From an uncultured Erysipelotrichaceae bacterium (GTDB lineage: Bacteria; Bacillota_I; Bacilli_A; RFN20; CAG-826), in contig CADCFC010000004.1 in NCBI GenBank assembly GCA_902800645.1, forward strand, positions 1 through 62,173: DNA of 62,173 nt, written 5' to 3'. The position numbers and the translations under genes are program-made. Shown piece after piece: positions 1 through 62,173 of the stretch. A model generated the notes under the pieces. That model was not told the origin of the DNA, did no database searches, and saw only the letters and a list, made by a program, of their open reading frames with translations. How positions within the stretch are numbered: position 1 is the first letter of the stretch; the number at the start of each line of letters is the position of its first letter.

Positions 1-115
1 AATTATAAGAGGTCTTTTCTTATCGATAATCCAAAATCTATCAAATTTAACGGGGTATTGTATTTTTTTCACCCCACGTTAGATTTTAGAGAACCTTAAG
101 CGCACCTTAGAAAAT

Positions 116-1618
116 ATGGTGCGTTTTAAATTTTTAAAAATATATATCGCATTATCGTTAATGATAATTACAATATGTCTTATGAATAAAGCATTAGCGA
201 AGATTAAGCAATTCTTTGGATATCAAGATCTCACTAGAGACACTAGACCAATAGTGACAATGATTCTTTTCGCTATTCCTTTAGTGATTACTGCTTTTGC
301 AAATAACGGAATGTCTTTATTAAACTCAATTGTTTTAAAACATACTGTTGGCGGTGATAGTGTTACTGCAATTAATCAAACCTCATCATTATCATCTTTA
401 ATTCTTCAATTTGGATTTGGATGTACATCTGGGTTTGGTATTGTGATCGCTAATCTACATGGAGCGAAGAACTATGAAGGTGTGAAGAAGGCTATTGTTT
501 CTTCTATGCTTGCTTGTGTTGTTATTTGGTTAGTGTTAGGTGCTATTGGGATTGCCTCTTTAAGATCACTATTAAATGCACTTCACGTTAATGAATTATA
601 TTACGAGAAAGCTTATTTATATTTCGCTGTTGTTTTATCTTGTTATATCTTCAATTTACTCTCTAACTTATCAGGACATATCTTAAGAGCATTAGGTAAC
701 TCTTTTGTGGTATTGTTTACCACAATCTTTACTTTATCTTGCCAAGTTGGTGTTTGTTTCTTATTAACTTCTAAATCAATTGGTAATTTAGACACTGTTG
801 GAGCAGGACTAGCGATTATGGTAGCCTCTTTACTTAATGTGATTATTTCTTTTGCGATTATATTTAAAAAATATAAACCAAACAAAGAATCATTTAAGTT
901 TGACAAGACTATATATAAAGACTTATTTAGATTAGGTGTTCCTATTGGATTCCAGTGGTCAATATTATTCATTGGCTCATTTGTGGTCGCTAGCCAAGTT
1001 AATCTATATGGCGTTTATGCTTCTAAAGGTATGGCGGTATATACATCTTGGGAAGGTATCGCTGTTAACTCAGTAATGGGTGCATTAGGCACGATGATGG
1101 TGAACTTTGTTGGCCAAAACTATGGGGCTAAAAAGTATGACCGAGTTAAACGAGGGATACGAGATGGATATATCATTGTCTTGTGTGTTTATGCACTTAT
1201 CTTAGCGATTACTTTACCCACTACAAAACTAGTACCTTACATCTATCTTCCATATGATGAAGTTAATGAAAGAGTGTCATTTTACGCGACTACCTACTTG
1301 TATATCACTTTAACTGCCTCTTTATTCCAAGGGATATTAACTGTATCTAGAGGAGCGCTTCAAGGGATTAAGAAACCATTATTCCCATTTATTAGTGGTA
1401 TAGGGGAACTAATAGCCCGCATTAGTGTTTCTCTTCTCATTCCCTATTTAGTGGATCAAAACTACAAAGTTACTTTATCTGATCAAAGTTATATTGGATT
1501 ATCATTCTCTAACGCTTCTGCATGGCTTGTTTCTATGCTTGTTATGGGTGGAGCGGTATTCTTTATGATTTTGAACAATAAATCATTTGGGAAAGAAACT
1601 GATATAATTAAGGAGTAA
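116..1618 (+). CDS. MATE family efflux transporter
   Basis: 500-aa ORF that is hydrophobic throughout, with about 12 TM segments in two halves and a MatE-like N-terminus (RPIVTMILFAIPLVIT). The start is uncertain: ATG 116 lies inside a hairpin (101-123), and ATG 182 is an alternative. Confidence 0.75.
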   Translation: MVRFKFLKIYIALSLMIITICLMNKALAKIKQFFGYQDLTRDTRPIVTMILFAIPLVITAFANNGMSLLNSIVLKHTVGGDSVTAINQTSSLSSLILQFGFGCTSGFGIVIANLHGAKNYEGVKKAIVSSMLACVVIWLVLGAIGIASLRSLLNALHVNELYYEKAYLYFAVVLSCYIFNLLSNLSGHILRALGNSFVVLFTTIFTLSCQVGVCFLLTSKSIGNLDTVGAGLAIMVASLLNVIISFAIIFKKYKPNKESFKFDKTIYKDLFRLGVPIGFQWSILFIGSFVVASQVNLYGVYASKGMAVYTSWEGIAVNSVMGALGTMMVNFVGQNYGAKKYDRVKRGIRDGYIIVLCVYALILAITLPTTKLVPYIYLPYDEVNERVSFYATTYLYITLTASLFQGILTVSRGALQGIKKPLFPFISGIGELIARISVSLLIPYLVDQNYKVTLSDQSYIGLSFSNASAWLVSMLVMGGAVFFMILNNKSFGKETDIIKE

Positions 1619-1623
1619 ATTAT

Positions 1624-4032
1624 ATGAACAGGACTAAAAAACTATTTCTTATTGTCCCATGTGCATTCATGGTGTTTTCTTGTTCATGTAATCAACAACC
1701 AACTGGACATGTTCACGTTTTTGAAGACACCATAGTGGACGCAACATGTGAAGATAGAGGATACACAAGTCATATATGTAAAGATTGTGGTTATGAATAT
1801 CACGATTCCTTTACTGAACCTTTAGGACATGATTTCTCTACATTTATTGAAGAAACAGGTAACTTAGAGGCTGATGAAGGTGAGATTATTCATGAATGTG
1901 TTAATTGTCATCAAAGACAAGCAACATCGACGTCACAAATCAACAACAAAGAAAAAGGTCTTCCTGCTTATCAATTAGGAAACCACAAAGTATCCACGAC
2001 TGGCTATGGCAGCTCAAGTGTTACTGTTTCTATTTCTAACTTTAATTCTTTAGACCAATTGGTGATCTATTACTCATTTAATCCAGACTATGGTCTATTC
2101 TATAACCAATCATTTAAGCTCACTTTATATAGTGACAAAACATATAGTATCTTTGGCTATAACAGTGGTGAATACACGATTGTAGCCTCAGATAAGATGC
2201 ATTATTCAGTTGATGTGAGCACTGATACAGCGAATATTCTCTTCATGTATTCTGATTACAATGTCAGCCAACAAGAAGCAGTTGAAAACTTCGCTACATA
2301 TGTCGCCTTATATGAAAAGAATGGTAATGTTTTTGAATATAGACAATTAAATCCATATGTTATTCCAACCTTTAGTGAGACCTGGTTAAAAGTTAATGGA
2401 CATAACAAATTCTATTATTCCACCAAATATCAAAATCATCATGTTGATAATTGGCAAAGACCAGACATCACTCAAGCAGATACAAACTGGACATATTGCT
2501 GTCGTTGTGAAACCCCTGAAGAAGCTATTGTTGGTATGCTTATTTATCAAGAAAATGGGGCCACAAATGTCGACGTTAACCTTTTGTATTTAAAACCTAT
2601 TTATCGTAATCTAACTGACTTAGAAAGAATTTTTAAATCAGTGAAAGATATTGGCACTATTGCTGTTTATTACAATAGCGATGTCTCTCAAGAAGAAAGG
2701 ATGGATATGCTAAGACTTGCTGTCCAAGCAGGAGCGGGTGGTGTCGATTTCCAAGGCTTTATGTTTCATACAGGTTCAACATTAGACACTCATACTGATG
2801 AGAATGTTCAATATTGGAAAAACCTTGGATATGACATGTCATTTATTAACGCATCTCCAAAAGAAACCACAATTGATCCTGATGAAGATGCTTTACAAAT
2901 GCAATTCATTCAAGAAATTCATCAAATGGGTGGCAAAGTACTTGGCTCGCAGCATACAAGTGCACAATTTACACGTAGACAAGCAGTAGCGTATGGTGAG
3001 TTCCTTAACCATAGAGGTTTAGACATCATCAAGATTGTTTCTCACGCTTATAATAGAGCAGCCTTACAAGATACCTTAATGGCTAATGTTGATGCCTATA
3101 ATAGCGATAAGATTACCGCTAAATATTCAATTCATACGAATAACTCTTCTATCTCCGATATTTCTAGAGTTATTGGTCCTCTTTTCTATCACACCTATAT
3201 GGCGTTCCATTATACAAACTTATGCCACTTAAAATTAGTGATGGATCTATTACACAATCCAGATATCGTTTTTGAAGATTCAATCACTCCTGATGAAGCG
3301 ATTAATCGTATTGTTCATAAGTCCAAGGATCCTGAACTTCAATATTTAATAGATCAATACGCTTATCTTACTAGTGACTCCTTCTATGCTTATGGAAGCG
3401 GAAGCAACATGTCTGATAGATGGTCTGTTAATGGCAATAACACTACCTTGAGAATGAGAGATAGTGAAGGCACTAATAGTTTCTCAATTAGAGGTGGAGC
3501 GTTTAAATCGGGATGGACTTCAAATAATTTTGAATTTGAAACTTCATTATCTGGTTTCTTTAAACCATATTCTTCAAGCGCCAGACTTCCTAAGTTTGGA
3601 ATCTTCATTGGTGATCAAGACCACATGCTTGCATTTACATATAATTTTGTTGCTTCTAGTGGAGTGGGAACTTCTTACTCCGTCGGAGTGAAAACAAACT
3701 CATATTATTTTGGTTATGACAAAAAGACCAAAGACGCTTTAGATACAACGGTTGTTGAAAATACATCGGTGTCTAGTAATGTCGCTAATGGTGATTCTAT
3801 GCGATTAAAGGTTAGATACGTTGAAGGTGTTATCTCCTTCTACTATTCATCTGCAGCAAGTGGTGATTATACATTGTTGACCACTCTTCAATATGATGAT
3901 TGCAAAGAGTTTTTCACCCATGATTCTGATAAAAACGTATATTCTGGCAATGTGGTCGAAGTTTATTTAGGCAGTGCATCTGTTGGTGTCGAGAATACTG
4001 TTGCCTTTGCAAACAAGATAACTCTCCTATAA
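1624..4032 (+). CDS. Lipoprotein with a Cys/His-rich module, a type I 3-dehydroquinase-like TIM barrel and a ConA/LamG-like C-terminal domain
   Basis: SD AAGGAG lies upstream and the lipobox is MVFSC. The Cys-rich module reads ATCEDRGYTSHICKDCGYEY...HECVNCH. The central region aligns by eye to AroD type I motifs (LGSQHTS; LDIIKIVS; ISRVIGPLF). The C-terminus looks like a beta-sandwich (PKFGIFIGDQDH). It is a paralog of the 17331-18491 product. Confidence 0.6.
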   Translation: MNRTKKLFLIVPCAFMVFSCSCNQQPTGHVHVFEDTIVDATCEDRGYTSHICKDCGYEYHDSFTEPLGHDFSTFIEETGNLEADEGEIIHECVNCHQRQATSTSQINNKEKGLPAYQLGNHKVSTTGYGSSSVTVSISNFNSLDQLVIYYSFNPDYGLFYNQSFKLTLYSDKTYSIFGYNSGEYTIVASDKMHYSVDVSTDTANILFMYSDYNVSQQEAVENFATYVALYEKNGNVFEYRQLNPYVIPTFSETWLKVNGHNKFYYSTKYQNHHVDNWQRPDITQADTNWTYCCRCETPEEAIVGMLIYQENGATNVDVNLLYLKPIYRNLTDLERIFKSVKDIGTIAVYYNSDVSQEERMDMLRLAVQAGAGGVDFQGFMFHTGSTLDTHTDENVQYWKNLGYDMSFINASPKETTIDPDEDALQMQFIQEIHQMGGKVLGSQHTSAQFTRRQAVAYGEFLNHRGLDIIKIVSHAYNRAALQDTLMANVDAYNSDKITAKYSIHTNNSSISDISRVIGPLFYHTYMAFHYTNLCHLKLVMDLLHNPDIVFEDSITPDEAINRIVHKSKDPELQYLIDQYAYLTSDSFYAYGSGSNMSDRWSVNGNNTTLRMRDSEGTNSFSIRGGAFKSGWTSNNFEFETSLSGFFKPYSSSARLPKFGIFIGDQDHMLAFTYNFVASSGVGTSYSVGVKTNSYYFGYDKKTKDALDTTVVENTSVSSNVANGDSMRLKVRYVEGVISFYYSSAASGDYTLLTTLQYDDCKEFFTHDSDKNVYSGNVVEVYLGSASVGVENTVAFANKITLL

Positions 4033-4203
4033 AAAATATTTTTCATTATCATTAATGTAGTTTATTATAAAACTAATAATACTTTTACTTAAAACAAAAT
4101 CCCTCTTTTCTCAGTGATGATAAGTAGGAATTGAGACAAGAGTTATAATTTAAATTATAATAGTCTTCTATGACTAGGGCTTGTCAAAGTTTAGGAGGTT
4201 TTT

Positions 4204-5970
4204 ATGCATAATAAAAAACTATTATTAGGAATCATATGTTCTGGTTTTTTGTGTATGGGCGCAGTTATGGCTGGCCAGCAACAAAAAGAATATCAGCCTG
4301 TTTATGCGACCACTCCGGATCGTATTATTGCGTCTGATCAAGACATGATTGATTTTGTTGATGCATGTAACGCTGGCACAAATTTTGAAGGACAACTGGT
4401 TAGATTGGATGCTGATGTATCAATTACCCTTACTAAGCAACCAACTAATGACACGACTAACAAGATTTATTCTGTTTTTGCGGGTGAGTTTGATGGCAAC
4501 AATCACACAATCACTTTGGATATAAATACATCAAATACTGCTACAGGTATTTGGAGAAATATCAATGGTAATGTTCATGATTTAAATCTTGAAGGAACAA
4601 TTACAAATAGTGGGACATATGCTTCTCCATTATGCTTATATAACAATGGAACAATTAGAAATGTTAGTTCATCCATTACTGCCAGTTTACCTACAGTTGA
4701 TTATGTTTCGGGTATTTTATTTAGAAACAATTCTGGCGGTAAAATCTATGATTGCGAGTTTTCTGGTAATATTACTGGAAAGAATTATGTTGGTGGTATT
4801 GTTTCCGACAATCAAAGATATATGACTAGCTGTGTAAATAATGGAACAGTATCTGGAACCTCATATGTTGGTGGAATTGCTGCAACTACAGATAAACCTG
4901 AGACATTAAACAATACAAGTTATCTCCATATTACCAATTGTGTAAACAATGGATCTGTTTCAAGCACAACTGGTGGTTATGCTGCCGGAATAGTTGGGTA
5001 CTATTCACGCGGAAGAGTTGATAACTGTATTAATAACGGAACTATCTCTAGTTCAGGGCAATTTGTTGGTGGCATTACCGCTGCAATGGGTACAACTAGT
5101 AGCGCAAAGGTACCGTATGATGATTTATCATTGCTTAATTGCAAAAACTATGGCGATGTTTCAACAACTAATAAGAGCATTGGTGGCATTTCAGGATTTG
5201 CTTATCCAAACACAAAAATTAAATATTGTGATAATTATGGTAGTGTTAGCGCTTCGTCTAGTTCTGGCGTAGGTGGTATTGTTGGTTATATTAATCAATC
5301 ATGCACTGCCGAAGGTGCCGAAACACTAATCGAAGCTTGCTATAATGGTGGACATATTACTGGTAAAACATATTCTGGTGGAATTTTAGGATATGTTGGA
5401 AATGGTGTTACCCCTATTGTTCAAATCAATAATTGTTTTTCAACAGGAGACGTAGAATCTCCTGCGGCCAGTGGTGCAATAAATTGTGGAACACTAGTTG
5501 GCAAAGGCAATACTGGTGAATTAGGCGTAAATGCAAATTCATTTGCAGTTGGAGAATTAATTGCAAATGCATCAACATCTAATAAGGGATATGGCGTTGG
5601 TTCAGGAACTGCTGCTTCATCTGCATCATCACTTGCTAATGGCGTTTCTAACAACTTTAAAGCAGTAATTAAATTCATTAGAGAATATACATGTTCTGAA
5701 GATAAGACAGCCTTTAGAACTGCATTTGAGAGCTTATCAAGCGCGGAGCTTGGCTATTTAGCGCAAGTAACTTACTACGATGAGCTAACTCAATATGAAC
5801 AAACTTATTTAAGCGCTGCTAACTATATTAATGGTTATACAAACTCTCAATCATTTATGGTGTTATTTAACAGCAACAATCAAAGCGGATTGGTAATCAT
5901 CATCTTAGCGATTGCATCAATCTCTATTATTGCTGGTATCATCATTATTAGAAAAAAGAAAGCAAGTTAA
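4204..5970 (+). CDS. GLUG-repeat surface protein with a C-terminal TM anchor
   Basis: SD AGGAGG and a signal peptide are present. A cap motif (FAGEFDGNNHTITLDI) is followed by about a dozen repeats of the type NCxNxGxVsG..YVGGIxG. The protein ends in a hydrophobic helix plus RKKKAS and has no LPXTG. Confidence 0.7.
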   Translation: MHNKKLLLGIICSGFLCMGAVMAGQQQKEYQPVYATTPDRIIASDQDMIDFVDACNAGTNFEGQLVRLDADVSITLTKQPTNDTTNKIYSVFAGEFDGNNHTITLDINTSNTATGIWRNINGNVHDLNLEGTITNSGTYASPLCLYNNGTIRNVSSSITASLPTVDYVSGILFRNNSGGKIYDCEFSGNITGKNYVGGIVSDNQRYMTSCVNNGTVSGTSYVGGIAATTDKPETLNNTSYLHITNCVNNGSVSSTTGGYAAGIVGYYSRGRVDNCINNGTISSSGQFVGGITAAMGTTSSAKVPYDDLSLLNCKNYGDVSTTNKSIGGISGFAYPNTKIKYCDNYGSVSASSSSGVGGIVGYINQSCTAEGAETLIEACYNGGHITGKTYSGGILGYVGNGVTPIVQINNCFSTGDVESPAASGAINCGTLVGKGNTGELGVNANSFAVGELIANASTSNKGYGVGSGTAASSASSLANGVSNNFKAVIKFIREYTCSEDKTAFRTAFESLSSAELGYLAQVTYYDELTQYEQTYLSAANYINGYTNSQSFMVLFNSNNQSGLVIIILAIASISIIAGIIIIRKKKAS

Positions 5971-5976
5971 ATATAT

Positions 5977-8900
5977 ATGAGACGAAATAGTGGATTTAAA
6001 GCTTTAACTATCGTTATTTCCACTATTTTTCTTTATTCTTGTTCATGCTCGTGTTCATATAATCAATTGAATCAAGCATCTCTTTCATTTACTCAAGAAT
6101 CATTAGTAATTAGTGTTAATCAAGAGTTAGATTTATTAAATATCATTGATTATAAGAATGTTGTTAATGGTGTGATATTTACTCTTGAAGACAATGATAA
6201 TGTTTTGTCTTTAACTGACACCACTATTAAGGGATTAAAAGTAGGTGAATGCACTGTTAAGGCTATATATCAAAGCTTAGTGGATACTTTAGAGGTATCT
6301 GTTGTTACTAACAAACCTCAAGTATCATATTTAGAAACTAACTATGAGTTTGATATCAGCAAAGGTGTCTTCCCAATCAAAGATAAAATCACTGTTAGTC
6401 CATTAACCGCTACTCTTGAATTAAGTTCAACTAGAACTGATTTCTCATTTAGTAATGGAAATATTACTTTTGGTGGCACTGGAAATTATTCATTCACTTT
6501 AAAAGCAAAGTATCAAGAAGCTTATAGTGCGAATTATAACTTCACAGTTTACGCTTATGATTACTTAAAGCTTGATGGAAGAGGAACGGTAGAAAATCCA
6601 TTTATTATCGCTACCGCTAGCGATTTAAAAGAATTAAGTGATGAAGTTCTTAACTATAAAGATTTAAAAGATAGATATTTCCTTCAAGCAGAAGATATCG
6701 ATATTAGTGAATATGACAATTGGACTCCAATTGGAACTTTTGGTGTTCCATTTGAAGGCATCTATAACGGAAACAATAAAAAGGTCACTGGATTAAACAT
6801 TAACACTCATGATTCATGGCAAGGTTTATTTGGATTCTCTAGTGGCACAATTAAGAATTTAACAGTTTATGGTGAGGTGAATGTCACTTGCCATCCTGAT
6901 TATGTTTATTCCCACTCATTCTGTGCAGGCATTTGTGGTGGATTATATAACAATGCGTTAGTGGATAACTGCACTAATTACGCTAATGTCCATGGCGACT
7001 CATATGTTGGCGGTATTGTTGGCGGTATTGCCCGTAGTGATGAGATGATTGTGGGAAGAGAACAATCCCAAATCGTCAACTGTAAAAACTATGGTGTAAT
7101 TTCTGGTGACGATACCTTTGCGATCAATGAAAGCGCGATGTATTTTGGTGGTATCGTTGGTGAGTCTCTTGGCATCTTAACCGGCAATGAAAATTATGGT
7201 GAAGTGAATGTCACTGGCACTAAGACAAAATACGTTGGTGGAGTGTGTGGACTTGGCTACATCATTTACAAATATGGAATGTATTTTGATGAGCCGATGG
7301 AGAACTACGCAAACAACGATAACATCAATCACGGAAAGGTCACAGGATACCATTCTGTAGGTGGTGTTTTTGGTGCAAATGTTCTTCCTTCTCACGGCTG
7401 TATTAACTATGGTGAAGTCAATGGTGATATCTGTGTTGGTGGTGTTTCTGGATTAAACGGAACCTCATCTGTTTTAGAGAACAATTATTCGATATCTTTA
7501 CTCGAAAATTGCGAAAATTATGGAAAAATACGTGCAAATCTACGTTATTCTGGCGGAATTACCTCATGTTCATACTTTGATGTTAATAGCTGTGTTAACT
7601 ATGGAGAAGTAACTGGTGGACCATCAGTTTATTACGTTGGTGGCGTTGTCGGATATCAAAGTAACGGAAACATTTTTAACTGTGAAAGTGATGAACTTGG
7701 AACTGTCACTGGCTATCATTCTGTAGGCGGTATTGTTGGTCATTCAAACACCAATTCTTTGTCCATTACTAGCTGTGTGAATCACTCCAAAGTTAGTTCA
7801 TTTAATGACGCTGATGATGAGTCAGTTCATATCGGTGGTATCGCTGGAATTTTAGGAACAAATAACACGATTAATGACTGCAATAACTATGGTGAAGTGA
7901 CTGGAAAAGGAACAAGAAACAGTCCATCTCGTTGGGGCGGTATCGGCGGTATTGCTGGTTCCATTTATAACAGTTCAAAAATCTTTAACTCAAAGAATTA
8001 TGGTGATGTAACTGGTAAGCAACAAGTCGGTGGAATTTTTGGTTATTCAAATGGCAATATTTTGACCGCTGTTCAAGATTGCCAAAACCAAGGAGATATT
8101 AAGTCTACTCATTCAGATCCACATCTAGGTGGTATCGCTGGAAGAATTAATGGAACAGCATTATTTAATTGTTTGAATAGTGGAAACTTAGTGGTTGAAA
8201 GTGGTGCTACTAATGTTGGTGATATATATGGTAGTGCGGCAAGCGCTACAAATAACGGAAATAAAGTAAGTGGAGATGGCTATAGTCCATATTTCTACCT
8301 CTTTAGTGGTGGAAAAGGATATGAAGACGATCCATTTATTATTAGGACCACAAAAGATTTTGAATTATTAAGAGAAAGAGTGTCCTCAACTGATGAGAAC
8401 GCTTCTCAAGAATATATCTATTACAAACTAGACGCTGATATTACTGTTACTGGTGGTTTATTGTCCACCAAAGAGTTTAAAGGTGTCTTTGATGGTAACA
8501 ATCACTGCATTACATTTAATTACAGTAACACCAGTAAAGATGAGGTTGCCTTGTTTGGTATTAATAGAGGCTTTATTAAAGATCTTGTGGTTGCTGGATC
8601 AATCACTGGTAGAAACTATTTAGCGTCTGTTGCAGTTACTAACTATGGCACAATTGAAAATTGTAAGAACCACGCAATAATTAGTGGTAACTCCCGTATT
8701 GGTGGCGTTGTTGTTACTAATAAAGGCGTTATCAATAACTGCCTTAATGAAGCAACTATTACTGGTTCATCGCAATACCTAGGTGGTATAGCTGGTGTTA
8801 ATGGTTCTGATTCAGAAGGTGGAACAATTATTAATTCAGTTAATGAAGGACCGGTTGAATGCACCGCTAGTACCTCTCAATATTCCTTTAATGGTAACTG

Positions 8901-9750
8901 TGTTGGTGGCGTTGTTGGATTTGTTTATGGAAATAGTCAAACCGTTATTACTAATTGTTATAACTCTGCAAATGTTCAAGGTAGAGCGTCTTTGGGTGGT
9001 ATTACAGGCTTTATTAAGTCAGGTACAGGTGCAACCATTAGTAATTTAATTAACACAGGTAATATTACAGGTGTTGGTGGTAGTGATGGTGCCACATATT
9101 GTGGTCATATTGGCGGTATCGTTGGTATGCTTGGTTCTAATGTAGACATTAGTAATTGTTATAGCACTGGAGATGTTTCTGGTAATGGTGGAAAAGAAAA
9201 CAGCAACTGGAGAGGTGTTGGTGGAATCGTAGGTAGTTTCTACGCGGGCACAATTAGTGAATGTTTCTCTACTGGTAGCGTAATCGCTAATATGCTTGGT
9301 GGAGGAATTGTTGGATATTCTCAAGGAACAGCTTCTAAAACAGTTTCTAACTGCATTAGTGGTGGATCCTATTCAAATAGTAGTGATAATGGTGGAATTC
9401 TTGGTAGAGGTAATAACACCACAATCAAAGATAGTATTTCATTTGCTTCTGGTGTTGAATCCAGAATGATTTATGGTTATGGATCGACTGTTAATTCTAC
9501 TAATAACTCCACATTTACTGGTTCATCAAAGATGAACTTATTACTTGGCAATTTGATTTTTGGATTAGCAACTACTGATCATGATGTTGCAGTGGAACGT
9601 TTAGAGTTAATTGCAATTGCTTTAAGTCAACTTAATAGTGTTGATACCACTATTTTAAATAGTTACTACAGTAGCACTAAGACAATTCAAGATTTCTATA
9701 ATGAGGTTGTCGCTTATCTTGAGAATATCATTAACGGAGGTACATTATGA
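5977..9750 (+). CDS. Large GLUG-repeat lipoprotein with Big_2-like domains and two cap+array units
   Basis: The lipobox is FLYSC followed by SCSCS. The N-terminus carries Ig-like (Big_2-type) segments. Two cap motifs (PFIIATASDL...FEGIYNGNNKKVTGLNI near 6584; DPFIIRTTKDF...FKGVFDGNNHCITFNY near 8329) are each followed by GLUG repeats (YVGGIVG, HSVGGIVG and similar). The TGA stop overlaps the next ATG. Confidence 0.7.
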   Translation: MRRNSGFKALTIVISTIFLYSCSCSCSYNQLNQASLSFTQESLVISVNQELDLLNIIDYKNVVNGVIFTLEDNDNVLSLTDTTIKGLKVGECTVKAIYQSLVDTLEVSVVTNKPQVSYLETNYEFDISKGVFPIKDKITVSPLTATLELSSTRTDFSFSNGNITFGGTGNYSFTLKAKYQEAYSANYNFTVYAYDYLKLDGRGTVENPFIIATASDLKELSDEVLNYKDLKDRYFLQAEDIDISEYDNWTPIGTFGVPFEGIYNGNNKKVTGLNINTHDSWQGLFGFSSGTIKNLTVYGEVNVTCHPDYVYSHSFCAGICGGLYNNALVDNCTNYANVHGDSYVGGIVGGIARSDEMIVGREQSQIVNCKNYGVISGDDTFAINESAMYFGGIVGESLGILTGNENYGEVNVTGTKTKYVGGVCGLGYIIYKYGMYFDEPMENYANNDNINHGKVTGYHSVGGVFGANVLPSHGCINYGEVNGDICVGGVSGLNGTSSVLENNYSISLLENCENYGKIRANLRYSGGITSCSYFDVNSCVNYGEVTGGPSVYYVGGVVGYQSNGNIFNCESDELGTVTGYHSVGGIVGHSNTNSLSITSCVNHSKVSSFNDADDESVHIGGIAGILGTNNTINDCNNYGEVTGKGTRNSPSRWGGIGGIAGSIYNSSKIFNSKNYGDVTGKQQVGGIFGYSNGNILTAVQDCQNQGDIKSTHSDPHLGGIAGRINGTALFNCLNSGNLVVESGATNVGDIYGSAASATNNGNKVSGDGYSPYFYLFSGGKGYEDDPFIIRTTKDFELLRERVSSTDENASQEYIYYKLDADITVTGGLLSTKEFKGVFDGNNHCITFNYSNTSKDEVALFGINRGFIKDLVVAGSITGRNYLASVAVTNYGTIENCKNHAIISGNSRIGGVVVTNKGVINNCLNEATITGSSQYLGGIAGVNGSDSEGGTIINSVNEGPVECTASTSQYSFNGNCVGGVVGFVYGNSQTVITNCYNSANVQGRASLGGITGFIKSGTGATISNLINTGNITGVGGSDGATYCGHIGGIVGMLGSNVDISNCYSTGDVSGNGGKENSNWRGVGGIVGSFYAGTISECFSTGSVIANMLGGGIVGYSQGTASKTVSNCISGGSYSNSSDNGGILGRGNNTTIKDSISFASGVESRMIYGYGSTVNSTNNSTFTGSSKMNLLLGNLIFGLATTDHDVAVERLELIAIALSQLNSVDTTILNSYYSSTKTIQDFYNEVVAYLENIINGGTL

Positions 9751-11690
9751 AAAAGACCCCGTTAACATTATTAATGTTAAGTGCCTTAACCATTTCCTCT
9801 TTTGTTATTGGAATTTCTGCTAAAGAAAAACAAGTTAACGCCGCAATTTTAACATATACTGATTTGATCAAAGCTAAACCTGGAATGGTTAGTAATTCAT
9901 ATTTATATGAATCTGTGATGAATTATTCATTTGAACCAGGTTCGATTGGGTATTTTGATATCGCTGATTCAACAACAAAATCTATTACCTATGAATTTGG
10001 TTATGAAAATAACGGTATTGGTTCAGCATTATATTTAGACACTCCTGGTGGTGGATTTAACACCCGCATGAGATGTAGAACGTATTCCAACACTGATATT
10101 TCTTCTTCAGAAGGTGTGATGTTTTATATCGACTTCTCTTCTATTAAAGCTGAAGGAAGCAGTTACGTAGGTGTTGGATTAGGTCTTATGTTTATGGACT
10201 CATCAGTTGAACCTCCAAGTGGAAACAACATGTTTGATGAATCTCATAGATCTGGTCACTTTAGACATTACTATCCAGTTGAAACTAGAACTGCCTATTA
10301 TTATGACTTATTTGAAGGTAGGTTCATGCCTACCACAATTATTAATAATTGTGCAGTTGTTAAGGAAGGATACCAAGGATGGATTTATATTCCGTTTACT
10401 TCTTATGGATGGAACGGAAATTCTGATAGCAAATACGCAGTTAACACTGACGCATTTGATGAAGGATATAAGTGGCTTAACTATTCTCATTTCTTAACAA
10501 GCAACTTCAAGAGTGATGACACTCAATCAAGAATCTATTTTGATGAATTAACATTTATTAAGAGAACAACTCAAAACGTTGTTAACTATGAATATCAATC
10601 TGATCTAGCAGCGACATGTTTTGATGTTGGTGGAAAGATTTATAAAGATAGTAGTTCTAACAATTACAAACTCACTGATATTACGAATAAACTCACTCAT
10701 GACTATCAATATCTGAAGTTTAAAGATGGCGCGATTGGAGTGTGCTCTCACTGTAACGATTTAGTGTTTACAAGAGATGCAGAACATGTAGGAAGTGCCT
10801 TAAATGGTGATGTTTCTAACTATATTGACGTTCATTTCCACTATGGCAAGAGTTTAGAAAACGAAGAAGTTGTTATCGTTAATCTTGCTGAGTTTGTTTC
10901 TAAAGATAAAGAACCAAGAGTGAATCGAGTCACTATGGATGATTCTTGGGACTATGATTTCTCAGCGTGGTCTAGTGACACGAATGTTTACACTCCTAAA
11001 GATCCAAAAGTCACTTTACATATGAGCGAGACACATTACTTTGCAAAATATTTAATCTCATCATATGACAACGTTAAGTATTCACATGTTCCTAACTTGT
11101 TAGCATTACATGGTGGTAGATATAAATGCAATACTGGCAAGATTGTTATGAACGGTAACTCTAACTTCGCTTTAGCGTATAACACTACTAGTGACTATGC
11201 GAATCGTGGTTTACCACTTATTAATAACGCTGTAGCAGGTGGATCTTCATATGATTACTATTATTACGCTGATCAATTAGTGGTGGGCTATGCTCCTAAG
11301 ATTTTGTTATTTAACTTAACCACTAACGATCAAGCATATTGGAGTATGTCAGAAAAAGATATCATAGATATCACTAAGCAATATGTTGCTAGAGTACATG
11401 AAGCTTTACCTGATTGTATCTTTGCAGTTGTTAATGGTTCACCTCTTCCTGGAAGAAGTGAGATGTTCGCTACTGTTGAAAGAGTGAATAACCAAATGAA
11501 GAAATATGCTGAGACTGTAGATTATATCTACTTTATCGATACTTATGATTTCGTCTATGAAAGAATGATGGAATATCCGGATGGATGGGAATTCTGGACT
11601 CATATGGAAACTGATACCTTATCCACATGGATGAATTTAATCGCTGATGGAATAGATGAAATCGTTGCAGAAAGGGGGATTGTTTTCTAA
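9747..11690 (+). CDS. Secreted protein with an N-terminal beta-sandwich-like region, a Cys/His module and a C-terminal SGNH/GDSL-like domain
   Basis: SD GGAGG, an ATGA overlap and a signal peptide are present. The Cys/His module reads ATCFDVGGK...CSHCNDL. The C-terminal region has SGNH-like blocks (MNGNSNF; LTTNDQ), but the block V His is unclear. Confidence 0.5.
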   Translation: MKKTPLTLLMLSALTISSFVIGISAKEKQVNAAILTYTDLIKAKPGMVSNSYLYESVMNYSFEPGSIGYFDIADSTTKSITYEFGYENNGIGSALYLDTPGGGFNTRMRCRTYSNTDISSSEGVMFYIDFSSIKAEGSSYVGVGLGLMFMDSSVEPPSGNNMFDESHRSGHFRHYYPVETRTAYYYDLFEGRFMPTTIINNCAVVKEGYQGWIYIPFTSYGWNGNSDSKYAVNTDAFDEGYKWLNYSHFLTSNFKSDDTQSRIYFDELTFIKRTTQNVVNYEYQSDLAATCFDVGGKIYKDSSSNNYKLTDITNKLTHDYQYLKFKDGAIGVCSHCNDLVFTRDAEHVGSALNGDVSNYIDVHFHYGKSLENEEVVIVNLAEFVSKDKEPRVNRVTMDDSWDYDFSAWSSDTNVYTPKDPKVTLHMSETHYFAKYLISSYDNVKYSHVPNLLALHGGRYKCNTGKIVMNGNSNFALAYNTTSDYANRGLPLINNAVAGGSSYDYYYYADQLVVGYAPKILLFNLTTNDQAYWSMSEKDIIDITKQYVARVHEALPDCIFAVVNGSPLPGRSEMFATVERVNNQMKKYAETVDYIYFIDTYDFVYERMMEYPDGWEFWTHMETDTLSTWMNLIADGIDEIVAERGIVF

Positions 11691-13291
11691 TGAAAAAGAA
11701 ATTAGGACTATCATTATTCTCCCTTGTCTTATTAATAGGCTCTTTATCTTCTTGTGGACCAGAACCAAATTATATTTCAAATGTTGGTAAGAATTATTAT
11801 CGTGTTGAATTTAACACTAATGGTGGATCACCAGTTGAACCATTATTCACTAACATGATTGAAACTGAACCAGTTTCTTCTAAAGAAGGATATTCATTAC
11901 TTGGTTGGTACGTCACTAACGAGTTAGCGTTAATTGCTTTCCCATATACAGTTACTAGTAACGTAACTTTAAAAGCCTTATGGAATCAAAATAGATACAC
12001 AGTTCATTTTGAGGCCAATGGTGGTTCTCCAGTAGAAGATCTTATAAATGTTACTTCTATTGATTCTTGTAAAGAAACAATTAGAGATGGCTATACGTTT
12101 ACTGGATGGCATGTCTCTCAATCTTTAGATGATGACACAATTACATATCCATATGTTATTAAAAATAACATTACACTTTATGCTTCTTGGAGTAGAAACG
12201 AGATTGTTCCTAGCGGAGTAAATCTTGCTAACTCTAAAATTGATGCGATGGAAGCTAAATCATATTGGAGTTTTGAATATAAAGAGAACTCAATTCAATT
12301 TGATATTAACGTTACTGATCCATTCTTATATGGATTCAATGTGAATCCAGGATTAAATGATAATGTTGAAGTGGTTATTGGCACTAAACAAGCATCTAAT
12401 CCATCAGGACTTAATCTAAGCAATACTTATCACTTCTTAGTGGATATCAATGGATATGGTTACTATAACACTCCTATTAATGCCTATACTTGGAGTAGTG
12501 CGATGAATATCCCTGAGGGCGTCACTATTAGTACAGTTAAGGCAAATATTGAAGAACGTGGATTTAATGGCTATATGAGCTCGTTTGATATCCCATATTC
12601 GATGTTTGGATTATCAAGAGCACAGGCTATTAATAACTTAGTGATGACTGCAGGAATTAGAAACACTAATTCATATACCGCTAGTAACTGGGAAACTGCT
12701 ACCGGAAATAACTATTTGTCAAGTTGGACATATTACACCTTAAGTGAAGATGGACAATTTATCTTTAGTGATATTGATTCTGATACTGTCCTCATTGGTG
12801 GAAGTAACTACTCAATTGAAAACTTCTCTTCAATCAATAGTGTTCTTGCTCCACATAATGCATATTCATTCTCTGAAGAGATTACTTTAGAGAAATGGGA
12901 TAAAAAGATTGATGCGATTTTGAACTTCAACACTGATAAGCTCATCCTCAATTTAGGAAGATATGATTACTATGCGAATAAATTAAGTAGTGATGAAATC
13001 ATTGAAGGTATTGCGGGTATTGTAGAGAAGTGTTTAGCGAAATATTCTACAAATGCTATTTACGTTACCTCTATTGAGCCTCTTAAGAACTTCTCCACAA
13101 ATATTAATAGCTTTAAAAACATCAACGATTCATTAAAAGATAAGTGCAGTGAACTAGGTGTCAATTATATTGATACGCATTCACTCTTTATTAAAGATAA
13201 CAAGATTGACACTACTATGTTTAAGAACAATTTTGTGTTCTCAACTACAGGTATGGAAAAGTATTGGAATGTCATAGAGACATATTTATAA
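11690..13291 (+). CDS. Lipoprotein with two Listeria-Bacteroides (Flg_new) repeats, a sugar-binding-like middle domain and a C-terminal SGNH-like domain
   Basis: The gene has a TAATG overlap with its upstream neighbour and the lipobox LSSC. Two repeats read Y.V.F..NGGSPVE...GY.F.GW....L. The C-terminal region has LIGGSNYS and YIDTHSLF motifs. Confidence 0.55.
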   Translation: MKKKLGLSLFSLVLLIGSLSSCGPEPNYISNVGKNYYRVEFNTNGGSPVEPLFTNMIETEPVSSKEGYSLLGWYVTNELALIAFPYTVTSNVTLKALWNQNRYTVHFEANGGSPVEDLINVTSIDSCKETIRDGYTFTGWHVSQSLDDDTITYPYVIKNNITLYASWSRNEIVPSGVNLANSKIDAMEAKSYWSFEYKENSIQFDINVTDPFLYGFNVNPGLNDNVEVVIGTKQASNPSGLNLSNTYHFLVDINGYGYYNTPINAYTWSSAMNIPEGVTISTVKANIEERGFNGYMSSFDIPYSMFGLSRAQAINNLVMTAGIRNTNSYTASNWETATGNNYLSSWTYYTLSEDGQFIFSDIDSDTVLIGGSNYSIENFSSINSVLAPHNAYSFSEEITLEKWDKKIDAILNFNTDKLILNLGRYDYYANKLSSDEIIEGIAGIVEKCLAKYSTNAIYVTSIEPLKNFSTNINSFKNINDSLKDKCSELGVNYIDTHSLFIKDNKIDTTMFKNNFVFSTTGMEKYWNVIETYL

Positions 13292-13330
13292 ACATAAGGT
13301 ACAATAAAGGTACAGAAACGGAGAATAGTA

Positions 13331-13702
13331 ATGAAATTTTACAGATGTAAACATTGTGGCAAGATTATTGCTGTTGTTAATGGCGTCAAAGTTCCAACAA
13401 TTTGTTGTGGTGAAGTAATGGAAGAATTAGTTCCAGGCACAAGTGATGGTGCAGTGGAAAAACACGTTCCAGTTGTGGAAGTTAACGGAAACGTCGCTCG
13501 TGTTAAGGTTGGAGAAGTTGAACACCCAATGATGGACGCTCACTACATTGAGTGGATCATGATTGAAACCAATTTTGGCAATCAAAGAAAAGTATTAAAG
13601 CCAGGACAAAAACCAGAAGCAGAATTTGCTCTACTTCCAGGCGAAGAAGTTGTTAGAGCGCTTGAATACTGCAACTTACACGGATTATTTGCATCCAAGT
13701 AA
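13331..13702 (+). CDS. dfx: Desulfoferrodoxin (superoxide reductase, 2Fe-SOR type)
   Basis: 123-aa product. The N-terminus has a desulforedoxin-like CxxC...CC motif (YRCKHCGKIIAV...PTICCGEVM). The SOR centre II motifs EKHVP, H..EWI and C.LHGL are present. Confidence 0.9.
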   Translation: MKFYRCKHCGKIIAVVNGVKVPTICCGEVMEELVPGTSDGAVEKHVPVVEVNGNVARVKVGEVEHPMMDAHYIEWIMIETNFGNQRKVLKPGQKPEAEFALLPGEEVVRALEYCNLHGLFASK

Positions 13703-13725
13703 ATATTTAGAATAAAGAAAAATGA

Positions 13726-13754
13726 CTCTGCATTAAAAGCAGAGCTTTTCTTTT
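13726..13754. terminator. Intrinsic terminator between convergent genes
   Basis: Stem CTCTGC/GCAGAG with a 7-nt loop, followed by CTTTTCTTTT. Confidence 0.55.
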
Positions 13755-13767
13755 AGAAAATATATTA

Positions 13768-15336
13768 CTATTTATTGTTTATGTTGTTATATACTTTGCC
13801 TTCTCCGACAGTGTCGTAACCAACTATATATCCATACATCTCTATAGAGATATCATCATCAATAATATATTGACCATTGTTAACACATCCAATAATTGTG
13901 GCTTGATTGTAACCAACAATTCCACCTAATGAAACAGTGCCAAAAGTTGCAATGGATTCAAAGTCTCCATTATTTACACAATTCAATACGTATCCACCTG
14001 TTGCTTGTGCGAATCCAACAATTCCGCCTATACGATATTTACCTTTAACAAGGTTGCTATTATCACAATCCTTAATAGTGGAGTTATAGTTACTTCCTGC
14101 AATACCACCAACACCGCCATTAGTTGATCCTAATCCATGGACATACCCTTCATTAGAACAACTCTGGACAGTTAGGTTACTACCAAGCATTCCAACAATT
14201 CCACCAACCCAATATGAAATATTGGAAGTGTTACCATTAATTTCACCATTATTAACACAGTTAGTGATATTAGATCTACAGTATCCAACAATACCTGCTA
14301 CTCCAACTCCACCTGAAATTTTGCCTTGGTTTCTAGAGTTATTAACAGTAGTGGAGTTTCTAGCATTGCCAACAATACCACCGATGTTTTCACTACCAGT
14401 GATATCACCAGTATTAACACAATCAGTGATATATGTGTTGAAGTTATTACCAATGATACCTCCGGTACCACCTAATGCTTTTCCTGATCCAATTACATCT
14501 CCATGGTTCTCACAATGTGAGATAGTAGCACCACTACCACAGACACCGATAATTCCACCTAAGCCAGAATAGTTTTCAACTAAATAATCTTTAGCGGATA
14601 TTGTTCCAAAGTTTTTACAGTTAGTAAGAGATCCAATTTTATTGGATGAAACCATGTTATATCCGATGATACCACCAATACAGTTGGTGCCAGTAACTGT
14701 ACCACCTAAATATGAACATAATTCAAGATTTCCACCAGCGTTACATCCAATAAATCCACCGACGTATTTGCCAACTACGTTTACATTACCTGATGAGGTA
14801 CAGCTAGATATGTTTCCGTAATTGATTCCAACGAATAGACCAAAGGCTATTCCGTTAGTGATGCCTCCAGAAAGGAAGACATTATTAATGTTCAATCCTC
14901 TGATTGTGCCAGAATTGGAGTTGAAGAATCCTTTTCTTTCAGCGGTAACGTTCATTGAGATGTTTTTGATCGTGCGGTTATTACCATTAAACGTTCCTTT
15001 AAATGAACCACCGGAAGTTCCAGTGCCGATTCCTAGCCAATCAATGTTATTCAAATCGATGTTTACATTTAGTGTTACGAACTTATTGAGATAATAGCTT
15101 TTTGCACTAAGAGAACTACGGAAATAAGCGAGTTCTTTCGCGTTATTAATTTGATATGGGTTATTTTGAGTGCCATCACCATACTCAAAAGTAGAAGCGA
15201 CAGTGCCATCCCAAACATCATATTCTTCTGGTTCTTTATAAACCTCATGTTTTGAGGTGCTTTGAGGCATATCAAAGGATGCACAACTAGTGAGAAGCAA
15301 CGCTAATAATGATGCAACAATAAATCTATGTTTCAT
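13768..15336 (-). CDS. GLUG-repeat lipoprotein
   Basis: The lipobox is LLTSC. The cap motif is NPYQINNAKELAYF...FKGTFNGNNRTIKNISM, followed by repeats of the type NCxNxGxIsG...IGGIVG. Confidence 0.7.
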   Translation of the reverse strand: MKHRFIVASLLALLLTSCASFDMPQSTSKHEVYKEPEEYDVWDGTVASTFEYGDGTQNNPYQINNAKELAYFRSSLSAKSYYLNKFVTLNVNIDLNNIDWLGIGTGTSGGSFKGTFNGNNRTIKNISMNVTAERKGFFNSNSGTIRGLNINNVFLSGGITNGIAFGLFVGINYGNISSCTSSGNVNVVGKYVGGFIGCNAGGNLELCSYLGGTVTGTNCIGGIIGYNMVSSNKIGSLTNCKNFGTISAKDYLVENYSGLGGIIGVCGSGATISHCENHGDVIGSGKALGGTGGIIGNNFNTYITDCVNTGDITGSENIGGIVGNARNSTTVNNSRNQGKISGGVGVAGIVGYCRSNITNCVNNGEINGNTSNISYWVGGIVGMLGSNLTVQSCSNEGYVHGLGSTNGGVGGIAGSNYNSTIKDCDNSNLVKGKYRIGGIVGFAQATGGYVLNCVNNGDFESIATFGTVSLGGIVGYNQATIIGCVNNGQYIIDDDISIEMYGYIVGYDTVGEGKVYNNINNK

Positions 15337-15339
15337 ACC

Positions 15340-17331
15340 TTACTCCATTACGTAATCCTTTGCGGTAATAGCCACGTTAAATGTGTTTAGTCCAAAGTAG
15401 GCTTTGGATAAACCAAAGTTGGTGACGTTTTGTAATGTTCTTACTTCTGATTCACCAAAAGAAAATGTGTATAGATCTTCATTTCTATCAATACCTAACT
15501 TGATATAGTTACCATATTGGTAAGCGACGGGGGAACCCACACTATAATTGAATGAAACGTAGTCGGAGAATACTCCTCCAGTTACTAAGCAATATCCTAA
15601 ATCAACACCTTCCATTGAAGATCCGTTTCCGGCAGCGTCTACATAGTAGAAGATTCCATTAAACTCATCATCAACTAGTATGATTCCAAACTTTGGATAT
15701 AAATCAAAATTAATTACGCTATTAGCGGTGATACTAGCGGAGAACGATAGCTTGTTGCTGTTATTTTTATATGCATACAAAGTATTTAATGCATTGCCAC
15801 TAGTAATAGTGACGTTTGGATTATCTCCTGTATCATTTGATAAATCCCAGCCTTCAGTCATTCTTAAGTTAGAAACATTTCCAAAGAAGTTACTATTCAT
15901 AACATAGTTATTTTCATCGAGATTGTTATTTGCAATAGATGGATATGTTTTAATGTTTGATGTTTCAGTGTTCAATTCTCTACTATATGTAGGTTTGTCA
16001 TTGATGATGTTGCCAAATGAAACATATATCTTTCCTGTTTCTTTAGGAAGCTTAAGTGACATTTGATATCGATTGTCTTTAACTAGTTCCACACTTTGTT
16101 CAAAGTTTGGATGTTGAGTGGTTTCCACTAGCTTTTGTTGCGATGATGAATATACATAATACGAGACTGAATTATCAACGTATAGATTAACCATCTTAAG
16201 ATTGTTAATATCAACGCTTTCATCATCACTTGCTTCAACATATTTGATGGATATTCCATCATTAATGGAGATATTGCTATTAGTGGATTTAACTGTGACG
16301 TTTTGATTATCAAAAGCGAATTCTGATTTATTGGTTTCACCATCTTTTATAGATTCAACAGCAAAACTGTTAGTTAATGTCTTTTCTTGTCCTTTGTCTT
16401 TGATTTCAAAGGCTACTTTTTCATTAACTTCATTAAATGAAAGATACGCTTTTCCAAATAGATTGCCTAATTTGATTTCCCCTTTTGCGTCGAAGTGTTT
16501 ACGGTCCATATTATCGTCATTACGAGATATATCCGCATTAATTGTATCGATATAGTAATTCCTAGAATCGCTATCCATGATTTCTTTCTTAGCGGAGTTG
16601 ATATCTCTATAAGAGAGGTGATAGTAAGAAGAAACACCTGAATCTAAGAACATCATTCCATTTTTAGGAGCATATTCTTGGTATCTAACTTTGATATCGT
16701 TAACGAAGTTTTCTAAATACTCTTTGTAGTTATACTCTCCGTTTTTAGCATCGCTTTCACCTTGGACAAACATAAAGACAGAAACATCAAAATCAATATT
16801 GCTATTTTTAAGTTTTAGGAGCTGCTCTTCAAAGAAGGTGTTCATTTTTTGATAATAGACACCATGATCGATATTCCATTGATATTTGAAGTTAGATTCT
16901 CCACCTCCTGCAAACTTGATGATGTAGAAGGTTTCATCTTGTTTGAAGTTTGATAATACTTCTGCTATACCTACTTCAGGACCTAAACATCCATATTTAA
17001 TACCTTCATTAGGAGCTTTACCTTGTCCTAATCTAGTCTTAATGAATGATGTTTGTTCTTTATGAACAAGCTTAGTGGTTAACATGTTACGGTATGAGAT
17101 TTTTACGTTATCGTATCCGTTTGTGTATTCTTTGAATTTTTGATCGCTCACACCTTCAAATTCGGTTAAGTGATATGAGTATGAAAAACCTAAGCAGTCT
17201 TCATCTCCTGCTAAAAGAATTACATGACTCTTGTTGTCCTTTACCGGTTCATCATAAATAACTCTTGGTGAAGGAGGTTCATTACAAGAGACTAATAATG
17301 GTAGAACAAGTAAAAGTAATGGTTTTTTCAT
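15340..17331 (-). CDS. Lipoprotein with an N-terminal SASA (sialate O-acetylesterase-like, SGNH) domain and a C-terminal ConA-like domain
   Basis: The lipobox is LLVSC. SASA-type motifs FVQGESDA and DRKHFDAKGEIKLG are present, but block I reads LLAGDEDCLGF instead of GQSN. The C-terminal PKFGIILVDDEF module resembles the C-terminus of the 1624-4032 product. Confidence 0.55.
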   Translation of the reverse strand: MKKPLLLLVLPLLVSCNEPPSPRVIYDEPVKDNKSHVILLAGDEDCLGFSYSYHLTEFEGVSDQKFKEYTNGYDNVKISYRNMLTTKLVHKEQTSFIKTRLGQGKAPNEGIKYGCLGPEVGIAEVLSNFKQDETFYIIKFAGGGESNFKYQWNIDHGVYYQKMNTFFEEQLLKLKNSNIDFDVSVFMFVQGESDAKNGEYNYKEYLENFVNDIKVRYQEYAPKNGMMFLDSGVSSYYHLSYRDINSAKKEIMDSDSRNYYIDTINADISRNDDNMDRKHFDAKGEIKLGNLFGKAYLSFNEVNEKVAFEIKDKGQEKTLTNSFAVESIKDGETNKSEFAFDNQNVTVKSTNSNISINDGISIKYVEASDDESVDINNLKMVNLYVDNSVSYYVYSSSQQKLVETTQHPNFEQSVELVKDNRYQMSLKLPKETGKIYVSFGNIINDKPTYSRELNTETSNIKTYPSIANNNLDENNYVMNSNFFGNVSNLRMTEGWDLSNDTGDNPNVTITSGNALNTLYAYKNNSNKLSFSASITANSVINFDLYPKFGIILVDDEFNGIFYYVDAAGNGSSMEGVDLGYCLVTGGVFSDYVSFNYSVGSPVAYQYGNYIKLGIDRNEDLYTFSFGESEVRTLQNVTNFGLSKAYFGLNTFNVAITAKDYVME

Positions 17332-18491
17332 TAGTTGTTACCTGATAACTCCGGTGAATTTAAGATTGCAACCATAGTTGCTAGATCAATTTGAATGTTA
17401 GTTTCATCATTAGTGTATTCATCAACACAGAAAGCGATATAACTTCCAAACATTGGGCACATTAACCTTGATAGGGTTGATTGTCCATGGACTGAGAATT
17501 TAATACCTAATTCTTGTTCAAGGATGATACAAGATTTTAAGTGATCAATAACGGTGTCTTTAGAAGAGCCTGATAAAACGAGTTTTGCTACATCAGCACC
17601 TATGTATTCAATAAATTTAGCAGCTGCAACTGTTTGTTCGGTTGTTAAAGCAACACCAACGTGAGCAGAATATAATACTTCCGCTCCTAATTGATGAATA
17701 TCTTCTATAAACGCTCTTTGAGAAGCGATAACTGTTTTATTAAGTGAGATTTCTTTTGCGTTAGCGTCAACGAATGAAACATCAATTCCATCAGCGACGT
17801 ATTCTGCTTTTAATTCTTTATTTTCGGTCGGGATGCTGTTGTAGTTGTTATACAAATACCCAGGCATGTCAACTGCACATGCGCCTGCTTGAACTGAAAG
17901 TTTTAATAGATTTGCTGTTTCTTCAGGACTTAGTTGAGTGGTAGTTCCGGCGAATGTTCCATTATATGCAATTGCAAGAACTGGTAAATTAGTGCAGTAC
18001 ATGATTCTTTCTAAATCATCAACGTTTCTATAGATTGGATCAAGAGCACTAATATAGACCATAAATCCGGTAGCGCCATGAGCTTCTGATTTTCTGATTT
18101 TGATAATCGCATCATCAGGATTATTCTCAATAATCATTGAGACCGCCATAACTTTGTGATCAGTAAATACTGGCTTTTCTCTCATGTGGTCAATGACGAC
18201 TTCTGTACTAATTTCTTGTTCTACGAAATCGTAGCCAAGTTTTCCACAGACATCACAAATGTGATATACAACTCCGTCATCTCCACCAATCGTGAAGTCG
18301 CTATAGTGGTGGTCGGTTTTAGGTGTGAAATTGTCTCGATAAATATAACCATCGTTTCTGATGTGTTCGGTGTATCCTTCACTAATGCATGTTGCAGCGA
18401 CAATTTTCACTTCAACATCAAAAGTTTTCACTTGAGAACAAGAAAACAATGAAATAGCTACCAAAGGTAACGAAAGCATTTTATTCTTCAT
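17331..18491 (-). CDS. Lipoprotein with a Cys/His module and a type I 3-dehydroquinase-like TIM barrel
   Basis: I trimmed the start to ATG 18491, which has GAGGTG 7 nt upstream; the ORF track began at GTG 18500. The lipobox is SLFSC. The Cys/His module reads ATCISEGYTEH...YHICDVCGK. AroD-like motifs are YSAHVG, GADVAKLVLSGSSKDTV and TLSRLMCPMFGSYIAF. Confidence 0.6.
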   Translation of the reverse strand: MKNKMLSLPLVAISLFSCSQVKTFDVEVKIVAATCISEGYTEHIRNDGYIYRDNFTPKTDHHYSDFTIGGDDGVVYHICDVCGKLGYDFVEQEISTEVVIDHMREKPVFTDHKVMAVSMIIENNPDDAIIKIRKSEAHGATGFMVYISALDPIYRNVDDLERIMYCTNLPVLAIAYNGTFAGTTTQLSPEETANLLKLSVQAGACAVDMPGYLYNNYNSIPTENKELKAEYVADGIDVSFVDANAKEISLNKTVIASQRAFIEDIHQLGAEVLYSAHVGVALTTEQTVAAAKFIEYIGADVAKLVLSGSSKDTVIDHLKSCIILEQELGIKFSVHGQSTLSRLMCPMFGSYIAFCVDEYTNDETNIQIDLATMVAILNSPELSGNN

Positions 18492-18608
18492 AAGACACAC
18501 CTCACGATAAAATAATTATAAATAATATATATTTTATGTTGTACATAAATTTGTCTTTTGTTGTTTTTGAATGAATAAATAATTAATGGATATAACGACA
18601 AATATTTT

Positions 18609-18617
18609 TGTTAAAAT
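18609..18617 (+). promoter_or_regulatory. Extended -10 element (TGtTAAAAT) 8 nt upstream of ATG 18626
   Basis: The sequence is TGTTAAAAT. There is no SD before the ATG, so the mRNA would be leaderless or nearly so. Confidence 0.35.
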
Positions 18618-18625
18618 GAAATGCG

Positions 18626-19720
18626 ATGGATAAAGAATTTGATGTAATTGTTGTTGGTGGTGGGGTTGCAGGTGTTTCTGCTGCATTATCCTCAGCAAGA
18701 GAAGGATTAAAAGTTGCTTTGATAGAACAGACTTCTCTTTTAGGTGGCCTTGCCACTTCTGGACTAATCAATTGGTTTGAACCTTTATGTGATGGAAAAG
18801 GTAGACAACTAATATTTTCACAGACAGAAGAATTTTTTAATCTCGCTCTTGAATGCGGATATAACACATTTGATAAAAATTGGAATAAGAGCGGTAAAAG
18901 AATGTCAAGCTGGTTCAACCATAACGTTTTTGCGTTGTCTTTAATTTCTCTATTAATCAAAAACAATGTTCAAATATTCTTTGAATCAAAAGTATGTGAT
19001 GTTGAAAAATGTGGGAACGAGATTAAATCAATTGAGGCTGTAAACGTTGAAGGAAAAACAAAAATGTATGGCAAAGCGTTTATTGACGCAAGTGGGAACG
19101 CCATCTTATTTAGGAATTCGGGTGTTGAAGTTAGACATGGATCTAATTATTTAGTGTATGCAACCACAACGTACAAAAACGGATTAGGGAAACCTGTTTT
19201 CCAAATATCTGGAGCTTGTGCAAACGGAAGCGGACACCCAAAGGGAATGAAATATTTTGATGGATTAAATCAAGATGATGTCGATGATTTCTTAATTAAA
19301 GGCCAAGAGTTAGCTTTATCAGAATATAAAAATAGTGTTTTAAAGGATATTTCTTCGGTTCCTTCAATTCCACAATTTAGAAAAATTGCATCAATTATTG
19401 GTGAATATACATTAGATGATAATGATTTAGGTATTCATCATAATGACTCCATAGGAGTCTTTGCATCATTTTATAAGAGCGGGGATGTATATGAAATTCC
19501 ATTTGGATGCTTATATTCAAATAAAGTAAGTAATCTATTTGCTGCTGGAAGAATTATCTCAAGTGATAACGAAGCCTGGGAAGTAATTAGAGTTATACCG
19601 GTTGGAATTCTCACTGGCGAAGTTGCTGGAATTGCTTCAAATCTTTTTTTAAAGAAAGAGCTTGATATTAATCGTCTACAAAGCCGTTTATTAAAAAAGG
19701 GATTCAAACTTCATTTCTAA
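18626..19720 (+). CDS. FAD-dependent oxidoreductase
   Basis: The N-terminus has the dinucleotide-binding motif DVIVVGGGVAGVSAALSSAREG...ALIE. The protein is 364 aa. Confidence 0.7.
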   Translation: MDKEFDVIVVGGGVAGVSAALSSAREGLKVALIEQTSLLGGLATSGLINWFEPLCDGKGRQLIFSQTEEFFNLALECGYNTFDKNWNKSGKRMSSWFNHNVFALSLISLLIKNNVQIFFESKVCDVEKCGNEIKSIEAVNVEGKTKMYGKAFIDASGNAILFRNSGVEVRHGSNYLVYATTTYKNGLGKPVFQISGACANGSGHPKGMKYFDGLNQDDVDDFLIKGQELALSEYKNSVLKDISSVPSIPQFRKIASIIGEYTLDDNDLGIHHNDSIGVFASFYKSGDVYEIPFGCLYSNKVSNLFAAGRIISSDNEAWEVIRVIPVGILTGEVAGIASNLFLKKELDINRLQSRLLKKGFKLHF

Positions 19721-19733
19721 ATGTAAAATAAAA

Positions 19734-19759
19734 CCGGAACTTATTTCCGGATTTTTTTC
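19734..19759. terminator. Bidirectional intrinsic terminator
   Basis: Stem CCGGAA/TTCCGG with a 5-nt loop and ATTTTTTT downstream. An A-run upstream lets it also serve the minus-strand tRNA operon. Confidence 0.6.
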
Positions 19760-19762
19760 ATT

Positions 19763-19839
19763 TGGTAGCTGAGGACGGATTTGAACCGCCGACCTTGAAG
19801 GTATGAACTTCCTGCTCTAGCCAACTGAGCTACTCAGCC
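19763..19839 (-). tRNA. tRNA-Met (anticodon CAT), CCA encoded
   Basis: The reverse complement folds as a 77-nt cloverleaf: GGCTGAG/TA/GCTC-AGTTGGCTA-GAGC/A/GGAAG-TTCATAC-CTTCA/AGGTC/GGCGG-TTCAAAT-CCGTC/CTCAGCT/ACCA. The TTCATAC loop resembles elongator Met. A lysidine-modified Ile2 tRNA is not excluded. Confidence 0.85.
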
Positions 19840-19844
19840 ATATT

Positions 19845-19920
19845 TGGTGGATCTAAAGAGACTCGAACTCTCGACCCCCTGAATGCAAATCAGGTGCTCT
19901 CCCAACTGAGCTATAGACCC
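19845..19920 (-). tRNA. tRNA-Ala (anticodon TGC), CCA encoded
   Basis: The reverse complement is GGGTCTATAGCTCAGTTGGGAGAGCACCTGATTTGCATTCAGGGGGTCGAGAGTTCGAGTCTCTTTAGATCCACCA. It has the G3:U70 Ala identity pair and a CCTGA-TTTGCAT-TCAGG anticodon arm. Confidence 0.95.
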
Positions 19921-19946
19921 ATGTGAGTTTCAAACTCGCAAGAAAG

Positions 19947-19975
19947 ATTATATATGTTATTTAAATTGAACTCAA
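19947..19975 (-). promoter_or_regulatory. Sigma-A type promoter of the tRNA-Ala/tRNA-Met operon
   Basis: The minus strand reads TTGAGT-17 nt-TATAAT, about 26 nt upstream of the tRNA-Ala 5' end. Confidence 0.55.
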
Positions 19976-20017
19976 CAATAAATTATTTATTGAGTTTGCG
20001 GTTTGTATTATAATTAC

Positions 20018-20100
20018 TTTGCCGTCGCGATGGTTAACTATGAACCAGGTCAGGACAGGAATGTAGCAGCCTTAAATATCTTGGCCATGTGCGGCGGTTT
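20018..20100 (+). ncRNA. ffs: Small (4.5S-type) signal recognition particle RNA
   Basis: The conserved SRP domain IV motif CCAGGTCAGGACAGGAATGTAGCAGCC compares well with E. coli 4.5S CCAGGTCAGGTCCGGAAGGAAGCAGCC. It is flanked by a long imperfect helix (GCCGTCGCGATGGTTAA / TTGGCCATGTGCGGCGG). A TATAAT box at 20009-20014 would place the transcription start near 20021. Confidence 0.75.
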
Positions 20101-20110
20101 TCTATTATTT

Positions 20111-20572
20111 ATGACTCGTGAAGAAAAATATATGTTATTAGCAATTAAGGAAGCAGAGAAAGCTTCTTTTAAAGATGAAGTTCCAATTGGATGTGTCATT
20201 GTTAAGGAAGATAAAGTAATTGCTAGAGGTTATAATCAACGCGAAATCAAAAACGATGTTACTAGTCACGCTGAAATTGAAGCGATTAGAAAAGCAAATA
20301 AAAAGTTGAATAGTTGGAGACTAGTTGACTGTGAGATATATGTCACTATTGAACCTTGCTTAATGTGTATGGGCGCTATATATCAGGCTCACTTTAAGAA
20401 AGTGATATATGGAGCGAGTGATCCAAAAGGTGGAGCGATTTCTTCATCAATTAGTTTTAAAGACATTAAGAATTTAAATCATTACCCAGAGATTCAAGGC
20501 GGTGTCTTAGAAGATAAATGTTCTTCTATTATCAAAGAATATTTCGCTAATAAAAGAAAAAAGAAACTATAA
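20111..20572 (+). CDS. tadA: tRNA-specific adenosine deaminase
   Basis: The CDA zinc motifs HAEIEAI and EPCLMCMGAI are present. The typical TadA N-terminus (MTREEKYMLLAIKEAEKA) begins at ATG 20111. The ORF-track extension back to 20003 overlaps the SRP RNA. Confidence 0.85.
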   Translation: MTREEKYMLLAIKEAEKASFKDEVPIGCVIVKEDKVIARGYNQREIKNDVTSHAEIEAIRKANKKLNSWRLVDCEIYVTIEPCLMCMGAIYQAHFKKVIYGASDPKGGAISSSISFKDIKNLNHYPEIQGGVLEDKCSSIIKEYFANKRKKKL

Positions 20573-20626
20573 ACTTGGTTTATAATTTATTTCTTTATAT
20601 CATAGATATACAGGAGTTTATATTTT

Positions 20627-21529
20627 ATGAAAATCAATCCAGAAGTTTTATTGGCCCTAAAAGAGAATAGACCAGTTGTTGCTCTAGAGAGCACTATTAT
20701 TTCTCACGGGATGCCTTATCCTAAAAACGTTCAAACAGCGTTAGAAGTTGAAAAAGTGATTAGAAGTCATGGCGCGGTTCCTGCTACTATTGGAATTATT
20801 GATGGTGAACCAATTGTTGGTATGACACCTGATGAAATTGAAGAGTTTGGTAAAAGAAAAGGCGTTCTTAAAGTTTCTAGAAGAGATCTTCCTGTTGTCT
20901 ACGCTAAAAAATTATGGGGTGCTACAACTGTTGCTACCACGATGATCATTGCTAATCAAGCTGGTATTGAAGTATTTGTTACTGGTGGTATCGGTGGAGT
21001 TCATAGAGGGGCAACTGAAACTATGGATATTTCTGCTGATTTACAAGAATTAGCAAAAACAAATGTTACTGTTGTTTGTGCTGGTGCTAAAGCAATCTTA
21101 GATTTACCTCTCACATTAGAGTATTTAGAAACAATGGGTGTTCCAGTTCTTGGTTATCAAACTGAAGAACTACCAGCGTTTTATAATTCTCATTCTGGAC
21201 TCAAAGTTGATTATAGAGTTGATGATGCTTTTGAAATGGCAAGAATCATTAAGGCAAAAAGAGATAATAAACTCACTGGTGGTATCCTTTTAACTAATCC
21301 AATTCCAGAACAATATGAAATGAAAAAGGAAGTAATCGATAATGCGATTGAAACAGCATTAAAGAAGATGGATGAAGAAGGTATTAAAGGAAAAGAATGT
21401 ACGCCATTCCTATTAAAGACTATTGTTGAATTAACAGGCGGAGATTCCTTAGAAAGCAATATTAAATTAGTGCTTAATAACGCTGCGGTTGGAAGTGAAG
21501 TCGCTAAGGAATATTGCAAGATTAAGTAA
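20627..21529 (+). CDS. psuG: Pseudouridine-5'-phosphate glycosidase
   Basis: The IndA/PsuG signature is ALESTIISHGMPYPKN...TGGIGGVHRG. The protein is 300 aa. Confidence 0.9.
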   Translation: MKINPEVLLALKENRPVVALESTIISHGMPYPKNVQTALEVEKVIRSHGAVPATIGIIDGEPIVGMTPDEIEEFGKRKGVLKVSRRDLPVVYAKKLWGATTVATTMIIANQAGIEVFVTGGIGGVHRGATETMDISADLQELAKTNVTVVCAGAKAILDLPLTLEYLETMGVPVLGYQTEELPAFYNSHSGLKVDYRVDDAFEMARIIKAKRDNKLTGGILLTNPIPEQYEMKKEVIDNAIETALKKMDEEGIKGKECTPFLLKTIVELTGGDSLESNIKLVLNNAAVGSEVAKEYCKIK

Positions 21530-21531
21530 AT

Positions 21532-22083
21532 ATGAAAACTCAACACGCTCTAGCAGTTGCATTAAAAGACATGATGGCGCATCAACCAATTGATTCCATC
21601 TCTGTTTTGCAGTTGTCTAAGAAGTGTGGAGTAAGTAGAAAAACGTTTTATTACCACTATCACGACATATATGATTTACTGACTCAAGTCTTTCTTGAAG
21701 AAAAGATAGATGACGCTAATAATGCTAGTGATTATCGTAAATTATTAGAATGTATTTTTAACTACTATTTAAAAAATGAAGCGTTTATTAATGCCACCTT
21801 AAATAGTGCTGGGAAAAGTCTATTTAATGAGTTTGTTTATAACGCTTTTTATACTAACGGATTACGTTTCATCAATAAGATCGATGTTGATAAGAAATTA
21901 CCTATGGCGATGAAGAAAAATATCGCAAGATTTTATGCTTATGGTTATGGGGACTCAACAGTCTATTATTTGAGTAATTATAGACATAAGACACTTGCGG
22001 GACTACTTAATAGCTTTAACTTCATCGATAGTGAAAATTTTGAGAAAAACGTTAGAAAAGCCATAAAATTGCAAGGAAATTAA
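21532..22083 (+). CDS. TetR/AcrR family transcriptional regulator (DhaS-like)
   Basis: The N-terminal HTH reads ISVLQLSKKCGVSRKTFYYHYHDIYDLL. The protein is 183 aa. Confidence 0.75.
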   Translation: MKTQHALAVALKDMMAHQPIDSISVLQLSKKCGVSRKTFYYHYHDIYDLLTQVFLEEKIDDANNASDYRKLLECIFNYYLKNEAFINATLNSAGKSLFNEFVYNAFYTNGLRFINKIDVDKKLPMAMKKNIARFYAYGYGDSTVYYLSNYRHKTLAGLLNSFNFIDSENFEKNVRKAIKLQGN

Positions 22084-23255
22084 TGAAAAATTTCGAGTTT
22101 TATTCACCGACAAAAATATATTTTGGAAAAGATAGAGAAAATGAAATTGGAGAAATTTTATCTTCTTTTAATGTCAAAAAAGTCTTAATTGTTATCGGTA
22201 AAAATTCAGTTATTAAAAGCGGATTATTACAAAGAGTTGAGGAAGCTTTAAAGAAGAGTAATATTGAATATAATATTCTTTCTGGAGTTAGAGCTAACCC
22301 CACTTTTGATTTGGTTGAAGAAGGATTAAAAATTGTTAAAGATAACAATATAAAATTTATCCTTCCAATTGGTGGAGGCAGTGTCATTGATACTGCTAAA
22401 TGTATAGCGGTTAATTATTATCATGATGGGGATATAAAAGACTTTAATTTCCATCGTCTTAATCCAACTAAAGCACTTCCTATTGGAGTTATCTTAACAA
22501 TCTCTGCTGCTGGTAGTGAACTTTCAAATTCTTGTGTTATTCAAGATGATGAAAGCGGGATGAAAATGGGATTCAATAGTGATTTAGTTAGGCCATTATT
22601 CGTTATTGAAAATCCCGAATTAACAATAAGCGTTAATAAAGAACAAACTGCTTATGGAGTGGTTGATATTTTGATGCATACGTTAGAGAGATATTTCTCT
22701 TATTCTGAGGAATATGAACTCGCTGATGAATTTGCGTTAGGCTTAATTAAAAATGTAGTTGATGTTGGATTACTCGCTTATAACAATCCTACTAATTACG
22801 AATATCGCGCTAGACTCATGCTCGCTAGCTCTTTATCACATAATGGTATTACTAGTATAGGAAAAGCTTATTCTATGCCTGTTCATCAATTAGAACATCC
22901 AGTAAGCGGAAGATTTACTAATATCGCTCATGGCTGTGGCTTGGCCGTCCTTTTCCCTGCTTGGGCAAAATACTATTACAAATATGATTTAGTTAAATTC
23001 GCAAAACTTGGTGAAAGAGTCTTTAACATTAAAGAAGCTGATAAAGAAAAGGCTGCTATTTTAACAATTGACGCTATTAGCGATTATTTCAAAAAACTTG
23101 ATATGCCTTCCTCTTTAAGTGAATTAGGTATTAAAGAAGAAGACATTATAATTCTGACTAATAATGTAACTAGAAAGGGAACAAGAGTGGTAAAACATCA
23201 TTTAAAAGATATGAATGATGAAGTTGTTATGACAATTTATAAATCTTGTTTATAA
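22083..23255 (+). CDS. Iron-containing (group III) alcohol dehydrogenase
   Basis: Fe-ADH motifs are present (GGGSVIDTAK; H...HG..L near the C-terminus). The protein is 390 aa and resembles butanol dehydrogenase/YqhD. Confidence 0.85.
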   Translation: MKNFEFYSPTKIYFGKDRENEIGEILSSFNVKKVLIVIGKNSVIKSGLLQRVEEALKKSNIEYNILSGVRANPTFDLVEEGLKIVKDNNIKFILPIGGGSVIDTAKCIAVNYYHDGDIKDFNFHRLNPTKALPIGVILTISAAGSELSNSCVIQDDESGMKMGFNSDLVRPLFVIENPELTISVNKEQTAYGVVDILMHTLERYFSYSEEYELADEFALGLIKNVVDVGLLAYNNPTNYEYRARLMLASSLSHNGITSIGKAYSMPVHQLEHPVSGRFTNIAHGCGLAVLFPAWAKYYYKYDLVKFAKLGERVFNIKEADKEKAAILTIDAISDYFKKLDMPSSLSELGIKEEDIIILTNNVTRKGTRVVKHHLKDMNDEVVMTIYKSCL

Positions 23256-23263
23256 TTAATCAC

Positions 23264-24421
23264 ATGAAAAAAGAAAATCTCATTGGCATTTTAATGTATC
23301 TACTAGTGTTTGCAGTAGCCCTTATTTATGGTTTTACTGTTTTGCAAACACATTTTACTTCCTCTAGTTTTGTTGATAAACCAAACCCAGTCCTTTTATA
23401 TGCTTTATATATTTTAGGATCTGTCGCTGCTGGAGTGATCGCTACTGGATTATTAGAAGGTATTGGTCATCTTCTTGGTGCTAAAGTTGGAGGATATAAT
23501 ATTGTCTCCGCTTGCTTATTCTATTTCACATTTTATAAAGACAAGGGAAAACTTAAATTTAAGTTTGCGTCTTATGATGGATTAACTGGTGAAACTAAAA
23601 TAACCCCTAATTATGAAAAAAGAGTAAAACCAAATCCTTTCCCATTTTTGATTTATGGCACTGTCTTTAATGTTGCATGGGTTGTCGCGTGTGTCGTTAC
23701 TTTCTTTACATTCTATAAGAATAAAGGCTTTTATGGAGATTTAGCCTATTTGTTCTTAACAATGGGAATCATTGCCTCTCTTTGTACAATTTATAATATT
23801 GTTCCAGTGAAGATGGATTCTGAAAATGATGGATTTAGATTAGTTAAGGCAAAAAGAGATGTTGAAGGATTTAATCAATTACTCGCTAGTGAAAGCGGTG
23901 TTGAAGTAAGTAAAGATAATAATGATAATCCTGAATTAGACATAAAGAAACCCGCTAAATTTATTCCAGAAGTCGCAGTTTCTGAATTAAGTGAATTGCT
24001 TGAAAACGAACAATACGAAGAAGTGTTTGAATTAATTAATAAGATTAAAGAACACGAAAACGATTTGTCTAAAAGACTGCAACTTGAAACTAGCGCTCAA
24101 TATATTTATGCGACATATATGAGCAAGGAAAAACAAGAGTTCGATATCTTTTATGATAAAGATGTTAGTTTCCAATTAAGAAGAGATTTATCAAACGAAT
24201 ACACTCTTCCAGCAATTAGAACATATCTCTTGCTTGCAGGAATTATGGATGGTTCACATAGTGAATGCCTTATTGCTTTAAAGAAAGTCTTAAAAGCATA
24301 TAAATCATTACCTGCAAATCGAAAACATTCAGAGCTAATACTCTTTAATAAAACACTCGATTTAGTGATTGACGCTCATCCTAAATGGGAAGAACTTCCA
24401 AATTATAAACTTTATGAATAA
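23264..24421 (+). CDS. Polytopic membrane protein with M50-like remnants and a helical C-terminal domain
   Basis: I trimmed the start to ATG 23264. The protein has 4-5 TM segments. EGIGHLLGA sits where HExxH is expected, and NIVPVKMDSENDGFRL resembles the M50 N..P...LDG motif. Confidence 0.45.
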   Translation: MKKENLIGILMYLLVFAVALIYGFTVLQTHFTSSSFVDKPNPVLLYALYILGSVAAGVIATGLLEGIGHLLGAKVGGYNIVSACLFYFTFYKDKGKLKFKFASYDGLTGETKITPNYEKRVKPNPFPFLIYGTVFNVAWVVACVVTFFTFYKNKGFYGDLAYLFLTMGIIASLCTIYNIVPVKMDSENDGFRLVKAKRDVEGFNQLLASESGVEVSKDNNDNPELDIKKPAKFIPEVAVSELSELLENEQYEEVFELINKIKEHENDLSKRLQLETSAQYIYATYMSKEKQEFDIFYDKDVSFQLRRDLSNEYTLPAIRTYLLLAGIMDGSHSECLIALKKVLKAYKSLPANRKHSELILFNKTLDLVIDAHPKWEELPNYKLYE

Positions 24422-24446
24422 AAAAAGAGCATTTGCTCTTTTTTAA
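24421..24446. terminator. Bidirectional intrinsic terminator
   Basis: The sequence AAAAAAGAGCATTTGCTCTTTTTT has an A-run, a GAGC/GCTC stem and a T-run. Confidence 0.5.
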
Positions 24447-25879
24447 AACCCTAACGCTGGTCCGATAATATTGGTCCAGAGTAAGAAGTAAGTTACTAAC
24501 GAAATGATATCAACTAGAGTGGTTGTAATTGGTCCACACATAACTGCTGGATCAAGTTTTACTAACTTCGCTAAGAACGGAAGAGAACAGCCAACAAGTC
24601 TAGAAATAATCATAGTGACGAATAATGTACCTGCAACAAGCGCTGCGACAAGTGCCATATAGGCTGTGAAGTTTCCTCCAGTAGCGGTAACTCTTTCTGC
24701 TATGGAAGAGGTATTAACAATTCCAACACTCATCTCAAACATTAACCAGCCAAAGGCAAATGCTGAGACTATACCACCAATGATAGAAGCAACTCTTAAT
24801 TCTTTAAGAATTACTTTAGGATAATCTTTGCCACCAAACTCATCAAGTGATAAGGAACGAACAATCATTGTGGTTGTTTGTCCACCAGAGTTTCCTCCTG
24901 CGTCCATAATTAGAGGAGTGAAGACAGCAAGAATTGCGAACTGTGCAATACGATCTTCAAATCCAGAAAGAATCATTGTGGTGAATACTTGGAGCACCAT
25001 TAAGGCTAAAATCCAAGGCACACACTTAAGTACTAATTTTAAGACCGGTGTTTTAAGATATGGGTCTTCCATGTCGGTAATAGCCGCCATGTGAGCGATA
25101 TCTTCACTAGTTTCTTGTTCGATAATATCAACAACGTCATCAATGGTAATGATACCGACGATTTTGTTTTCACTATTTACAACCGCCATAGCCGTTAAGT
25201 CATAACGTTTGAATTTTTTAGCAACGTCTTCTTGGTCGTCATTAACATTACAAGAGACGAAGTCTTTATCCATGATGTCAGATAAAACATCAGTTTCTTT
25301 AGAAAAGATTAAGTCAGATAATTCAACTGTACCTACTAATGTACGTTTACTATCTCTAACAAAGACTGTATAAATTGTTTCCGCATCTTTACCTTTATCA
25401 CGAATGATTTGAATCGCATCCTTAACTGTGGTCGAATCCTTCATTTCGATATATTCGGTAGTCATCACACTACCAGCGGTATTCTCTTTATAGTTTAAGA
25501 GTCGATTAACATCACCTCTTAAATCTTTTGGACAAGCTTTTAACACTCTACTAACGATGTTAGCAGGCATTTCTTCAATGGTATCAACAATGTCATCAGC
25601 GAAGGAGTCGCTAATGAGTTCCATAAGTTCTTTATCAGAGAAGGCACTAATAACAATTTCTTGTTGTTCTGAAGAAAGCTCAGCAAAAAATTCTGCAGAA
25701 TATTCACTACCAACAACTCTAAAAATATAGAGTAGTTGTTTTGGATCTTTTACATCACTAATTGCTTCGGCGATATCAATATTAGGAATGGTCTCAAAGA
25801 TTTCTTTTAGTTCTTTGCCACTTCTATTATTGATAGCGGACAGAACCCATTGTTTTAAAATGTTCTTATTTTCTTCCAT
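24443..25879 (-). CDS. mgtE: Magnesium transporter MgtE
   Basis: The product has an MgtE N-domain, tandem CBS domains and a C-terminal 5-TM domain (IMDAGGNSGGQ). I chose the start at ATG 25879 (MEENKN) because a TTGCAA-17-TATACT promoter ends 6 nt upstream of it. The ORF track begins at 25897. Confidence 0.88.
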   Translation of the reverse strand: MEENKNILKQWVLSAINNRSGKELKEIFETIPNIDIAEAISDVKDPKQLLYIFRVVGSEYSAEFFAELSSEQQEIVISAFSDKELMELISDSFADDIVDTIEEMPANIVSRVLKACPKDLRGDVNRLLNYKENTAGSVMTTEYIEMKDSTTVKDAIQIIRDKGKDAETIYTVFVRDSKRTLVGTVELSDLIFSKETDVLSDIMDKDFVSCNVNDDQEDVAKKFKRYDLTAMAVVNSENKIVGIITIDDVVDIIEQETSEDIAHMAAITDMEDPYLKTPVLKLVLKCVPWILALMVLQVFTTMILSGFEDRIAQFAILAVFTPLIMDAGGNSGGQTTTMIVRSLSLDEFGGKDYPKVILKELRVASIIGGIVSAFAFGWLMFEMSVGIVNTSSIAERVTATGGNFTAYMALVAALVAGTLFVTMIISRLVGCSLPFLAKLVKLDPAVMCGPITTTLVDIISLVTYFLLWTNIIGPALGF

Positions 25880-25885
25880 GCCTTG

Positions 25886-25914
25886 AGTATATAACATATT
25901 TTGTTATATTGGCA
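25886..25914 (-). promoter_or_regulatory. mgtE promoter (TTGCAA-17 nt-TATACT), leaderless configuration
   Basis: On the minus strand the -35 is at 25914-25909 and the -10 at 25891-25886. ATG 25879 follows after 6 nt. Confidence 0.5.
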
Positions 25915-25945
25915 AAACAAAATTAACAATAAATATACGAACATA

Positions 25946-25967
25946 TAAAAAGACTCGGTTAACCGAG
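25946..25967 (-). terminator. Intrinsic terminator of the tldD-pmbA operon
   Basis: Stem CTCGG/CCGAG with loop TTAA, followed on the minus strand by a T-run. Confidence 0.55.
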
Positions 25968-25984
25968 CCTTAGTATATATTTAT

Positions 25985-27310
25985 CTATTTGCCTGAGACG
26001 TTGATTTTCTTAACAATAACTGAAGGGCATCTCATTCCAGATATGAAATCTTTAGAATCAGAACCAACTTCAGTAATGTTAGTGAATAGATCAACTAAGT
26101 TACCAGAAACTGTAATTATGTCTAATGGATGAGTGACCTTACCATTTTCCACCATGAATCCAGTTGATTGAAGTGAGAAATTACCGCTTCTAGAATTAAG
26201 TCCGGCGTGTAAACCTTGAACGCTGGTGATATAAACACCATTACCAATTTCTTCAAATAGTTGTTCTTGGGATTTCTTGCCAGGTTTCATTTCTAAGAAC
26301 CATGTAGTAGTTCCAACTTTTGATCCTCCACCAACAGCACCATGCCCTGTTGATTCAACACCTTCTTTAGCTGCGGTTGTTAAGTTATAGAGGTAATGTT
26401 CAAGAACGCCATTTTTGATAATTGAGAGATTCTTTGTTGCAACACCTTCATCATCAAATGATTTTGCAAATAATGTTTTAGCGTGTGGCTTGTCATCAAT
26501 TGTTACTTTTCTACTAGCAACTTTTTGATTTAATTTGCCAACGAATAATGATGAATTCTTTTGAACATCTTCTGCAACCGCGGAAGAGACATATGCATTC
26601 ATAAATGATTTAACAACATCTGGAGATAGCACAGCTTTGTAGGTTGATGATTCACATTGATATCCACCGAGTTGTCCCACTGTTTCTTTAACGATTGATT
26701 TCGCTAATTCATCAGCATTAAAGTGCGAGAAATCATTATCGAAGAAGAGATCAAATCCAGTCTTAACTTGTTCGCCTTCTTTAGCAACCGCTCCACCATA
26801 ATAGACGAAGTTATTGTTCTTTTGGTTTAACTTAAGTCCGTGGCTATTTAATACTGTTAATGTGCTTTCGCTTTCTTCATATCCAGTTGATTCAATTTCG
26901 ATGATTCTAGAGTCGCCTTCTTTAACTTTCTTTTCTAATTCATAAAGTTTGTTAAGCTTATCTTCTACGGAAATTTTTGATAATTCTTTGTTGAAAGTAT
27001 TAATTTTGCGATATTTTTCGCTACCTTTGAAGATAAATACAGGGTCGTCGTTCTCAATAACTTTTGCGTTATTAACAATTTGTTTAACAAAGAATTCAGC
27101 AGAGTCTTTATTATAGACATCACTGACGACAGAACCCATTTTTCCTTTGTAAATTCCTCTAGCTAAAAACGCCATAGATTTAGAGGTTGAATATGAATCA
27201 ATTTCTCCATGGAATAAGGAAATAGAAAGTGAATAACTTGTAGAAATTGATAATTCGCAATCTTCTATACCCGCAGCTTTTGCGAGTTCAAAAAACTTAT
27301 CGTATTTCAT
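25985..27310 (-). CDS. pmbA: TldD/PmbA family metallopeptidase (PmbA-like)
   Basis: 441-aa PmbA_TldD family protein, paired with tldD and overlapping it by one nucleotide. Confidence 0.85.
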   Translation of the reverse strand: MKYDKFFELAKAAGIEDCELSISTSYSLSISLFHGEIDSYSTSKSMAFLARGIYKGKMGSVVSDVYNKDSAEFFVKQIVNNAKVIENDDPVFIFKGSEKYRKINTFNKELSKISVEDKLNKLYELEKKVKEGDSRIIEIESTGYEESESTLTVLNSHGLKLNQKNNNFVYYGGAVAKEGEQVKTGFDLFFDNDFSHFNADELAKSIVKETVGQLGGYQCESSTYKAVLSPDVVKSFMNAYVSSAVAEDVQKNSSLFVGKLNQKVASRKVTIDDKPHAKTLFAKSFDDEGVATKNLSIIKNGVLEHYLYNLTTAAKEGVESTGHGAVGGGSKVGTTTWFLEMKPGKKSQEQLFEEIGNGVYITSVQGLHAGLNSRSGNFSLQSTGFMVENGKVTHPLDIITVSGNLVDLFTNITEVGSDSKDFISGMRCPSVIVKKINVSGK

Positions 27311-28710
27311 TATTTCAATTCTCCTCCTCTACCACCAACAGTGATTTCACTAATTCTTAATGTAGGTTGACCAACATTAGTTCTAATCGATCCACTAGCG
27401 GCACCACACATTCCTTGTCCAAAGGCTAAGTCGTTTCCAACCATATCAATCTTTTTAAGGATTTCTTCGCCTTTACCAATTAAGGTTGCACCTTTAACTG
27501 GTTCACAAATCTTTCCATCACGAATGATGTAAGCTTCTGAACAACCAAAGTTAAACTCACCAGTTGTTGGGTCAACACTACCACCAGCAAATCCAACTGC
27601 GTATAAGCCGAGTTTAGTGGCTTTAATAATTTCTTCTGGAGTGGATTTACCATTATCAATATAAGTGTTACTCATACGACTAGTTGGGCAGTATCTATAA
27701 TTTTGTCTACGGCAAGAGCCATTTCCTTCTCTTCCCATACGACGACCATTGAAATCATCAATCATGAAGTCTTTAAGAACACCGTCTTTAATAAGAACTC
27801 TTTTTGTTCCTGGATTTCCTTCATCATCAATATCTATTGAACCCCATTCATTTGGAATGGTTGAATCATCAATTGCGGTAACAAGTGGAGAAGCAATTAA
27901 TTGTCCTTCTTTACCTGTTGCGTAACTCAGTCCTCTAGAAACTGCACTAGCTTCTAGTGGGTGTCCACAAGCTTCATGGAAAAGAACTCCACCCCAACCA
28001 TTACCAATAACGACTGGCATTTTTCCTGATGGACATTCTTTTGCAGTGAGCATTAATAAAGCGGTCTCTGCTGCTTTTCTAGCAACTTTTCTAGGTTTGG
28101 CTTTGTCTTTAAAGAAGCTCATGTCCATTTGACATCCTGGTCCCTCAAAGGCTGTTTCCATACCATTTTCATCAGCAGCGATGATTGAATAAGCAATTCT
28201 TGCAAACTCTGTTTCTCTAGAGAACCACTTTCCTTTAGAGTTAAAAATAGTTACTCCTCTATGGTTGTTTCCAAAGCTTCCAATATATCTAACGATTCTT
28301 GGATCTTTCATGGATTCTATTTCTTTAATTCCTTCACGGACTAATTCAATTTTCTCTTCAATTGGAATATTTTCGTAAGAATGAACGATTGGGTTTCTAT
28401 TCTTTCCACGAATCATTTCAAGCTTTGTCACTGTTAAGATACGCTTTGAATTGAATGATTTATTTAAAGATCTAGCAAGTTCTAGTAAACCTTTTTTAGT
28501 TAAATCATTTGTGTAACCGTATACAGAACGATTCTCTTTTAAAATTCTTAATCCTACGCCTGAAGTGACACTTGAAGATGAAGAACTAACTTTACCGTTT
28601 TCAATACTTACTCCACTGGCTCTACTATCTTCATAGAAGATTTCAGCATAATCACCACCAGTAGCGAGCATTTCATTTAATACTTCAATAGCTAATTTTT
28701 TGCTAATCAC
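27310..28710 (-). CDS. tldD: TldD family metallopeptidase
   Basis: The start is GTG with GGAGG upstream. The HEACGHPLE zinc motif typical of TldD is present. The protein is 466 aa. Confidence 0.9.
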   Translation of the reverse strand: MISKKLAIEVLNEMLATGGDYAEIFYEDSRASGVSIENGKVSSSSSSVTSGVGLRILKENRSVYGYTNDLTKKGLLELARSLNKSFNSKRILTVTKLEMIRGKNRNPIVHSYENIPIEEKIELVREGIKEIESMKDPRIVRYIGSFGNNHRGVTIFNSKGKWFSRETEFARIAYSIIAADENGMETAFEGPGCQMDMSFFKDKAKPRKVARKAAETALLMLTAKECPSGKMPVVIGNGWGGVLFHEACGHPLEASAVSRGLSYATGKEGQLIASPLVTAIDDSTIPNEWGSIDIDDEGNPGTKRVLIKDGVLKDFMIDDFNGRRMGREGNGSCRRQNYRYCPTSRMSNTYIDNGKSTPEEIIKATKLGLYAVGFAGGSVDPTTGEFNFGCSEAYIIRDGKICEPVKGATLIGKGEEILKKIDMVGNDLAFGQGMCGAASGSIRTNVGQPTLRISEITVGGRGGELK

Positions 28711-28801
28711 TACTTTTACCTCCTTTACGTAAAAAAAGTATCTAAATTATAAGATACTTCTTCGAGTAAATTAAATAGTTTCTTTTTAAGAACTCTTCTT
28801 C

Positions 28802-28807
28802 TACAAT
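28802..28807 (+). promoter_or_regulatory. -10 box (TACAAT) 6 nt upstream of ATG 28814
   Basis: There is no SD, which suggests a leaderless start. The -35 region is weak. Confidence 0.3.
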
Positions 28808-28813
28808 TGAGTT

Positions 28814-29851
28814 ATGAAGATTCGTATTAATATGCTTTCCGCTGCTGAATCTGTTCCAGGACAGGGTGTAGGTAGTGCTTTTAGAGAGCAATATGAACTA
28901 GTTAAAGAACTTAATGATTTTGAAATCGAATTAAATTCCAAGAAATCAAATTTTGATATTTATCACATTCATTCGCCTAATCCGACATTTAGATTAAGAA
29001 TGAATAAAAAGCATTTAAATATTATGTATGTTCATTTCATTCCTGCTAAAAACCATGAGAGTATTTATCTTCCAAAATTAGCTGAGAAAATATTCGACTG
29101 GTATGCGAATTCATTTTATCGAAAAGCTGATGAATTAGTAGTGGTTAATCCTTGTTTTATAGGCGACTTAGAGCAGTTAAAAATACCAAGAGATAAAATA
29201 ACCTATATTCCAAATTATGTTGATCATGAGTTATTTAAACCATTGCCCAATGATGAAATAAAGAAAATAAGAGAAAAGTATGAGATTCCACAAGATAAAT
29301 TTGTTGTGCTTGGATGTGGTCAAATTCAAACAAGAAAAGGGATTGATGATTTTATTTCTACTGCAATCTCAAATCCTGAAATGCAATTCGTGTGGGTTGG
29401 TGGATTTTCTTTTGGTAGACTAATGCATGGATATCGAAAATATAAGAAATTATTCAAAAATTTGCCTCAAAACGTCAAACATATCCCTATTGTTGAAAGA
29501 AAATACATGAATGAGATATTTAATATGTGTGATGTCTTATTTATGCCTTCTTATATGGAATTATTTCCAATGACAATTTTAGAAGTGGCTAATGTTCATA
29601 AACCATTTTTAGTGAGAGACCTTGAATTATATAGACCAATTTTATTTTCTAAATATGCGAAGGCAAATGATGTCAGCGGGTTTAGTAGTGAACTGAGAAA
29701 AATGAAAATTGATGTAACCTACTATAATAGTTTAGTGGAATGCTCAAAATTCATCTCAGATTTCTATAATAAAGACGTTATTCAAAAGACTTGGAAAGAG
29801 TATTATCAAAGAGTCTATTTAAAGTGGAAAATGAAAAAAGATAATAAATAA
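28814..29851 (+). CDS. GT-B glycosyltransferase (family 4-like)
   Basis: 345-aa protein whose C-terminal half has GT4-like motifs (GRLxxxKG-like QTRKGIDDF; E.FPMTILEV). Confidence 0.7.
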   Translation: MKIRINMLSAAESVPGQGVGSAFREQYELVKELNDFEIELNSKKSNFDIYHIHSPNPTFRLRMNKKHLNIMYVHFIPAKNHESIYLPKLAEKIFDWYANSFYRKADELVVVNPCFIGDLEQLKIPRDKITYIPNYVDHELFKPLPNDEIKKIREKYEIPQDKFVVLGCGQIQTRKGIDDFISTAISNPEMQFVWVGGFSFGRLMHGYRKYKKLFKNLPQNVKHIPIVERKYMNEIFNMCDVLFMPSYMELFPMTILEVANVHKPFLVRDLELYRPILFSKYAKANDVSGFSSELRKMKIDVTYYNSLVECSKFISDFYNKDVIQKTWKEYYQRVYLKWKMKKDNK

Positions 29852-29882
29852 TGTAATATTAAAAAGAAAGCAGGAAATTGAT

Positions 29883-30338
29883 ATGAACAAATACATGAGG
29901 ATGGCTATTAATGAAGCTCGTAAAGGTATTAGAAATCAACACGGTGGACCTTTTGGGGCGGTTATCGTTAAAGATGGAGTTGTTGTTGGAAAAGGACATA
30001 ACCAAGTTCTTAAAAATAATGATCCAACTTGTCACGGTGAGATGATGGCGATTCATAAAGCGTGTAAGACACTTGGAACATTTGATTTAAGCGGTTGTGA
30101 ACTTTACACGACTGGCGAACCTTGCCCAATGTGTATGTCTGCTATCTTATGGGCTAACATTGAAAAGGTATATTATGGATGTAACATCTTTGATACTGAA
30201 CAAATTGGTTTTAGAGATGCGAAGTTCTATCAAATGCAACAACCAGGTGAAAGAGAAAAGCTTGTTATTGAATTAGATAGAAAAGCTTGCTTAAAACTAT
30301 ATGAAGAATATGAGAGCTTAACTCATAAATTATATTAA
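29883..30338 (+). CDS. guaD: Guanine deaminase-like CDA-fold deaminase
   Basis: The HGEMMAI and EPCPMCMSAI zinc motifs are present. Overall it resembles B. subtilis GuaD as I recall it (GGPFGAVIVKDG...; FRDAKFY). The protein is 151 aa. Confidence 0.7.
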   Translation: MNKYMRMAINEARKGIRNQHGGPFGAVIVKDGVVVGKGHNQVLKNNDPTCHGEMMAIHKACKTLGTFDLSGCELYTTGEPCPMCMSAILWANIEKVYYGCNIFDTEQIGFRDAKFYQMQQPGEREKLVIELDRKACLKLYEEYESLTHKLY

Positions 30339-30348
30339 GATGAAATAA

Positions 30349-30372
30349 GGGTCAGTAACGTGACTCTTTTTT
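30349..30372 (+). terminator. Intrinsic terminator
   Basis: GGGTCA/TGACTC stem including a G-U pair, a 6-nt loop and a T6 run. Confidence 0.55.
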
Positions 30373-30510
30373 CATGCTCTTAAATACATTTATCTTTTTA
30401 AAGTTAAATGTGCTATTCTATAAGTGCAAATGAACTTAGTTTAATACCCAATTAATCAACGCGCTTTTTTGTGCTTGGTTTTTTGTGTCACTAAAAAAGG
30501 AGTTAACTAT

Positions 30511-31854
30511 ATGTATAAAAGCGAATACTTAAACAATCTTCTTGAAGACGTCAAAAGAAGATATGGTAATGAAAAAGAATTTGTCAGTGCAGTTGAAGAA
30601 TTTTTTGATTCGATGGATTTCTTAGTGGATAAAGATCCAAGAATTGAACAATACTCAATCTTAGAAAGATTAATCGTTCCAGAAAGAGTTATTGAAATGA
30701 GAGTCCCATGGGTTGATGACTCTGGCAAGATTAGAGTGAATACTGGTTATCGTGTTCAATTCAATTCTGCAATTGGCCCATATAAAGGTGGAATGAGATT
30801 CCACCCATCAGTCAATTTATCGATTCTTAAGTTTTTAGGATTTGAACAAACATTTAAGAATTCATTAACTGGTCTCCCTATGGGAGGAGGCAAAGGTGGA
30901 GCGGACTTTGATCCACGTGGAAAAAGTGATGGAGAAGTGATGAGATTCTGCCAATCATTCATGAGTGAATTATATAGACATATTGGGCCAGACACTGATG
31001 TTCCTGCTGGTGACCTTGGTTTTGGCGCTAGAGAAGTCGGATACATGTTTGGCTATTATAAGAAATTAAAAGATGAATGGTCTGGTGTATTTACCGGAAA
31101 AGGAATCTCTTATGGTGGTTCTTTAGCTAGACCAGAAGCTACTGGATATGGCTTACTTTATTACGCTAGAGAAATGCTTAAGACTTATTTTGATACTGAT
31201 TTTAAAGGCAAAAAAATCATTATTTCTGGATGTGGAAAAGTTGGTGGCATGGCCGCTGAAAAAGCGCATCAATTAGGAGCAATCCTTGTCGGTATGTCTG
31301 ATATTGATGGATATGTATATGATCCTAAAGGATTGGATGTTCCATATATCGTTGAATTATCAAAACAAAAAGGTATGTTCTCTAAAGAATACGCTAAAGC
31401 GAAAGGTGTTGATTTCCATGAAGGACCAAGAGGATTATGGTCAGTGCCATGCGACATTGCTCTACCATGCGCTACTCAAGGAGAAATTGCTGTTAAAGAA
31501 GCAGAACAATTAAAGAAAAATGGCTGTTACATGGTTGTTGAAGGTGCAAATATGCCTACTGATGTTGAGGCGATTAGATATTTCAACACTCATGATGTCT
31601 TATTTGCTCCAGGAAAAGCGAGTAACGCTGGTGGAGTTGCAGTATCGGGTCTAGAGATGAGTCAAAACTCTATGCATCTTAATTGGACATTTGAAGAAGT
31701 TGACCAAAAACTCGAAGAGATTATGAAGAAAATCTTTAAAGCGTGTCATGATACCGCTGTTAAATATGGGCAACCAAGAAATCTTGCTTTAGGTGCTAAT
31801 ATAGCGGGCTTCTTGAAGGTTTATGATGCGATGCTTGCTCAAGGTGTTTGTTAA
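30511..31854 (+). CDS. gdhA: NADP-specific glutamate dehydrogenase
   Basis: I trimmed the start to ATG 30511, which has AAAGGAG upstream. The GDH signature GPYKGGMRFHP...LPMGGGKGG is present. Confidence 0.9.
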   Translation: MYKSEYLNNLLEDVKRRYGNEKEFVSAVEEFFDSMDFLVDKDPRIEQYSILERLIVPERVIEMRVPWVDDSGKIRVNTGYRVQFNSAIGPYKGGMRFHPSVNLSILKFLGFEQTFKNSLTGLPMGGGKGGADFDPRGKSDGEVMRFCQSFMSELYRHIGPDTDVPAGDLGFGAREVGYMFGYYKKLKDEWSGVFTGKGISYGGSLARPEATGYGLLYYAREMLKTYFDTDFKGKKIIISGCGKVGGMAAEKAHQLGAILVGMSDIDGYVYDPKGLDVPYIVELSKQKGMFSKEYAKAKGVDFHEGPRGLWSVPCDIALPCATQGEIAVKEAEQLKKNGCYMVVEGANMPTDVEAIRYFNTHDVLFAPGKASNAGGVAVSGLEMSQNSMHLNWTFEEVDQKLEEIMKKIFKACHDTAVKYGQPRNLALGANIAGFLKVYDAMLAQGVC

Positions 31855-33071
31855 TGATTAAAACAATTTATTCACCACATATATATCTTCCAAGAAGCGG
31901 AGTGGATATGACTCGCTATGCGGTTATCGCTTGCGATCAATATACTTCTAATCTTGAATATTGGGATTCTTTAAAAAAAGATATAGGAGATCGTGTATCA
32001 ACTTTTCACATGATTTATCCAGAAGCTTATTTAGAGAACACTGATGGTGATAAATATGTTGCTTCTATTAATAAAAATATTAATAAATATTTAACTAATA
32101 AAGATATAGTCGATATTGGTGAATGCTTTATTTTAGTAGAAAGAGTTACTAGTTATGGAGTTAGAAGGCTAGGTTTAGTTCTTGCGATTGATTTAGAAGA
32201 CTATTCCTATTTAAGAGGAAGCAACGCCAAAATTAGAGCGAGCGAAGCTACTATTGTAGAAAGAATTCCTCCTCGCTTAAAAATTAGAAAAGACGCTCCT
32301 ATTGAACTTCCTCATGTTCTCCTTCTTTTTGATGATAAAGAAAAGAAAATAGTGGAGGACCTATATCGTAATCGAGATAAACTTGAGAAGTTATATGACT
32401 TCGAACTCAATAAAGATGGAGGTCATATTAGAGGATATAAAGTAAGTGATGTAGACTCTATTAAAAAGAAGTTTGATGACTTATATAACAAGAACAATAA
32501 CGGTTTGTTATTTATTGTTGGAGATGGTAATCATTCATTAGCAACTGCTAAGGCACATTGGGATAATGTTAAAGAGACTCTAACAGAAAAAGAAAGAGAA
32601 AATCATCCTGCTAGATTCGCTTTAGTGGAGGCCAATAACTTATATGATGAAGGTATCATCTTTGAACCAATCCATAGAGTGTTATTTAATGTGAATGATT
32701 CATTTATAAATGAAATAAAAAAGATAAGTGAAGGAAACTTCCATTCTTATATTTATTCTAAGAATAAAGGCAAGATTCCTTTTGATATGGATAGTAACGC
32801 TCCTAAAGCGTATAAAAAGATACAATCTTTCCTAGATGAATACTTAAAAGAGCATAAAGAAGTTAGAATAGATTTTATTCATGATGAAGATGAATTAATT
32901 AATGTCGCTAATAGTGGGGAGAACAATGTCGCTATTAAAATGCCAGCGTTAACAAAAGATGATTTATTTGATTACATCGCTGGTGATTTAGTGCTTCCAA
33001 GAAAATCATTCTCAATGGGGCACGCAAATGAAAAACGTTATTACTTAGAAGCCAAAAAGATTATTTATTAA
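31854..33071 (+). CDS. DUF1015 family protein
   Basis: The gene has a TAATG overlap with gdhA. DUF1015-like motifs are present (FIVGDGNHS; FEPIHR). It lies directly upstream of serC. Confidence 0.7.
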   Translation: MIKTIYSPHIYLPRSGVDMTRYAVIACDQYTSNLEYWDSLKKDIGDRVSTFHMIYPEAYLENTDGDKYVASINKNINKYLTNKDIVDIGECFILVERVTSYGVRRLGLVLAIDLEDYSYLRGSNAKIRASEATIVERIPPRLKIRKDAPIELPHVLLLFDDKEKKIVEDLYRNRDKLEKLYDFELNKDGGHIRGYKVSDVDSIKKKFDDLYNKNNNGLLFIVGDGNHSLATAKAHWDNVKETLTEKERENHPARFALVEANNLYDEGIIFEPIHRVLFNVNDSFINEIKKISEGNFHSYIYSKNKGKIPFDMDSNAPKAYKKIQSFLDEYLKEHKEVRIDFIHDEDELINVANSGENNVAIKMPALTKDDLFDYIAGDLVLPRKSFSMGHANEKRYYLEAKKIIY

Positions 33072-33083
33072 AGGAGAAAATTT

Positions 33084-34169
33084 ATGGCTAGAATTTATAA
33101 TTTCTCAGCAGGTCCTGCAATGCTTCCTGAAGAAGTTTTAAAAGAAGCAGCGGAAGAAATGCTTGATTATCGCGGATGTGGAATGTCCGTCATGGAGATG
33201 AGTCACCGCTCAAAAGTTTATCAACAAATTATTGATGAAGCGGAAGCTGATTTAAGAAAACTCGTTGGCATTCCAGATAATTACAAAGTGTTATTCCTTC
33301 AAGGTGGAGCAACGCTTCAATTTGGAATGATTCCAATGAACTTAATGACTGTTAATAAGAAAGCAGATTATATCCACACTGGTGTATGGACTAAAAAGGC
33401 GATGGCGGATGCTAAACTATTTGGTGAAGTAAGAGTAATCGCTAGTAGTGAAGATCGTAAATTTGCTTATATTCCTTCTATGAAGGACTTAAAGATTAAT
33501 AAAGACGCTGATTACGTATATATGTGTGACAATAACACTATTTACGGAACCAAGTTTAAAGAATACCCAGACACAGGCGATATCCCATTAATTTGTGATA
33601 TGTCTTCTTGCTTCTTAAGCGAACCAATCGATGTAAAGAAATTTGGAATGATTTACGCCGGGGCACAAAAAAATGTTGGACCAGCAGGAGTTACAATCAT
33701 CATTATTAGAGATGATTTAGTTGCGAGAAGTGCAGAACTTCCTCTACCAGTATATTTAAGATACGCTCCACATGTTGAAAATGGGTCTATGTATAATACT
33801 CCACCAACCTATGGCATTTATATCTGCGGTAAAGTGTTTAAATGGCTGCTAAAGACTGGTGGACTTGAAAAACGTAAAGAACTTAATGAAAAGAAAGCAA
33901 AAATAATCTATGATTATCTCGATAAGTCTTCATTCTACAAAGCGAGTGTTGATAAAGAAGCGCGTTCCTTAATGAATGTCACATTTAGAACTCCAAGTGA
34001 TGAACTAGATGCAGAATTCTTAGAAGGAGCCAAGAAATATAAGTTCACTAATCTTAAAGGACATCGTTCCACAGGTGGACTTAGAGCTTCTATTTATAAC
34101 GCGATGCCAATTGAAGGAGTCGAAGCACTTGTTAAATACATGAAAGAATTTGAGGAGGAACATAGATAA
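33084..34169 (+). CDS. serC: Phosphoserine aminotransferase
   Basis: The typical SerC N-terminus is NFSAGPAMLPEEVL, and the PLP-Lys region is AGAQKNVGPAG. Confidence 0.92.
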   Translation: MARIYNFSAGPAMLPEEVLKEAAEEMLDYRGCGMSVMEMSHRSKVYQQIIDEAEADLRKLVGIPDNYKVLFLQGGATLQFGMIPMNLMTVNKKADYIHTGVWTKKAMADAKLFGEVRVIASSEDRKFAYIPSMKDLKINKDADYVYMCDNNTIYGTKFKEYPDTGDIPLICDMSSCFLSEPIDVKKFGMIYAGAQKNVGPAGVTIIIIRDDLVARSAELPLPVYLRYAPHVENGSMYNTPPTYGIYICGKVFKWLLKTGGLEKRKELNEKKAKIIYDYLDKSSFYKASVDKEARSLMNVTFRTPSDELDAEFLEGAKKYKFTNLKGHRSTGGLRASIYNAMPIEGVEALVKYMKEFEEEHR

Positions 34170-35320
34170 TGAACCAGAGAAGAATTCATTGTTTAAATAA
34201 GATTTCAAAAGTTGGCTTAAACGTCATGCCAAAACACTATCACATTAGTGAAGACTTAGAAGAAGGTGTTGATGGTATTTTAGTGAGAAGTGCTGTAATG
34301 CATGATATGGATTTACCAAAATCACTATTATGTATTGCAAGAGCCGGAGCGGGAGTTAATAACATCCCACTAGATAAATGCGCTGAAAAAGGTATTGTTG
34401 TCTTTAACACTCCTGGCGCTAACGCTAATGCTGTTAAGGAATTAACAATTGCGATGATGCTATTAGCGGCTAGAGATATCCGTGGAAGCATGGAATGGGT
34501 CAAAGAAAATAGACATGATCCAGAAATCAATAAGTCCATGGAAAAAGCTAAATCACAATTCGCAGGAACTGAGATTTTAGGAAAGACTTTAGGCGTTATT
34601 GGTTGTGGCGCAATTGGTGCTTTAGTAGCAGATGCAGCGTCTCACTTAGGAATGAAAGTTATCGCTGTTGAGCCAAGCGAAGCAAATATTGAAAGATATT
34701 CTCATTTATTAACTCAAGTTGAATTAGTTGATTATGATGAATTATACGAAAGAGCGGATTATATCACTCTTCACGTCCCATTACTTGACGCAACTAGAGG
34801 AATGCTAAATGAAAAAGCATTTAACAAGATGAAAGATGGAGTAATCATTATTAACGCTGCAAGAGATGCATTAGTTAATGACGATGATCTTGAAGTCGCA
34901 ATTAGAAATGGAAAAGTAAGAAGATACGTTACTGATTTCCCAAATAGTAATACCGCTAAGATGAATGGCGTTGTCGCTATTTCTCACTTAGGTGCTTCTA
35001 CAGAAGAAGCTGAAGATAACTGTGCAGTTATGGCAGTTAATGAAATTAGTGATTATCTCGATAATGGCAATATCGTTAATTCAGTTAATTTCCCAAATCT
35101 ACACTTAGGTGTTAGAAGAGGTGTTAGAGCGGTTGTTCTTCATGACGCGAATAAAAAGACCTCAGAAAAAGTTTTATCCGCTCTTAGACCTTATGGAGTT
35201 GGCAATTCCGTTACTGGAGTTAAAGGTAACTTTGGAACAACCTTAGTAGATTTACAAAAAGCACCTGCTAAGGAATTAGAAAGTGTTCCAGGCGTTATTA
35301 GAGTAATGCTCGTTAAATAA
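34169..35320 (+). CDS. serA: D-3-phosphoglycerate dehydrogenase (2-hydroxyacid dehydrogenase family)
   Basis: The NAD motif is GVIGCGAIG. The protein has a D-2-hydroxyacid dehydrogenase core plus a C-terminal ACT-like tail, and the gene has a TAATG overlap with serC. Confidence 0.85.
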   Translation: MNQRRIHCLNKISKVGLNVMPKHYHISEDLEEGVDGILVRSAVMHDMDLPKSLLCIARAGAGVNNIPLDKCAEKGIVVFNTPGANANAVKELTIAMMLLAARDIRGSMEWVKENRHDPEINKSMEKAKSQFAGTEILGKTLGVIGCGAIGALVADAASHLGMKVIAVEPSEANIERYSHLLTQVELVDYDELYERADYITLHVPLLDATRGMLNEKAFNKMKDGVIIINAARDALVNDDDLEVAIRNGKVRRYVTDFPNSNTAKMNGVVAISHLGASTEEAEDNCAVMAVNEISDYLDNGNIVNSVNFPNLHLGVRRGVRAVVLHDANKKTSEKVLSALRPYGVGNSVTGVKGNFGTTLVDLQKAPAKELESVPGVIRVMLVK

Positions 35321-35335
35321 TAAATTATTTAAAGT

Positions 35336-35369
35336 AAAAGTTCTCCCAAATAGATGAGAGAACTTTTTT
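35336..35369. terminator. Bidirectional intrinsic terminator
   Basis: AAAAGTTCTC...GAGAACTTTTTT sits between the convergent serA and arcC. Confidence 0.6.
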
Positions 35370-35387
35370 ATTACTTTCTATCCGTAA

Positions 35388-36302
35388 TTATTGAATAATC
35401 GTACCGCTTTTTTCTTCAAAGGCGAGCGCGGCATTTTCAAGAGCAGCAATGATTGCTTTTTTACCTTTAGCGCGTGATAAGAATTTCACACATGCATTAA
35501 CTTTTGGATACATGCTTCCTTTAGCGAAATAGTCACCTTTAAGATATTCTTGCATTTCACTTAATGAAACATTTGTGAGTTTCTTTTCATTTGGCTGTTT
35601 GTAATTAATACACACGTTATCAATAGCAGTAAGAATGACTAAATAGTCAGCGTTAACGAGCTCCGCAACTAATGCAGAAGCATAGTCTTTATCAATAACC
35701 GCGGCGACACCTACAAGTTTTTGCCCTTCTTTAATAACTGGTATACCTCCACCTCCAGCGCAGATAACGACATCACCATTACTAACTAAAGTAGTGATGA
35801 TTTCTTTTTCTTCAATATCAATTGGAAGTGGTGAAGGAACAACGCGGCGATATCCTCTTCCAGCGTCCTCTTTCATTGTGTAACCTTTTTCTTTAGCGAT
35901 TACTTCAGCTTCTTCTTTTGAATAGAATGTTCCTACTGGTTTAGTTGGATTTTGGAAGAGTGGATCGTTTTTATCCACAACTACTTGAGTAACTACAGTT
36001 GCAACATTTCTTTTAACGCTTTGCGCTTTTAGTTCATTTTGTAATGCGTTTTGTAGATGGAAACCGATATATCCTTGTGACATTGCTCCACACTCTGGGA
36101 AAGGCATATCTGGGACACCTTTTGCTTCAGAGAATGCATTATTAATCATTCCTACTTGTGGACCATTACCGTGAACAATAACAACTTCGTGTCCATCTTT
36201 CATTAACTTAACGATATATTTAGCGACATTACTCACTAAAACTTTTTGTTCTTCAGCATTATTGCCTAAAGCATTGCCGCCTAAACTTACAACAAATCTC
36301 AT
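35388..36302 (-). CDS. arcC: Carbamate kinase
   Basis: Carbamate kinase motifs are present (VVSLGGNAL; HGNGPQVG; GGGGIPV). The protein is 304 aa. Confidence 0.9.
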   Translation of the reverse strand: MRFVVSLGGNALGNNAEEQKVLVSNVAKYIVKLMKDGHEVVIVHGNGPQVGMINNAFSEAKGVPDMPFPECGAMSQGYIGFHLQNALQNELKAQSVKRNVATVVTQVVVDKNDPLFQNPTKPVGTFYSKEEAEVIAKEKGYTMKEDAGRGYRRVVPSPLPIDIEEKEIITTLVSNGDVVICAGGGGIPVIKEGQKLVGVAAVIDKDYASALVAELVNADYLVILTAIDNVCINYKQPNEKKLTNVSLSEMQEYLKGDYFAKGSMYPKVNACVKFLSRAKGKKAIIAALENAALAFEEKSGTIIQ

Positions 36303-36392
36303 TGCTATAACCTCAATTCATTATTATTTTACTATTTTGAATAATTGCTTCAACTTATTATGGTTTTAATTTTTCATTTAGAAAAATAATAG

Positions 36393-36398
36393 TAAAAT
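36393..36398 (+). promoter_or_regulatory. -10 box (TAAAAT) 6 nt upstream of ATG 36405
   Basis: There is no properly spaced SD, so lgt may have a leaderless start. Confidence 0.3.
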
Positions 36399-36404
36399 AA
36401 AGGC

Positions 36405-37181
36405 ATGTACCCCGATTTATTTGGAATTCATGACTTCTCATATATCTTTATGATCATTCTTGGAGTGGTCGCTCTATCAGTTCTTTTAGTTATCTATTTG
36501 AAACACAAAGGATTAAAAAAAGAATCATATTTAGACTTGCTCATTGTTGTGATGGTCACAATCTTTGTAGGAGTCTTATTTGCGATGCTATTTGAGAATG
36601 TTTATGAAGCGATAAAACACGCGATATATAATGAGCCTCAAAAGTTCACGTTTGCGATGACTTTCTATGGTGGACTTATCACTGGAATACCGACATTTAT
36701 CTTGATGTATAACTTATACTACTTAAAACATAATCCACCAGTGATGAAAGACATCTTAGTTATCGCTCCAGCATGTATCTCTTTGGGCCACGCATTTGGA
36801 AGAATTGGCTGCTTTATGGCAGGGTGCTGTTATGGAATAGAAGTCCATTCTGGTTGGGGCATGCACTTCCCAACTCATAATAATCAATATCTTCTTCCAA
36901 CTCAATTAATCGAGGCGATATTCTTATTTGGACTTTCTGCTATTTTGATCTTCTTGGCGTTCAAATTTGATTTTGCATATAATTTTGTAATTTATTGCGG
37001 TTTTTATGGAATTTTCCGCTTTATTATTGAATTTTTTCGGGGTGATGAAAGAGGGCAACTTGCAGGACTATCCCCATCACAATATTGGTGTATCGTGCTC
37101 GTATTGATCACTGTTCCTTTATTTTTCTATCTCAGAAATAGAAGCTTAAAAGAAGGGAAGGAATTAAAAAATGAAATTTAG
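36405..37181 (+). CDS. lgt: Prolipoprotein diacylglyceryl transferase
   Basis: Lgt motifs are present (GRIGCFMAGCCYG; FRFIIEFFRGD). The protein has several TM segments. Confidence 0.9.
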   Translation: MYPDLFGIHDFSYIFMIILGVVALSVLLVIYLKHKGLKKESYLDLLIVVMVTIFVGVLFAMLFENVYEAIKHAIYNEPQKFTFAMTFYGGLITGIPTFILMYNLYYLKHNPPVMKDILVIAPACISLGHAFGRIGCFMAGCCYGIEVHSGWGMHFPTHNNQYLLPTQLIEAIFLFGLSAILIFLAFKFDFAYNFVIYCGFYGIFRFIIEFFRGDERGQLAGLSPSQYWCIVLVLITVPLFFYLRNRSLKEGKELKNEI

Positions 37182-37932
37182 ATTTTTAGATGTGTTACTT
37201 TATTCATTGCTATTTATTTTTGTTGTTTCTTTCCCGATTAATATGCTCGGGTTAGATCTAATTTGGCAATATGTTATTTCTATTGGATTAAAAGCTATAT
37301 TATTAACCTATTATATTTCTGTTTTATGGACTAGAAAGATTAACATTTTTAAGTTTGCAAATTACCGTGTTGCGCTTCTCTTCATTCCATTTTTATTAGC
37401 GTGTTTTTCTAATTTAATTGCTACTCAAATTATTGGAGTTTCTATTGTTACTTATTACGATCCTTCTTTACTTGCTGTAGTGATTGTTAGCACTGTTTTA
37501 ACTGCAATTAATGAAGAGTTTTTATTTAGATTCTTTATCCAAAGTTCTCTTGTTTACGCTTCAACAATCAAACGTGTTGTGGTAAGCGCTCTCATCTTCT
37601 CGCTTTTCCATTTATTAACTTTAGTGGAAGTAAGAAGCGTTGCTAGCTTAACTCAAGTATTAGTTCAAGCGGTTTACACCTTTGGATTAGGTTTAATTCT
37701 TGGACTTATGTATGAATATACGTATTCGTTACCTTTATGTATGTGGTTCCATTTCACATTTAATTTTATGAACTCAGTGCTTATTAGTAATATGCTTGTA
37801 GATGCTTCTAACACTAGTTTCACTTTAGCGTTTTATCTTACTGCGATTGTTATCGGTGTTGTATTAGCGATTTACGGCACACTTATTTACATTTTTGTTC
37901 TCTCTAAACACAACAAATATTTCAGAGAGTAA
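37171..37932 (+). CDS. CPBP (CAAX) family intramembrane glutamic endopeptidase
   Basis: The motifs EEFLFRFF, FSLFHL and FHFTFNF are present in a polytopic protein. Confidence 0.8.
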   Translation: MKFRFLDVLLYSLLFIFVVSFPINMLGLDLIWQYVISIGLKAILLTYYISVLWTRKINIFKFANYRVALLFIPFLLACFSNLIATQIIGVSIVTYYDPSLLAVVIVSTVLTAINEEFLFRFFIQSSLVYASTIKRVVVSALIFSLFHLLTLVEVRSVASLTQVLVQAVYTFGLGLILGLMYEYTYSLPLCMWFHFTFNFMNSVLISNMLVDASNTSFTLAFYLTAIVIGVVLAIYGTLIYIFVLSKHNKYFRE

Positions 37933-37944
37933 TATTACTACTCT

Positions 37945-37974
37945 GTTGATATATCAACATTTCTAAAATATAAT
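37945..37974 (+). promoter_or_regulatory. Promoter TTGATA-17 nt-TATAAT with a perfect 14-bp palindrome (GTTGATATATCAAC) over the -35
   Basis: The palindrome is at 37945-37958, the -35 at 37946-37951 and the -10 at 37969-37974. ATG 37981 follows 6 nt later with no SD. Confidence 0.5.
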
Positions 37975-37980
37975 TTTTGT

Positions 37981-38529
37981 ATGGCCGAAGGTATTATTCT
38001 TGCTGGTGGAAAATCCACCAGGATGGGACAAAACAAAATGCTTTTGATGTACCAAAATCATCCATTAATTTGGTACACCATACAAAGCATGAAACCTTTT
38101 GTTAGTAAAATAATTATCGTTACCGGAAGATATGATAAAGAAATAAAAGAAACATTAAAAAATGAAGATGTTACTTTTGTTTTTAATGAGAACTATGAAA
38201 AAGGAATGTTTTCTAGTGTTTTGAAAGGTGTTAAAGAGACTAAAGAAGACTTTTTTATCATTCCTGGAGACTGCCCTTTTGTTAAAGAAGATACATATAG
38301 AAAGTTATTAAAAGGAAATGGAGATATAAGAGTGCCTTCATATCAAAATGAAGATGGCCACCCTATTTTTATTTCTAATAAATATAGAGGCGAATTACTC
38401 TCTATGCCATTAGATTTTAATCTAAAATTATTTCGTGATAGTAAAAATTATGAGATAATAAAAGTCGAAGACAAAAACATAGTTTTAAATGTTAATAAAA
38501 TGACAGATTTTGAAAATCTTTTACGTTAA
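37981..38529 (+). CDS. mocA: Molybdenum cofactor cytidylyltransferase-like (MocA/YgfJ family)
   Basis: The N-terminus is GIILAGGKSTRMG, and the PGDCPF motif is present. The protein is 182 aa and sits at the head of the Mo-hydroxylase operon. Confidence 0.75.
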   Translation: MAEGIILAGGKSTRMGQNKMLLMYQNHPLIWYTIQSMKPFVSKIIIVTGRYDKEIKETLKNEDVTFVFNENYEKGMFSSVLKGVKETKEDFFIIPGDCPFVKEDTYRKLLKGNGDIRVPSYQNEDGHPIFISNKYRGELLSMPLDFNLKLFRDSKNYEIIKVEDKNIVLNVNKMTDFENLLR

Positions 38530-38547
38530 CTGAGAAAGGAAGATAGT

Positions 38548-39342
38548 ATGAAAGTTAATGAATACTACCGTGCATCTTCTTTAGAAGATGCCTATCGTAA
38601 GTTACAAGAAGATCCTAAGAACGTAATTCTCGCAGGCGGTCTTTGGATTAAGAAAATTGGTCAAAGTGTTAACGCTTTGATTGATTTGTCTACCCTTGGC
38701 TTAAACAAAATTAGTGAGAACGAAAAAGAAGTAGTGGTGGGAAGCTTAGTCACTCAAAGAGAATTTGAAAACTCTAAAGTTATCAATTCTTTATATGGTG
38801 GAGCGATTGCTTTCGCTACTAGAGAAGTTATGGGAGTTAATTTCCGTAATATTGCCACTATCGGGGGATCAATCATGGGGAGATATCCATTCTCAGATGT
38901 GATATCTGGTTTACTGCCTTATGATGTAGAACTTGAATTCTATCCTAATCAAGTTATGTCTCTTGAAGATTATTTAGGTTATAAAGGAAAACTAAATTCT
39001 ATTTTAGTTGCTATCCATATTAAAAAAGAAAAAGGGAATGGTTTCTTTAAGAAAGTGAAGACCACCGCATTAGATTTTCCTATCATCAATTTTGGTGTCA
39101 GTAAAGTTAACGGAAAATATACAGTTGTAGTGGGAAATAGACCTGCAGGAAGTATTAGGGCAACTAAGGCTATGGAATATATCAATAATGTCGCTAATCC
39201 AAGCGAATTAGACTATAAGAAAGCCGCTGAAATTGCCGCTAGCGAATTAGCGTTTATGGATAATAAAGACGCAAGTGCGGAGTACCGTAAAGAATTAACA
39301 AAAGTCTATGTTAAACGTGGCTTAATGGAGGTAAACAAATAA
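38548..39342 (+). CDS. Molybdenum hydroxylase FAD-binding subunit (CoxM/XdhB-like), set 1
   Basis: 264-aa protein with FAD_binding_5-like motifs (ILAGGLW; ATIGGSI). It is adjacent to the 2Fe-2S and Mo subunit genes. Confidence 0.8.
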   Translation: MKVNEYYRASSLEDAYRKLQEDPKNVILAGGLWIKKIGQSVNALIDLSTLGLNKISENEKEVVVGSLVTQREFENSKVINSLYGGAIAFATREVMGVNFRNIATIGGSIMGRYPFSDVISGLLPYDVELEFYPNQVMSLEDYLGYKGKLNSILVAIHIKKEKGNGFFKKVKTTALDFPIINFGVSKVNGKYTVVVGNRPAGSIRATKAMEYINNVANPSELDYKKAAEIAASELAFMDNKDASAEYRKELTKVYVKRGLMEVNK

Positions 39343-39791
39343 TGTTAGTAAGTTTTTATCTCAATGATGTCAAAGTGACATATGAAGTTAAGCCTGGTGA
39401 ATATCTCGCGAATACTTTAAGAAGTCACGGAGTTAAATCTGTTCGTATAGGCTGTAATGAATCAACTTGTGGTTCATGTACACTTCTAGTTGAAGGCAAA
39501 CCAGTGATGAGTTGCTCTATTTTAACTGCTTCTATTGAAGGCAAGCACATTACTACAGTTGAAGGCATTCAAGAAGAAGCTGCTAAAATCAGTCGTCATT
39601 TTTCAAATGAAGGCGCTGATCAATGCGGATTCTGTAATGTCGGACTTGCCTTAGTGATTTACGCTCTTAAAAAAGAATATAAAAATCCTACTGATGAAGA
39701 GATTAAAAACTACATAGTAGGTAACCTTTGCCGTTGTTCGGGTCTTCAATCCCAAGTTAATGCGATTAAGGCCTATTTAAAGGAGGAATAA
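39342..39791 (+). CDS. Molybdenum hydroxylase (2Fe-2S) subunit, set 1
   Basis: The cysteine clusters are C.ESTCGSC...C and QCGFC...C.C. Confidence 0.9.
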   Translation: MLVSFYLNDVKVTYEVKPGEYLANTLRSHGVKSVRIGCNESTCGSCTLLVEGKPVMSCSILTASIEGKHITTVEGIQEEAAKISRHFSNEGADQCGFCNVGLALVIYALKKEYKNPTDEEIKNYIVGNLCRCSGLQSQVNAIKAYLKEE

Positions 39792-39794
39792 ACA

Positions 39795-42122
39795 ATGATT
39801 GTTGATAAGAAAAAAATGCGCGTTGTTAATAACAAAACTCCTTCTGTTGATGGAAAAGGTTTAATGCAAGGAAGAAGTTTTTACACTGATGACCTTGCCG
39901 AACAAAATAGTTTAGTTATTAAAATCTTACGTTCACCACACGCTTTTGCTCGTATTAAGAACATTGATGTTAGCGAAGCACAAAAGATTAATGGTGTTGC
40001 TCTTGTTTTAACATATAAAGATGTCCCACATGTATCATTTTCTAGAGCAGGACAAGGTTATCCAGAGCCATCTCCACATGATAAGTTCATCTTAGATGAA
40101 TATGTGCGTTATGTTGGTGATGAAGTTGCTATGGTCGCGGCAAATGATGAAGATACCGCTATTGAAGCACTTAAAGCCATTAAAGTTGATTATGAAGTAT
40201 TAGATCCTGTTTTGAATTTTGAAGAGGCATTTGAGAATAAATCAGTAATTCACCCAGAAGACGGAATTAATGAAATGTTCCCAATAGGTTTCGATCCAAA
40301 AAAGAACGTTGCTGCATCATACGAAATGCAAGTTGGCGATGTTGAAAAAGAGTTAAAGAAATCAGATGTTGTAGTTGATGAAACTTTCTACACACAAGCG
40401 CAAGCACATGCAATGTTAGAAACTCATAGCAGTAATGCTAGACTTGATGAACATAACCGTTTAGTTATTTATTCTTCCACTCAAACACCTTTCCATATGC
40501 GTCGTATCTTAGCGACAACTTTAGGAATGCCAGTTAGTCAAATTAGAGTTATTAAACCACGCGTTGGTGGTGGCTTTGGTGGTAAACAAGCATTCCACGG
40601 AGAATTCTTCTGCGCTCTTACTACTTTAAGAACTGGAAGACCATCAAGACTTGTATATACAAGAGAAGAGGTGTTTGGCTCTTCATACACACGTCACCCA
40701 ATGCGCATTGAGATGAAAATTGGTGCGATGAAAGATGGAAGAATCAACGCTATCGATTGTCGTGCGTTAAGTGATACAGGTGCGTATGGGGAACACTCCT
40801 TAACAGTCTTTATGATTGTCGGTAGTAAAGTGTTGCCTTTATATAACAAAGTTGATGCGGTTAGATTCGGTGGTAGAGTTGTTTACACTAATCACGTACC
40901 AGCAGGTGCGTATCGTGGATATGGTGCGATTCAAGGTAACTACGCTCTTGAAGCAACAATCGATATGCTCGCTGAAAAACTCGGTATGGATCCTAAAAAG
41001 GTTCGTGAGATTAACTCGATGAAAGAAAAAGAGACATCTCCAATCTTTGAAATTATGGGTGAAGGTACTAAAGGTACTGCGATGATTATGGAATCTTGTA
41101 AACTTCCATATTGTATTAAGCGTGGTGCTGAACTCATTGATTGGGAACATAATTTCCCATCTAAGAAAGTTAGCGACACTAAAGTTAGAGGATATGGAAT
41201 GGCTATCGCAATGCAAGGTAGTGGTATTCCATTTATGGATATGGGAAGCGCCACGATTAAGCTAAATGATGGCGGTTCTTATATGGTTACAGTAGGTGCA
41301 ACCGATATTGGGCAAGGCTCTGATACAATCATTTCTCAAATCGTTGCAGAAGAACTAGGCACTACCGTTGATAAGATTATTATTTATTCTTCGGATACTG
41401 ACTTAACTCCATTTGATTGTGGTGCTTATGCTTCTAGTACTACCTATATTTCTGGTAACGCTGCATGGAATGCTGCTCAAAAGATGAGAAAACGTTTAAT
41501 TAAAGAAGCAGCGACTTTCTTAGAAGAAAAAGAAGATAATATCGAATTTGATGGAACAACATTCACAAGTGGTGACAAATCAATCACCTTAAATGAAATG
41601 TCCATTAAGATGCTATATAACAAGAATCTTCAACAAGTAGCGGTAACTGAAAGTTATTATGGTCATGTTTCACCTCCTCCATTTATGGCAGCATACGCTG
41701 AAGTGGAAGTCGATTTAGAAACAGGTGAATATGATGTCCTCAACTATGTTACTGTCACTGATTGTGGTACAACAATTAACCCAATGCTCGCAAGAGGGCA
41801 AGTTGAAGGTGGAATTGTACAAGGTTTAGGTATGGCGTGTTTTGAAGCTGTTAAATACGATAAGAAAGGTAACTTACTTAGTAACAACTTCTTGAACTAT
41901 CATATTCCTACCAATAAAGAGATTCATAAATTAACAACTGAATTTGCTGATTCATACGAACCAACAGGTCCTTTTGGTGCGAAATCAGTTGGTGAAATTG
42001 GTATTGATACTCCTCCAGCAGTTATATGTAACGCGATATATAATGCGACTGGTGTTAGAATTCATTCTTTACCAATCACTCCTGAAAAGATTTTGATGGG
42101 GTTAAAAGAACTTAAGAAATAA
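39795..42122 (+). CDS. Molybdopterin-binding large subunit of a xanthine dehydrogenase family enzyme, set 1
   Basis: The motifs GGGFGGK, AYRGYG and GAKSVGEIG are present. The protein is 775 aa. Confidence 0.9.
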   Translation: MIVDKKKMRVVNNKTPSVDGKGLMQGRSFYTDDLAEQNSLVIKILRSPHAFARIKNIDVSEAQKINGVALVLTYKDVPHVSFSRAGQGYPEPSPHDKFILDEYVRYVGDEVAMVAANDEDTAIEALKAIKVDYEVLDPVLNFEEAFENKSVIHPEDGINEMFPIGFDPKKNVAASYEMQVGDVEKELKKSDVVVDETFYTQAQAHAMLETHSSNARLDEHNRLVIYSSTQTPFHMRRILATTLGMPVSQIRVIKPRVGGGFGGKQAFHGEFFCALTTLRTGRPSRLVYTREEVFGSSYTRHPMRIEMKIGAMKDGRINAIDCRALSDTGAYGEHSLTVFMIVGSKVLPLYNKVDAVRFGGRVVYTNHVPAGAYRGYGAIQGNYALEATIDMLAEKLGMDPKKVREINSMKEKETSPIFEIMGEGTKGTAMIMESCKLPYCIKRGAELIDWEHNFPSKKVSDTKVRGYGMAIAMQGSGIPFMDMGSATIKLNDGGSYMVTVGATDIGQGSDTIISQIVAEELGTTVDKIIIYSSDTDLTPFDCGAYASSTTYISGNAAWNAAQKMRKRLIKEAATFLEEKEDNIEFDGTTFTSGDKSITLNEMSIKMLYNKNLQQVAVTESYYGHVSPPPFMAAYAEVEVDLETGEYDVLNYVTVTDCGTTINPMLARGQVEGGIVQGLGMACFEAVKYDKKGNLLSNNFLNYHIPTNKEIHKLTTEFADSYEPTGPFGAKSVGEIGIDTPPAVICNAIYNATGVRIHSLPITPEKILMGLKELKK

Positions 42123-42123
42123 T

Positions 42124-43431
42124 ATGTTTGATCTATTAATTAAAGACGGTTTTGTGTGGCTCGGTGACCACTTTGCTAAGGCAAATATCGGTGTTGAAGG
42201 AGAAAGAATTACTTATATTGGTAAAGATATTTTTCCTAGTAAAGATATTTACGATGCGAGTGGAAGAAAAGTTCTACCAGGATTAATTGATCCACATGTC
42301 CACTTTGATTTATTCTGTGGAACAATTCCTAGTAGAGATGACTTTTATTACGGCTCTAAAAGCGCTGCTTATGGAGGAGTTACAACCGTAATTGATTTTT
42401 TAGATCCATCAAGAAATGCAAAAGAATTAAAACAAACTTTCTATGAAAGATTAGAGAAGGCTAAAAGATGTAATGTTGATTATCATTTTCATGCATGTAT
42501 TAAAGAACCAGATGGTGATTTAGAAGAATATGTCTTAACGATGAAAAAACTAGGTATTAACACCATCAAGTTATTCACTACATATTCAGAAACACATCGT
42601 AGAACATATGATAAAGACATTAAGAAACTCTTAAGGCTTTCTAAGAAATATGACTTCTTGGTGTGCGCTCATATCGAAAATGATGAGATGATTAATCATA
42701 ACCCAGAATTGACTTATCAAGACTTATGGAAAGCAAGAAGTAGTGACGCTGAATTAACCGAAGCACTTAAGCTATGTAAATACGCTAAACAAACAGGCGG
42801 AAATTTATATATGGTCCACTGTTCTAGCGGCCGTACTTTAAGAAGAATTATTAATCAATTCCCAGACGAATTAAATGACAATATTTTCATTGAAAGCTGC
42901 CCTCAGTATTTCTACTTCAATAAAGATGTATTGAAGGGTAATCAAGGTTATCTATTTACCTTTGCTCCTCCTTTAAGAAAAGAAAGTGAAAGAAAACTAC
43001 TTGTGAAAAACTTCTCTAAGCTTGCAACTATTGGAACTGATCACTGTGCTTTTACTATTCAAGACAAAAAAGAACACACTCTTCTAAATGGCATGCCTCT
43101 AGGCGTTGGAGGTATTGAAAACTCATTCAATGTTATGTATGAAGCCTTTGGTGATGAGGTGATTAATAAGATGAGTAAAAATGTTGCAAAAATAGAGAGA
43201 TTTGCCGAGAAAGGACAAATAAAAGTCGGAAATTTCGCAGATTTTGCAATCATTTCTGGAGAGAATCAAATCATTGGAAAGCCTCATGGTAATGTCGATT
43301 ACACAATCTATGAAGGCATTACAGTTCATAATAAAGTTGAAAGCACAATTGTTAGAGGAAAGTTTGTTTTAAAAAGAGGCGAATTCTTTGAAAACGAAGG
43401 CCAATTAATTAATTGTGACAAAGGGGCATAA
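42124..43431 (+). CDS. Cyclic amidohydrolase (dihydropyrimidinase / D-hydantoinase family, HyuA-like)
   Basis: The metal-binding motif DPHVHF is present, with the carbamylated-Lys region INTIKLF. The protein is 435 aa and overall hydantoinase-like. Confidence 0.8.
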   Translation: MFDLLIKDGFVWLGDHFAKANIGVEGERITYIGKDIFPSKDIYDASGRKVLPGLIDPHVHFDLFCGTIPSRDDFYYGSKSAAYGGVTTVIDFLDPSRNAKELKQTFYERLEKAKRCNVDYHFHACIKEPDGDLEEYVLTMKKLGINTIKLFTTYSETHRRTYDKDIKKLLRLSKKYDFLVCAHIENDEMINHNPELTYQDLWKARSSDAELTEALKLCKYAKQTGGNLYMVHCSSGRTLRRIINQFPDELNDNIFIESCPQYFYFNKDVLKGNQGYLFTFAPPLRKESERKLLVKNFSKLATIGTDHCAFTIQDKKEHTLLNGMPLGVGGIENSFNVMYEAFGDEVINKMSKNVAKIERFAEKGQIKVGNFADFAIISGENQIIGKPHGNVDYTIYEGITVHNKVESTIVRGKFVLKRGEFFENEGQLINCDKGA

Positions 43432-43432
43432 G

Positions 43433-44734
43433 ATGAAAGCAATTATTAATGTTAGAATCTACGACTATCAAAATTATATTGAAAATGGCTATGTTATTTT
43501 TGATAAAAATATAATCAAAGTAGGTCAAATGAAAGACTTCAAAAATGAAGGCTATTCTTTAATTGATGGAAAGGGCCAATTACTCCTTCCAAATTTCGTT
43601 TGTGCCCATTCTCATATCTATTCAATTTTTGCTAGAGGTTTAGTACTTCCATTTAACCCTAAAAACTTCCAAGAAATACTTGACCAAATGTGGTGGAAAA
43701 TCGATTCTCAAATTGATAATCCAATCACTTATTATTCTGGTATCGCTGCGGGTAGCGAATTCTTACTTAATGGTGTCACAACAATAATTGATCATCACGC
43801 TTCAGGCAGTGAAATCATTGGTTCATTGTCTTCTCTTAAAAAAGCTTTGGTGAATAAACTTCATCTTAGAGCGATTCTTTGCTTTGAAACTAGTGACCGT
43901 TATCCTCTTAAGGACTGTATTAAAGAAAATATTTCGTTTGCTAAAAAATATCATAATGACCACATTAGTGGACTATTTGGAATGCACGCTTCAATGTCTT
44001 TAAGTGATGAATCATATAAAGCAATTTCAAAGAGAATTAATGGACTTCCTATTCATATTCATGTTGCAGAAAGCGAAATGGATGAAGAAGAATCATTTAA
44101 TAAATACGGAACTGATATTGTGACTAGATTAAATAAATATCACCTCATTAATAAAAATTCTTTAATTGTTCATGGCGTTCACATTAAAGATAATGAACTT
44201 CAAATTGTTAAAGATAGTGGTGCGTATATGGTTGTTAACACTACAAGCAACTGCAATAATGCGGTTGGTGTTCCAGATATTAAAAAATATCTTTCATATA
44301 ATATTCCTGTCATGGTGGGTAATGATGGTTTATCTTCTTCGATGGCAACTGAATATTTAAATGCTTATTACTTAACTCATTTAAAAAATTTAAATCCAAC
44401 CGCTATGAATTTAGGGGACATTGTTGATATAATCAATAATGCATATAGATATGTCGGTGATAGATTGGGAATCAAAATAGGAAAGATTCAAGAGTCTTTT
44501 GTTGCGGACTTTATGCTTCTTCCATATGCCCCATTTACCGAGATGAATTCTTCTAATGCTTTCGGACATGTTTTCTTTGGGTTATATCCAAACTTCAAAC
44601 CGAATGATGTCTATGTTTCTGGAATGAGACTCGTAAAAAACGGTGAAATCGTTAGTAAGAGAAATAAAGAAGAATTATTAGAAGCGAGAAAATATAGTCA
44701 AATACTTTGGAACAAAGTAAAGGAGATAAAATAA
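43433..44734 (+). CDS. ssnA: SsnA-like aminohydrolase (amidohydrolase superfamily)
   Basis: I trimmed the start to ATG 43433. The motifs CAHSHIYS, IHVAES and the overall pattern resemble E. coli SsnA and chlorohydrolase-type deaminases. Confidence 0.7.
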   Translation: MKAIINVRIYDYQNYIENGYVIFDKNIIKVGQMKDFKNEGYSLIDGKGQLLLPNFVCAHSHIYSIFARGLVLPFNPKNFQEILDQMWWKIDSQIDNPITYYSGIAAGSEFLLNGVTTIIDHHASGSEIIGSLSSLKKALVNKLHLRAILCFETSDRYPLKDCIKENISFAKKYHNDHISGLFGMHASMSLSDESYKAISKRINGLPIHIHVAESEMDEEESFNKYGTDIVTRLNKYHLINKNSLIVHGVHIKDNELQIVKDSGAYMVVNTTSNCNNAVGVPDIKKYLSYNIPVMVGNDGLSSSMATEYLNAYYLTHLKNLNPTAMNLGDIVDIINNAYRYVGDRLGIKIGKIQESFVADFMLLPYAPFTEMNSSNAFGHVFFGLYPNFKPNDVYVSGMRLVKNGEIVSKRNKEELLEARKYSQILWNKVKEIK

Positions 44735-45819
44735 TGGATTTATCTACAAAATTTGATGGCTTAGTTCTTAAAAACCCACTCATGCCTGCTGCAGGTCCAC
44801 TTGTCGGAGATGCAGAGAAAATGCTTTGGTTAAAAGACCAAGGTTTAGGTGCTTTAGTTGCGAAGACCATATCCACTAAAGATGCTCATATTCCTCATCC
44901 ATGTATCATTGGAGAAGGAATGGACAAGATTTTTAACTGTGAACTCTGGACAGAATATCCAAAAGAAAAATGGATTAATGAATTCCTTCCAGAACTCAAA
45001 GCTAAAAAAGGAGACACTCCATTAATTATCTCTGTTGGTTATACCAAAGAAGATATGGAAGTTCTAATTCCTCTATTAGATGAATTCGCAGACGCTTTTG
45101 AAGTGAGTTGCCACTATGTCGGAACAGATCACGAGAAAGTTGCGGAGACTGTAAGAACTATTAGAAAGCACACAACTAAACCTTTCTATATGAAGATTTC
45201 ACCACATATTCCTGATCCTGCAGGATTTGCTCATGCCATTAAAGAAAATGGCGCTAATGGTGTAGTTGCTATTAACTCGCTCGGTCCTAGTATGGTTATT
45301 GATGTCGCTAATCGTAAGATGGCGTGCTCTAATGATAAGGGATTTGTGTGGATGAGTGGACCAGTAATTAAACCACTTGCTTTAGCAACTGTTTATACAA
45401 TCAAACAAGCAGAGCCATCTCTTACCGTTATTGGTGTTGGTGGAGTTTCTTCCGCTAAAGACGTTATCGAATTCTTACTCGCAGGTGCTTCTGCAGTTGG
45501 AATGCTTTCTGCTCCAATGCTTAGAGGAAAAGAACTATACGCTAAAGTTATTGCGGATCTTCCAAAAGAACTTGAGAAATATGGCTTTAAATCAGTCCAA
45601 GACGTTATTGATATTCAATTAACTAATAATGTTACTTATGAACATGAATTGCCTAGTGTAGATGCATCTAAATGCTCTCACTGTGGATTATGTGAAAGAA
45701 ACTGCCCATATTTCGCAATTAATATGGATGAAGCTAGAACTCCATCCTTTAATAAGGATAAATGCTTTAGATGCGGTTTATGTGCGTCTAAATGCCCAGT
45801 TAAAGCAATTAAGTTTTAA
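44734..45819 (+). CDS. PreA-like dihydroorotate/dihydropyrimidine dehydrogenase-fold flavoprotein with a C-terminal 2x[4Fe-4S] domain
   Basis: The gene has a TAATG overlap with the upstream gene. A DHODH-like barrel (NPLMPAAGP; GVGGV) precedes CSHCGLCERNCP and CFRCGLCASKCP. Confidence 0.8.
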   Translation: MDLSTKFDGLVLKNPLMPAAGPLVGDAEKMLWLKDQGLGALVAKTISTKDAHIPHPCIIGEGMDKIFNCELWTEYPKEKWINEFLPELKAKKGDTPLIISVGYTKEDMEVLIPLLDEFADAFEVSCHYVGTDHEKVAETVRTIRKHTTKPFYMKISPHIPDPAGFAHAIKENGANGVVAINSLGPSMVIDVANRKMACSNDKGFVWMSGPVIKPLALATVYTIKQAEPSLTVIGVGGVSSAKDVIEFLLAGASAVGMLSAPMLRGKELYAKVIADLPKELEKYGFKSVQDVIDIQLTNNVTYEHELPSVDASKCSHCGLCERNCPYFAINMDEARTPSFNKDKCFRCGLCASKCPVKAIKF

Positions 45820-45821
45820 AT

Positions 45822-47915
45822 ATGTTACCAAACTATAAAACGTCAGTTAAAAAAGTAGATAATGAAGACAAGATGTCAGGTCTTGCTATTTTTACTGGTG
45901 ACATCCAAATGGATGGGGCGTTATTTGCCTTACCAGTAAGAAGTACGATTTCCTATGGAAAGATAAAAGAGATTCATGTTCCAACTCTTCCAGAAGGATA
46001 TTATTTCATTTCTGCAAAAGATATCGTCAAAGAAAACGTCTGTAATATTATCGTTAGTGATTGGCCTGTTTTCGCTGATAAAGAAACTCACTATAAAGGT
46101 GAGACAATGGGTTTAATCATTGGACCTGATAAAGATGTTTGTATTGATTTAGTTAATAAGACATACGCTGATTATGAAGAATATGAACCAGTGTATGAAA
46201 TGAAGAACTCCTACGTTCATAAAGAATTTAAAAAAGGCGACCCTTCTTTATTTAATGGCGCCGCTAAAGTTTATTCAGAAGAATTTGAAACTGGTTATCA
46301 AGAACAAATCTATTTAGAGACACAAGCTATGCTTATGTATTTAGATGGGGACAAAATCACTGTTAAAGCATCAATGCAGTGTCCTTTCTATATTCATAAA
46401 GCAATTTGTAGAACTTTAGGATGTAAAGAAGACAAAGTCAGAGTAATTCAACCTGCAGTAGGTGGAGCTTTCGGTGGAAAAGAACATTATCCATCTTTGA
46501 TGGCAGCTCAACTAGCAACTGCAATTGTGAAGATTAAAAAACCACTCTTCATGTGCTTTGATCGTCATGAAGATATCACCTTCACCACTAAAAGACATCC
46601 AAGTAAAACTAATATCAGTGCATATTTAGATAAGAACAACGAAATTATTGGATTAAAGATTCATGTTGGAATTGATGGAGGAGCGTATATCGGCTGTTCC
46701 ATGGTCGTTCTTTCTAGAGCGTTAATCGCATGCACTAATACATATACATTCGCTAACCTTGAAGTTAGTGGAGATGCATATTGCACAAATAAGGTTCCTA
46801 GCGCTGCTTATCGTGGTTTTGGGTCTCCTCAATCAATATTTGCAATTGAGATGTTCATGAAGCATTTAGCGGGTTTCTTACGTGTGGATGCTCTTGAATT
46901 TAGAAATAAATACCTCGTTAAAACAGGTGATATAACTTGTACAAGCGGAGTGTTTAGAGATCCAATCATTTTAAAGCCACTCATGGATAAAGCGATGGAA
47001 ATGAGTGACTATAAACGCAAAAGAGAAGAATATTCTAAACCTGGTTCACTTAGAGGAATTGGTATTTCTACTTTCCTACATGGTTGTGGCTTTACGGGAA
47101 GTGGAGAAAGCACAATTATTAACGCTCAACTAAAGATTAAGAAAGATAAAAACGGTATAGTTACTTTCTATACTTCTCAAGTTGATTTTGGTCAAGGCAA
47201 TAGAACCACCTTAAAAAGAATTGTAGTTGATACTTTAGGTATTCCTGAAGATCACGTTATATATGACGCTCCTGATACTGATAAAACATTATCTACTGGT
47301 CCTACTGCTGCTAGTAGAACAATTATTATTGTTGGAGGCTTATGTGCCAAAGCAGCACAACATTTAAAAGAAATATGGGTTGATGGTGAAGAACAAGAAA
47401 TTGTTGAGCCATATGTCGGCCCAAGTTATATCAAATGGGATGAAGACACAATGCAAGGGGATGCTTATCCTGGCTATGCATGGGGTGTCAACATAGTTGA
47501 AGTTGAAGTTGATCCAGTTACTTATGAATTATCTATTTTAGGTACATGGTCAACATATGATGTTGGTCACGCGATTGATGAAAGAATATTAGTTGGTCAA
47601 GCAGATGGGGGCTTAGCGCAAGCCTTAGGTTGGGCCTATTTAGAAAACGAAGTAGCAGAAAATGGTGTATTTAAACAAACTAAAATGTCTGATTACGTCA
47701 TTCCTACTTCTTTAGATATGCCACATATGGAGACTGCATTTATTGATAATCCATTCCCATATGGCGCTTTCGGGGCTAAAGGTGCTGGTGAATTAACATT
47801 TGTTGGTGGTGCTCCTGCTTTAGCAGATGCATTAGAACAAGCAATTGGAAAGAAAGTTAATAAGATTCCAGCAACCCCAGAATTTATTATGGAGCTCATG
47901 AACGATGAAGATTAA
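45822..47915 (+). CDS. Molybdopterin-binding large subunit of a xanthine dehydrogenase family enzyme, set 2
   Basis: The motifs GGAFGGKE, AYRGFG and GAKGAGEL are present. The protein is 697 aa. Confidence 0.85.
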   Translation: MLPNYKTSVKKVDNEDKMSGLAIFTGDIQMDGALFALPVRSTISYGKIKEIHVPTLPEGYYFISAKDIVKENVCNIIVSDWPVFADKETHYKGETMGLIIGPDKDVCIDLVNKTYADYEEYEPVYEMKNSYVHKEFKKGDPSLFNGAAKVYSEEFETGYQEQIYLETQAMLMYLDGDKITVKASMQCPFYIHKAICRTLGCKEDKVRVIQPAVGGAFGGKEHYPSLMAAQLATAIVKIKKPLFMCFDRHEDITFTTKRHPSKTNISAYLDKNNEIIGLKIHVGIDGGAYIGCSMVVLSRALIACTNTYTFANLEVSGDAYCTNKVPSAAYRGFGSPQSIFAIEMFMKHLAGFLRVDALEFRNKYLVKTGDITCTSGVFRDPIILKPLMDKAMEMSDYKRKREEYSKPGSLRGIGISTFLHGCGFTGSGESTIINAQLKIKKDKNGIVTFYTSQVDFGQGNRTTLKRIVVDTLGIPEDHVIYDAPDTDKTLSTGPTAASRTIIIVGGLCAKAAQHLKEIWVDGEEQEIVEPYVGPSYIKWDEDTMQGDAYPGYAWGVNIVEVEVDPVTYELSILGTWSTYDVGHAIDERILVGQADGGLAQALGWAYLENEVAENGVFKQTKMSDYVIPTSLDMPHMETAFIDNPFPYGAFGAKGAGELTFVGGAPALADALEQAIGKKVNKIPATPEFIMELMNDED

Positions 47916-48372
47916 TTTTAAATTAAATGGTAGTAACGTAACTGTTGATGTAGTTCCGTCAAAACGCCTTTTAGATGTTTTAAGAGAAGATTTACATCTA
48001 ACCGGAACAAAAGAAGGATGCGGAGAAGGAGAATGTGGCGCTTGTACTGTTTTAGTGGATAATCGCCCAATTAATTCTTGTATTGCTCCAATTGCAAATA
48101 TTGCAAATAAAGAAGTAATTACTATTGAAGGATTTAGAGAAACTAAAGCGTATAGAGTTATCGCTGATGCTTTTGCAGATATGGGTGGAAGTCAATGTGG
48201 CTTCTGTACTCCTGGTATGATTTTAGCAACTTATGCAGTACTTAGAGATAACCCACATCCAACTGAAGAAGAAGCGAGAATTGCTCTTAGTGGGAACCTT
48301 TGTAGATGTACTGGATATCAAGCGATAGTTAACGCTGTACTTAAAGCTAGCGAGAAAGGAATTAAATTATGA
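47905..48372 (+). CDS. Molybdenum hydroxylase (2Fe-2S) subunit, set 2
   Basis: The cysteine clusters are CGEGECGAC...C and QCGFCTPG...CRCTGY. Confidence 0.9.
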   Translation: MKINFKLNGSNVTVDVVPSKRLLDVLREDLHLTGTKEGCGEGECGACTVLVDNRPINSCIAPIANIANKEVITIEGFRETKAYRVIADAFADMGGSQCGFCTPGMILATYAVLRDNPHPTEEEARIALSGNLCRCTGYQAIVNAVLKASEKGIKL

Positions 48373-49220
48373 TAAATCATTACGTTCCTACTAGTTTAAA
48401 TGACGCTCTTAAGTATTTATCTACTCATGATTGTTACATTATGAGTGGCGGCACTGATCTCATGGTGCAAAAACATGTTAGTTCGCTTGTTTTGCCAAGA
48501 TTTGATAAGGATGTTTTGTATGTTGGAGAACTAAAAGAACTCCAATATATTAAAGAAGATAAAGATGGGAACATTTTAATTGGTGCAGAAACTAAATATG
48601 CTGATTTATTGCTCTCTCCTATTGTTCCTGAAATCTATAAAACAGTTATTAAAGAAATAGCCTCTCCAAATATTAGAAATATGGCCACAATGGTAGGCAA
48701 TATTGGTAACGCTTCTCCCGCTGGAGATAGCTTAGTTCCACTCATCTTAAATGACGCTGAAGTTGTCTTAAAAAGTGTAAATGGAGAAAGAGTCTTAAAA
48801 GTATCTGAATATATTTTAGGCGTAAAGAAAACTGCGCGTAAAAATGATGAAATTATTGTGGAAATCAGACTTTTGAAGCAAAATTTACGCTATTTGTATA
48901 GAAAAGTTGGTGCGCGTAAAGCTGAATCAATTACTAAGGTTTCCTGTCTAGTTGGCTATCAAATAAAAGAAAAGAAGTTAATCGATTTTAGAGTGGCGTT
49001 TGGCTCTGTTGGTGTGACAATTATTAGAAATTTAGAAATTGAAAATAAATATAAAAATATAGAAGTTAAAGACCTTGATGTTGATCGCGTTATTAGTGAT
49101 TATTATCAACTTGTAACTCCGATTGATGATCAAAGGAGTAATAAAGAATATCGTCATAAGGTGGCGATGAATTTATTGAGAAAATTCTTACTTGAATTGA
49201 AAGGAGGAATTGATGAGTAA
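48369..49220 (+). CDS. Molybdenum hydroxylase FAD-binding subunit, set 2
   Basis: The motifs SGGTDL and ATMVGNIGNASPAGD are present. The protein is 283 aa. Confidence 0.8.
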   Translation: MINHYVPTSLNDALKYLSTHDCYIMSGGTDLMVQKHVSSLVLPRFDKDVLYVGELKELQYIKEDKDGNILIGAETKYADLLLSPIVPEIYKTVIKEIASPNIRNMATMVGNIGNASPAGDSLVPLILNDAEVVLKSVNGERVLKVSEYILGVKKTARKNDEIIVEIRLLKQNLRYLYRKVGARKAESITKVSCLVGYQIKEKKLIDFRVAFGSVGVTIIRNLEIENKYKNIEVKDLDVDRVISDYYQLVTPIDDQRSNKEYRHKVAMNLLRKFLLELKGGIDE

Positions 49221-50460
49221 TTTCATTCGTGGATATCGATGTACTGTATGTGGGCAATTCTTTGAAACAAAAGAGGCAATGATGACTTGCCCTCACTGTG
49301 GAGAAAAAGGAATTCTTGATGTTGAATTCGATTATGAAGCACTCAAGAAAGTTCTCACAAAAGAGTATTTCCAAAATAATCGAAACTACTCGATGTGGAG
49401 ATACGCTCCACTCATGGGAATTGAAGAAAATCACATCGATGAAATGCTTCGTATCGGATGGACTCCACTTGTTAAGTCATTTAACCTATCAAAGGAATTA
49501 GGACTTAAGGAACTCTATATCAAAGATGATGGTTTAAATCCTAGTGGAAGTAGTAAAGATAGAGCGAGCGGAGTTGCCGTTCTAAAAGCTATTGAAAGCG
49601 GCGCTAAAGTTATCGCGTGTTCTTCTACTGGTAACGCTGCGAGTAGCTGTGCATGTCACGCAGCACATATGGGTCTTCCTGCTGTTATCTTTGTTCCTAA
49701 AAGAGCGCCGATTGGAAAGTTGACTCAAATCTCTTTATATGGAGCAACATTAGTTGTTGTTGATGGAGACTATAAAGCTGCCTTCCGTTTATCAAAAGAA
49801 GCTATTAATAAATATGGTTGGTATAACCGTAATGCTGCAATTAATCCATTTATGGTTGAAGGAAAGAAAACTGTTTCCTTGGAAATTGCAGAACAACTTA
49901 ATTTTAAGCCCACTGATTGGGTGGTCGTCTCAGTTGGAGATGGATGTACCGTCGGTGGAGTTTATAAAGGATTCTATGAATTACATAAGTTAGGGCTTAT
50001 CGATAAAGTTCCTAAGATTCTTGGAGTTCAATCTGAAGGATGTGAACCATTCGTGAAAGCGAGTAGAGAAAACGCTCCGCTTGAAGAATGTGAAGAAAAC
50101 ACCTTAGCCGATAGTATCGCTGTTGGTATTCCTCGTAATCCTCTTAAAGCTCTTAGAGCGGTTGAAAACTCTAAAGGCAGTTGGATTAGTGTTCCTGATA
50201 CTGAAATCATTAATGCGATGGCTTTATTAGGAAAAAAAGAAGGCATATTTGGAGAACCTGCCGCTGTTACCTCTCTAGCGGGACTTATTAAAGCCCTTAA
50301 TGAAGGAATTATTAGTAAAGATGAAAGTGTAACAATCATCATTACTGGCAACGGTCTAAAAGATCCAAACAATGCCCAAAAGGCGATTAGTAAACCAGAA
50401 CTAATGGAGCCAAATATTAATAAGTTAGACATTTACTTAAAAGAAAAAGGAGTAATTTAA
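49213..50460 (+). CDS. Threonine synthase-like PLP (PALP fold) enzyme with an N-terminal zinc ribbon
   Basis: The start is ATG 49213 with AAGGAGG upstream. The zinc ribbon reads CTVCG...CPHCG. The PLP-Lys motif is NPSGSSKDR, and the glycine loop is SVGDGC. Confidence 0.7.
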   Translation: MSNFIRGYRCTVCGQFFETKEAMMTCPHCGEKGILDVEFDYEALKKVLTKEYFQNNRNYSMWRYAPLMGIEENHIDEMLRIGWTPLVKSFNLSKELGLKELYIKDDGLNPSGSSKDRASGVAVLKAIESGAKVIACSSTGNAASSCACHAAHMGLPAVIFVPKRAPIGKLTQISLYGATLVVVDGDYKAAFRLSKEAINKYGWYNRNAAINPFMVEGKKTVSLEIAEQLNFKPTDWVVVSVGDGCTVGGVYKGFYELHKLGLIDKVPKILGVQSEGCEPFVKASRENAPLEECEENTLADSIAVGIPRNPLKALRAVENSKGSWISVPDTEIINAMALLGKKEGIFGEPAAVTSLAGLIKALNEGIISKDESVTIIITGNGLKDPNNAQKAISKPELMEPNINKLDIYLKEKGVI

Positions 50461-50462
50461 AT

Positions 50463-51830
50463 ATGTCAAAAATCCCATTTGGTCCAACATATGACGAAAT
50501 GTTGAACCCAAACCATCAAGATCCAGAAGTTAGAAAGGCTGCTTTGAAAGCAAAGAAAGAGAACGAACTCGATCCAATCAACCTCTTTAACATCACATGG
50601 AAAAACGAGAATAATGAAGTTAACAAGATTGTTCTTCCTAAGGAAATCACTGGAGTAGATGCGAACATCGTCGTTCTTCTTGGTAAATATTTCCCAAGTG
50701 GAAGCCATAAAGTTGGCCCAGCTTATTCAACATTAATCGAAGGATGTGTTGATAAAGAAATCATCCCAGGAAAACACACTATTTTAGGACCAAGTACAGG
50801 TAACTTTGGTATCGGAGTTAGTTATATTACTAACTTAATGAAATATGATGCGATTGTTATCATGCCAGATAATATGTCCAAAGAGAGATATGAAAGAATC
50901 CAAAAATATGGCGCTAAACTCGATTTAACACCAGGCAGTGAAAGCGATGTCATTCTTACTCTTGAAAGAACATACGAGCTTAAGAAAGATCCAAAGAATA
51001 GAACTTTAGCCCAATTTGAATTATTACCAAACTATCGTTTCCATCGTCACGTGACTGGAAATAGCTGTATTGAAGCAGTTAAAGGAATTGGTAATGGTAG
51101 AGTCGCTGCCTTCTGCTCCGCTCCAGGTAGTGCTGGAACTTTAGCGGCAGGCGACCAAATTAAAGTTGCATTCCCAGAATGTAAGATTGTCGCTTTAGAA
51201 CCACATGAATGTTCAACCTTAACTAATGGTGGTCGTGGACAACATAGAATTGAGGGTATCGGAGATAAGATGTGTACCTTAATTCATAACGTCTTAACTA
51301 CTGACTTCATCACTCAAATCGTTGATGATGACTGCGTTAGAGGTCTTGAAGTAATTCATGAAGGCACTGATATTTTAGTGGCACATGGAGTGGATAAGAA
51401 AGTCGCAGAAAGCATGACTAACTTATTCGGTGTTTCTGGTATTTGTAATATCTTAGGCGCTATTAAGATGGCAAAATACCTCAAACTCGGACCAGATGAT
51501 AACGTTGTTACTATCGCTACTGATAGCTTTGATAGATATGATTCTGTTATCGCTAACTTAAAAGAAAGAGAACTCGAAGTTACTCCTAATGTTTTAGAGA
51601 GATGGTTTAATGATGTTTTCTTAGGCGCTGACACTAAAGGTATCCTAGATACTCGTGGAAAAGAAGCTAAAGAAAAACTCTTCTTACAAAAAGAGAAAGA
51701 CTGGTTACCATTCGGTTATTCCAAGAAATATCTCGATAGCATGAAAGAGATGTCCTTCTGGGAAAATGAATATAACAAGATTCATGAATATGATGAAAAG
51801 ATAAAAGCGCTTAGAGGAAAGGAAATTTAA
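50463..51830 (+). CDS. PALP-fold PLP-dependent enzyme, subfamily unclear
   Basis: The candidate PLP-Lys motif is [12 protein letters not shown], followed by GPSTGNFG. The protein is 455 aa with an extended C-terminus. Confidence 0.55.
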
Positions 51831-51834
51831 GATA

Positions 51835-53049
51835 ATGAAAGTACCTTTTGAGCAAGTATTGGCAAAGGCTGAGTCCTATAAAAAGGACATGGTCAAATTT
51901 CTTCGCGATATGGTAGCGATTCCTTCTGAATCATGTCAAGAAAGAGAAGTAGTCCTACGTATTAAAGAAGAAATGGAAAAAGTCGGCTTTGATAAAGTCG
52001 TCATCGACCAAATGGGTAACATCTTAGGATATGTTGGCCATGGAAGTCATTTAATTGGTATGGACGCCCATATCGATACAGTCGGAATTGGAGAAATCAA
52101 AAACTGGACATTTGATCCATATAAAGGTTTCGAAGATGATGTCTATATCGGTGGAAGAGGCACAAGTGACCAAGAAGGTGGTATGGCATCGATGGTCTAC
52201 GCTGCAAAAATCATTAAAGATTTACATTTAGAAGATGATTACACTTTAGTGATTACCGGAACAGTTCAAGAAGAAGATTGTGATGGACTTTGTTGGCAAT
52301 ACATCATTGAAGAAGATAAGTTAAGACCAGAATTTGTTGTTTCAACTGAACCAACAAGCTGCCGTATCTATCGCGGACATAGAGGAAGAATGGAAATTAA
52401 AGTTTCTGTTAGAGGTATCTCTTGTCACGGTTCCGCTCCCGAAAGAGGAGATAACGCAATCTATAAGATGGCACCAATCATTGAGCAAGTTAAAGAACTT
52501 AATGAAAAAGGCTTAGCGTATGATCCATTTTTAGGAAAAGGAACAGTCACTATAAGTGAAATCTTCCATAAATCCCCATCTAGATGCGCAGTTGCAGATG
52601 GATGCTGGATCTCTTTAGATAGAAGATTAACAGTGGGTGAAAACGATAAGACCTCAATCGCGGAAATTGAAGCTCTTCCAGGAGTTAAAGCCGCTAACGC
52701 TAAAGTTGAGATGTATCGCTATGAAAGAGCGAGCTACACTGGTTTACTTTATCCAACCGAATGCTATTTCCCAACTTGGGTAATTCCAGAAGAAAGTATC
52801 TTTGTTCAATCGATGAAACAAGGCTATGAAGGTTTATTCAAGAAAGAACCTGTAATTGATAAATGGACATTCTCCACTAATGGAGTGTCGATTATGGGAA
52901 GATATGGTATTCCTTGTATCGGATTTGGACCTGGCGACGAAAAAGAAGCACACGCACCAAATGAAAAGACGAGAAAACAAGACCTCGTCATCTGTGCGGC
53001 TTTATATGCAGTTATGCCACTTCTCTATTTAGAGAATTTAAAGAAATAA
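51835..53049 (+). CDS. ygeY: YgeY family M20 peptidase/amidohydrolase
   Basis: The N-terminus [34 protein letters not shown] closely matches E. coli YgeY as I recall it. M20 metal motifs are present. Confidence 0.85.
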
Positions 53050-53071
53050 TTTAGGAGATAAATAATTAACT

Positions 53072-54082
53072 ATGGAAAAAATTGCACCAAGATTTGCAGG
53101 TAGACACCTCATTACTCTTGAAGATTTCACAAAAGAAGAAATCGATTACATGCTCAAAGTATCTCGTGATTTAAAAGATGCTTTCTACAGAAACGAACCA
53201 ACTGATTGGTTAACAAACAAAACTGGATTCTTAATGTTCTTTGAACAATCAACAAGAACCAGAAACTCATTTGAAAGTGGTATGGCTCAACTTGGAGGAC
53301 ATGCGACCTTCTTAGACACCTCAATGATGCAAATCGCTCACGGAGAAAGCGCGAAAGACACCGCGGTTATCCTTTCAAGTTTCGGCCATATGATCGCTTG
53401 TAGATATTGTAACTGGGGACTCGGAAATAAATATATTCGTGAAATGGCGAAATGGTCCACGGTCCCAATCATCAACTTACAATGTGACTTATATCACCCA
53501 ATGCAAGCTCTTGCAGACTTAATGACCATCGAAGATGAATTCGGACACACTGAACATCTTAAGGTTTCTGTTATTTGGGCGATGGCGACTACTCATAAAA
53601 AACCAATTTCAGTACCAGTTTCTCAAGTCTTACTCTTCCCAAGATATGGAATCGATGTCACTCTTGCTTATCCTGAAGGATATGATTTACCAGATTGGGT
53701 TATTGAAAAAGCGAGAAAGAACGCTGCTGAACACGGTGGTAGCTTAACTATCACTCATGATATGGACGCTGCTTATAAAGACGCAGATGTTGTCTTCCCA
53801 AAGAACTGGGGTAGCTGGGTTACTAACCAATCTACAACTGTTGTTGATGACGCTTTACTTGCTCTTAAAGCATGGAAATGTACTCCAGACAAGATGGCGT
53901 TAGCAAAACCAACATGTAGATATATGCACGCTCTTCCTGCTGATAGAGTTAACGAAGTCGTTGATGAAGTTATCGACGGACCACAATCAGTTGTTTATCA
54001 AGAAGCGGAAAATAGAATCCACACTGCAAAAGCAGTTATGGCGTTATTCGTTCACGATAAACTTCCTAGCGATAGACGCTAA
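53072..54082 (+). CDS. ygeW: YgeW-like carbamoyltransferase
   Basis: Carbamoyl-phosphate binding motifs STRTR, HPMQ and HALP are present. YgeW-like segments include IAHGES, NLQCDLYHP, GIDVTLAYPEGYDLP and DADVVFPKNW. The ornithine-site DxxSMG motif is absent. Confidence 0.8.
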   Translation: MEKIAPRFAGRHLITLEDFTKEEIDYMLKVSRDLKDAFYRNEPTDWLTNKTGFLMFFEQSTRTRNSFESGMAQLGGHATFLDTSMMQIAHGESAKDTAVILSSFGHMIACRYCNWGLGNKYIREMAKWSTVPIINLQCDLYHPMQALADLMTIEDEFGHTEHLKVSVIWAMATTHKKPISVPVSQVLLFPRYGIDVTLAYPEGYDLPDWVIEKARKNAAEHGGSLTITHDMDAAYKDADVVFPKNWGSWVTNQSTTVVDDALLALKAWKCTPDKMALAKPTCRYMHALPADRVNEVVDEVIDGPQSVVYQEAENRIHTAKAVMALFVHDKLPSDRR

Positions 54083-54102
54083 TAGTTATTAAATACATAA
54101 AT

Positions 54103-54129
54103 GGGCAGAATTAATTTCTGTCCTTTTTT
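54103..54129 (+). terminator. Intrinsic terminator ending the Mo-hydroxylase operon
   Basis: GGGCAGAA/TTCTGTCC stem, a 5-nt loop and a T6 run. Confidence 0.65.
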
Positions 54130-54212
54130 GTTACATGTAAATATGTGAGCAATTGATTTTACTTACTATAGATTAATCTATACAATGTAGATAAGAATTT
54201 GGAGATGTAATC

Positions 54213-54722
54213 ATGGATAATATTGAGACAATCTTAACTCGTAAATCAGTTAGAGACTTCGCTAGTAAAGAAGTAGAAAAAGAAAAGATTGATCTACTTT
54301 TAAAAGGAGCGATGGCTTCTCCTAGTGCGATGAATAGACAACCATGGAAATTTGTCGTAGTTACGAATAAAGATAAGATTGAAGAGATTAAGAAGGCTAT
54401 GCCTTTTGGAAAACATAACGCTCCATTAATCATTGTTCCTTGCATTGATGAAATCGCTGCAAGTTTATTAAATAAAGGATTAGCGGCATGTGATTTAGCT
54501 GCTAGTAGCGAGAATATCCTTTTAATGGCACATTCTTTATCGTTAGGAGCGGTGTGGTGTGCGATATATCCAAATAAGATGCAAATTAAAAAGATGAGAA
54601 AAGTGTTAGGACTAAGTCTTACATTATCTCCATTCTCTTGTATTTATATCGGTTATCCTTCCGATAGCGATAAATCAAAAGTTAAGGATAAATTTAAGGA
54701 GAAAAATATCATTAGGATTTAA
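54213..54722 (+). CDS. Nitroreductase family protein
   Basis: The N-terminus is ILTRKSVRDF...AMASPSAMNRQPW. The protein is 169 aa. Confidence 0.8.
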   Translation: MDNIETILTRKSVRDFASKEVEKEKIDLLLKGAMASPSAMNRQPWKFVVVTNKDKIEEIKKAMPFGKHNAPLIIVPCIDEIAASLLNKGLAACDLAASSENILLMAHSLSLGAVWCAIYPNKMQIKKMRKVLGLSLTLSPFSCIYIGYPSDSDKSKVKDKFKEKNIIRI

Positions 54723-54726
54723 ATTT

Positions 54727-55083
54727 ATGAGAATAGCGGTTACGTACGATTTTGATAGTGGAAATGTATTTCAACATTTCGGACAAACAGAGTGTTTTCT
54801 ACTAGTAGAAGTAGATGAAACAAAAAACATTAAAAGTGAGATGGTAGTGAACACTGGAAGAGCGTCACATTCTGCGCTTGTCCCATTTTTAAAAGACTTA
54901 GAAGTCGATGTCCTCCTTTGTGGCGGGCTTGGAAATCATGCGATTAACTTTTTAAAAGAAGCAGGAATAAGAGTCTATCCAGGAGTGATAGGAAAAGCTA
55001 GAGAAAAAGTAGTGGATTATCTTAATGATAATTTAGCATTTAATCCTGATGTAGTCCATGAATGTGACTGTCATCACCATTAA
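54727..55083 (+). CDS. NifB/NifX-like (dinitrogenase FeMo-cofactor binding domain) protein with a Cys/His tail
   Basis: The pattern is MRIAVT...FGQTECFLLVEV...VDVLLCGGLG..A...L...GI. The C-terminus is HECDCHHH. Confidence 0.7.
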   Translation: MRIAVTYDFDSGNVFQHFGQTECFLLVEVDETKNIKSEMVVNTGRASHSALVPFLKDLEVDVLLCGGLGNHAINFLKEAGIRVYPGVIGKAREKVVDYLNDNLAFNPDVVHECDCHHH

Positions 55084-55114
55084 TTTTTTAGTTTCTTAAA
55101 AACTAGAAAATAGA

Positions 55115-55120
55115 TATAAT
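55115..55120 (+). promoter_or_regulatory. -10 box (TATAAT) 7 nt upstream of ATG 55128
   Basis: There is no SD, which suggests a leaderless start. Confidence 0.3.
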
Positions 55121-55127
55121 TTTTAGC

Positions 55128-58100
55128 ATGAGAAGAGACGACGAATTTAATTTCGTAAAAGTCAATAATGATTCTCAACTTAAGGGGAGTGAATTTTCGT
55201 TTACTCCAAAAAACGAATCAGCTTCTTATACTGATAATCAATCGACAGTTACTAGAGATGAAGTGAACGATCAATTCACCTCTAATAGTGAACATAAAGA
55301 ACCAGAAGAACAAAGAAGACGTCGCGAAGAGAAAAAAGAAGACGCGAACAAAGAAAATAACGAATCACATGAATCTTCCGAAAGTGGAAGTAGTGGTTCA
55401 GAAGGATCTAGTAGTTCTTCAAGTAGTGCGTCTAGTGGAAGTAGCGCTTCTAGCGCAAGTGGTAGTACCGCTAGTGCGGTTACTGGTACAGTTGTTGGTG
55501 CCGCTACAGTCGCAGTTACAGCAATTGCGGCAGTTGCAGGACTTAATGTCATCACCGGTCAAAGCGCTCGCGTAAATATTGACATGTTTTCAGTTGAACA
55601 AACTGAAGTTATATATGGAGTTATCCTCTATACTGATAAAGAAGATTTCGGTAACTACATTATTACAGTAAGTAATCCTAGTTATAACGCTTCAAGACCA
55701 CTTCAAAAAGGACCTGATGGACCAGAAAGTAGTGATTGGCCTGAATTTGACCCTGCCACTGAAGGATGGTATAACGAAGGATCTTTTACTAACTTAACTC
55801 CAGGCAATCGATATGACGTTACTATTAAAGATTCTGGTATTGGTGGTAAAGTCCTTTATGAATCAACTTTCTTAACACCTAGCGCTCCTAATAACGTCTT
55901 TAATGGAGTTAATTTTGGTGGCGCAGATTATATGACTGATGAATTCACAGTCACTTTAGATTACTATGAAGCAACAACTGGCTACTTTAGTGATTTCTCT
56001 ATGGTTATTTCTAATGGTAGCGCATCGCCTTTAGAGCTTAGTTTAGAAGCCACTACTGAACCTCAAACAGTTAGTAGTGAAGACTTTAACTTAATGACTG
56101 ATAGCTTTAGCTACACTCTCGAATATAAAGAAAACGGAACAAGTAAACAAGATCAAGGAAACTTCGATTTCAATAATGGTGGTAAGAGAAAGAGTCAGCT
56201 CAATAGCATCACTGTTCAAGAAGGTGCAAACTTTGCTTATAACACCTTTGTTGTTAACGCTGATTTCACTGATAACTTCCATGTTATTACTGATGTATCT
56301 ATCACTTTCTTTGATGCGTATAGTGGAGCCCCAGGATATACATTCCCACTTGATATTGGCTATAACACTGTTTCTGCTGTTGTTGATGAAGAAGTGAAAC
56401 TTGATCTCACTGCTGGACCATATAATTATCGACTTAATTACTATTTGAAAGGTGATTTAAATCAAACCCCTGACTCATTTGATGATCAAGATCCTGTCAC
56501 CTTTGTTGATACATCTAGTAGTGCCTATTTCAATGGTATTACTATAAGTAATCCTGACTTCCAAACAAACTCGCTTGATGTAAAACTCGATTATTCTGAA
56601 GTTCTTGAGAATACATTAAAAGACTTCTCACTTAATATTAGTAATGGTACGACTTCAACTAATGTTGAACTTGATAACACAACTGAAGTTCAACCAATTA
56701 ACTTATCTCACGTTCCTGAATTTAATTTTAATGAGGATGACTATACTTACACTCTTACATTTACTAACGGTCATAATGATCCTACTTCTGTCCCTGGTGA
56801 ATTTAGCTTTAAAGGTCAGGCCAAATCAGAAGTTAATGGAGTAACGATTGACAAAGAGATTAATTTTGATACAGGTGAATTCTTAATTGAATTAGACATG
56901 CATAATGATTTAGGTTTACTCTCTAACTTCACCTTTACGCTTGTCGACGTTGACCTTGACCAAGAAGTATGTACTGAAAACTTGATGCCAGAAAGAACTG
57001 CTCAAACCGTTACCGCTCCAATTGAAACCAATTGTGATTATGCACGTGATAACTTTAGATACATCCTTAATTATCAAGATAATGGAGCTAGTATGACTTA
57101 TAACCCAAGAGATACAGATCCAACTTATTCTTTTAGATTTGAAATTTCTCCAGATCAAGAACCGGAAATTGATGTGGTAGTTAATGAAAAAGCTGACTTT
57201 GTTGGCAATAAACTTCACGCTACTTTAACGTATAACGATCCACATAACTTCTTCCGTGACACTACTATGTGGCTACACATTATACTTGCGGGAGAGACAT
57301 CATATCGTGAATTTGACTTAACTAAGACTAGTGGTGTTTCTCAAGATGTTGAAATTGACTCTACCAAAGATTTCGTTATTAGTGATCACCCATCATTTGA
57401 ATATTACTTGGATTACACGCTTCCAGGCGCTTTATCGAGAAGGACAACTCGTAAATCAATTACAGTTAAAGATGAAACACTACCAGAAGTTACTGGTCTC
57501 AATACTGACTTTGTTGCTTATGATAGATATGTAGGATCACCTCTTACACAAGTTTATCAGATGGCGTTCCAAGTCGAATACACTGATGACTATTCAATGT
57601 ATAGTGGCTTCACATTAGAGTGTACTTCTCTATATGGCACAATGACTAAGACATTAACAATGACTAAGGGATGGCAATATGTAACATTCTCTGATAGTGA
57701 TAGAGATACAATGGGTGACATACTTACGAATAACGAAGGAGTTACATTTACTCTTAAAGCTAGTAAAACTGGAGAAACTACCTATGATGAGTTCTCTCTT
57801 GATGAAACTCAATTAACAAATGGAGGAAGCACTGCTATAGTCCACGGAGTGTGGTTTGATAGCTACATGGTTAGTGGTGATTCTATAGACTTAAGTTACT
57901 TAATTTACGATAATGCAAGCACATTCACTAATTACTCATTGAGGTTTGTAGGATCTAACAGCAGTACAGAAGAATATAGTGTTTCTGTAACTATTACATC
58001 AAGTGACACTGCCGCAACAGTTAGCGTGACACTAACAAGTGATATACTTTCTATTTTAGAAAGTCATAATGCTGATGTTGTGTTTGCTTATACGCAAGGC

Positions 58101-58157
58101 ACAGTGGATAAAACAGAAGTGATTTGTACAAATCAACATTTCACAATTAGAAACTAA
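55128..58157 (+). CDS. Orphan type II membrane-anchored surface protein with tandem divergent ~100-aa modules
   Basis: There is no signal peptide. A charged and poly-Ser N-terminal tail is followed by a single TM (VVGAATVAVTAIAAVAGLNVI) at about aa 120-140 and an 870-aa ectodomain. I recognise no family. Confidence 0.5.
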   Translation: MRRDDEFNFVKVNNDSQLKGSEFSFTPKNESASYTDNQSTVTRDEVNDQFTSNSEHKEPEEQRRRREEKKEDANKENNESHESSESGSSGSEGSSSSSSSASSGSSASSASGSTASAVTGTVVGAATVAVTAIAAVAGLNVITGQSARVNIDMFSVEQTEVIYGVILYTDKEDFGNYIITVSNPSYNASRPLQKGPDGPESSDWPEFDPATEGWYNEGSFTNLTPGNRYDVTIKDSGIGGKVLYESTFLTPSAPNNVFNGVNFGGADYMTDEFTVTLDYYEATTGYFSDFSMVISNGSASPLELSLEATTEPQTVSSEDFNLMTDSFSYTLEYKENGTSKQDQGNFDFNNGGKRKSQLNSITVQEGANFAYNTFVVNADFTDNFHVITDVSITFFDAYSGAPGYTFPLDIGYNTVSAVVDEEVKLDLTAGPYNYRLNYYLKGDLNQTPDSFDDQDPVTFVDTSSSAYFNGITISNPDFQTNSLDVKLDYSEVLENTLKDFSLNISNGTTSTNVELDNTTEVQPINLSHVPEFNFNEDDYTYTLTFTNGHNDPTSVPGEFSFKGQAKSEVNGVTIDKEINFDTGEFLIELDMHNDLGLLSNFTFTLVDVDLDQEVCTENLMPERTAQTVTAPIETNCDYARDNFRYILNYQDNGASMTYNPRDTDPTYSFRFEISPDQEPEIDVVVNEKADFVGNKLHATLTYNDPHNFFRDTTMWLHIILAGETSYREFDLTKTSGVSQDVEIDSTKDFVISDHPSFEYYLDYTLPGALSRRTTRKSITVKDETLPEVTGLNTDFVAYDRYVGSPLTQVYQMAFQVEYTDDYSMYSGFTLECTSLYGTMTKTLTMTKGWQYVTFSDSDRDTMGDILTNNEGVTFTLKASKTGETTYDEFSLDETQLTNGGSTAIVHGVWFDSYMVSGDSIDLSYLIYDNASTFTNYSLRFVGSNSSTEEYSVSVTITSSDTAATVSVTLTSDILSILESHNADVVFAYTQGTVDKTEVICTNQHFTIRN
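55899..58154 (+). repeat. About 7 divergent tandem protein modules of 95-115 aa within the 1009-aa protein
   Basis: The recurring pattern is [FV]NG[VI]..........[LF].V.LDY......F.L.......... ...F.Y.L.Y. For example, FNGVNFGGADYMTDEFTVTLDYYE...FSYTLEYKENG compares with FNGITISNPDFQTNSLDVKLDYSE...YTYTLTFTNG. The repeat is visible at protein level only. Confidence 0.5.
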
Positions 58158-58171
58158 AAGGAGGCATTTAT

Positions 58172-59263
58172 ATGAGTGCAAAAACAAAAACAGCGAGCGA
58201 TCTCAAAAGAAGGAACATTGTCCTTTGGGCACTTTATGGGGTCCTAGTCGTCATTACCGTTATCGGATTCGTTTTCTCTAGAGAAATATTTGGATGGAGC
58301 GAACTCGTTGATGATGGAATGGGTGGAACAATTACTATTTGGCACGGATTCTTTAGAAACCAAAATAGTAATGACCCAACAATGAAATGGATTTTATGTA
58401 ACTTAACTCCAAATCTTGTAAAAACAGTTCAAATCATTACTATCGCTATTGCATTAGCAATCTTAATTCATTATGCAGCGAAACTTACCTTCCATTCTCA
58501 AAAAGGTATGACAATCTCTAAATTGATTGTTAACTTCTTAAAATGGATTATCGCTATTGCGACACTATTCTTCATCTTAGATGCATGGGGCGCTCCTGCA
58601 ACTGCAATGCTCGCTAGTGCTGGTGTTGTTACTCTTATCATAGGTCTTGGTTCACAAGCTCTTGTCGCTGACATTTTAGCGGGTGTATTCATCGTCTTTG
58701 AAGGTGACTTCCAAGTTGGTGATATCATCATCGTTGATGGTTGGAGAGGTGAAGTTCAAGCAATCGGTATTAGAACCACTAAATTAATCGACGCTGGTGG
58801 AAACGTGAAGATTGTTAATAATAGTGAAATCAAAACTATCATTAACCAAACCAAAGAACTCTCTATTGCTAAATGCTATGTGAGTATTGGTTACGAAGCT
58901 CGTATTGAAAACGTTGAGGCTGTTATCGCTGATAACATTGAACGCTTAAAAGAAAAGATTCCTGATATCGTTGAAGGTCCTTACTATAAAGGTGTAGCGG
59001 AACTTGGAGAAAGTTCAGTCAACTTACTCTTTGTCGCTAAATGTAAGGAAAATGATATCTACCAAGTTCAAAGAGATATGAATAGAGAAATCAAGATTCT
59101 CTTTGATGACAACAATATCAATATTCCATTCAACCAAGTTGTTGTTCATATGGGTGAGGAAGACAAACCAAAAGAAATCGTTTCTAGAAAAACTCTTAAG
59201 AAAGCAGAAGAGTTCACCGAAGAACAAAAAGAGCTTTCTAAAGATGTTGATGTTAAGAAATAA
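58172..59263 (+). CDS. Mechanosensitive ion channel (MscS family)
   Basis: TM helices are followed by the MscS signature LIIGLGSQALVADILAGVFIVFEGDFQVGDII...G.V..IG.R.T. Confidence 0.85.
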   Translation: MSAKTKTASDLKRRNIVLWALYGVLVVITVIGFVFSREIFGWSELVDDGMGGTITIWHGFFRNQNSNDPTMKWILCNLTPNLVKTVQIITIAIALAILIHYAAKLTFHSQKGMTISKLIVNFLKWIIAIATLFFILDAWGAPATAMLASAGVVTLIIGLGSQALVADILAGVFIVFEGDFQVGDIIIVDGWRGEVQAIGIRTTKLIDAGGNVKIVNNSEIKTIINQTKELSIAKCYVSIGYEARIENVEAVIADNIERLKEKIPDIVEGPYYKGVAELGESSVNLLFVAKCKENDIYQVQRDMNREIKILFDDNNINIPFNQVVVHMGEEDKPKEIVSRKTLKKAEEFTEEQKELSKDVDVKK

Positions 59264-59320
59264 TTAACTCATATTTATATATAGCGAAGACGTCTAGATA
59301 TAGGCGTTTTCTTTTATTTG

Positions 59321-59349
59321 TTGAGATATTATTTACAATAACGTATACT
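59321..59349 (+). promoter_or_regulatory. Candidate promoter TTGAGA-17 nt-TATACT
   Basis: Near-consensus hexamers lie about 110 nt upstream of ATG 59463, which has its own SD (GGAAAGGAAA). Confidence 0.45.
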
Positions 59350-59462
59350 TTTATTGTTAATAACATGATAGGAAAATGTTTTGTTAATATCTTGATTTAA
59401 CGGGATTTTTTCGACATTTTTTTACGTGTTTAGCCTATATAGTTAGGCGGAAAGGAAATTTT

Positions 59463-62003
59463 ATGAACAAACTTTTCACAAAGATTGCCTCTCTAAGCGT
59501 TGGTCTAGCGATGGCAGTCGGTGTTGGTGTAGCTCTTGGCCATGATTCTTTGATCAAAGTTGAAGCTGTTGATCCAACAACGATTAGTTTTGATGGCACA
59601 TATAGTGGAATCAAAGCTCAGGCAGATGTTACTGCAGATACTTTGTATCAATCTACAGATGATTTTAGTTCTACTATGCACATTAATTATATGAACTGTT
59701 ACTATAATAAAGGCTACCTGATGATGTCCTCCAAAGGGTTTAAGAGCGTGGCTATGTTCTCTAATCATGATGCTATGGCTGATGACATCTCTTCTATTGT
59801 TGTCACAAAGTCATCTTCTTGCTCTGGCAGTGCGAACTTTTATGTTACTACAAGCGCTACTGAAGTAACAACAAATACTGGTGCAGGAACACCACAATCT
59901 ACCGGTGCAGCTGCATACACTTATGAAGTTCCAAGTGGTACCTCACATAGATATTTTGCTATTTATAGTACTAATACAAAGTACAACGGGCAAATTGCGT
60001 CAATTGTTGTTAATTATACTTCTGGAACAGTTGTGAATGTTACTGGAGTGACTCTTGATACAAACGCTATTTCTCTTCAAGAAGGAGAAAGCCAAACTTT
60101 AGTTGCGACAGTAGCGCCTTCTGATGCATCAAATAAAGCGGTCACTTGGTCGACAAGCGATGATAAAGTGGCTAAGGTTACTAACGGTAAAGTTGATGCT
60201 CTCCTTGCTGGAAGTGCCACAATTACTGTTACTACTGCAGATGGAGGATTTACAGCAAACTGTGCTGTCACAGTCACTTCTGCATCAGTAGTTGATCCTG
60301 TTGTTACTGATAATACTGTCACTTGGGATTTAACCAAAAAGTCATATAGTGTTGCTTCAGAGGATGAAGTAACATGGAATTCAGATTATGCTTCAGTTAC
60401 TGTCATTAGGACTGATTCTACTAAGACTGCAGCCAACAATTATCTCCCACCAGCCTATAATTCTTCTAGAATATACGGTGCAAGCACATTTACTATTGCA
60501 CCTAAAACTAATTACAAGGTTGATTCTATTACAATAACTGCTGGTTCAGATAATTATGGAAAAATTTTAGCAGACAATGCTACTTGGACGAATGCTTCCG
60601 CTACAAGAGAAGCAAATGTTGTAACAATCGTTCCAGTTGATGGAACAGCTGCGGCATCTATGGTTGCTACTGGTACATGTGGAATGACTTCTATTTCTGT
60701 TCAATTTAGTGATGCTGGTACACCAGAAGTTTTGGATCATATTACCTTAAGTGGTGAGCCAACAAACAAAACTGTTGCTGTTGGTGATGCTGCCTCTACT
60801 GATGGTTTAGTTGTTACCGCGTATTATGAAGGCGGTACAGAAAAAAATGTCACTGCTAGTGCAACTTGGACAAGAAATCCTGCAACAATGGCGTTAACCG
60901 ATACAAGTGTTACTTTCACTGCTCAATTTGGTGGCAAGACAAGTAATTCTTTAGTGGTTAATGGTTATACAGTTACTGATGGAACTACACCAATTAAATG
61001 GTTCTTTGATAACCCAACTGAAATCGTTTCCTCTACTTATTACCAAGTTAAAGGAACATGTATTGGTATTAATGGTAATTCTTATTACTTACAACAAGAT
61101 GATCATGGCATTTTAATCTATGGCGGAGGATCTGTAACCCCACCAGAAGGTATTGCTATTGGAAAACTTGTTAAGGTCACAGCAAAAGTAACATTTTATT
61201 CAAAATCAGGATGGGCAGAAGGCATCTTTGAATCAAATGGCATTCAAAGTGCTGAAGTTATTGGTGATGGTGTTTTACCAGCCGCTGTTACTGTTTCTTC
61301 CTTAAGTGGATTTGAATCAGCAAATCAAAATACATATGTCACATTTAACGGTTTAAGAAACGTTACTGTTACTCAAGCCGCTTCATCTTCTCAAGAAGGT
61401 TTCGCTACTGCAGAAGACGCTGATGGAAACACCGTGAATATCTATATTCCAAAATTCATTAGTGATCCAAAGAGTGTTACTGATGCATTAAGCGCAATTG
61501 CTGCTACATCTACATTTGATGTTACTAGAGGTGTTGTCGCTATTGCTTCCGGTGGAACTAATGCTGGTAAGAGACAAGTATTAATGCTTAGAGCAGATCA
61601 AATCGTTGAACATACTGCAGAAGCCGATTTAGTCCAAGATTGGATTGATGAATATATGCATATGGACGATCCTGATTATGAAGGCGATGGCAAAGGTTAT
61701 TGTAAGTCACAAAATACTTACGCAACCGCCAAGAGTGCATTACTTGCTTTAGGAGAAACTTTAGTTCAAAAATTTGCTACTGATGAAGACGGCAAATATA
61801 CTGCTGCTCTAGCAAGATATAATGAATGGGCAAGAATTAACCATGACTCAAAACCATTCGAAGATGACTTTACATTCATGGTTTTATACAAGACTCCATT
61901 TAATATTAACAATGGTGGATTTGTAATTATTATTGCTTCATTATCCATTACCGCTATTGCTGTTGGATTATATTTCATTCTTCGTAAGAAAAAAGCAAAA
62001 TAA
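59463..62003 (+). CDS. Surface protein with Big_2 and other Ig-like domains, an OB-fold-like region and a C-terminal TM anchor
   Basis: A signal peptide is present. The Big_2 domain reads VTGVTLDTNAISLQEGESQTLVATVAPSDASNKAVTWSTSD. An Ig-like module reads LDHITLSGEPTNKTVAVGD...VVTAYYEGG. The C-terminus is NNGG plus a hydrophobic helix plus RKKKAK, with no LPXTG. Confidence 0.6.
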   Translation: MNKLFTKIASLSVGLAMAVGVGVALGHDSLIKVEAVDPTTISFDGTYSGIKAQADVTADTLYQSTDDFSSTMHINYMNCYYNKGYLMMSSKGFKSVAMFSNHDAMADDISSIVVTKSSSCSGSANFYVTTSATEVTTNTGAGTPQSTGAAAYTYEVPSGTSHRYFAIYSTNTKYNGQIASIVVNYTSGTVVNVTGVTLDTNAISLQEGESQTLVATVAPSDASNKAVTWSTSDDKVAKVTNGKVDALLAGSATITVTTADGGFTANCAVTVTSASVVDPVVTDNTVTWDLTKKSYSVASEDEVTWNSDYASVTVIRTDSTKTAANNYLPPAYNSSRIYGASTFTIAPKTNYKVDSITITAGSDNYGKILADNATWTNASATREANVVTIVPVDGTAAASMVATGTCGMTSISVQFSDAGTPEVLDHITLSGEPTNKTVAVGDAASTDGLVVTAYYEGGTEKNVTASATWTRNPATMALTDTSVTFTAQFGGKTSNSLVVNGYTVTDGTTPIKWFFDNPTEIVSSTYYQVKGTCIGINGNSYYLQQDDHGILIYGGGSVTPPEGIAIGKLVKVTAKVTFYSKSGWAEGIFESNGIQSAEVIGDGVLPAAVTVSSLSGFESANQNTYVTFNGLRNVTVTQAASSSQEGFATAEDADGNTVNIYIPKFISDPKSVTDALSAIAATSTFDVTRGVVAIASGGTNAGKRQVLMLRADQIVEHTAEADLVQDWIDEYMHMDDPDYEGDGKGYCKSQNTYATAKSALLALGETLVQKFATDEDGKYTAALARYNEWARINHDSKPFEDDFTFMVLYKTPFNINNGGFVIIIASLSITAIAVGLYFILRKKKAK

Positions 62004-62033
62004 TTGATAAGTAAATTGCTTATTTAAAAACAA

Positions 62034-62060
62034 GGGTTAGAGGCAACTCTAACTCTTTTT
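62034..62060 (+). terminator. Intrinsic terminator
   Basis: GGGTTAGAG/CTCTAACTC stem, a GCAA loop and a T5 run. Confidence 0.6.
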
Positions 62061-62173
62061 ATATATAATCAACATTCCTATTCATCACCTTGTTGATAAT
62101 AGTTGAAATAAAATTAGATAAGCAAAATCAAGCAAAAACTCCATTCCACGACAAAAACAACTATCAAATTATG

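Follow-up and report, generated by a model that had tools for sequence, protein, structure and literature searches.

Two gene cassettes for exported dehydroquinase-fold, esterase-like and GLUG-repeat proteins suggest a surface glycan-foraging system with a putative Schiff-base enzyme

The stretch of DNA analysed here (the window, 62,173 nt in full) carries eight ORFs for the proteins P1 to P8, all of which were confirmed at the coordinates given by an initial annotation. They are arranged with their neighbours as follows.

116..1618, plus strand: MATE-family transporter gene (Pfam MatE, 95 bits)
1624..4032, plus strand: P1, lipoprotein of 802 aa with a lipobox (BLASTP match to P8)
4204..5970, plus strand: P2, secreted GLUG-repeat protein of 588 aa (homology to P3 and P6)
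5977..9750, plus strand: P3, lipoprotein of 1257 aa with two GLUG beta-helix regions (Glug, 21.6 bits)
9747..11690, plus strand: P4, secreted protein of 647 aa with a C-terminal SGNH domain (Lipase_GDSL_2, 31.8 bits)
11690..13291, plus strand: P5, lipoprotein of 533 aa with Flg_new and a degenerate SGNH-like domain (Flg_new, 68.9 bits)
13331-13702, between the plus and minus operons: desulfoferrodoxin gene
13725..13745, both strands: bidirectional terminator-like hairpin (terminator scan and sequence read)
13768..15336, minus strand: P6, GLUG beta-helix lipoprotein of 522 aa (Glug, 59.8 bits)
15340..17331, minus strand: P7, lipoprotein of 663 aa with a SASA fold (SASA, 42.3 bits, cutoff 24.8)
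17331..18491/18500, minus strand: P8, lipoprotein of ~386 aa with a type I 3-dehydroquinate dehydratase (DHQase) fold (Pfam DHquinase_I, 29.9 bits, cutoff 22.2)
18626..19720, plus strand, divergent from P8: gene for a cytoplasmic FAD-dependent oxidoreductase (PF12831; FAD_oxidored, 177.6 bits)

The abutting and overlapping junctions described initially were found again on reading the sequence, with an ATGA overlap at P3/P4, TAATG at P4/P5 and P8/P7, and intergenic gaps of 3 nt (P7/P6), 6 nt (P2/P3) and 171 nt (P1/P2). For P8 the start at 18491, already chosen in the initial annotation, is preferred over 18500, because a GAGG Shine-Dalgarno-like sequence precedes this ATG. The two operons are indeed convergent; the desulfoferrodoxin gene lies between them, the terminator-like hairpin sits 3' of this gene and separates the convergent units, and the upstream MATE gene had been missed. 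Since the MATE stop codon is located 5 nt before the P1 start, the plus transcription unit probably begins with this gene. A PROSITE-type lipobox was found in P1, P3, P5, P6, P7 and P8, and the N-termini of P2 and P4 are hydrophobic and signal-like but contain none, in line with the Sec or lipoprotein signals initially assigned to all eight; judged from these signals, surface exposure of the eight proteins is supported.

The domain assignments made initially (DHQase-like, SASA/SGNH and GLUG) proved largely right by Pfam, AlphaFold2 (AF2) and Foldseek. The AF2 model of P8 has a pLDDT of 87.6; all of the 50 best PDB matches in Foldseek are type I DHQases (E~1e-13, TM 0.7-0.8). P1 gave no Pfam match to DHquinase_I or any other family and is a P8 paralogue by BLASTP (1e-35), the P1-type family comprising ~12 clusters at 50% identity. 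Besides a further beta domain in P1, the two proteins contain the following features.

18225-18419, minus strand: Cys/His beta module of P8 (C38, H64, C82 and C85 invariant)
17334-18179, minus strand: DHQase-fold TIM barrel of P8
17661-17663, 17583-17585 and 17466-17468, minus strand: catalytic residues H280, K306 and R345 of P8, aligned with AroD His, Lys and Arg by PDB profile alignment
1735-1914, plus strand: Cys/His module of P1 (aa 38-97)
2491-3258, plus strand: DHQase-like TIM barrel of P1 (aa ~290-545; H444, K470, R515)
3391-4029, plus strand: C-terminal module of P1 with a PKFGI motif

The His, Lys and Arg positions do not vary among P8, P1, cytoplasmic forms and giant fusions, nor over identities from 28% to 76%, and the Arg213-type carboxylate clamp and a Phe/Ser motif are kept. 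Both the DHQase fold of P8 and P1 and their Schiff-base residues are supported as real. Despite the Lys/His pair and the Arg clamp, these proteins are not AroD, because the other dehydroquinate-binding residues are missing: the equivalents of AroD Glu46, Arg48 and Arg82 are replaced and not conserved, and the NCBIfam aroD score of 21.5 is far under its cutoff of 139.3. The exported DHQase-like proteins are misannotated as AroD. AroD-type enzymes are normally cytoplasmic and belong to an amino-acid pathway, whereas the relatives described here are exported; the closest relatives are found in the cytoplasm, as enzymes of oxidoreductase operons under AraC control.

The three esterase-like proteins differ in the state of their catalytic blocks, and their domains are located as follows.

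16432-17235, minus strand: SASA-fold domain of P7 (block I G-D-E-D-C instead of GQSN; invariant Cys46)
15343-15834, minus strand: ConA/galectin/CBM66-like C-terminal domain of P7 with a PKFGI motif
10608-10766, plus strand: Cys/His module of P4
11124-11687, plus strand: SGNH esterase domain of P4 (GNS472N, G498/G499, TxN527D, E615...H619)
11792-12199, plus strand: two Flg_new repeats of P5 (68.9 bits)
12767-13288, plus strand: degenerate SGNH-like domain of P5 (Ser372 kept)

The fold of P7, which also contains a beta-sandwich, was confirmed by its AF2 model (pLDDT 72.7), with Foldseek matches to 1zmb, SIAE, NanS and CBM66. Block III (QGESD) is kept in P7, and since block I reads G-D-E-D-C rather than GQSN, the Ser nucleophile is absent. 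G-x-x-[ND]-C takes its place in all 14 triads with a readable gene, the loss of this serine correlates perfectly with the presence of an exported DHQase-like gene, and some P7 orthologues have also lost the block V His, or both His and Asp; P7 as a serine esterase is therefore not plausible. P4 scores just under the Lipase_GDSL_2 cutoff of 32.9, its SGNH blocks are intact with block residues invariant in 10 homologues, and it has an N-terminal domain ahead of the Cys/His module. P5 (Lipase_GDSL_2, 20.9 bits, below the same cutoff) carries one more domain besides the Flg_new repeats and the SGNH-like domain, and lacks the block III Asn and the block V His in an alignment with its L087 and L088 orthologues. 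To judge from these residues, P4 looks like the sole catalytically intact esterase of the three, so that the de-esterifying role initially proposed may hold for P4 and is not supported for P7 and P5.

Among the GLUG proteins, P6 and P3 score above the Glug cutoff; P2 (16.8 bits) falls below it and shares homology with P3 and P6 (1e-15 to 1e-28), and its C-terminal hydrophobic segment is a membrane anchor. The Flg_new domain initially reported was recovered in P5, while the Big_2 domain is represented by a weak, sub-threshold likeness of the P3 N-terminus (14.7 bits). P2 orthologues hold the same position in L087, L088, L090 and L094, and P3 orthologues match at up to E=0 in L087, L088 and L094. 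The P6 family profile matches PDB 3n6z, a 'putative IgA1 protease' (7.9e-17), and P6-like genes adjoin in all triad loci.

The minus-strand triad of a DHQase-fold lipoprotein, a SASA-fold lipoprotein and a GLUG protein was found in 14 distinct loci (the window, L001-L008, L030/L032, L089, L090, L096, L104 and L105) from gut and rumen MAGs of Bacilli and Clostridia, all homologues being MAG-derived. An adjacent GLUG gene is present in 14 of 15 distinct P8-type loci (window counted) and in none of 19 loci with cytoplasmic relatives (Fisher p=1.1e-8), from all of which the triad is absent. Gene order varies by class, with DHQ-SASA-GLUG-GLUG in one and GLUG-DHQ-SASA in the other. Because two classes keep the cassette in different gene orders, and because the families are also fused, a real functional unit of the three families, as proposed initially, is supported over chance neighbourhood. 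The view that the same triad occurs twice goes too far for the plus strand, the conserved core of which is GLUG-GLUG-SGNH-SGNH (L087, L088, L090, L094); P4-type genes are carried by five other loci, three of which have no P1, so that P1 is an optional addition. The two cassettes remain together despite rearrangement: they face each other in the window, and in L090 they point away from each other on either side of an AraC gene. At three P1-type loci (L091-L093) neither GLUG nor SGNH genes are neighbours, and the P8-type lipoprotein of L103 has no GLUG or SASA neighbour. In the collections searched, the system is restricted to uncultured gut and rumen Bacillota and a few Lentisphaerota and Verrucomicrobiota, the latter two carrying the cytoplasmic part only.

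In related genomes, one AraC regulator subfamily flanks nearly every locus, and a Gfo/Idh/MocA-EamA-PIG3 reductase module adjoins cytoplasmic DHQase-like genes and also SASA-GLUG surface genes. The PF12831 oxidoreductase of the window is a probable accessory component, homologues of which adjoin DHQase-like genes in L026, L091, L095 and L105. GH43, GH2, GH127, CBM35 and BNR_2 genes are among the neighbours; the combination recurs in many uncultured gut bacteria beside genes for the degradation of plant sugars. SASA and GLUG domains share one polypeptide in seven cases (L026, L056, L062, L064, L079, L080, L095), and exported DHQase-like and GDSL/SASA domains are fused with GH88/105 (L029, P0086), sialidase-like BNR_2 (P0122, P0127) or GH43 (L101), GH43 being the commonest fused or neighbouring glycosidase. 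P0110, P0116 and P0118 join the DHQase-like domain to BNR_2 and F5/8 type C domains, and an esterase-fold domain was not detected in these. The AraC regulators, the cytoplasmic oxidoreductase/EamA module, the flavoprotein, the MATE gene and the GH43, GH88 and BNR_2 partners had escaped the initial annotation. The 62-kb window itself has no AraC gene, glycoside hydrolase, sugar ABC transporter or cytoplasmic module.

Taken together, we read the locus, with somewhat better than even confidence, as two surface cassettes of a glycan-foraging system with a DHQase-fold Schiff-base enzyme, P8-P7-P6 on the minus strand (cassette 1) and (MATE)-P1-P2-P3-P4-P5 on the plus strand (cassette 2). We infer an inducible system, and its catalysis, complex formation, substrate class and order of steps are proposed as follows. 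The GLUG, ConA-like and dead-esterase modules would hold an acylated complex plant (pectic or hemicellulosic) or host glycan at the surface; here P7, derived from an esterase, without its nucleophile and with a lectin-like ConA/CBM66 domain, probably binds the substrate rather than hydrolysing it. P4 would strip acyl groups from the held glycan. The DHQase-like enzymes, P8 being a putative class I aldolase-type lipoprotein with an intact Lys/His pair and the Arg carboxylate clamp, would then form a lysine Schiff base with a sugar unit bearing a carbonyl and a carboxylate, leading to beta-elimination or retro-aldol cleavage. Type I DHQases remove a beta-hydroxyl from a ketone with an alpha-CH2 via a Lys Schiff base, and sialidase-like and GH88/105 enzymes release, as free products, 2-keto-3-deoxy acids that share this local arrangement and also bear a carboxylate. 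Our best guess for the sugar unit is thus a 2-keto-3-deoxy sugar acid (Kdo/Dha, sialic acid or 5-keto-4-deoxyuronate); this guess is not general, because GH43, the commonest partner, releases no keto acids. The products would be imported and, in genomes with the cytoplasmic module, handled by the cytoplasmic DHQase-like paralogue with its partners (Gfo/Idh/MocA, PIG3-type enone reductase, Zn-ADH, SDR, amidohydrolase and EamA-transporter genes). Counting against this reading are the lack of AraC, glycoside hydrolase, sugar ABC transporter and cytoplasmic-module genes in the window, the L103 lipoprotein in its polysaccharide biosynthesis cluster, and the P1-type loci L091-L093.

An unlikely alternative is a non-enzymatic surface coat, in which GLUG adhesins and esterase-like and DHQase-like pseudoenzymes bind plant particles or host mucus. 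The catalytic degeneracy of P7 and P5 would fit such a role, as would the plentiful adhesin-type repeats (Flg_new, weak Big_2, ConA-like modules), the uncharacterised nature of the putative IgA1 protease fragment that is the nearest solved GLUG relative, and the window's lack of a glycoside hydrolase. However, the invariance of the DHQase-like His, Lys and Arg, which extends to cytoplasmic paralogues in enzyme operons, the invariant SGNH blocks of P4, the fusions to bona fide glycosidase domains and the AraC and catabolic neighbours argue for enzymes. We give a similarly low probability to the tailoring of the cell's own envelope glycopolymer outside the cytoplasm, with a MOP/MATE protein exporting the precursor, SGNH proteins as O-acyl transferases or esterases and the DHQase-like protein modifying a keto or pyruvyl substituent. 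OatA/PatB-type enzymes are precedents for SGNH O-acetyltransferases acting outside the cytoplasm, P1 directly follows the MATE gene, a MATE/MatE gene recurs beside the triad in L007/L089 and a P6 remnant in L088, and the L103 lipoprotein is encoded in a polysaccharide biosynthesis operon (Polysacc_synt flippase, Acyl_transf_3, Glyphos_transf, PS_pyruv_trans, UDP-glucose dehydrogenase, epimerase). Yet in the regions examined, 13 of the 14 other P8-type loci lack genes for glycosyltransferases, polymerases and flippases, an AraC regulator accompanies most loci, glycosidase-type neighbours occur at several, the fusion partners GH43, GH88 and BNR_2 are degradative, and the window's MATE protein is under the Polysacc_synt cutoff (23.5 vs 28.2).

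The quinate esters suggested initially as substrates (e.g. chlorogenic acids, cleaved at the surface and followed by true dehydroquinase chemistry) are distinctly improbable, because the AroD-type residues are missing and the enzymes are exported away from the NAD-dependent quinate dehydrogenase that would make 3-dehydroquinate. The herbivore gut habitat and the conserved clamp and Phe/Ser motif speak for this idea, and the dehydrogenases, PIG3-type enone reductase and carboxylate-type DMT transporter beside cytoplasmic relatives would suit reductive quinate or shikimate metabolism; against this, the aroD profile score is low, P7 is not an esterase, and the consistent fusions are with glycosidases, not with tannase or feruloyl-esterase families. 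Gut Bacillota carry many GLUG, Flg_new and SGNH genes, and some P1-type loci lack such neighbours, but the co-occurrence and the domain fusions effectively refute chance adjacency, and the correlated serine loss and the translational coupling also count against it.

The surface glycan-processing system that we favour has, in agreement with the initial annotation, no counterpart coupling DHQase-like, SASA/SGNH and GLUG families that we found described in the literature. With AroD, P8 and P1 share the TIM-barrel fold and the aligned Lys, His and Arg213-type clamp, but they are exported lipoproteins with an added Cys/His module, in P1 also a lectin-like tail, with replaced binding residues and no shikimate-pathway context. 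P7 resembles the SASA family (NanS, SIAE and CE20-type acetylesterases) in its N-terminal fold and block III, and differs by the altered block I of every DHQase-linked orthologue, the loss of His and Asp in some, and the added beta-sandwich and ConA/CBM66-like domains. The P6-family profile and GLUG motifs recall the N-terminal regions of IgA1 protease/Zmp proteins, whereas the M26 protease domain is absent here and GLUG regions occur as stand-alone lipoproteins or SASA fusions. Sialic-acid harvesting (NanH, NanS, NanA) offers a parallel logic of glycosidase, de-O-acetylase and class I aldolase-type enzyme, and the giant proteins P0127 and P0122 combine BNR_2, SASA/GDSL and a Lys-Schiff-base TIM barrel; however, the Schiff-base enzyme here is extracellular and DHQase-fold, not NAL/DHDPS-fold, genes for a sialidase, a transporter and NanK/NanE are missing from the window, and GH43 and GH88/105 are equally frequent partners. 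To our knowledge, the DHQase-fold enzyme, the recurring catalytic candidate, belongs to no carbohydrate-active enzyme family. Although the cassette core lacks a recognised glycoside hydrolase, lyase or ABC transporter, the system resembles Gram-positive polysaccharide utilisation loci in its AraC regulators, surface lipoproteins, esterases, lectin-like modules and the glycoside hydrolase neighbours of related loci.

ORF listing and translation of the window bore out the arrangement proposed in the initial annotation, namely eight closely packed genes in two convergent sets, with all genes of a set running in the same direction:

1624-4032, plus strand: ORF of P1, DHQase-like
4204-5970, plus strand: ORF of P2, GLUG
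5977-9750, plus strand: ORF of P3, GLUG
9747-11690, plus strand: ORF of P4, SGNH-like
11690-13291, plus strand: ORF of P5, SGNH-like
15336-13768, minus strand: ORF of P6, GLUG
17331-15340, minus strand: ORF of P7, SASA-like
18500/18491-17331, minus strand: ORF of P8, DHQase-like

We refer to P8-, P7- and P6-type genes as the minus cassette or triad, and to P2-P3-P4-P5, with or without P1, as the plus cassette. The gene junctions described earlier were likewise present in the sequence, with an ATGA common to P3 and P4 and a TAATG at P4/P5 and P8/P7; the gaps between P7 and P6 and between P2 and P3 amount to 3 nt and 6 nt, respectively. Absent from the initial annotation were a MATE transporter gene (116-1618, plus strand) that ends 5 nt upstream of the P1 start codon, a desulfoferrodoxin gene (13331-13702) separating the two gene sets, and a bidirectional terminator-like hairpin (13725-13745). 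Six products (P1, P3, P5, P6, P7 and P8) carry a PROSITE-type lipobox, and P2 and P4 have hydrophobic signal-like N-termini, P2 additionally with a C-terminal membrane anchor. Genetic code 4 (Mollicutes) was rejected, because P3 ends at the TGA within the ATGA overlap and the long ORFs are clean in table 11. Elsewhere in the window, three more large plus-strand ORFs (55128-62003), encoding 1009 aa (no Pfam match), 363 aa and 846 aa (Big_2 domain), showed no phmmer similarity to P1-P8 and are possibly another surface-protein set. Unrelated to the cassettes, two amidohydrolases between two xanthine-dehydrogenase-family molybdopterin enzymes (39795-47915, plus strand) form a cluster that resembles one for purine or heterocycle degradation.

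The dehydroquinase fold assigned to P8 was confirmed by its AlphaFold2 model (pLDDT 87.6), for which the top 50 Foldseek matches in the PDB were all type I DHQases (E~1e-13, TM 0.7-0.8). At the sequence level, P8 scored 29.9 bits against Pfam DHquinase_I (cutoff 22.2), and the P8-family profile matched type I dehydroquinases as the sole entries in the PDB. P1 is without a Pfam match but clearly paralogous to P8 (E=1e-35, 33% identity across 245 residues), with which it shares an N-terminal Cys/His module. Across 15 aligned DHQase-like sequences, no change is seen at His280, Lys306 or Ser344-Arg345 (P8 numbering), and the same columns are also invariant in the cytoplasmic relatives, shorter paralogues encoded elsewhere, and in giant fusion proteins. 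K306/H280 of P8 and K470/H444 of P1 align to the catalytic Lys/His of At DHQ-SDH, the counterpart of Lys170/His143 in Salmonella AroD numbering, and the Arg345 column of P8 aligns with the Arg213-type carboxylate clamp of AroD. Divergence from AroD is found in the N-terminal half of the DHQase-like proteins and affects Glu46/Arg48/Arg82 (the 'E-x-R-x-D' motif plus Arg82), which we take to be the residues that bind the hydroxyls of dehydroquinate: the motif position reads M-V-Y in P8 and D-V-N in P1, and the Arg82 position is Asn in both. The NCBIfam aroD equivalog TIGR01093 scored 21.5 bits, far below its cutoff of 139.3, and no aro genes were found near the cassettes among the window ORFs scanned. 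P8 and P1 thus fall outside AroD on hydroxyl-binding residues, equivalog score, location and pathway context. With the catalytic residues kept, and the N-terminal half and the aroD score failing, both are probably active Schiff-base enzymes and not dehydroquinases.

A P8-type exported lipoprotein in the databases (P0218, NCBI MBQ8407175.1) bears the name 'type I 3-dehydroquinate dehydratase', probably a misannotation that could mislead MAG metabolic reconstructions. The Cys/His module (C...H...CxxC) occurs in the window at 1735-1914 (P1, with an extra CxxC), 10608-10766 (P4) and 18225-18419 (P8), and in 6-18 tandem copies in many giant proteins of the representative library (P0094-P0207); it matched no significant Pfam family, PF23674 being sub-threshold and in one related protein only. 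The P1 middle and C-terminus gave no significant family in the Pfam scan. Homology between the 'PKFGI' tails of P1 and P7 was not established by hhalign of the two families, whose sole match was weak (probability 34%) and joined the middle beta domains, not the tails, and tail similarity was marginal by BLASTP (E=0.01).

Scanning for the P8 family with one genome per GTDB species yielded 29 loci; these and all other homologues come from MAGs, and genes in the fetched loci were called as crude six-frame ORFs scored with phmmer. Close P8 homologues (at least 49% identity) were found in rumen and gut Erysipelotrichaceae/Bacilli, Christensenellaceae and other Clostridia, and P7-like and P6-like GLUG genes adjoin every one of them where the contig permits. 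Bacilli have the gene order DHQ-SASA-GLUG-GLUG and Clostridia GLUG-DHQ-SASA, and this variation by lineage indicates that the association of the triad survived rearrangement. The co-occurrence expected from the initial annotation was recovered: a GLUG neighbour was present at 14 of the 15 P8-type genes, counted as distinct loci including the window, and at none of the 19 loci of cytoplasmic relatives (Fisher p=1.1e-8, for loci that are not phylogenetically independent). The one exception, L103, also has no SASA neighbour. There, the P8-type lipoprotein (57% identity; L103 1-13159) is encoded inside a polysaccharide/teichoic-acid-like biosynthesis operon, whose other members include a flippase, Acyl_transf_3, Glyphos_transf, PS_pyruv_trans, UDP-glucose dehydrogenase and phosphonate-like genes.

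The earlier proposal that the same triad occurs twice holds for the window, but the P1-type gene is patchy among plus cassettes. The four-gene unit P2-P3-P4-P5 is kept in L087, L088, L090 and L094, and the only loci where a P1-type gene lies beside it are the window, L094 and, with the gene fused, L029; the DHQase-like gene is therefore optional in the plus cassette (L087, L088, L090), and P1-type genes stand alone in L091-L093. The two cassettes are linked all the same: in L090 they are adjacent and divergent, with an AraC gene in between. In L088 an 85-residue remnant of the P6 C-terminus (13557-13811, minus strand; 4e-37) has the P5 orthologue on one side and a MATE gene on the other, which suggests that the minus cassette was deleted from this genome. 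In L007/L089 (Clostridia), too, the cassette has MATE/MatE genes next to it, an adjacency that may reflect a functional link to an exporter. The P8 orthologue of L104 is preceded by a GLUG gene in two pieces (5830-8991; ORFs of 866 and 187 aa), the result of either a frameshift or an assembly error.

P7, the SASA-like partner of P8, scored above the cutoff for SASA (PF03629; 42.3 bits, cutoff 24.8). In Foldseek searches the N-terminal domain of its model matched SASA-fold esterases (1zmb, SIAE 8f9o, NanS 3pt5 and CE20) and the C-terminal domain galectin/CBM66/ConA-like folds; the P7-family profile found nothing useful among PDB sequences, and the middle and C-terminus gave no significant family in the Pfam scan. 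Block I of P7 reads G-D-E-D-C, where SASA enzymes carry G-Q-S-N with the serine nucleophile. Across 85 SASA-domain matches in the fetched loci, all SASA-like proteins encoded beside an exported P8-type gene have G[GED][EDG][ND]C, whereas every other match with an aligned block I, GLUG-fused ones included, has the canonical GQSN. Given this clean split, loss of the nucleophile and pairing with the exported DHQase-like lipoprotein coincide without exception. Judged by these residues, P7 does not qualify as a SASA esterase, and the preferred interpretation is a binding protein of esterase descent or else an enzyme whose chemistry has changed. In several gut Clostridia MAGs, canonical SASA esterase genes lie in tandem groups of 2-3 paralogues (L043-L060, e.g., L060 1716-4887).

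Of the SGNH-like proteins, P4 falls just under the Pfam cutoff for Lipase_GDSL_2 (31.8 against 32.9 bits), and 10 homologues show no change in its SGNH blocks (G-N-S472-N, G498/G499, N527-D528 and H619); with complete blocks I, II, III and V it is a putative esterase. P5, which carries two Flg_new repeats, scored 20.9 bits, below the same cutoff, and retains Ser372; none of the 3 orthologues has the block III Asn or the block V His, and on these two blocks P5 is predicted not to be an SGNH hydrolase. Neither the P4 N-terminus nor the P5 middle gave a significant family in the Pfam scan, and P4 alone retrieved nothing useful from PDB sequences. P2, P3 and P6 are homologous to one another; against Glug (PF07581, cutoff 20.5), P6 (59.8 bits) and P3 (21.6 bits) score above and P2 (16.8 bits) below. 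The P6-family profile matched 3n6z, a structural-genomics entry named 'putative IgA1 protease' (7.9e-17), P6 alone found nothing useful among PDB sequences, and the P2 and P3 tails had no significant family in the Pfam scan. Big_2, one of the accessory domains listed in the initial annotation, scored sub-threshold in the Pfam scan of P3. With no match to a lyase or Beta_helix family, the GLUG proteins are unsupported as polysaccharide lyases.

An exhaustive profile search over 1.84 billion representative proteins showed that the DHQase-like family is small, with 92 representatives at E<=1e-30 (P8-type 2 clusters, P1-type about 12, cytoplasmic about 50, plus several giant secreted proteins). 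Pfam scans of the giants, L029 and L101 revealed the following domain fusions:

Domains fused to exported DHQase-like domains
L029, P0086: GDSL, GH88/105 and Flg_new (and Glug)
P0110, P0116, P0118: BNR_2 and F5/8 type C
P0122: BNR_2 and GDSL
P0127: BNR_2 and canonical SASA
L101: GDSL and GH43

An SGNH/SASA-fold domain is the commonest partner, and a glycosidase-type domain or GLUG protein the variable one. All these partner domains are tools for breaking down complex plant (pectic or hemicellulosic) or host glycans.

The wider neighbourhoods share a regulator. One AraC subfamily (about 255-290 aa) flanks the DHQase-like gene, exported or cytoplasmic, in almost every locus, as well as SASA-GLUG pairs without a DHQase-like gene, and in the closest relatives (L001, L002, L090) it lies directly upstream of the P8 orthologue. 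No homologue of this regulator was found in the 62-kb window (1-62173), which is unusual among related loci. GH43 is a frequent neighbour in related loci, and GH2, GH127, CBM35 and BNR_2 are also present; related loci carry AraC, GH43/GH2/GH127 and an ABC transporter or EamA, while no regulator, glycoside hydrolase or sugar transporter was found in the window. The cytoplasmic relatives (about 280 aa, about 33% identity to P8, DHquinase_I 59.7 bits) are encoded in operons with two Zn-dependent dehydrogenases, one of which scores above the NCBIfam cutoff for the PIG3 quinone/enone-reductase family. The same operons encode a Gfo/Idh/MocA dehydrogenase, an EamA transporter, an SDR, an NmrA-like epimerase and an amidohydrolase/deacetylase-family protein. 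This AraC-controlled operon occurs in Clostridia, Lentisphaerota and Verrucomicrobiota MAGs (L009-L028, e.g., L022 9033-15867), and its AraC-DHQase-like-Gfo/Idh/MocA-PIG3-EamA content resembles a catabolic pathway of anaerobes for sugars, sugar acids or cyclitols that has not been described before. The Gfo/Idh/MocA-EamA-PIG3 module directly adjoins SASA(Ser+)-GLUG genes in L026, L039, L041, L042, L052, L079 and L080, and is partly present beside them in L056 and L095. A cytoplasmic PF12831 FAD-dependent oxidoreductase is encoded in the window divergently from P8 (18626-19720, plus strand), and homologues adjoin DHQase-like genes in L026, L091, L095 and L105; the one in L095 overlaps the DHQase-like gene with its start. 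As it lacks a signal peptide, a role of this flavoprotein as an extracellular sugar oxidase was rejected.

From export signals, folds, residues, co-occurrence and fusions we infer a surface module for binding, de-acylation and catalysis. The GLUG, ConA-like and dead-esterase domains would bind an acylated glycan, P4 would de-acylate it, and the DHQase-like enzymes would next act through a Lys Schiff base on a unit that carries both a carbonyl and a carboxylate; the reaction we favour would be beta-elimination or retro-aldol cleavage of 2-keto-3-deoxy sugar acids. Type I dehydroquinase eliminates a beta-hydroxyl next to the alpha-methylene of a ketone, and sialidase-like and GH88/105 enzymes yield, as free products, 2-keto-3-deoxy sugar acids, which have the same local arrangement plus a carboxylate. 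These acids are favoured as substrates on account of that arrangement, an assignment that we nevertheless regard as doubtful; the GH43 fusions and the biosynthetic context of L103 mean that it cannot be the whole story, and a purely ulosonic-acid explanation is weakened by the combined DHQase-like, GDSL and GH43 fusions. On the broader reading, which we put forward tentatively, the exported DHQase-fold proteins might be a new carbohydrate-active enzyme class with a surface Lys Schiff base, derived from a cytoplasmic catabolic paralogue and forming a dedicated three-protein module with a serine-less SASA 'lectin' and GLUG beta-helices. Such an enzyme might act either as a lyase/dehydratase on Kdo, Dha, sialic acids or 5-keto-4-deoxyuronate, or in the removal of keto-acid substituents.

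Three rival explanations have to be weighed against this enzymatic reading. An adhesin or pseudoenzyme coat would accommodate the binding folds and the lost esterase residues of P5 and P7, set against the invariant His, Lys and Ser-Arg columns of the DHQase-like proteins and the intact SGNH blocks of P4. Tailoring of an envelope polymer would suit the surroundings of the P8-type gene in L103, set against 13 of the 14 other P8-type loci, which show no glycosyltransferase, polymerase or flippase genes in the regions examined, and against fusion partners that are glycan-degrading domains. Use of quinate esters would draw on the dehydroquinase fold together with an esterase, set against the replaced hydroxyl-binding positions. 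We regard the cassettes as probably a surface glycan-processing locus with what is probably a new enzyme family.

Glycan breakdown by gut bacteria is thought to proceed by hydrolases, lyases, esterases and a few oxidative enzymes. Our findings suggest an extra component, a conserved exported Schiff-base enzyme with a dehydroquinase fold that is repeatedly fused to esterases and glycosidases. If true, the glycan-breakdown toolkit would gain a new catalytic principle and probably also a new enzyme family. Rumen and gut MAG genes annotated as 'type I 3-dehydroquinate dehydratase' or hypothetical would then be accounted for, GLUG-repeat proteins would have a first functional context, and P7 would be a case of an esterase that became a binding protein; the cytoplasmic sister operon would matter as an apparently undescribed catabolic pathway of anaerobes.

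Full-text literature searches returned no description of such a system, in line with the initial annotation. In their mode of working the cassette proteins resemble class I aldolase-type enzymes, SGNH esterases and lectins. With AroD, P8 and P1 share the TIM-barrel fold and the Schiff-base Lys/His, but not the hydroxyl-binding residues, the aroD score or the cytoplasmic location. The logic of NanH/NanS/NanA is alike at the domain level, although the Schiff-base enzyme here has a different, exported fold; no sialidase, NanA-type lyase, NanK/NanE or sialic acid transporter was found among the window ORFs scanned, and BNR_2 was seen only in relatives outside the window. The overall arrangement is like that of a Gram-positive glycan-utilisation locus, from which the cassettes differ in a core without a recognised hydrolase.

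Follow-up and report, generated by a model that had tools for sequence, protein, structure and literature searches.

Type I 3-dehydroquinate dehydratase (AroD; EC 4.2.1.10; PF01487/TIGR01093; Salmonella structures 3M7W and 1QFE) is regarded as a single-function, cytoplasmic enzyme of the shikimate pathway and is studied as an antibiotic target. Glu46, Arg48, Arg82 and Ser232/Gln236 bind the hydroxyls of dehydroquinate, and Glu86 is the partner of His143. The reaction is a beta-elimination next to a ketone, carried out by the Schiff-base residue Lys170 and by His143 (PMC4114755), while Arg213 provides the carboxylate salt bridge (PMC13247285). We analyzed here a window of 62,173 nucleotides from an uncultured Erysipelotrichaceae bacterium, in which an 802-residue open reading frame (1624..4032, forward strand, ATG start) encodes a barrel related to AroD within an exported lipoprotein, hereafter called the long form. 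About 14 full-length metagenomic homologs of the long form were found, at 32-99% identity.

Domain layout and homology of the barrel

From N- to C-terminus, the protein consists of a lipobox, a Cys-rich module, a beta domain, a (beta/alpha)8 barrel and a ConA-like domain, and its AF2 model has a pLDDT of 85.9. The signal peptide (1624..1683, +) combines a K/R-rich N-region and a hydrophobic core with the lipobox MVFS-C20, whose Cys codon lies at 1681-1683. The signal reads MNRTKKLFLIVPCAFMVFS-C20 in the target and [TSV][AS][SG]C in its relatives, Cys20 being conserved in at least 90% of them; residues 1-27 are modelled with a pLDDT below 50. An lgt gene is present in the window (36405-37181). 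From the lipobox and lgt, lipidation is predicted, and the protein is thus classed as a lipid-anchored surface protein.

The Cys/His-rich beta-hairpin module (residues 28-104; 1705..1935, +) is all-beta in the AF2 model and displays H31, C42, C52, C55, H69, C92 and C95 as conserved columns of the long-form alignment. It was also detected in the short paralog described below, in Glug+SASA lipoproteins and in unrelated surface proteins (P0015-P0021), and it occurs in repeated copies in P0003, P0010 and P0012. The following all-beta domain (residues 105-240; 1936..2343, +; DSSP strands 115-238, pLDDT about 90) had no match in Pfam or NCBIfam searches and is absent from the short paralog. It leads into a strongly conserved stretch (residues 241-287; 2344..2484, +), either a linker or an extension of the barrel on its N-terminal side, with a dense invariant run from N243 to P280 and the motif NPYV..SETW.KVN..YY.TKYQ..W.RPD, which aligns with the short form from W277 onward. 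The barrel itself spans residues 288-545 (2485..3258, +), as supported by Foldseek, hhalign and the clade profile. The C-terminal domain (residues 583-802; 3370..4029, +; domain model pLDDT 90.9, pTM 0.90) is, as modelled, a two-sheet jelly roll of the ConA-like lectin/glucanase fold, with putative glycan binding. Foldseek matched it to 3mep and, with a probability of 1.00 but a TM of only 0.4-0.52, to legume lectins (Gal/GalNAc-specific ones included), VIP36, ERGIC-53, GH43 C-terminal domains and PL7. The domain has 27 invariant residues in the family and no Pfam match at all, DUF1080 (3-keto-disaccharide hydrolases) included. The lipobox, the Cys-rich module and the ConA-like domain proposed in the initial annotation were thus all recovered.

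The same annotation had read the barrel by eye as type I dehydroquinase-like. When the AF2 model was compared with the PDB by Foldseek, ranks 1 to 25 were all AroD (E-values of 3e-9 to 8e-8, target TM of 0.69-0.77). The profile of the clade aligned to the canonical AroD alignment with an hhalign probability of 99.9% (E 5.4e-31) over 224 columns, corresponding to the whole barrel, and matched the PDB AroDs with E-values of 9e-22 to 1e-7, alongside a weak match to the class I aldolase MJ0400. The NAL/DHDPS family (PF00701) gave no match in Pfam, NCBIfam or PDB searches at E-values up to 10. Structure and profile comparisons, which might have assigned the domain to another TIM-barrel family, therefore both place it nearest AroD. 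Its sole Pfam match is DHquinase_I (PF01487), with a sub-threshold score of 16 bits (E 0.014; gathering score 22.2 bits). The score reaches 29.9 bits for the short paralog, 25.8-35.1 for six long-form relatives and 52-71 for stand-alone relatives, so the wider family falls within PF01487, with the target as a divergent member at its edge. The target has no match to the TIGR01093 aroD equivalog, for which the short paralog scores 21.5 bits and ten clade members 27-50 bits, all far below the cut-off of 139.3 bits. We consider it nearly certain that the barrel is a homolog with the dehydroquinase fold. Type I 3-dehydroquinate dehydratase, of which it is a diverged homolog, is a member of the Schiff-base (class I aldolase) superfamily.

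Active-site residues and the wider clade

K470 (codon 3031..3033, +), H444 (2953..2955, +) and R515 (3166..3168, +) were placed on the Schiff-base Lys170, the general acid/base His143 and the carboxylate-clamp Arg213 of AroD by three independent alignments. In the complete residue map, S442/H444 correspond to S141/H143, D467/K470 to D167/K170, R515 to R213 and D375/Q377 to D114/E116; F528 is also among the retained residues, the equivalent of AroD F225 being kept. This map agrees with all four motifs of the by-eye alignment (GSQH444TS, LDIIK470IVS, VD375FQ377GF and ISR515VIGPLF), which was therefore right. The retention of the catalytic His and Lys claimed there stands as an alignment-based equivalence, both being invariant, like R515, in 53/53 diverse clade relatives that share only 20-30% identity. 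H444, K470, R515 and D375 are invariant at three levels (the 13-sequence long-form family, the joint long/short alignment and the 53-sequence clade alignment), and D467, S442 and Y350 are likewise invariant across the clade. The motif matches go well beyond what chance would produce. K470 lies on the strand equivalent to the one bearing K170 and, by homology with AroD, would point into the C-terminal mouth of the barrel.

The contacts to dehydroquinate have fared differently. R48 of AroD is replaced by N319, and R82 by Y350, a Tyr in 53/53 sequences; for E46, the target has the conservative exchange D317 and the short form a Met. No residue aligns with E86, whose loop is 7 residues shorter, and the S232-Q236 lid loop (beta8-alpha8) is deleted in the long form, the Q236-type loop being kept by the short and stand-alone forms. 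Specific to the clade is an insertion that follows beta4 and comprises about 36-40 residues (381-420; 2764..2883, +), seen as a gap opposite AroD in hhalign. It carries the near-invariant E414 (codon 2863-2865, +), which is Glu in 45/53 clade members and in 9/9 fusion proteins checked and which, from another loop, may replace the lost Glu86. Since R48, R82, E86 and the Q236 loop have been substituted or lost and the AroD equivalog cut-off is missed, we are fairly sure that the barrel is not a dehydroquinase; these residue changes make it unlikely to act on 3-dehydroquinate or on quinate esters. The residues retained in the alignments make it probable that the barrel is catalytically active through its Lys. 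The new substrate specificity suggested at first is strengthened by the loss of the dehydroquinate contacts, by the missed cut-off and by a context of extracellular glycan processing rather than of the shikimate pathway.

The clade comprises about 500 clusters at 50% identity, named 'type I 3-dehydroquinate dehydratase' by NCBI and hosted by MAGs of Clostridia and Bacilli. Its stand-alone proteins have 250-290 residues (e.g. MBQ8407175.1), and about 109 of the 150 top representatives have neither signal peptide nor extra domains. The clade is thus mostly cytoplasmic and its exported branch is a minority. Both lipoproteins of the window belong to it, so that the exported form appears as a branch of something bigger. 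Y350, D375, Q425, S442, H444, D467, K470 and R515 form the clade-wide invariant set. Stand-alone members are linked to AraC regulators, GLUG/SASA proteins and PF12831 flavoproteins, and the neighbours of cytoplasmic members include SDR, Zn-ADH, GFO/IDH/MocA and FAD oxidoreductases. Our literature search found no paper and no enzyme assay for any member of the clade.

In other genomes the barrel is fused to BNR_2, F5/8-type-C (CBM32-like), SASA and GDSL domains, to GH88 (GH88/105) together with GDSL, or to Dockerin_1, and relatives of the target carry Ig-like modules. Among proteins of solved structure, the fusion partners match sialate O-acetylesterases (E-values from 1e-33 to 1e-16) and exo-alpha-sialidases (E-value 2e-10). 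Fused barrels, among them P0108, P0110, P0113, P0119 and P0127, retain every core residue with Lys, His and Arg intact, as does the core of P0076, where the barrel accompanies a dockerin. Sialidases and GH88/GH105 enzymes both release sugar acids of the 2-keto-3-deoxy type.

Gene neighbourhood and the paralogous module

A MATE-family transporter gene (116..1618, +) stops 5 bp before the target ORF, with which it is probably co-transcribed. It scores 95 bits with Pfam MatE and 112 bits with NCBIfam matE, short of the cut-off for the subfamily, and has an additional weak match to the flippase family Polysacc_synt. Downstream, an exported GLUG-like repeat protein of 588 residues (4204..5970, +) has a signal peptide and a C-terminal transmembrane segment followed by a KKKAS tail, serving as membrane anchor. 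The next gene encodes a GLUG-motif lipoprotein of 1257 residues (5977..9750, +; Pfam Glug; lipobox LYSC), for which no PDB relative was found. Two exported SGNH/GDSL-like esterase genes complete the series (9747..13291, +; 647 and 533 residues; Pfam Lipase_GDSL_2 and Flg_new), with signal peptide and lipobox. Their Lipase_GDSL_2 scores of 31.8 and 20.9 bits are both under the 32.9-bit gathering cut-off, and the 533-residue protein carries Listeria-Bacteroides repeats. GLUG-like genes come after the long form in the window and in two other loci (L004 and L006). In the window, esterase genes of the GDSL type come next, and L006 likewise has a GDSL gene close to the long form. Homologs of the 588-residue gene come after the long form in L004/L005 and lie inside the short-form operon in L011/L012.

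The window contains a second barrel of this kind on the reverse strand, in a three-gene module (13768..18500, -) made of a short DHQase-like lipoprotein (389 residues; 17331-18500; Pfam DHquinase_I 29.9 bits, above 22.2), a SASA-family esterase (15340-17331; Pfam SASA) and a GLUG lipoprotein (13768-15336; Pfam Glug). This second lipoprotein had been overlooked in the initial annotation. All three products are lipoproteins, and the order linking the short form to GLUG and SASA-esterase genes is conserved in 12/12 loci. The short paralog shares 33% identity with the target barrel (E 1e-35), and the long-form and short-form profiles align with an hhalign probability of 100% (E 2e-63). Divergent from it lies a cytoplasmic FAD_oxidored gene (PF12831; 18626..19720, +; 177.6 bits) with an N-terminal GxGxxG and no signal peptide, a family that also accompanies stand-alone members of the clade in L050, L051, L052 and L053.

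AraC-type regulators are found beside nearly every copy of the barrel genes. The 62 kb window contains no aro genes, and its cluster has neither a sialidase nor sialic-acid catabolic genes. The SASA, GLUG and FAD proteins of the window had no informative PDB or NCBIfam relatives. As SASA-family esterases include CE6 acetylxylan esterases from rumen bacteria (PMC9487903), the SASA neighbour does not fix the glycan. Taken together, gene neighbours and domain fusions point to a role in degrading acetylated, acidic glycans.

Proposed activity and comparison with known systems

Our main reading, to which we assign a probability of roughly 45%, is that the target is a cofactor-free Schiff-base lyase or dehydratase of the cell surface, with a carboxylated keto-sugar as presumed substrate. 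In this scheme, neighbouring acetylesterases and GLUG proteins would supply the substrate and the ConA-like domain would bind glycan. The carbonyl of the keto-sugar would be captured as an imine by K470, its carboxylate would be held by R515, and proton transfer would fall to H444, possibly together with E414, leading either to beta-elimination of water (dehydratase) or to retro-aldol cleavage (lyase). Candidate substrates are sialic acid, another 2-keto-3-deoxy-ulosonic acid, or a 4-deoxy-5-keto-uronate arising from unsaturated uronates; we propose only tentatively that the enzyme uses an acidic keto-sugar derived from a de-O-acetylated glycan. Since NAD(P) and ATP are absent from the cell exterior, cofactor-free Schiff-base chemistry suits it. 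Against this reading, AroD has its carboxylate beta to the imine carbon, whereas in ulosonic acids it is alpha, and the cluster of the window lacks a sialidase and sialic-acid catabolic genes. Most clade members, moreover, are cytoplasmic and lie beside oxidoreductases, which would fit a substrate first oxidised to a ketone, an oxidation that is hard to achieve outside the cell.

The same oxidoreductases bear on two other explanations. A genuine dehydroquinase, or a related cyclitol-carboxylate dehydratase, could work at the surface on plant quinate/shikimate derivatives such as chlorogenic acids, with the esterases freeing quinate. AroD is indeed the closest fold and family, the Lys, His and carboxylate-clamp Arg are all retained, the SDR, Zn-ADH and GFO/IDH/MocA dehydrogenases beside cytoplasmic members recall aroD-ydiB in E. 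coli, and rumen and gut bacteria are exposed to plant phenolic esters. We nevertheless find a dehydroquinase highly improbable: the residues that bind dehydroquinate or assist His143 (R48, R82, E86 and the S232-Q236 loop) have been exchanged or lost, TIGR01093 gives 0-50 bits where its cut-off is 139 bits, and the sialidase, CBM32-like, GH88 and dockerin fusions indicate polysaccharides. Moreover, converting quinate to 3-dehydroquinate needs NAD(P) or PQQ, unavailable to a lipoprotein outside a Gram-positive cell, and known chlorogenate esterases are alpha/beta hydrolases and not SGNH enzymes. With a neutral keto- or aldo-sugar as substrate, the enzyme would catalyse beta-elimination from a 3-keto-glycoside (oxidative glycoside cleavage) or the 'peeling' of a reducing-end sugar imine. 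The recurrent FAD_oxidored (PF12831), GFO/IDH/MocA, SDR and Zn-ADH partners could make or remove the keto group, the dehydroquinase reaction is already a beta-elimination adjacent to a ketone (PMC4114755), and a ConA-like domain is attached to the barrel. Yet 53/53 sequences have the carboxylate-clamp Arg, which speaks in favour of an acidic one. The barrel is located outside the cell, but the FAD oxidoreductase encoded next to the paralog is cytoplasmic, and the ConA-like domain has no Pfam match, DUF1080 included; a neutral substrate thus seems rather unlikely.

The remaining explanations concern the envelope and the loss of catalysis. The locus could remodel or scavenge polymers of the bacterial envelope, such as O-acetylated peptidoglycan or those of the teichoic-acid type, instead of glycans from diet or host, for instance by eliminating the D-lactyl ether from MurNAc after de-O-acetylation, with the co-transcribed MATE/MOP-type transporter exporting or importing a partner molecule. 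In favour of this are the MatE gene 5 bp upstream of the target, with its weak Polysacc_synt match, its recurrence beside the short-form module in L009/L010 and the partners, all of which are cell-surface lipoproteins; SGNH esterases include peptidoglycan O-acetyl esterases (PMC9487903), and the long form lies beside murG, murB and ftsZ in L002. That last adjacency is, however, restricted to one lineage, the AraC-type regulators suggest a substrate-induced catabolic system, and fusions to dockerin, sialidase, CBM32-like and GH88 domains typify the breakdown of exogenous glycans, so we hold an envelope role improbable. There is similarly little chance that the barrel is a non-catalytic pseudoenzyme, acting as a ligand-binding or scaffolding module of surface glycan-binding proteins. 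The target is under the Pfam threshold, several canonical AroD residues including E86 are gone, and the barrel sits amid binding-type modules (ConA-like and Cys-rich, with Ig-like ones in relatives). Pseudoenzymes normally lose the nucleophile, whereas K470, H444, R515, D467, S442, D375 and Y350 are invariant in the 53 sequences at 20-30% identity and in the fused versions. Work by Light et al. in 2013 reportedly found that E86A AroD retained activity. This variant was also crystallised as a covalent reaction-intermediate complex (entry titles 4guh and 4gug), so that the loss of E86 would not be disabling, and E414 is a conserved candidate replacement.

If the barrel is active as a surface lyase or dehydratase, it would provide a new cofactor-independent enzymatic step in gut and rumen glycan breakdown, and a function for a very conserved three-gene module (GLUG, barrel, SASA) of uncultured Firmicutes. 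With its roughly 500 clusters, the clade has preserved the core of covalent catalysis and replaced the substrate pocket, and parts of it have moved to the cell surface, to cellulosomes and into giant sialidase/esterase proteins. Its name 'type I 3-dehydroquinate dehydratase' also stands out as a systematic misannotation, through which metabolic reconstructions can falsely credit genomes with a shikimate-pathway step. More speculatively, and somewhat doubtful as a whole, this may be a new carbohydrate-active class, in which an extracellular, cofactor-free lysine-imine lyase/dehydratase derived from type I dehydroquinase would act at the very surface of the cell on acidic keto-sugars (sialic or other ulosonic acids, or 4-deoxy-5-keto-uronates). 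In rumen and gut Firmicutes it would be bound in a fixed partnership to GLUG beta-helix proteins and SGNH acetylesterases, its cytoplasmic 'AroD' relatives performing an unrecognised step of sugar-acid catabolism.

Compared with known systems, the target shares with AroD the barrel fold, homology over the whole barrel and a cofactor-free chemistry based on a Schiff-base Lys on the equivalent strand, a His acid/base, an Arg213-type clamp and equivalents of S141, D167, D114 and F225. AroD, however, has about 250 residues and is cytoplasmic in a shikimate/quinate context, whereas the target is an 802-residue, multidomain, exported and lipid-anchored protein encoded beside MatE, GLUG and GDSL/SASA esterase genes; the insertion after beta4 with its conserved E414 further sets it apart from AroD. 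NanA and the other class I pyruvate aldolases (DHDPS/NAL, KDPG/KDG aldolases) offer a mechanistic analogy only: they form a TIM-barrel lysine imine with a 2-keto-3-deoxy sugar acid whose carboxylate is held, and the fusion partners of the clade (sialidase, sialate esterase, GH88) would by analogy suggest a reaction of the NanA type. There is no detectable sequence relationship to NanA/DHDPS, as searches return AroD and the weak MJ0400 match; NanA is cytoplasmic and the target exported, and a retro-aldol activity of the target is purely hypothetical. The multidomain surface sialidase/esterase proteins of gut Firmicutes (BNR_2 + SASA/GDSL + CBM32-like) and the cellulosomal dockerin enzymes are exported like the target, and some carry the same barrel. 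The target differs from the sialidase/esterase proteins by lacking a glycoside hydrolase or esterase domain of its own, such activities residing, if present, in neighbouring genes. Finally, the stand-alone clade proteins such as MBQ8407175.1 have the same invariant barrel set as the target, which has lost their Q236-type loop and adds the lipobox, the Cys-rich module, the beta domain and the ConA-like domain.

The exported lipoprotein and the fold of its barrel

The open reading frame of the target, 1624..4032 (+), lies exactly where the initial annotation placed it; it starts with ATG and encodes 802 aa. Its N-terminus, MNRTKKLFLIVPCAFMVFS-C20, follows a lipoprotein signal layout, with a K/R-rich segment, a hydrophobic stretch and two small residues before the Cys. 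C20 is conserved in at least 90% of relatives, and Lgt is encoded inside the window (36405-37181). The four motifs quoted earlier for the barrel were all found: GSQH444TS, LDIIK470IVS, VD375FQ377GF and ISR515VIGPLF.

With the target alone, the Pfam family DHquinase_I was matched below threshold (16 bits for a cut-off of 22.2, residues 424-527) and the NCBIfam search gave no match. Nothing significant was detected in the PDB, either by phmmer with the target alone or by hmmsearch with a 13-sequence family profile. Significant homology to AroD, the type I 3-dehydroquinate dehydratase (DHQase), appeared only once the profile was widened via the paralog and the stand-alone members of the clade.

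An AlphaFold2 model of the target, built on 13 homologs, was confident (mean pLDDT of 85.9, most barrel blocks above 90). Compared with the PDB using Foldseek, it retrieved type I DHQase structures at all ranks from 1 to 25, with E-values of 3e-9 to 8e-8 and TM-scores normalised to the target of 0.69-0.77; they came from Salmonella, Arabidopsis (DHQ-SDH) and C. difficile, with Enterococcus and Geobacillus further down. The 389-aa paralog, or short form, encoded at 17331-18500 (-), passes the DHquinase_I cut-off with 29.9 bits and shares 33% identity with the target barrel (E 1e-35). Over target residues 277-546, the long-form and short-form family profiles align with 100% probability (E 2e-63), and E. 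coli AroD is in turn recognised by the paralog profile with 81% probability. The joint barrel alignment, used in an exhaustive search, yielded 496 cluster representatives, a clade of about 500 clusters at 50% identity. Aligning 53 of them gave a clade profile that retrieved AroDs from the PDB at E-values of 9e-22 to 1e-7; apart from these, it matched only the class I aldolase MJ0400, and weakly. A local hhalign comparison of this profile with four canonical AroDs gave 99.9%, E 5.4e-31, over 224 columns, i.e. the whole barrel. These three independent lines (predicted structure, bridging paralog and wide profile) make the case for the type I dehydroquinase-like barrel put forward in the initial annotation.

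The listed start of the paralog is a GTG, giving VCLMKNKML. If translation begins instead at the ATG at 18491 (M4), the N-terminus reads as a canonical lipoprotein signal, MKNKMLSLPLVAISLFSC. The corresponding database entry, P0022, begins at M8 and thereby loses the charged N-region.

Around the barrel, the target carries a Cys/His-rich beta module at residues 28-104 (1705-1935, +), with H31, C42, C52, C55, H69, C92 and C95. Modules of this type, of about 40-75 residues and with the pattern H.H...PTC...GY..H.C..CGY.Y.D.F...GH, correspond to no Pfam family. The module also occurs in the N-terminus of the paralog and in Glug+SASA lipoproteins (8019-11048 at locus L050), and is common to many otherwise unrelated Firmicute surface proteins, including Ig-like ones (P0015-P0021). 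It is present in several copies in the proteins P0003, P0010 and P0012, in tandem in P0003, and could serve as a stalk of the zinc-ribbon or disulfide-knot type. In the target model it is followed by an all-beta domain without family (residues 105-240). The C-terminal ConA-like sandwich (residues 583-802), modelled alone, reached a pLDDT of 90.9. Structurally it comes closest to 3mep, Gal/GalNAc legume lectins, VIP36/ERGIC-53, the C-terminal domains of GH43 enzymes and PL7, with TM-scores of 0.4-0.52. Its 27 invariant residues represent more conservation than a passive spacer would need. Assignments as a DUF1080-type 3-keto-disaccharide hydrolase (no Pfam match) or as a PL7 lyase (no Pfam match, PL7 found only at Foldseek rank 33 with a TM-score of about 0.5) were not adopted.

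Active-site residues and distinction from AroD

In AroD, Lys170 forms the imine and His143 is also catalytic (PMC4114755), and Arg213 makes a salt bridge to the substrate carboxylate (PMC13247285). Residues were mapped onto the target from the alignment of the 53 clade sequences with AroD, consistently with two further alignments. The initial annotation had equated the target's Lys and His with the AroD pair, and the profile alignment likewise places K470 opposite K170 and H444 opposite H143. The clade sequences share only 20-30% identity, and S442/H444 (S141/H143 in AroD), D467/K470 (D167/K170), R515 (R213) and D375 (D114) are invariant in 53/53. At two further aligned positions, Q377 (E116) varies across the clade and F528 (F225) is F or L. 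The structures of Gourley 1999 and Light 2011 reportedly show Glu46, Arg48, Arg82 and Gln236 of AroD in contact with the ligand. In the target, E46 corresponds to D317 (Met in the short form), R48 to N319 (mostly His in the clade) and R82 to Y350 (Tyr in 53/53); E86 falls in a gap left by a shorter loop, and the S232-Q236 lid loop is deleted in the long form. The Schiff-base core is thus retained and the dehydroquinate-specific residues are lost. After beta4, the target has an insertion of 36-40 residues (381-420) carrying E414, a column occupied by Glu in 45/53 clade members and in 9/9 fusion proteins examined; E414 may replace E86.

The NCBI equivalog model for AroD, TIGR01093, has a cut-off of 139.3 bits. 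It does not match the target, and scores below the cut-off were obtained for the paralog (21.5 bits) and for ten sampled clade members (27-50 bits), which do pass DHquinase_I with 52-71 bits. With these scores and the loss of the dehydroquinate residues, the target is, on sequence criteria, not an AroD. No aro gene, canonical aroD included, was found among the scanned ORFs of the 62-kb window. Clade members are named 'type I 3-dehydroquinate dehydratase' by NCBI, probably a systematic misannotation (P0082-P0235; e.g. MBQ8407175.1, P0227), which affects shikimate-pathway reconstructions.

Gene neighbourhood and domain fusions

A MATE transporter gene lies 5 bp upstream of the target. Downstream follow two exported GLUG-type proteins, then two exported GDSL/SGNH esterases, both scoring under the Pfam Lipase_GDSL_2 cut-off. 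The 588-aa GLUG-like repeat protein at 4204-5970 (+) has an N-terminal signal peptide, a C-terminal TM helix and a KKKAS tail; this C-terminus indicates anchoring in the membrane rather than sortase linkage or lipid anchoring. Its homologs are found after the long form at loci L004/L005 and inside the short-form operon at L011/L012. On the opposite strand, the module at 13768-18500 (-) consists of the short paralog together with genes for a SASA-family esterase and a GLUG lipoprotein. Divergent from this module is a cytoplasmic PF12831 FAD_oxidored flavoprotein (18626-19720, +), which resembles solved structures solely through its Rossmann N-terminus. The SASA, GLUG and FAD-oxidoreductase neighbours retrieved nothing specific from the PDB and NCBIfam.

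Gene order is conserved and the gene ends overlap in 12/12 loci, the short form being flanked by a GLUG gene on one side and a SASA gene on the other (window module at 13768-18500 (-); L007, L009 and L011-L020). The source MAGs, from a survey of named genomes made with the short form, belong to ruminal Bacilli and Erysipelotrichaceae, Christensenellaceae and other Clostridia. An AraC regulator is found upstream of the short form in the Pfam-annotated loci L007, L009 and L010. A GLUG-like gene follows the long form in the window, L004 and L006, and a divergent AraC gene precedes it in L002 and L006. For the clade members P0082 and P0123, the contigs are too short for gene context. In the top 150 clade representatives, stand-alone proteins lacking a signal peptide number about 109; multidomain proteins, most of them exported, account for about 23. 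The cytoplasmic members lie in small AraC-linked operons. Their partners there are SDR, Zn-ADH and a PF12831 flavoprotein (L052, L053), Zn-ADH alone (L049), or a GFO/IDH/MocA gene with a PF12831 flavoprotein and a Glug+SASA lipoprotein (L050, L051). PF12831 proteins recur next to clade members, both at the window paralog and in L050-L053; of these four loci, L050 is closely related to L051 and L052 to L053.

Several larger proteins embed the barrel with intact core residues. Giant surface proteins of 2000-4800 aa carry it amid sialidase-type BNR_2, SASA/GDSL esterase, F5/8-type-C and GH88 domains: Big_3, barrel, BNR_2 and F5/8-type-C in P0108, P0110 and P0113; barrel, GDSL and BNR_2 in P0119; BNR_2, barrel and SASA in P0127; in P0084 (4795 aa), the barrel is accompanied by two GDSL domains and one of the GH88 family. 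For P0127, the matches were solved sialate O-acetylesterases in the case of the SASA part (E 1e-33 to 1e-16) and exo-alpha-sialidases in the case of the BNR part (E 2e-10). In the 601-aa P0076, a signal peptide, the barrel and a ConA-like domain are joined to a type I dockerin, so this is a cellulosomal version.

Elsewhere in the window, the 1009-aa ORF at 55128-58157 (+) equals the Glug+SASA fusions of L050 in length. This was judged a coincidence: it has no Pfam family at E <=1e-3, and the gene after it encodes an MscS channel rather than a flavoprotein. The 391-aa ORF at 23246-24421 (+) has no Pfam family at E <=1e-5. A tRNA-Met(CAT) and tRNA-Ala(TGC) pair, 19763-19920 (-), separates the surface-protein island (116-19720) from the housekeeping genes after it and may be the boundary of acquired DNA, yet GC content stays at 0.34-0.36 throughout, without a step. 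Xanthine-dehydrogenase-type genes lie within 38548-49220 (+), in the ORFs scanned on either side of the stretch 42124-47915. Before it come a FAD_binding_5 gene (38548-39342, +) and a molybdopterin subunit (39795-42122, +); after it, a 2Fe-2S subunit (47905-48372, +) is followed by another FAD_binding_5 gene (48369-49220, +). With the PALP enzymes, M20 peptidase and carbamoyltransferase that follow, they suggest a purine or amino-acid fermentation island.

Proposed chemistry and comparison with type I dehydroquinases

The observations comprise a homologous barrel with invariant Lys, His, Arg, Asp, Ser and Tyr, export signals, linkage to esterases and GLUG proteins, and fusions; beyond homology, we infer all that is said here of the barrel's function. 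Sugar acids of the 2-keto-3-deoxy type are products of sialidases as well as of GH88/GH105 hydrolases. From these products of the fusion partners and the invariant carboxylate-clamp Arg, we propose that the substrate may be an acidic keto-sugar. K470 would form an imine with its keto (or aldehydo) group, R515 would hold the carboxylate, and H444, possibly with E414, would transfer protons. With the imine as electron sink, a hydroxyl or other leaving group could then be lost by beta-elimination, as in DHQase, or alternatively a C-C bond could be broken, as NanA and KDPG aldolase do. Schiff-base chemistry needs no cofactor and would thus be compatible with an extracytoplasmic location. The substrate proposal is qualified by the breadth of the SASA family, which includes rumen CE6 acetylxylan esterases as well as sialate esterases (PMC9487903), and by the window, which contains no sialidase and in the rest of which no sialic-acid catabolic genes were found.

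The literature searched describes no non-shikimate type I DHQase-like family, and nothing relevant was found on a DHQase-like domain linked to sialidases, esterases, dockerins/cellulosomal proteins or PF12831. Compared with type I DHQase, the fold and putative chemistry of the target barrel are of a known kind; what is new is its localisation, architecture, substrate pocket and gene partnership.

Follow-up and report, generated by a model that had tools for sequence, protein, structure and literature searches.

A conserved 14-gene operon for likely anaerobic purine degradation in an uncultured cattle-rumen bacterium

The window analyzed here is a 62,173-nt stretch of DNA from an uncultured cattle-rumen bacterium. 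The open reading frame listing places 14 co-directional plus-strand genes, g01 to g14, across positions 37981–54082, and these are given below together with the features that flank them.

35388..36302, minus strand: carbamate kinase, YqeA/ArcC type (passes TIGR00746 arcC, 392 bits, cut-off 358)
37946..37974, plus strand: promoter-like site TTGATA-17-TATAAT (11/12 matches)
37981..38529, plus strand: g01, MocA/YgfJ-like nucleotidyltransferase (PF12804, MobA/MocA-like NTP transferase, 123 bits)
38548..39342, plus strand: g02, FAD-binding subunit of hydroxylase 1 (PF00941 and PF03450)
39342..39791, plus strand: g03, 2x[2Fe-2S] subunit of hydroxylase 1 (XdhC-type models, 110–135 bits)
39795..42122, plus strand: g04, Mo-binding subunit of hydroxylase 1, XdhD type (E. 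coli homology, XdhD-only insertion)
42124..43431, plus strand: g05, HyuA-like cyclic amidohydrolase, hydantoinase/dihydropyrimidinase type (TIGR02033, 227 bits, cut-off 393)
43415..44734, plus strand: g06, divergent SsnA-family amidohydrolase (PRK07203 SsnA, 341 bits, cut-off 444)
44707..45819, plus strand: g07, DHO_dh flavoprotein with C-terminal 2x[4Fe-4S], UacX/PydA/PreA type (PF01180 and Fer4)
45822..47915, plus strand: g08, Mo-binding subunit of hydroxylase 2 (bovine XDH residue equivalents)
47905..48372, plus strand: g09, 2x[2Fe-2S] subunit of hydroxylase 2 (pucE and XdhC models, 167–170 bits)
48369..49220, plus strand: g10, FAD-binding subunit of hydroxylase 2 (XdhB NF043083, 159 bits)
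49210..50460, plus strand: g11, threonine-synthase-like PLP enzyme (PALP, 268 bits; rubredoxin-like N-terminus, CxxC...CxxC zinc ribbon)
50463..51830, plus strand: g12, long (455 aa) CysK-fold PLP enzyme (CysK model, 134 bits, cut-off 351)
51835..53049, plus strand: g13, YgeY, M20 ureido-hydrolase (passes TIGR03526, 678 bits, cut-off 321)
53072..54082, plus strand: g14, short YgeW-like carbamoyltransferase, OTC/ATC fold (36% identity to E. coli YgeW)
54103..54129, plus strand: intrinsic terminator (8-bp stem with 4 GC pairs, 5-nt loop, six T)

Adjacent genes overlap by up to 28 nt or are separated by at most 22 nt, and the domains follow one another as the first-pass annotation had described for an unbroken operon. 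The strong terminator that it placed at the operon end was also borne out: the hairpin (54103–54123) starts 21 nt past the g14 stop codon, has an energy of -13.7 kcal/mol (z = -5.2; 0 of 200 shuffles folded as well) and is followed by six T. The promoter-like site is the top-scoring one between 35.3 and 55.2 kb. Its -10 hexamer ends 7 nt before the g01 ATG at 37981, with no Shine-Dalgarno sequence between the two, and given this spacing g01 may be translated from a leaderless mRNA.

The operon is real and conserved. Its 14-gene order is repeated in about 10 species-level Bacilli MAGs, at 41–98% amino-acid identity per gene. Third-codon-position identity at conserved residues is merely 0.5–0.7, indicating purifying selection, and with synonymous sites near saturation the shared arrangement is not due to chance. 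The g14 product is 95–98% identical among the rumen MAGs L002–L008 and L012 and 74–76% in L009/L011; g05 is absent from the related MAG L003. Versions from outside the rumen include within the operon a PuuR-like regulator and an adenine deaminase that passes its model (612–655 bits, cut-off 472), and carry the carbamate kinase gene straight after that of the carbamoyltransferase. In most related MAGs the carbamate kinase gene lies immediately upstream of the operon, in divergent orientation; in this window lgt and a CPBP protease gene stand between the two. The kinase (53% identical to E. coli YqeA) thus falls outside positions 37981–54082, yet is part of the system. Transcripts of close relatives occur in rumen metatranscriptomes, and a cultured Izemoplasma is described as carrying this cluster and co-inducing it (PMC8397711).

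Two molybdenum hydroxylases are encoded, and both Mo subunits score under curated family cut-offs. Among E. coli proteins, g04 (TIGR03313, 578, cut-off 1102) matches XdhD best (37%, 499 bits), ahead of XdhA (32.5%, 385 bits). It has an insertion otherwise found only in XdhD, with Glu423 there equivalent to XdhD Glu606, and is XdhD-like at the bovine XDH substrate positions (Q, non-Arg, Y, I and a deletion). Taken together, g03 and g04 align colinearly with E. coli XdhD, in which the two parts are fused (tblastn, 35% over 961 aa); g02 shares 25% identity with XdhB and 24% with YgfM. Hydroxylase 1 is probably a split counterpart of E. coli YgfM-XdhD, and g04 a predicted urate 6-dehydroxylase/2,8-dioxopurine dehydrogenase. 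The Mo subunit of hydroxylase 2, g08, is just 24% identical to both E. coli XdhA and XdhD and retains the equivalents of bovine Q767, E802, R880, R912, F914, F1009, T1010, and E1261, which are all the substrate-site and catalytic residues; its GGAFGGKE and GAKGxGE motifs do not vary in 18 orthologues. With g09 (46% identical to E. coli XdhC) and g10 (27% to XdhB), it is predicted to form a xanthine/hypoxanthine dehydrogenase of canonical XDH type. The g01 protein (30% identical to E. coli MocA; TIGR03310 MocA, 123 bits, cut-off 186) is probably the molybdenum cofactor cytidylyltransferase serving both enzymes.

Between the hydroxylase genes lie those for the candidate reductase and ring-opening enzymes. 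The metal ligands of g05, which shares 28% identity with E. coli HyuA, can be read in its sequence (an HxH motif, Lys149, His183, His232, and Asp306). SsnA is the best family for g06 (28.5% identity to the E. coli protein), the next best reaching 111 bits. Overlap of g06 and g07 fits the published coupling of SsnA with a reductase. While g07 scores 143 bits against PreA NF006183 (cut-off 335), it shares, by description, its family, domain architecture and SsnA-adjacent position with the characterized UacX of C. difficile, for which conversion of 2,8-dioxopurine in combination with SsnA has been demonstrated; g07 is a predicted 2,8-dioxopurine reductase. No PreT-like or ferredoxin partner for it is encoded in the window.

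Downstream, g13 shares 70% identity with E. coli YgeY. The carbamoyltransferase g14 has the STRTR, HPMQ, and HALP motifs, and its sequence contains no DxxxSMG ornithine loop, having instead FPKNW (cf. YPKSW in YgeW). It scores 255 bits against the OTC model (cut-off 281) and 182–193 bits against YgeW models (cut-offs 453–500).

There is no YgeX in the window, and the two PLP enzymes stand in its stead. The g11 protein scores above the cut-off of the broad thrC model TIGR00260 (216 vs. 167 bits) and is about 40% identical to solved threonine synthases. All 4 of these contain NPxR[IL]EG, a motif that aligns with NPFMVEG in g11, where the Arg is lost. Among 43 orthologues of g11 examined, the motif was found in 41, none with Arg at this position (M, L, or T instead). 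The g11 enzyme is probably not a threonine synthase; it is a putative partner of g12. The g12 family conserves Lys83, PSTGNFG, GSAGT, and a C-terminal Trp414 and Trp433, and has N- and C-terminal extensions; an AF2 model of g12 (pLDDT 80, pTM 0.86) is structurally closest to beta-cyanoalanine synthase and CysK. The family is small and separate: out of 1.84 billion, about 111 representatives reach E<1e-30. Across 44 metagenomic g12-family loci with 8 kb or more of flanking sequence, SsnA was found in 26, YgeY in 20, Mo subunits in 20, the carbamoyltransferase in 17, UacX or YgfK in 17, and YgeX in 1. Ten of the 44 have neither a searched purine-cluster gene nor a ThrC-like gene, and in the five of these that were inspected the neighbors are unrelated. 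Where both PLP genes occur in a metagenomic locus, g11 adjoins g12 in 27 of 33 cases, and the pair is tied to SsnA clusters over 41–93% identity and in many habitats. The family is also found with bona fide SsnA (558 bits vs. 444), which a g12-family gene adjoins in an Anaerolineales MAG, and with YgfK-type clusters. From gene context and fold, we propose that g12, with g11 as its putative partner, replaces YgeX. CysK-type enzymes usually retain aminoacrylate for a nucleophile and do not release pyruvate, which counts against this role.

The first-pass annotation had assigned the locus to the ygeW/ygeY/ssnA/hyuA type, and the best family matches agree: SsnA-, hydantoinase-, YgeW-, and MocA-like models come out best for g06, g05, g14, and g01. 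These four remain below cut-off, and YgeY is the sole E. coli-type model passed within the operon. Its YgeW label holds for a YgeW-like carbamoyltransferase, but the protein is shorter and fails the YgeW model. Of its three supposed departures from the E. coli set, two are not new. The PreA-like protein in place of YgfK is present, but corresponds to the published UacX variant of C. difficile; the two split three-subunit hydroxylases are likewise present, but the E. coli locus itself has a split three-subunit XdhABC plus XdhD-YgfM, onto whose roles the two map. The absence of YgeX, with ThrC-like and CysK-like PALP enzymes instead, is a real departure, and no description of such a substitution was found in the literature searched. 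The link drawn to anaerobic urate/purine degradation is supported, and has moved beyond mere association since the reductive urate (2,8-dioxopurine) route was biochemically reconstituted in 2025 (PMC12507026; bioRxiv 10.1101/2025.04.24.650524).

The published pathway gives every enzyme family a step, and we regard the operon as likely to encode a complete anaerobic purine-to-pyruvate route of this type in a low-GC rumen member of the Bacilli. Hydroxylase 2 (g08–g10) would oxidize hypoxanthine and xanthine to urate, from which hydroxylase 1 (g02–g04) would take the 6-oxo group to give 2,8-dioxopurine, each supplied by g01 with the cytosine dinucleotide form of the molybdenum cofactor. The purine core would then be reduced by g07, a UacX-type FMN/2x[4Fe-4S] reductase, the first ring opened by the SsnA-like, putatively translationally coupled g06, and the second by the hydantoinase g05, yielding 2,3-diureidopropionate. 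One ureido group would be phosphorolysed by g14, the carbamate kinase using the carbamoyl phosphate to make ATP, and the other hydrolyzed by YgeY, leaving 2,3-diaminopropionate. Finally g12, often aided by g11, may convert the C3 amino acid via aminoacrylate to pyruvate and ammonia. The oxidations from hypoxanthine to urate would yield four electrons and the dehydroxylation and core reduction would consume four, so that hypoxanthine breakdown would be redox-neutral; the FAD subunits of both hydroxylases may serve exchange with the pyridine nucleotide pool.

The substrate is extrapolated, given that the SsnA-, HyuA-, YgeW-, and MocA-like proteins and both Mo subunits score below cut-off and are just 24–37% identical to the E. 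coli enzymes. The same families might act through different intermediates on a related N-heterocycle (another oxopurine, a pteridine or lumazine, or a substituted pyrimidine), which would explain both the divergence of g05, g06, and g14 (just 28–36% identical to the E. coli enzymes, well under equivalog cut-offs) and the two unusual terminal PLP enzymes, and no urate, xanthine or other purine permease is encoded in the window. Neither are YqeB, YqeC, and SelD, the selenium-cofactor trait, which is required in C. sporogenes. We nonetheless consider another substrate unlikely: the high identity of YgeY points to an unchanged ureido-aminopropionate substrate, Mo1 (g04) has the XdhD-specific insertion and Glu, Mo2 (g08) has the full xanthine-binding residue set, relatives include adenine deaminase in the operon, and g12-family genes are also found alongside bona fide SsnA and YgfK-type clusters.

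That g11 and g12 are an ordinary biosynthetic threonine synthase and cysteine synthase embedded in the operon, with YgeX elsewhere in the genome, is very unlikely. The thrC score of g11, the CysK fold and PLP motifs of g12, and serA and serC a few kb upstream of the operon are consistent with it, and the data cover the window rather than the remaining genome. Against this stand the lack of the Arg in g11 and in every orthologue where the motif could be located, the low CysK score and conserved extra terminal segments of the separate g12 family, and the adjacency of an SsnA-linked pair beside which YgeX is nearly never present. Classical clostridial (Rabinowitz) purine fermentation, which leads from xanthine via ureido- and amino-imidazole carboxylates to formiminoglycine, would also draw on xanthine dehydrogenase-type enzymes and amidohydrolases, but we give it hardly any credence: no operon protein fits a decarboxylase, formiminotransferase or glycine-pathway enzyme, SsnA, YgeY, carbamoyltransferase and carbamate kinase are the signature of the pyruvate-forming route, and the classical genes are, by description, a distinct set (PMC12990295).

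Under the 2,8-dioxopurine route, a departure of the terminal chemistry from the published pathway is possible and would be limited to the last step or steps. It is there that YgeX is replaced by two uncharacterized vitamin-B6 enzymes, apparently the only feature of the operon that is previously undescribed.

The route from urate through 2,8-dioxopurine was reconstituted in two 2025 studies (PMC12507026; bioRxiv 10.1101/2025.04.24.650524, the latter in Nat Microbiol). XdhD, or DOPDH, converts urate to 2,8-dioxopurine, which is reduced by YgfK or, in C. difficile, by the PydA-like protein UacX; SsnA and HyuA open two rings to give 2,3-diureidopropionate; one ureido group is removed by YgeW, with carbamate kinase forming ATP, or by UacY; and YgeY takes the other to yield 2,3-diaminopropionate, which YgeX converts to pyruvate and ammonia (PMC12507026; bioRxiv 10.1101/2025.04.24.650524). 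A separate XDH feeds in hypoxanthine and xanthine, and both C. sporogenes hydroxylases require SelD (PMC12507026; bioRxiv 10.1101/2025.04.24.650524). When ygeX is mutated in E. coli or C. sporogenes, diaminopropionate accumulates. Judged from its sequence, the operon g01-g14 probably encodes this pathway overall. The operon is then a member of a now-known pathway, and two of the three peculiarities claimed for it in the first-pass annotation, namely its reductase and its split hydroxylases, are already described or only apparent. The third, an ending that lacks YgeX and has a ThrC-like/CysK-like pair, is real; it recurs widely in metagenomes and seems not to have been described before.

Operon and adjoining elements (coordinates, strand, feature)
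35388-36302, minus: carbamate kinase, upstream of and outside the operon
37946-37974, plus: promoter-like site TTGATA-17-TATAAT, 11/12 matches, the top-scoring site in the region
37981-54082, plus: 14 ORFs, overlapping by up to 28 nt or spaced by at most 22 nt; g01 (MocA-like), g02-g04 (hydroxylase 1), g05 (hydantoinase), g06 (SsnA-like), g07 (UacX-type reductase), g08-g10 (hydroxylase 2), g11 (ThrC-like), g12 (CysK-like), g13 (YgeY), g14 (carbamoyltransferase)
54103-54123, plus: terminator hairpin, followed by six T; 21 nt past the last stop codon, -13.7 kcal/mol, z = -5.2

Because the -10 hexamer ends only 7 nt from the first ATG, with no Shine-Dalgarno sequence in between, the mRNA of this 16-kb operon may have a leaderless start. 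An Rfam scan of the whole window, whose GC content is 32-40%, found only two tRNAs and an SRP RNA (19.8-20.1 kb), with no riboswitch or other RNA family near the operon.

The 14-gene operon reported in the first-pass annotation is real and conserved. Scanning species-representative genomes with the SsnA-like protein recovered 12 loci in Bacilli-type MAGs, which carry the same genes in the same order where the contig permits, all or nearly all 14 of them in about ten MAGs. Rumen MAGs assigned to Bacilli or Erysipelotrichaceae are the closest genomes, their SsnA-like proteins being 53-72% identical, and relatives of the operon are also covered by contigs of rumen metatranscriptomes. The window itself is of bovine gut metagenome origin, 95% of its sampled words occurring in one such run. 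At the amino-acid level, the second FAD subunit is least conserved, at 41-58% identity, and the carbamoyltransferase most, at 95-98% in the closer MAGs; third-codon-position identity at conserved residues is 0.5-0.7 in all genes. Since third positions are equally diverged across genes, the per-gene differences point to constraint rather than recent transfer; for the highly conserved g12-g14, recent horizontal transfer was ruled out, as their synonymous positions are as diverged as those of other genes. On this conservation of order and sequence, the operon is a selected unit rather than ORFs lined up by chance. The higher RNA depth seen over g12-g14 is uninterpretable as differential expression, since it comes from related-species contigs at 85% likeness, on which conserved genes recruit more relatives.

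Several features vary among these loci. The carbamoyltransferase g14 (53072-54082) is 95-98% identical in amino-acid sequence in MAGs in which SerC is about 80% and the SsnA-like protein about 61% identical, with synonymous positions about as diverged as elsewhere, and this indicates unusually strong purifying selection on g14. The related locus L003 (9987-10001) has the whole operon except for a hydantoinase gene, its Mo subunit being followed directly by the SsnA-like gene. In L009 (7459-8686), L010, and L011, the hydantoinase gene is separated from that of the XdhD-type Mo subunit by two extra genes, encoding a 229-aa polytopic membrane protein with no family match and a 191-aa P-loop NTPase with a weak PF03266 (NTPase_1) match; they may be a transporter or a cofactor-insertion pair. 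Their identification as YqeC/YqeB was rejected, given no similarity to the E. coli proteins and no NCBIfam match.

The upstream flank is partly shared. In most MAG loci, the kinase directly adjoins the operon in divergent orientation, with DUF1015, serC, and serA genes beyond it; in the window and its closest relative L002 only, an lgt-like gene and a CPBP-family protease gene (window 36405-37932; L002 2692-4186) lie between kinase and operon. The DUF1015 protein, SerC, and SerA-like dehydrogenase genes just upstream of the kinase (window 31848-35320) recur in L003, L004, L006, L009, L011, and L012, the DUF1015 gene itself being detected in L003, L004, L006, and L012. This placement could be plain synteny, or could reflect phosphoserine metabolism tied to the PLP enzymes of the operon. 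Past the terminator, a 169-aa nitroreductase-family gene and a 118-aa gene resembling the C-terminal domain of MrpORP (54213-55083) have a promoter-like site of their own, and weak nitroreductase homologues occur near g12 and SsnA in L013 and L066. The more distant parts of the window hold the following features.

Outlying features of the window (coordinates, strand where assigned, feature)
1624-13291: large or surface-type ORFs
13768-17331, minus: large or surface-type ORFs
within 19763-20103, minus: tRNA-Met and tRNA-Ala (Rfam)
20019-20103, plus: small SRP RNA (Rfam)
55128-58157: large or surface-type ORFs
59463-62003: large or surface-type ORFs

Four very large ORFs of 802, 588, 1257, and 1009 aa have no Pfam/NCBIfam match (Pfam scan only for the 1257-aa ORF), and the other large ORFs there have surface-type modules only (Listeria-Bacteroides repeat, GLUG, Big_2, GDSL, SASA esterase); together they probably encode cell-surface or glycan-handling proteins. 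A 189-aa ORF (20003-20572) overlaps the SRP RNA, and its 5′ end is probably spurious.

Scoring the proteins with NCBIfam and Pfam models, using curated cut-offs in bits, confirmed the make-up of the operon at the level of domains, and most curated cut-offs were missed. Of the family assignments in the first-pass annotation, that of YgeY passes its model, and the SsnA, hydantoinase, YgeW, MocA, and XDH/XdhD models all scored below cut-off.

Family-model scores (protein, model, score vs cut-off in bits, outcome)
g01: MocA, 123 vs 186, below
g04: XdhA, 652 vs 780, below
g04: XdhD-type TIGR03313, 578 vs 1102, below
g05: D-hydantoinase TIGR02033, 227 vs 393, below, metal ligands intact
g06: SsnA, 341 vs 444 and 455, below, runner-up family just 111
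g07: PreA, 143 vs 335, below
g08: XDH models, 272-302 vs 780-916, below
g11: broad thrC TIGR00260, 216 vs 167, passes
g12: CysK, 134 vs 351, below
g12: CysM, 85 vs 394-413, below
g13: YgeY TIGR03526, 678 vs 321, passes
g14: OTC, 255 vs 281, below
g14: YgeW, 182-193 vs 453-500, below
Carbamate kinase, 35388-36302 (minus): 392 vs 358, passes

The hydroxylases had been described as a departure from E. coli, being split and present in two copies, and this departure is only apparent: by residues and colinearity, their predicted roles map to one XDH-type and one XdhD-type enzyme. The Fe-S and Mo subunits g03 and g04 of hydroxylase 1 run colinearly with XdhD, in which the Fe-S and Mo parts are fused, and the order g02-g03-g04 is that of ygfM-xdhD. 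Mo1, the Mo-binding subunit g04, has an insertion that is present in XdhD and absent from XdhA and from Mo2 (g08, the Mo-binding subunit of hydroxylase 2); within it, the motif PIFxIMGEG is specific to Mo1 and invariant among its orthologues. Mo1 Glu423, part of this insertion, aligns with XdhD Glu606, proposed to orient urate (Li et al., PMC12507026). The motifs GGxFGGK[QE] and GxK[GS]x[GS]E are invariant inside each of the two orthologue groups. For the active sites, Mo2 was aligned to bovine XDH chain 3sr6_C, and positions were transferred to a four-way alignment. The substrate and catalytic residues of the bovine enzyme, E802, R880, F914, F1009, T1010, and E1261, compare as follows.

Equivalents of bovine XDH residues in Mo2, Mo1, and E. 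coli XdhD
E802: kept in Mo2 (E221); Q in Mo1; Q in XdhD
R880: kept in Mo2 (R299); I in Mo1; N in XdhD
F914: kept in Mo2 (F333); Y in Mo1; Y in XdhD
F1009/T1010: kept in Mo2 (F424/T425); I plus deletion in Mo1; I plus deletion in XdhD
E1261: kept in Mo2 (E657), Mo1 (E734), and XdhD (E917)

Mo2 also has the equivalents of Q767 and R912, the latter being the Arg of FRGFG. We read hydroxylase 2 as a predicted xanthine/hypoxanthine dehydrogenase and hydroxylase 1 as a predicted urate/2,8-dioxopurine enzyme, and from these two assignments the pair would follow the logic of E. coli and C. sporogenes with XdhD un-fused. E. coli XdhA itself (L014, the E. coli locus, 4346-6604) has Q for E802, A for R880, Y for F914, and T/W for F1009/T1010; because these bovine equivalents are missing, its site is less like that of canonical XDH than is the site of Mo2.

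The PreA-like protein standing in for YgfK had also been presented as a difference from the E. coli set, and this UacX-type departure is already published (PMC12507026). The reductase g07 has PF01180 and two [4Fe-4S] motifs, lacks an FAD/NAD domain, and overlaps the SsnA-like gene, in agreement with the definition of UacX as a PF01180 protein adjoining SsnA (PMC12507026); no YgfK was found in the window. In C. difficile, UacX together with SsnA converts 2,8-dioxopurine (PMC12507026). In the carbamoyltransferase g14, both motifs for carbamoyl phosphate (STRTR and HPMQ) are present and the ornithine-binding DxxxSMG loop is absent; it reads FPKNW where YgeW has YPKSW, has HALP rather than HCLP, and falls 60 aa short of the length of YgeW. 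Carbamoyltransferases of this short form, 312-336 aa long, also occur with the g12 family in metagenomes, with PK[NS]W in most and H[AP]LP in most. On these motifs, g14 appears to belong to a YgeW-like subfamily and to be neither an OTC nor an orthodox YgeW.

Compared with the E. coli K-12 xdhABC/ygeWXY-hyuA-yqeA/mocA/ygfK-ssnA-ygfM-xdhD locus (PMC12507026), the window has the same enzyme families at all but two steps: a MocA-like protein, XdhD- and XdhA-type hydroxylases with FAD/Fe-S partners, SsnA-like and hydantoinase-like proteins, YgeY, a YgeW-like carbamoyltransferase, and carbamate kinase. The genes form one 14-gene operon, whereas those of E. coli are spread over several units; separate Fe-S and Mo proteins correspond to XdhD, YgfK gives way to a reductase of the UacX type, g11 and g12 stand in the place of YgeX, and the shorter carbamoyltransferase fails the YgeW model. 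In contrast to E. coli, there is no yqeB, yqeC, permease, or sigma-54 regulator gene near the operon, and tblastn of the window with E. coli YqeB, YqeC, YgfK, YgeX, XanQ, and UacT gave no match. YqeB-like genes do lie beside g12-type clusters in L041 and L060. Most window proteins are just 24-37% identical to their E. coli counterparts: Mo1 is 37% identical to XdhD (499 bits, its best E. coli match), g14 36% to YgeW, g01 30% to MocA, g06 28.5% to SsnA, g05 28% to HyuA, and Mo2 24% to both XdhA and XdhD. Higher values are found for g13 against YgeY (70%) and for the carbamate kinase against YqeA (53%).

The C. difficile uricolytic cluster (Li et al. 2025) shares with the window, by description, a PF01180 FMN reductase without an FAD domain beside SsnA. 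However, it uses the hydrolase UacY rather than a carbamoyltransferase and kinase, has XdhD without an FAD subunit, and keeps YgeX, whereas in the window carbamoyltransferase and kinase are present, both hydroxylases have an FAD subunit, and YgeX is missing. The C. sporogenes pathway (DOPDH, XDH, DOPOR; Liu et al. 2025) shares, again by description, two hydroxylases with separate roles, XDH taking hypoxanthine and xanthine to urate and DOPDH taking urate to 2,8-dioxopurine, as well as ATP formation via carbamoyltransferase and carbamate kinase, as predicted for the window. It differs in having YgfK (DOPOR) and YgeX, and in SelD-dependent hydroxylases that do not use NAD(P)H, whereas those of the window have FAD subunits. 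In the cultured Izemoplasma Xianfuyuplasma coldseepsis zrk13, the genes G4Z02_01105-01195 are a co-induced cluster that was read as nucleotide and amino-acid metabolism, with no link to urate degradation (Zheng et al. 2021, PMC8397711). The listing of this cluster matches the window operon, L009-L011, and the g12-family metagenome loci L017-L036, by annotation words alone.

The absence of YgeX, with ThrC-like and CysK-like PLP enzymes in its place, is confirmed: tblastn found no YgeX in the window, and g12 and g11 score 26 and 62 bits with PRK08206 (YgeX), far below the cut-off of 276. YgeX, a diaminopropionate ammonia-lyase, belongs like g11 and g12 to fold type II of the PLP enzymes, and their presumed position in the pathway is the same; identity is only 24-28% over partial alignments, and they are not orthologues. 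No threonine-synthase- or cysteine-synthase-like member is mentioned in the searchable literature on the pathway. With the O-acetylserine sulfhydrylase/beta-cyanoalanine synthase family, the source of its closest matches in both sequence and structure, g12 shares fold type II, the catalytic Lys, and loops: the PLP lysine K83 is invariant in the g12 family, and PSTGNFG (Asn-loop STGNF) and GSAGT (Gly-loop) are largely conserved. Unlike that family, g12 fails the CysK/CysM models, sits in a context of purine catabolism rather than sulfur assimilation, and has 455 aa against the usual CysK/CysM length of about 300, with extensions of about 60 N-terminal and 90 C-terminal residues that are largely conserved in its own family, a small one to which about 111 of 1.84 billion cluster representatives belong at E<1e-30. 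The AlphaFold (AF2) model of g12 (pLDDT 80, pTM 0.86) best matches beta-cyanoalanine synthase and CysK, and the fold search with it gave no YgeX-like signal.

A metagenome scan with the g12-family alignment recovered 80 loci (L015-L094), with identities of 41-93%; their sources are peat, sediment, soil, digesters, and guts. Among the 44 with at least 8 kb of flank, g12 has nearby SsnA (26/44), the ThrC-like g11 (23/44), YgeY (20/44), a Mo subunit (20/44), the carbamoyltransferase (17/44), UacX (13/44), hydantoinase (9/44), YgfK (4/44), and YgeX (1/44). YgfK-type clusters such as L039, L040, L045, and L048 combine FAD/Fe-S/Mo subunits, YgeY, YgfK, carbamoyltransferase, SsnA, and g12 without g11 or YgeX, and two of these, L045 and L048, also showed carbamate kinase. 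A g12 homologue from an Anaerolineales MAG adjoins a bona fide SsnA (558 bits vs 444). More distant homologues without purine genes have as neighbours PTS, P-type ATPase, Cys/Met PLP enzyme, methylase, and ArgJ genes, a set that shares no theme and does not hint at the substrate. On the whole, the prospect that g12 functionally replaces YgeX is evenly balanced.

The partner g11 adjoins g12 in 27 of the 33 loci holding both. It is about 40% identical to solved threonine synthases, all four of which have the motif NPxR[IL]EG; the Arg is presumably a ligand of the substrate phosphate, as in the Thermus enzyme. In g11 the motif reads NPFMVEG, with Met for Arg, and of 43 orthologues examined, the 41 with a recognisable motif all lack Arg at this position. 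As candidate roles, g11 might act on the other enantiomer as a lyase or racemase, or dehydrate a serine or cysteine made by g12. Among the g12-family loci (L015-L094), a ThrC-like gene is present in all 11 that have a hydantoinase gene, counts that are uncorrected for relatedness, and the YgfK-type clusters have neither gene within 10 kb; a functional module of hydantoinase and ThrC-like enzyme is possible.

By homology to characterised enzymes, the steps would run as follows. Hydroxylase 2 would take hypoxanthine and xanthine to urate and hydroxylase 1 would take urate to 2,8-dioxopurine, with g01 making the cytosine dinucleotide cofactor; g07 would reduce the purine core, g06 open the first ring, and g05 open the second to give diureidopropionate. 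The carbamoyltransferase g14 would release one ureido group as carbamoyl phosphate, used by carbamate kinase to form ATP, and g13 would hydrolyse the second to leave diaminopropionate. From this g12, helped by g11 in many lineages, would form aminoacrylate and hence pyruvate and ammonia. Starting from hypoxanthine, such a route would be redox-neutral, with four electrons released and four consumed.

That the operon acts on a related but different substrate seems improbable. The SsnA-, hydantoinase-, and carbamoyltransferase-like proteins are divergent enough to allow for one. In non-rumen forms of the operon, the gene of the second FAD subunit is followed, ahead of g11, by an additional one of about 570 aa (L017, 7037-8761; L022; L024, 6488-8735; L036), and the two copies scored, in L017 and L024, pass the adenine deaminase model TIGR01178 (612-655 bits vs 472). 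Adenine deaminase at this place, as predicted from sequence, lends independent support to purine catabolism. In L022, L024, and L036, a 178-aa gene accompanies it (the one copy scored, in L024, is PuuR-like, HTH-cupin), and carbamate kinase is directly 3′ of the carbamoyltransferase. A separate question concerns the end of the pathway. CysK-type enzymes normally pass aminoacrylate to a nucleophile, and g11-g12 might form a different ending and not merely another diaminopropionate ammonia-lyase, with cysteine or serine as product, or urea elimination from ureidoalanine; we consider this rather unlikely. Were it so, the CysK-type enzyme would generate aminoacrylate, its substrate being 2,3-diaminopropionate or, more directly, beta-ureidoalanine (albizziin), a nucleophile such as sulfide or water would be added to give cysteine or serine, and either this product or the opposite enantiomer would be handled by the ThrC-like partner. 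The carbon and nitrogen of purines would in that case enter amino acids or a sulfide-catalysed cycle rather than pass straight to pyruvate, and the variant would be the usual one in settings other than animal guts, such as peat, sediments, and digesters.

With the operon taken as a probable 2,8-dioxopurine pathway, its ending bears on how the pathway is surveyed. The 2,8-dioxopurine pathway is the present reference for anaerobic urate removal, and surveys probe for it with the E. coli or C. sporogenes gene set; a published neighbourhood analysis took any PF00291 protein as YgeX (PMC12507026). Because two other PLP enzymes, as yet uncharacterised, stand at the end of a sizeable set of clusters (from rumen Bacilli, many environmental lineages, and probably Izemoplasma), gene-based surveys may mislabel or miss the last step. 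Knowledge of their activity would complete the pathway, could reveal a new enzyme converting diaminopropionate or ureidoalanine, and would settle whether purine carbon ends in pyruvate or in an amino acid. For rumen nitrogen, the operon points to an uncultured lineage equipped to recycle the purines of nucleic acids, with a predicted gain of ATP via carbamate kinase.
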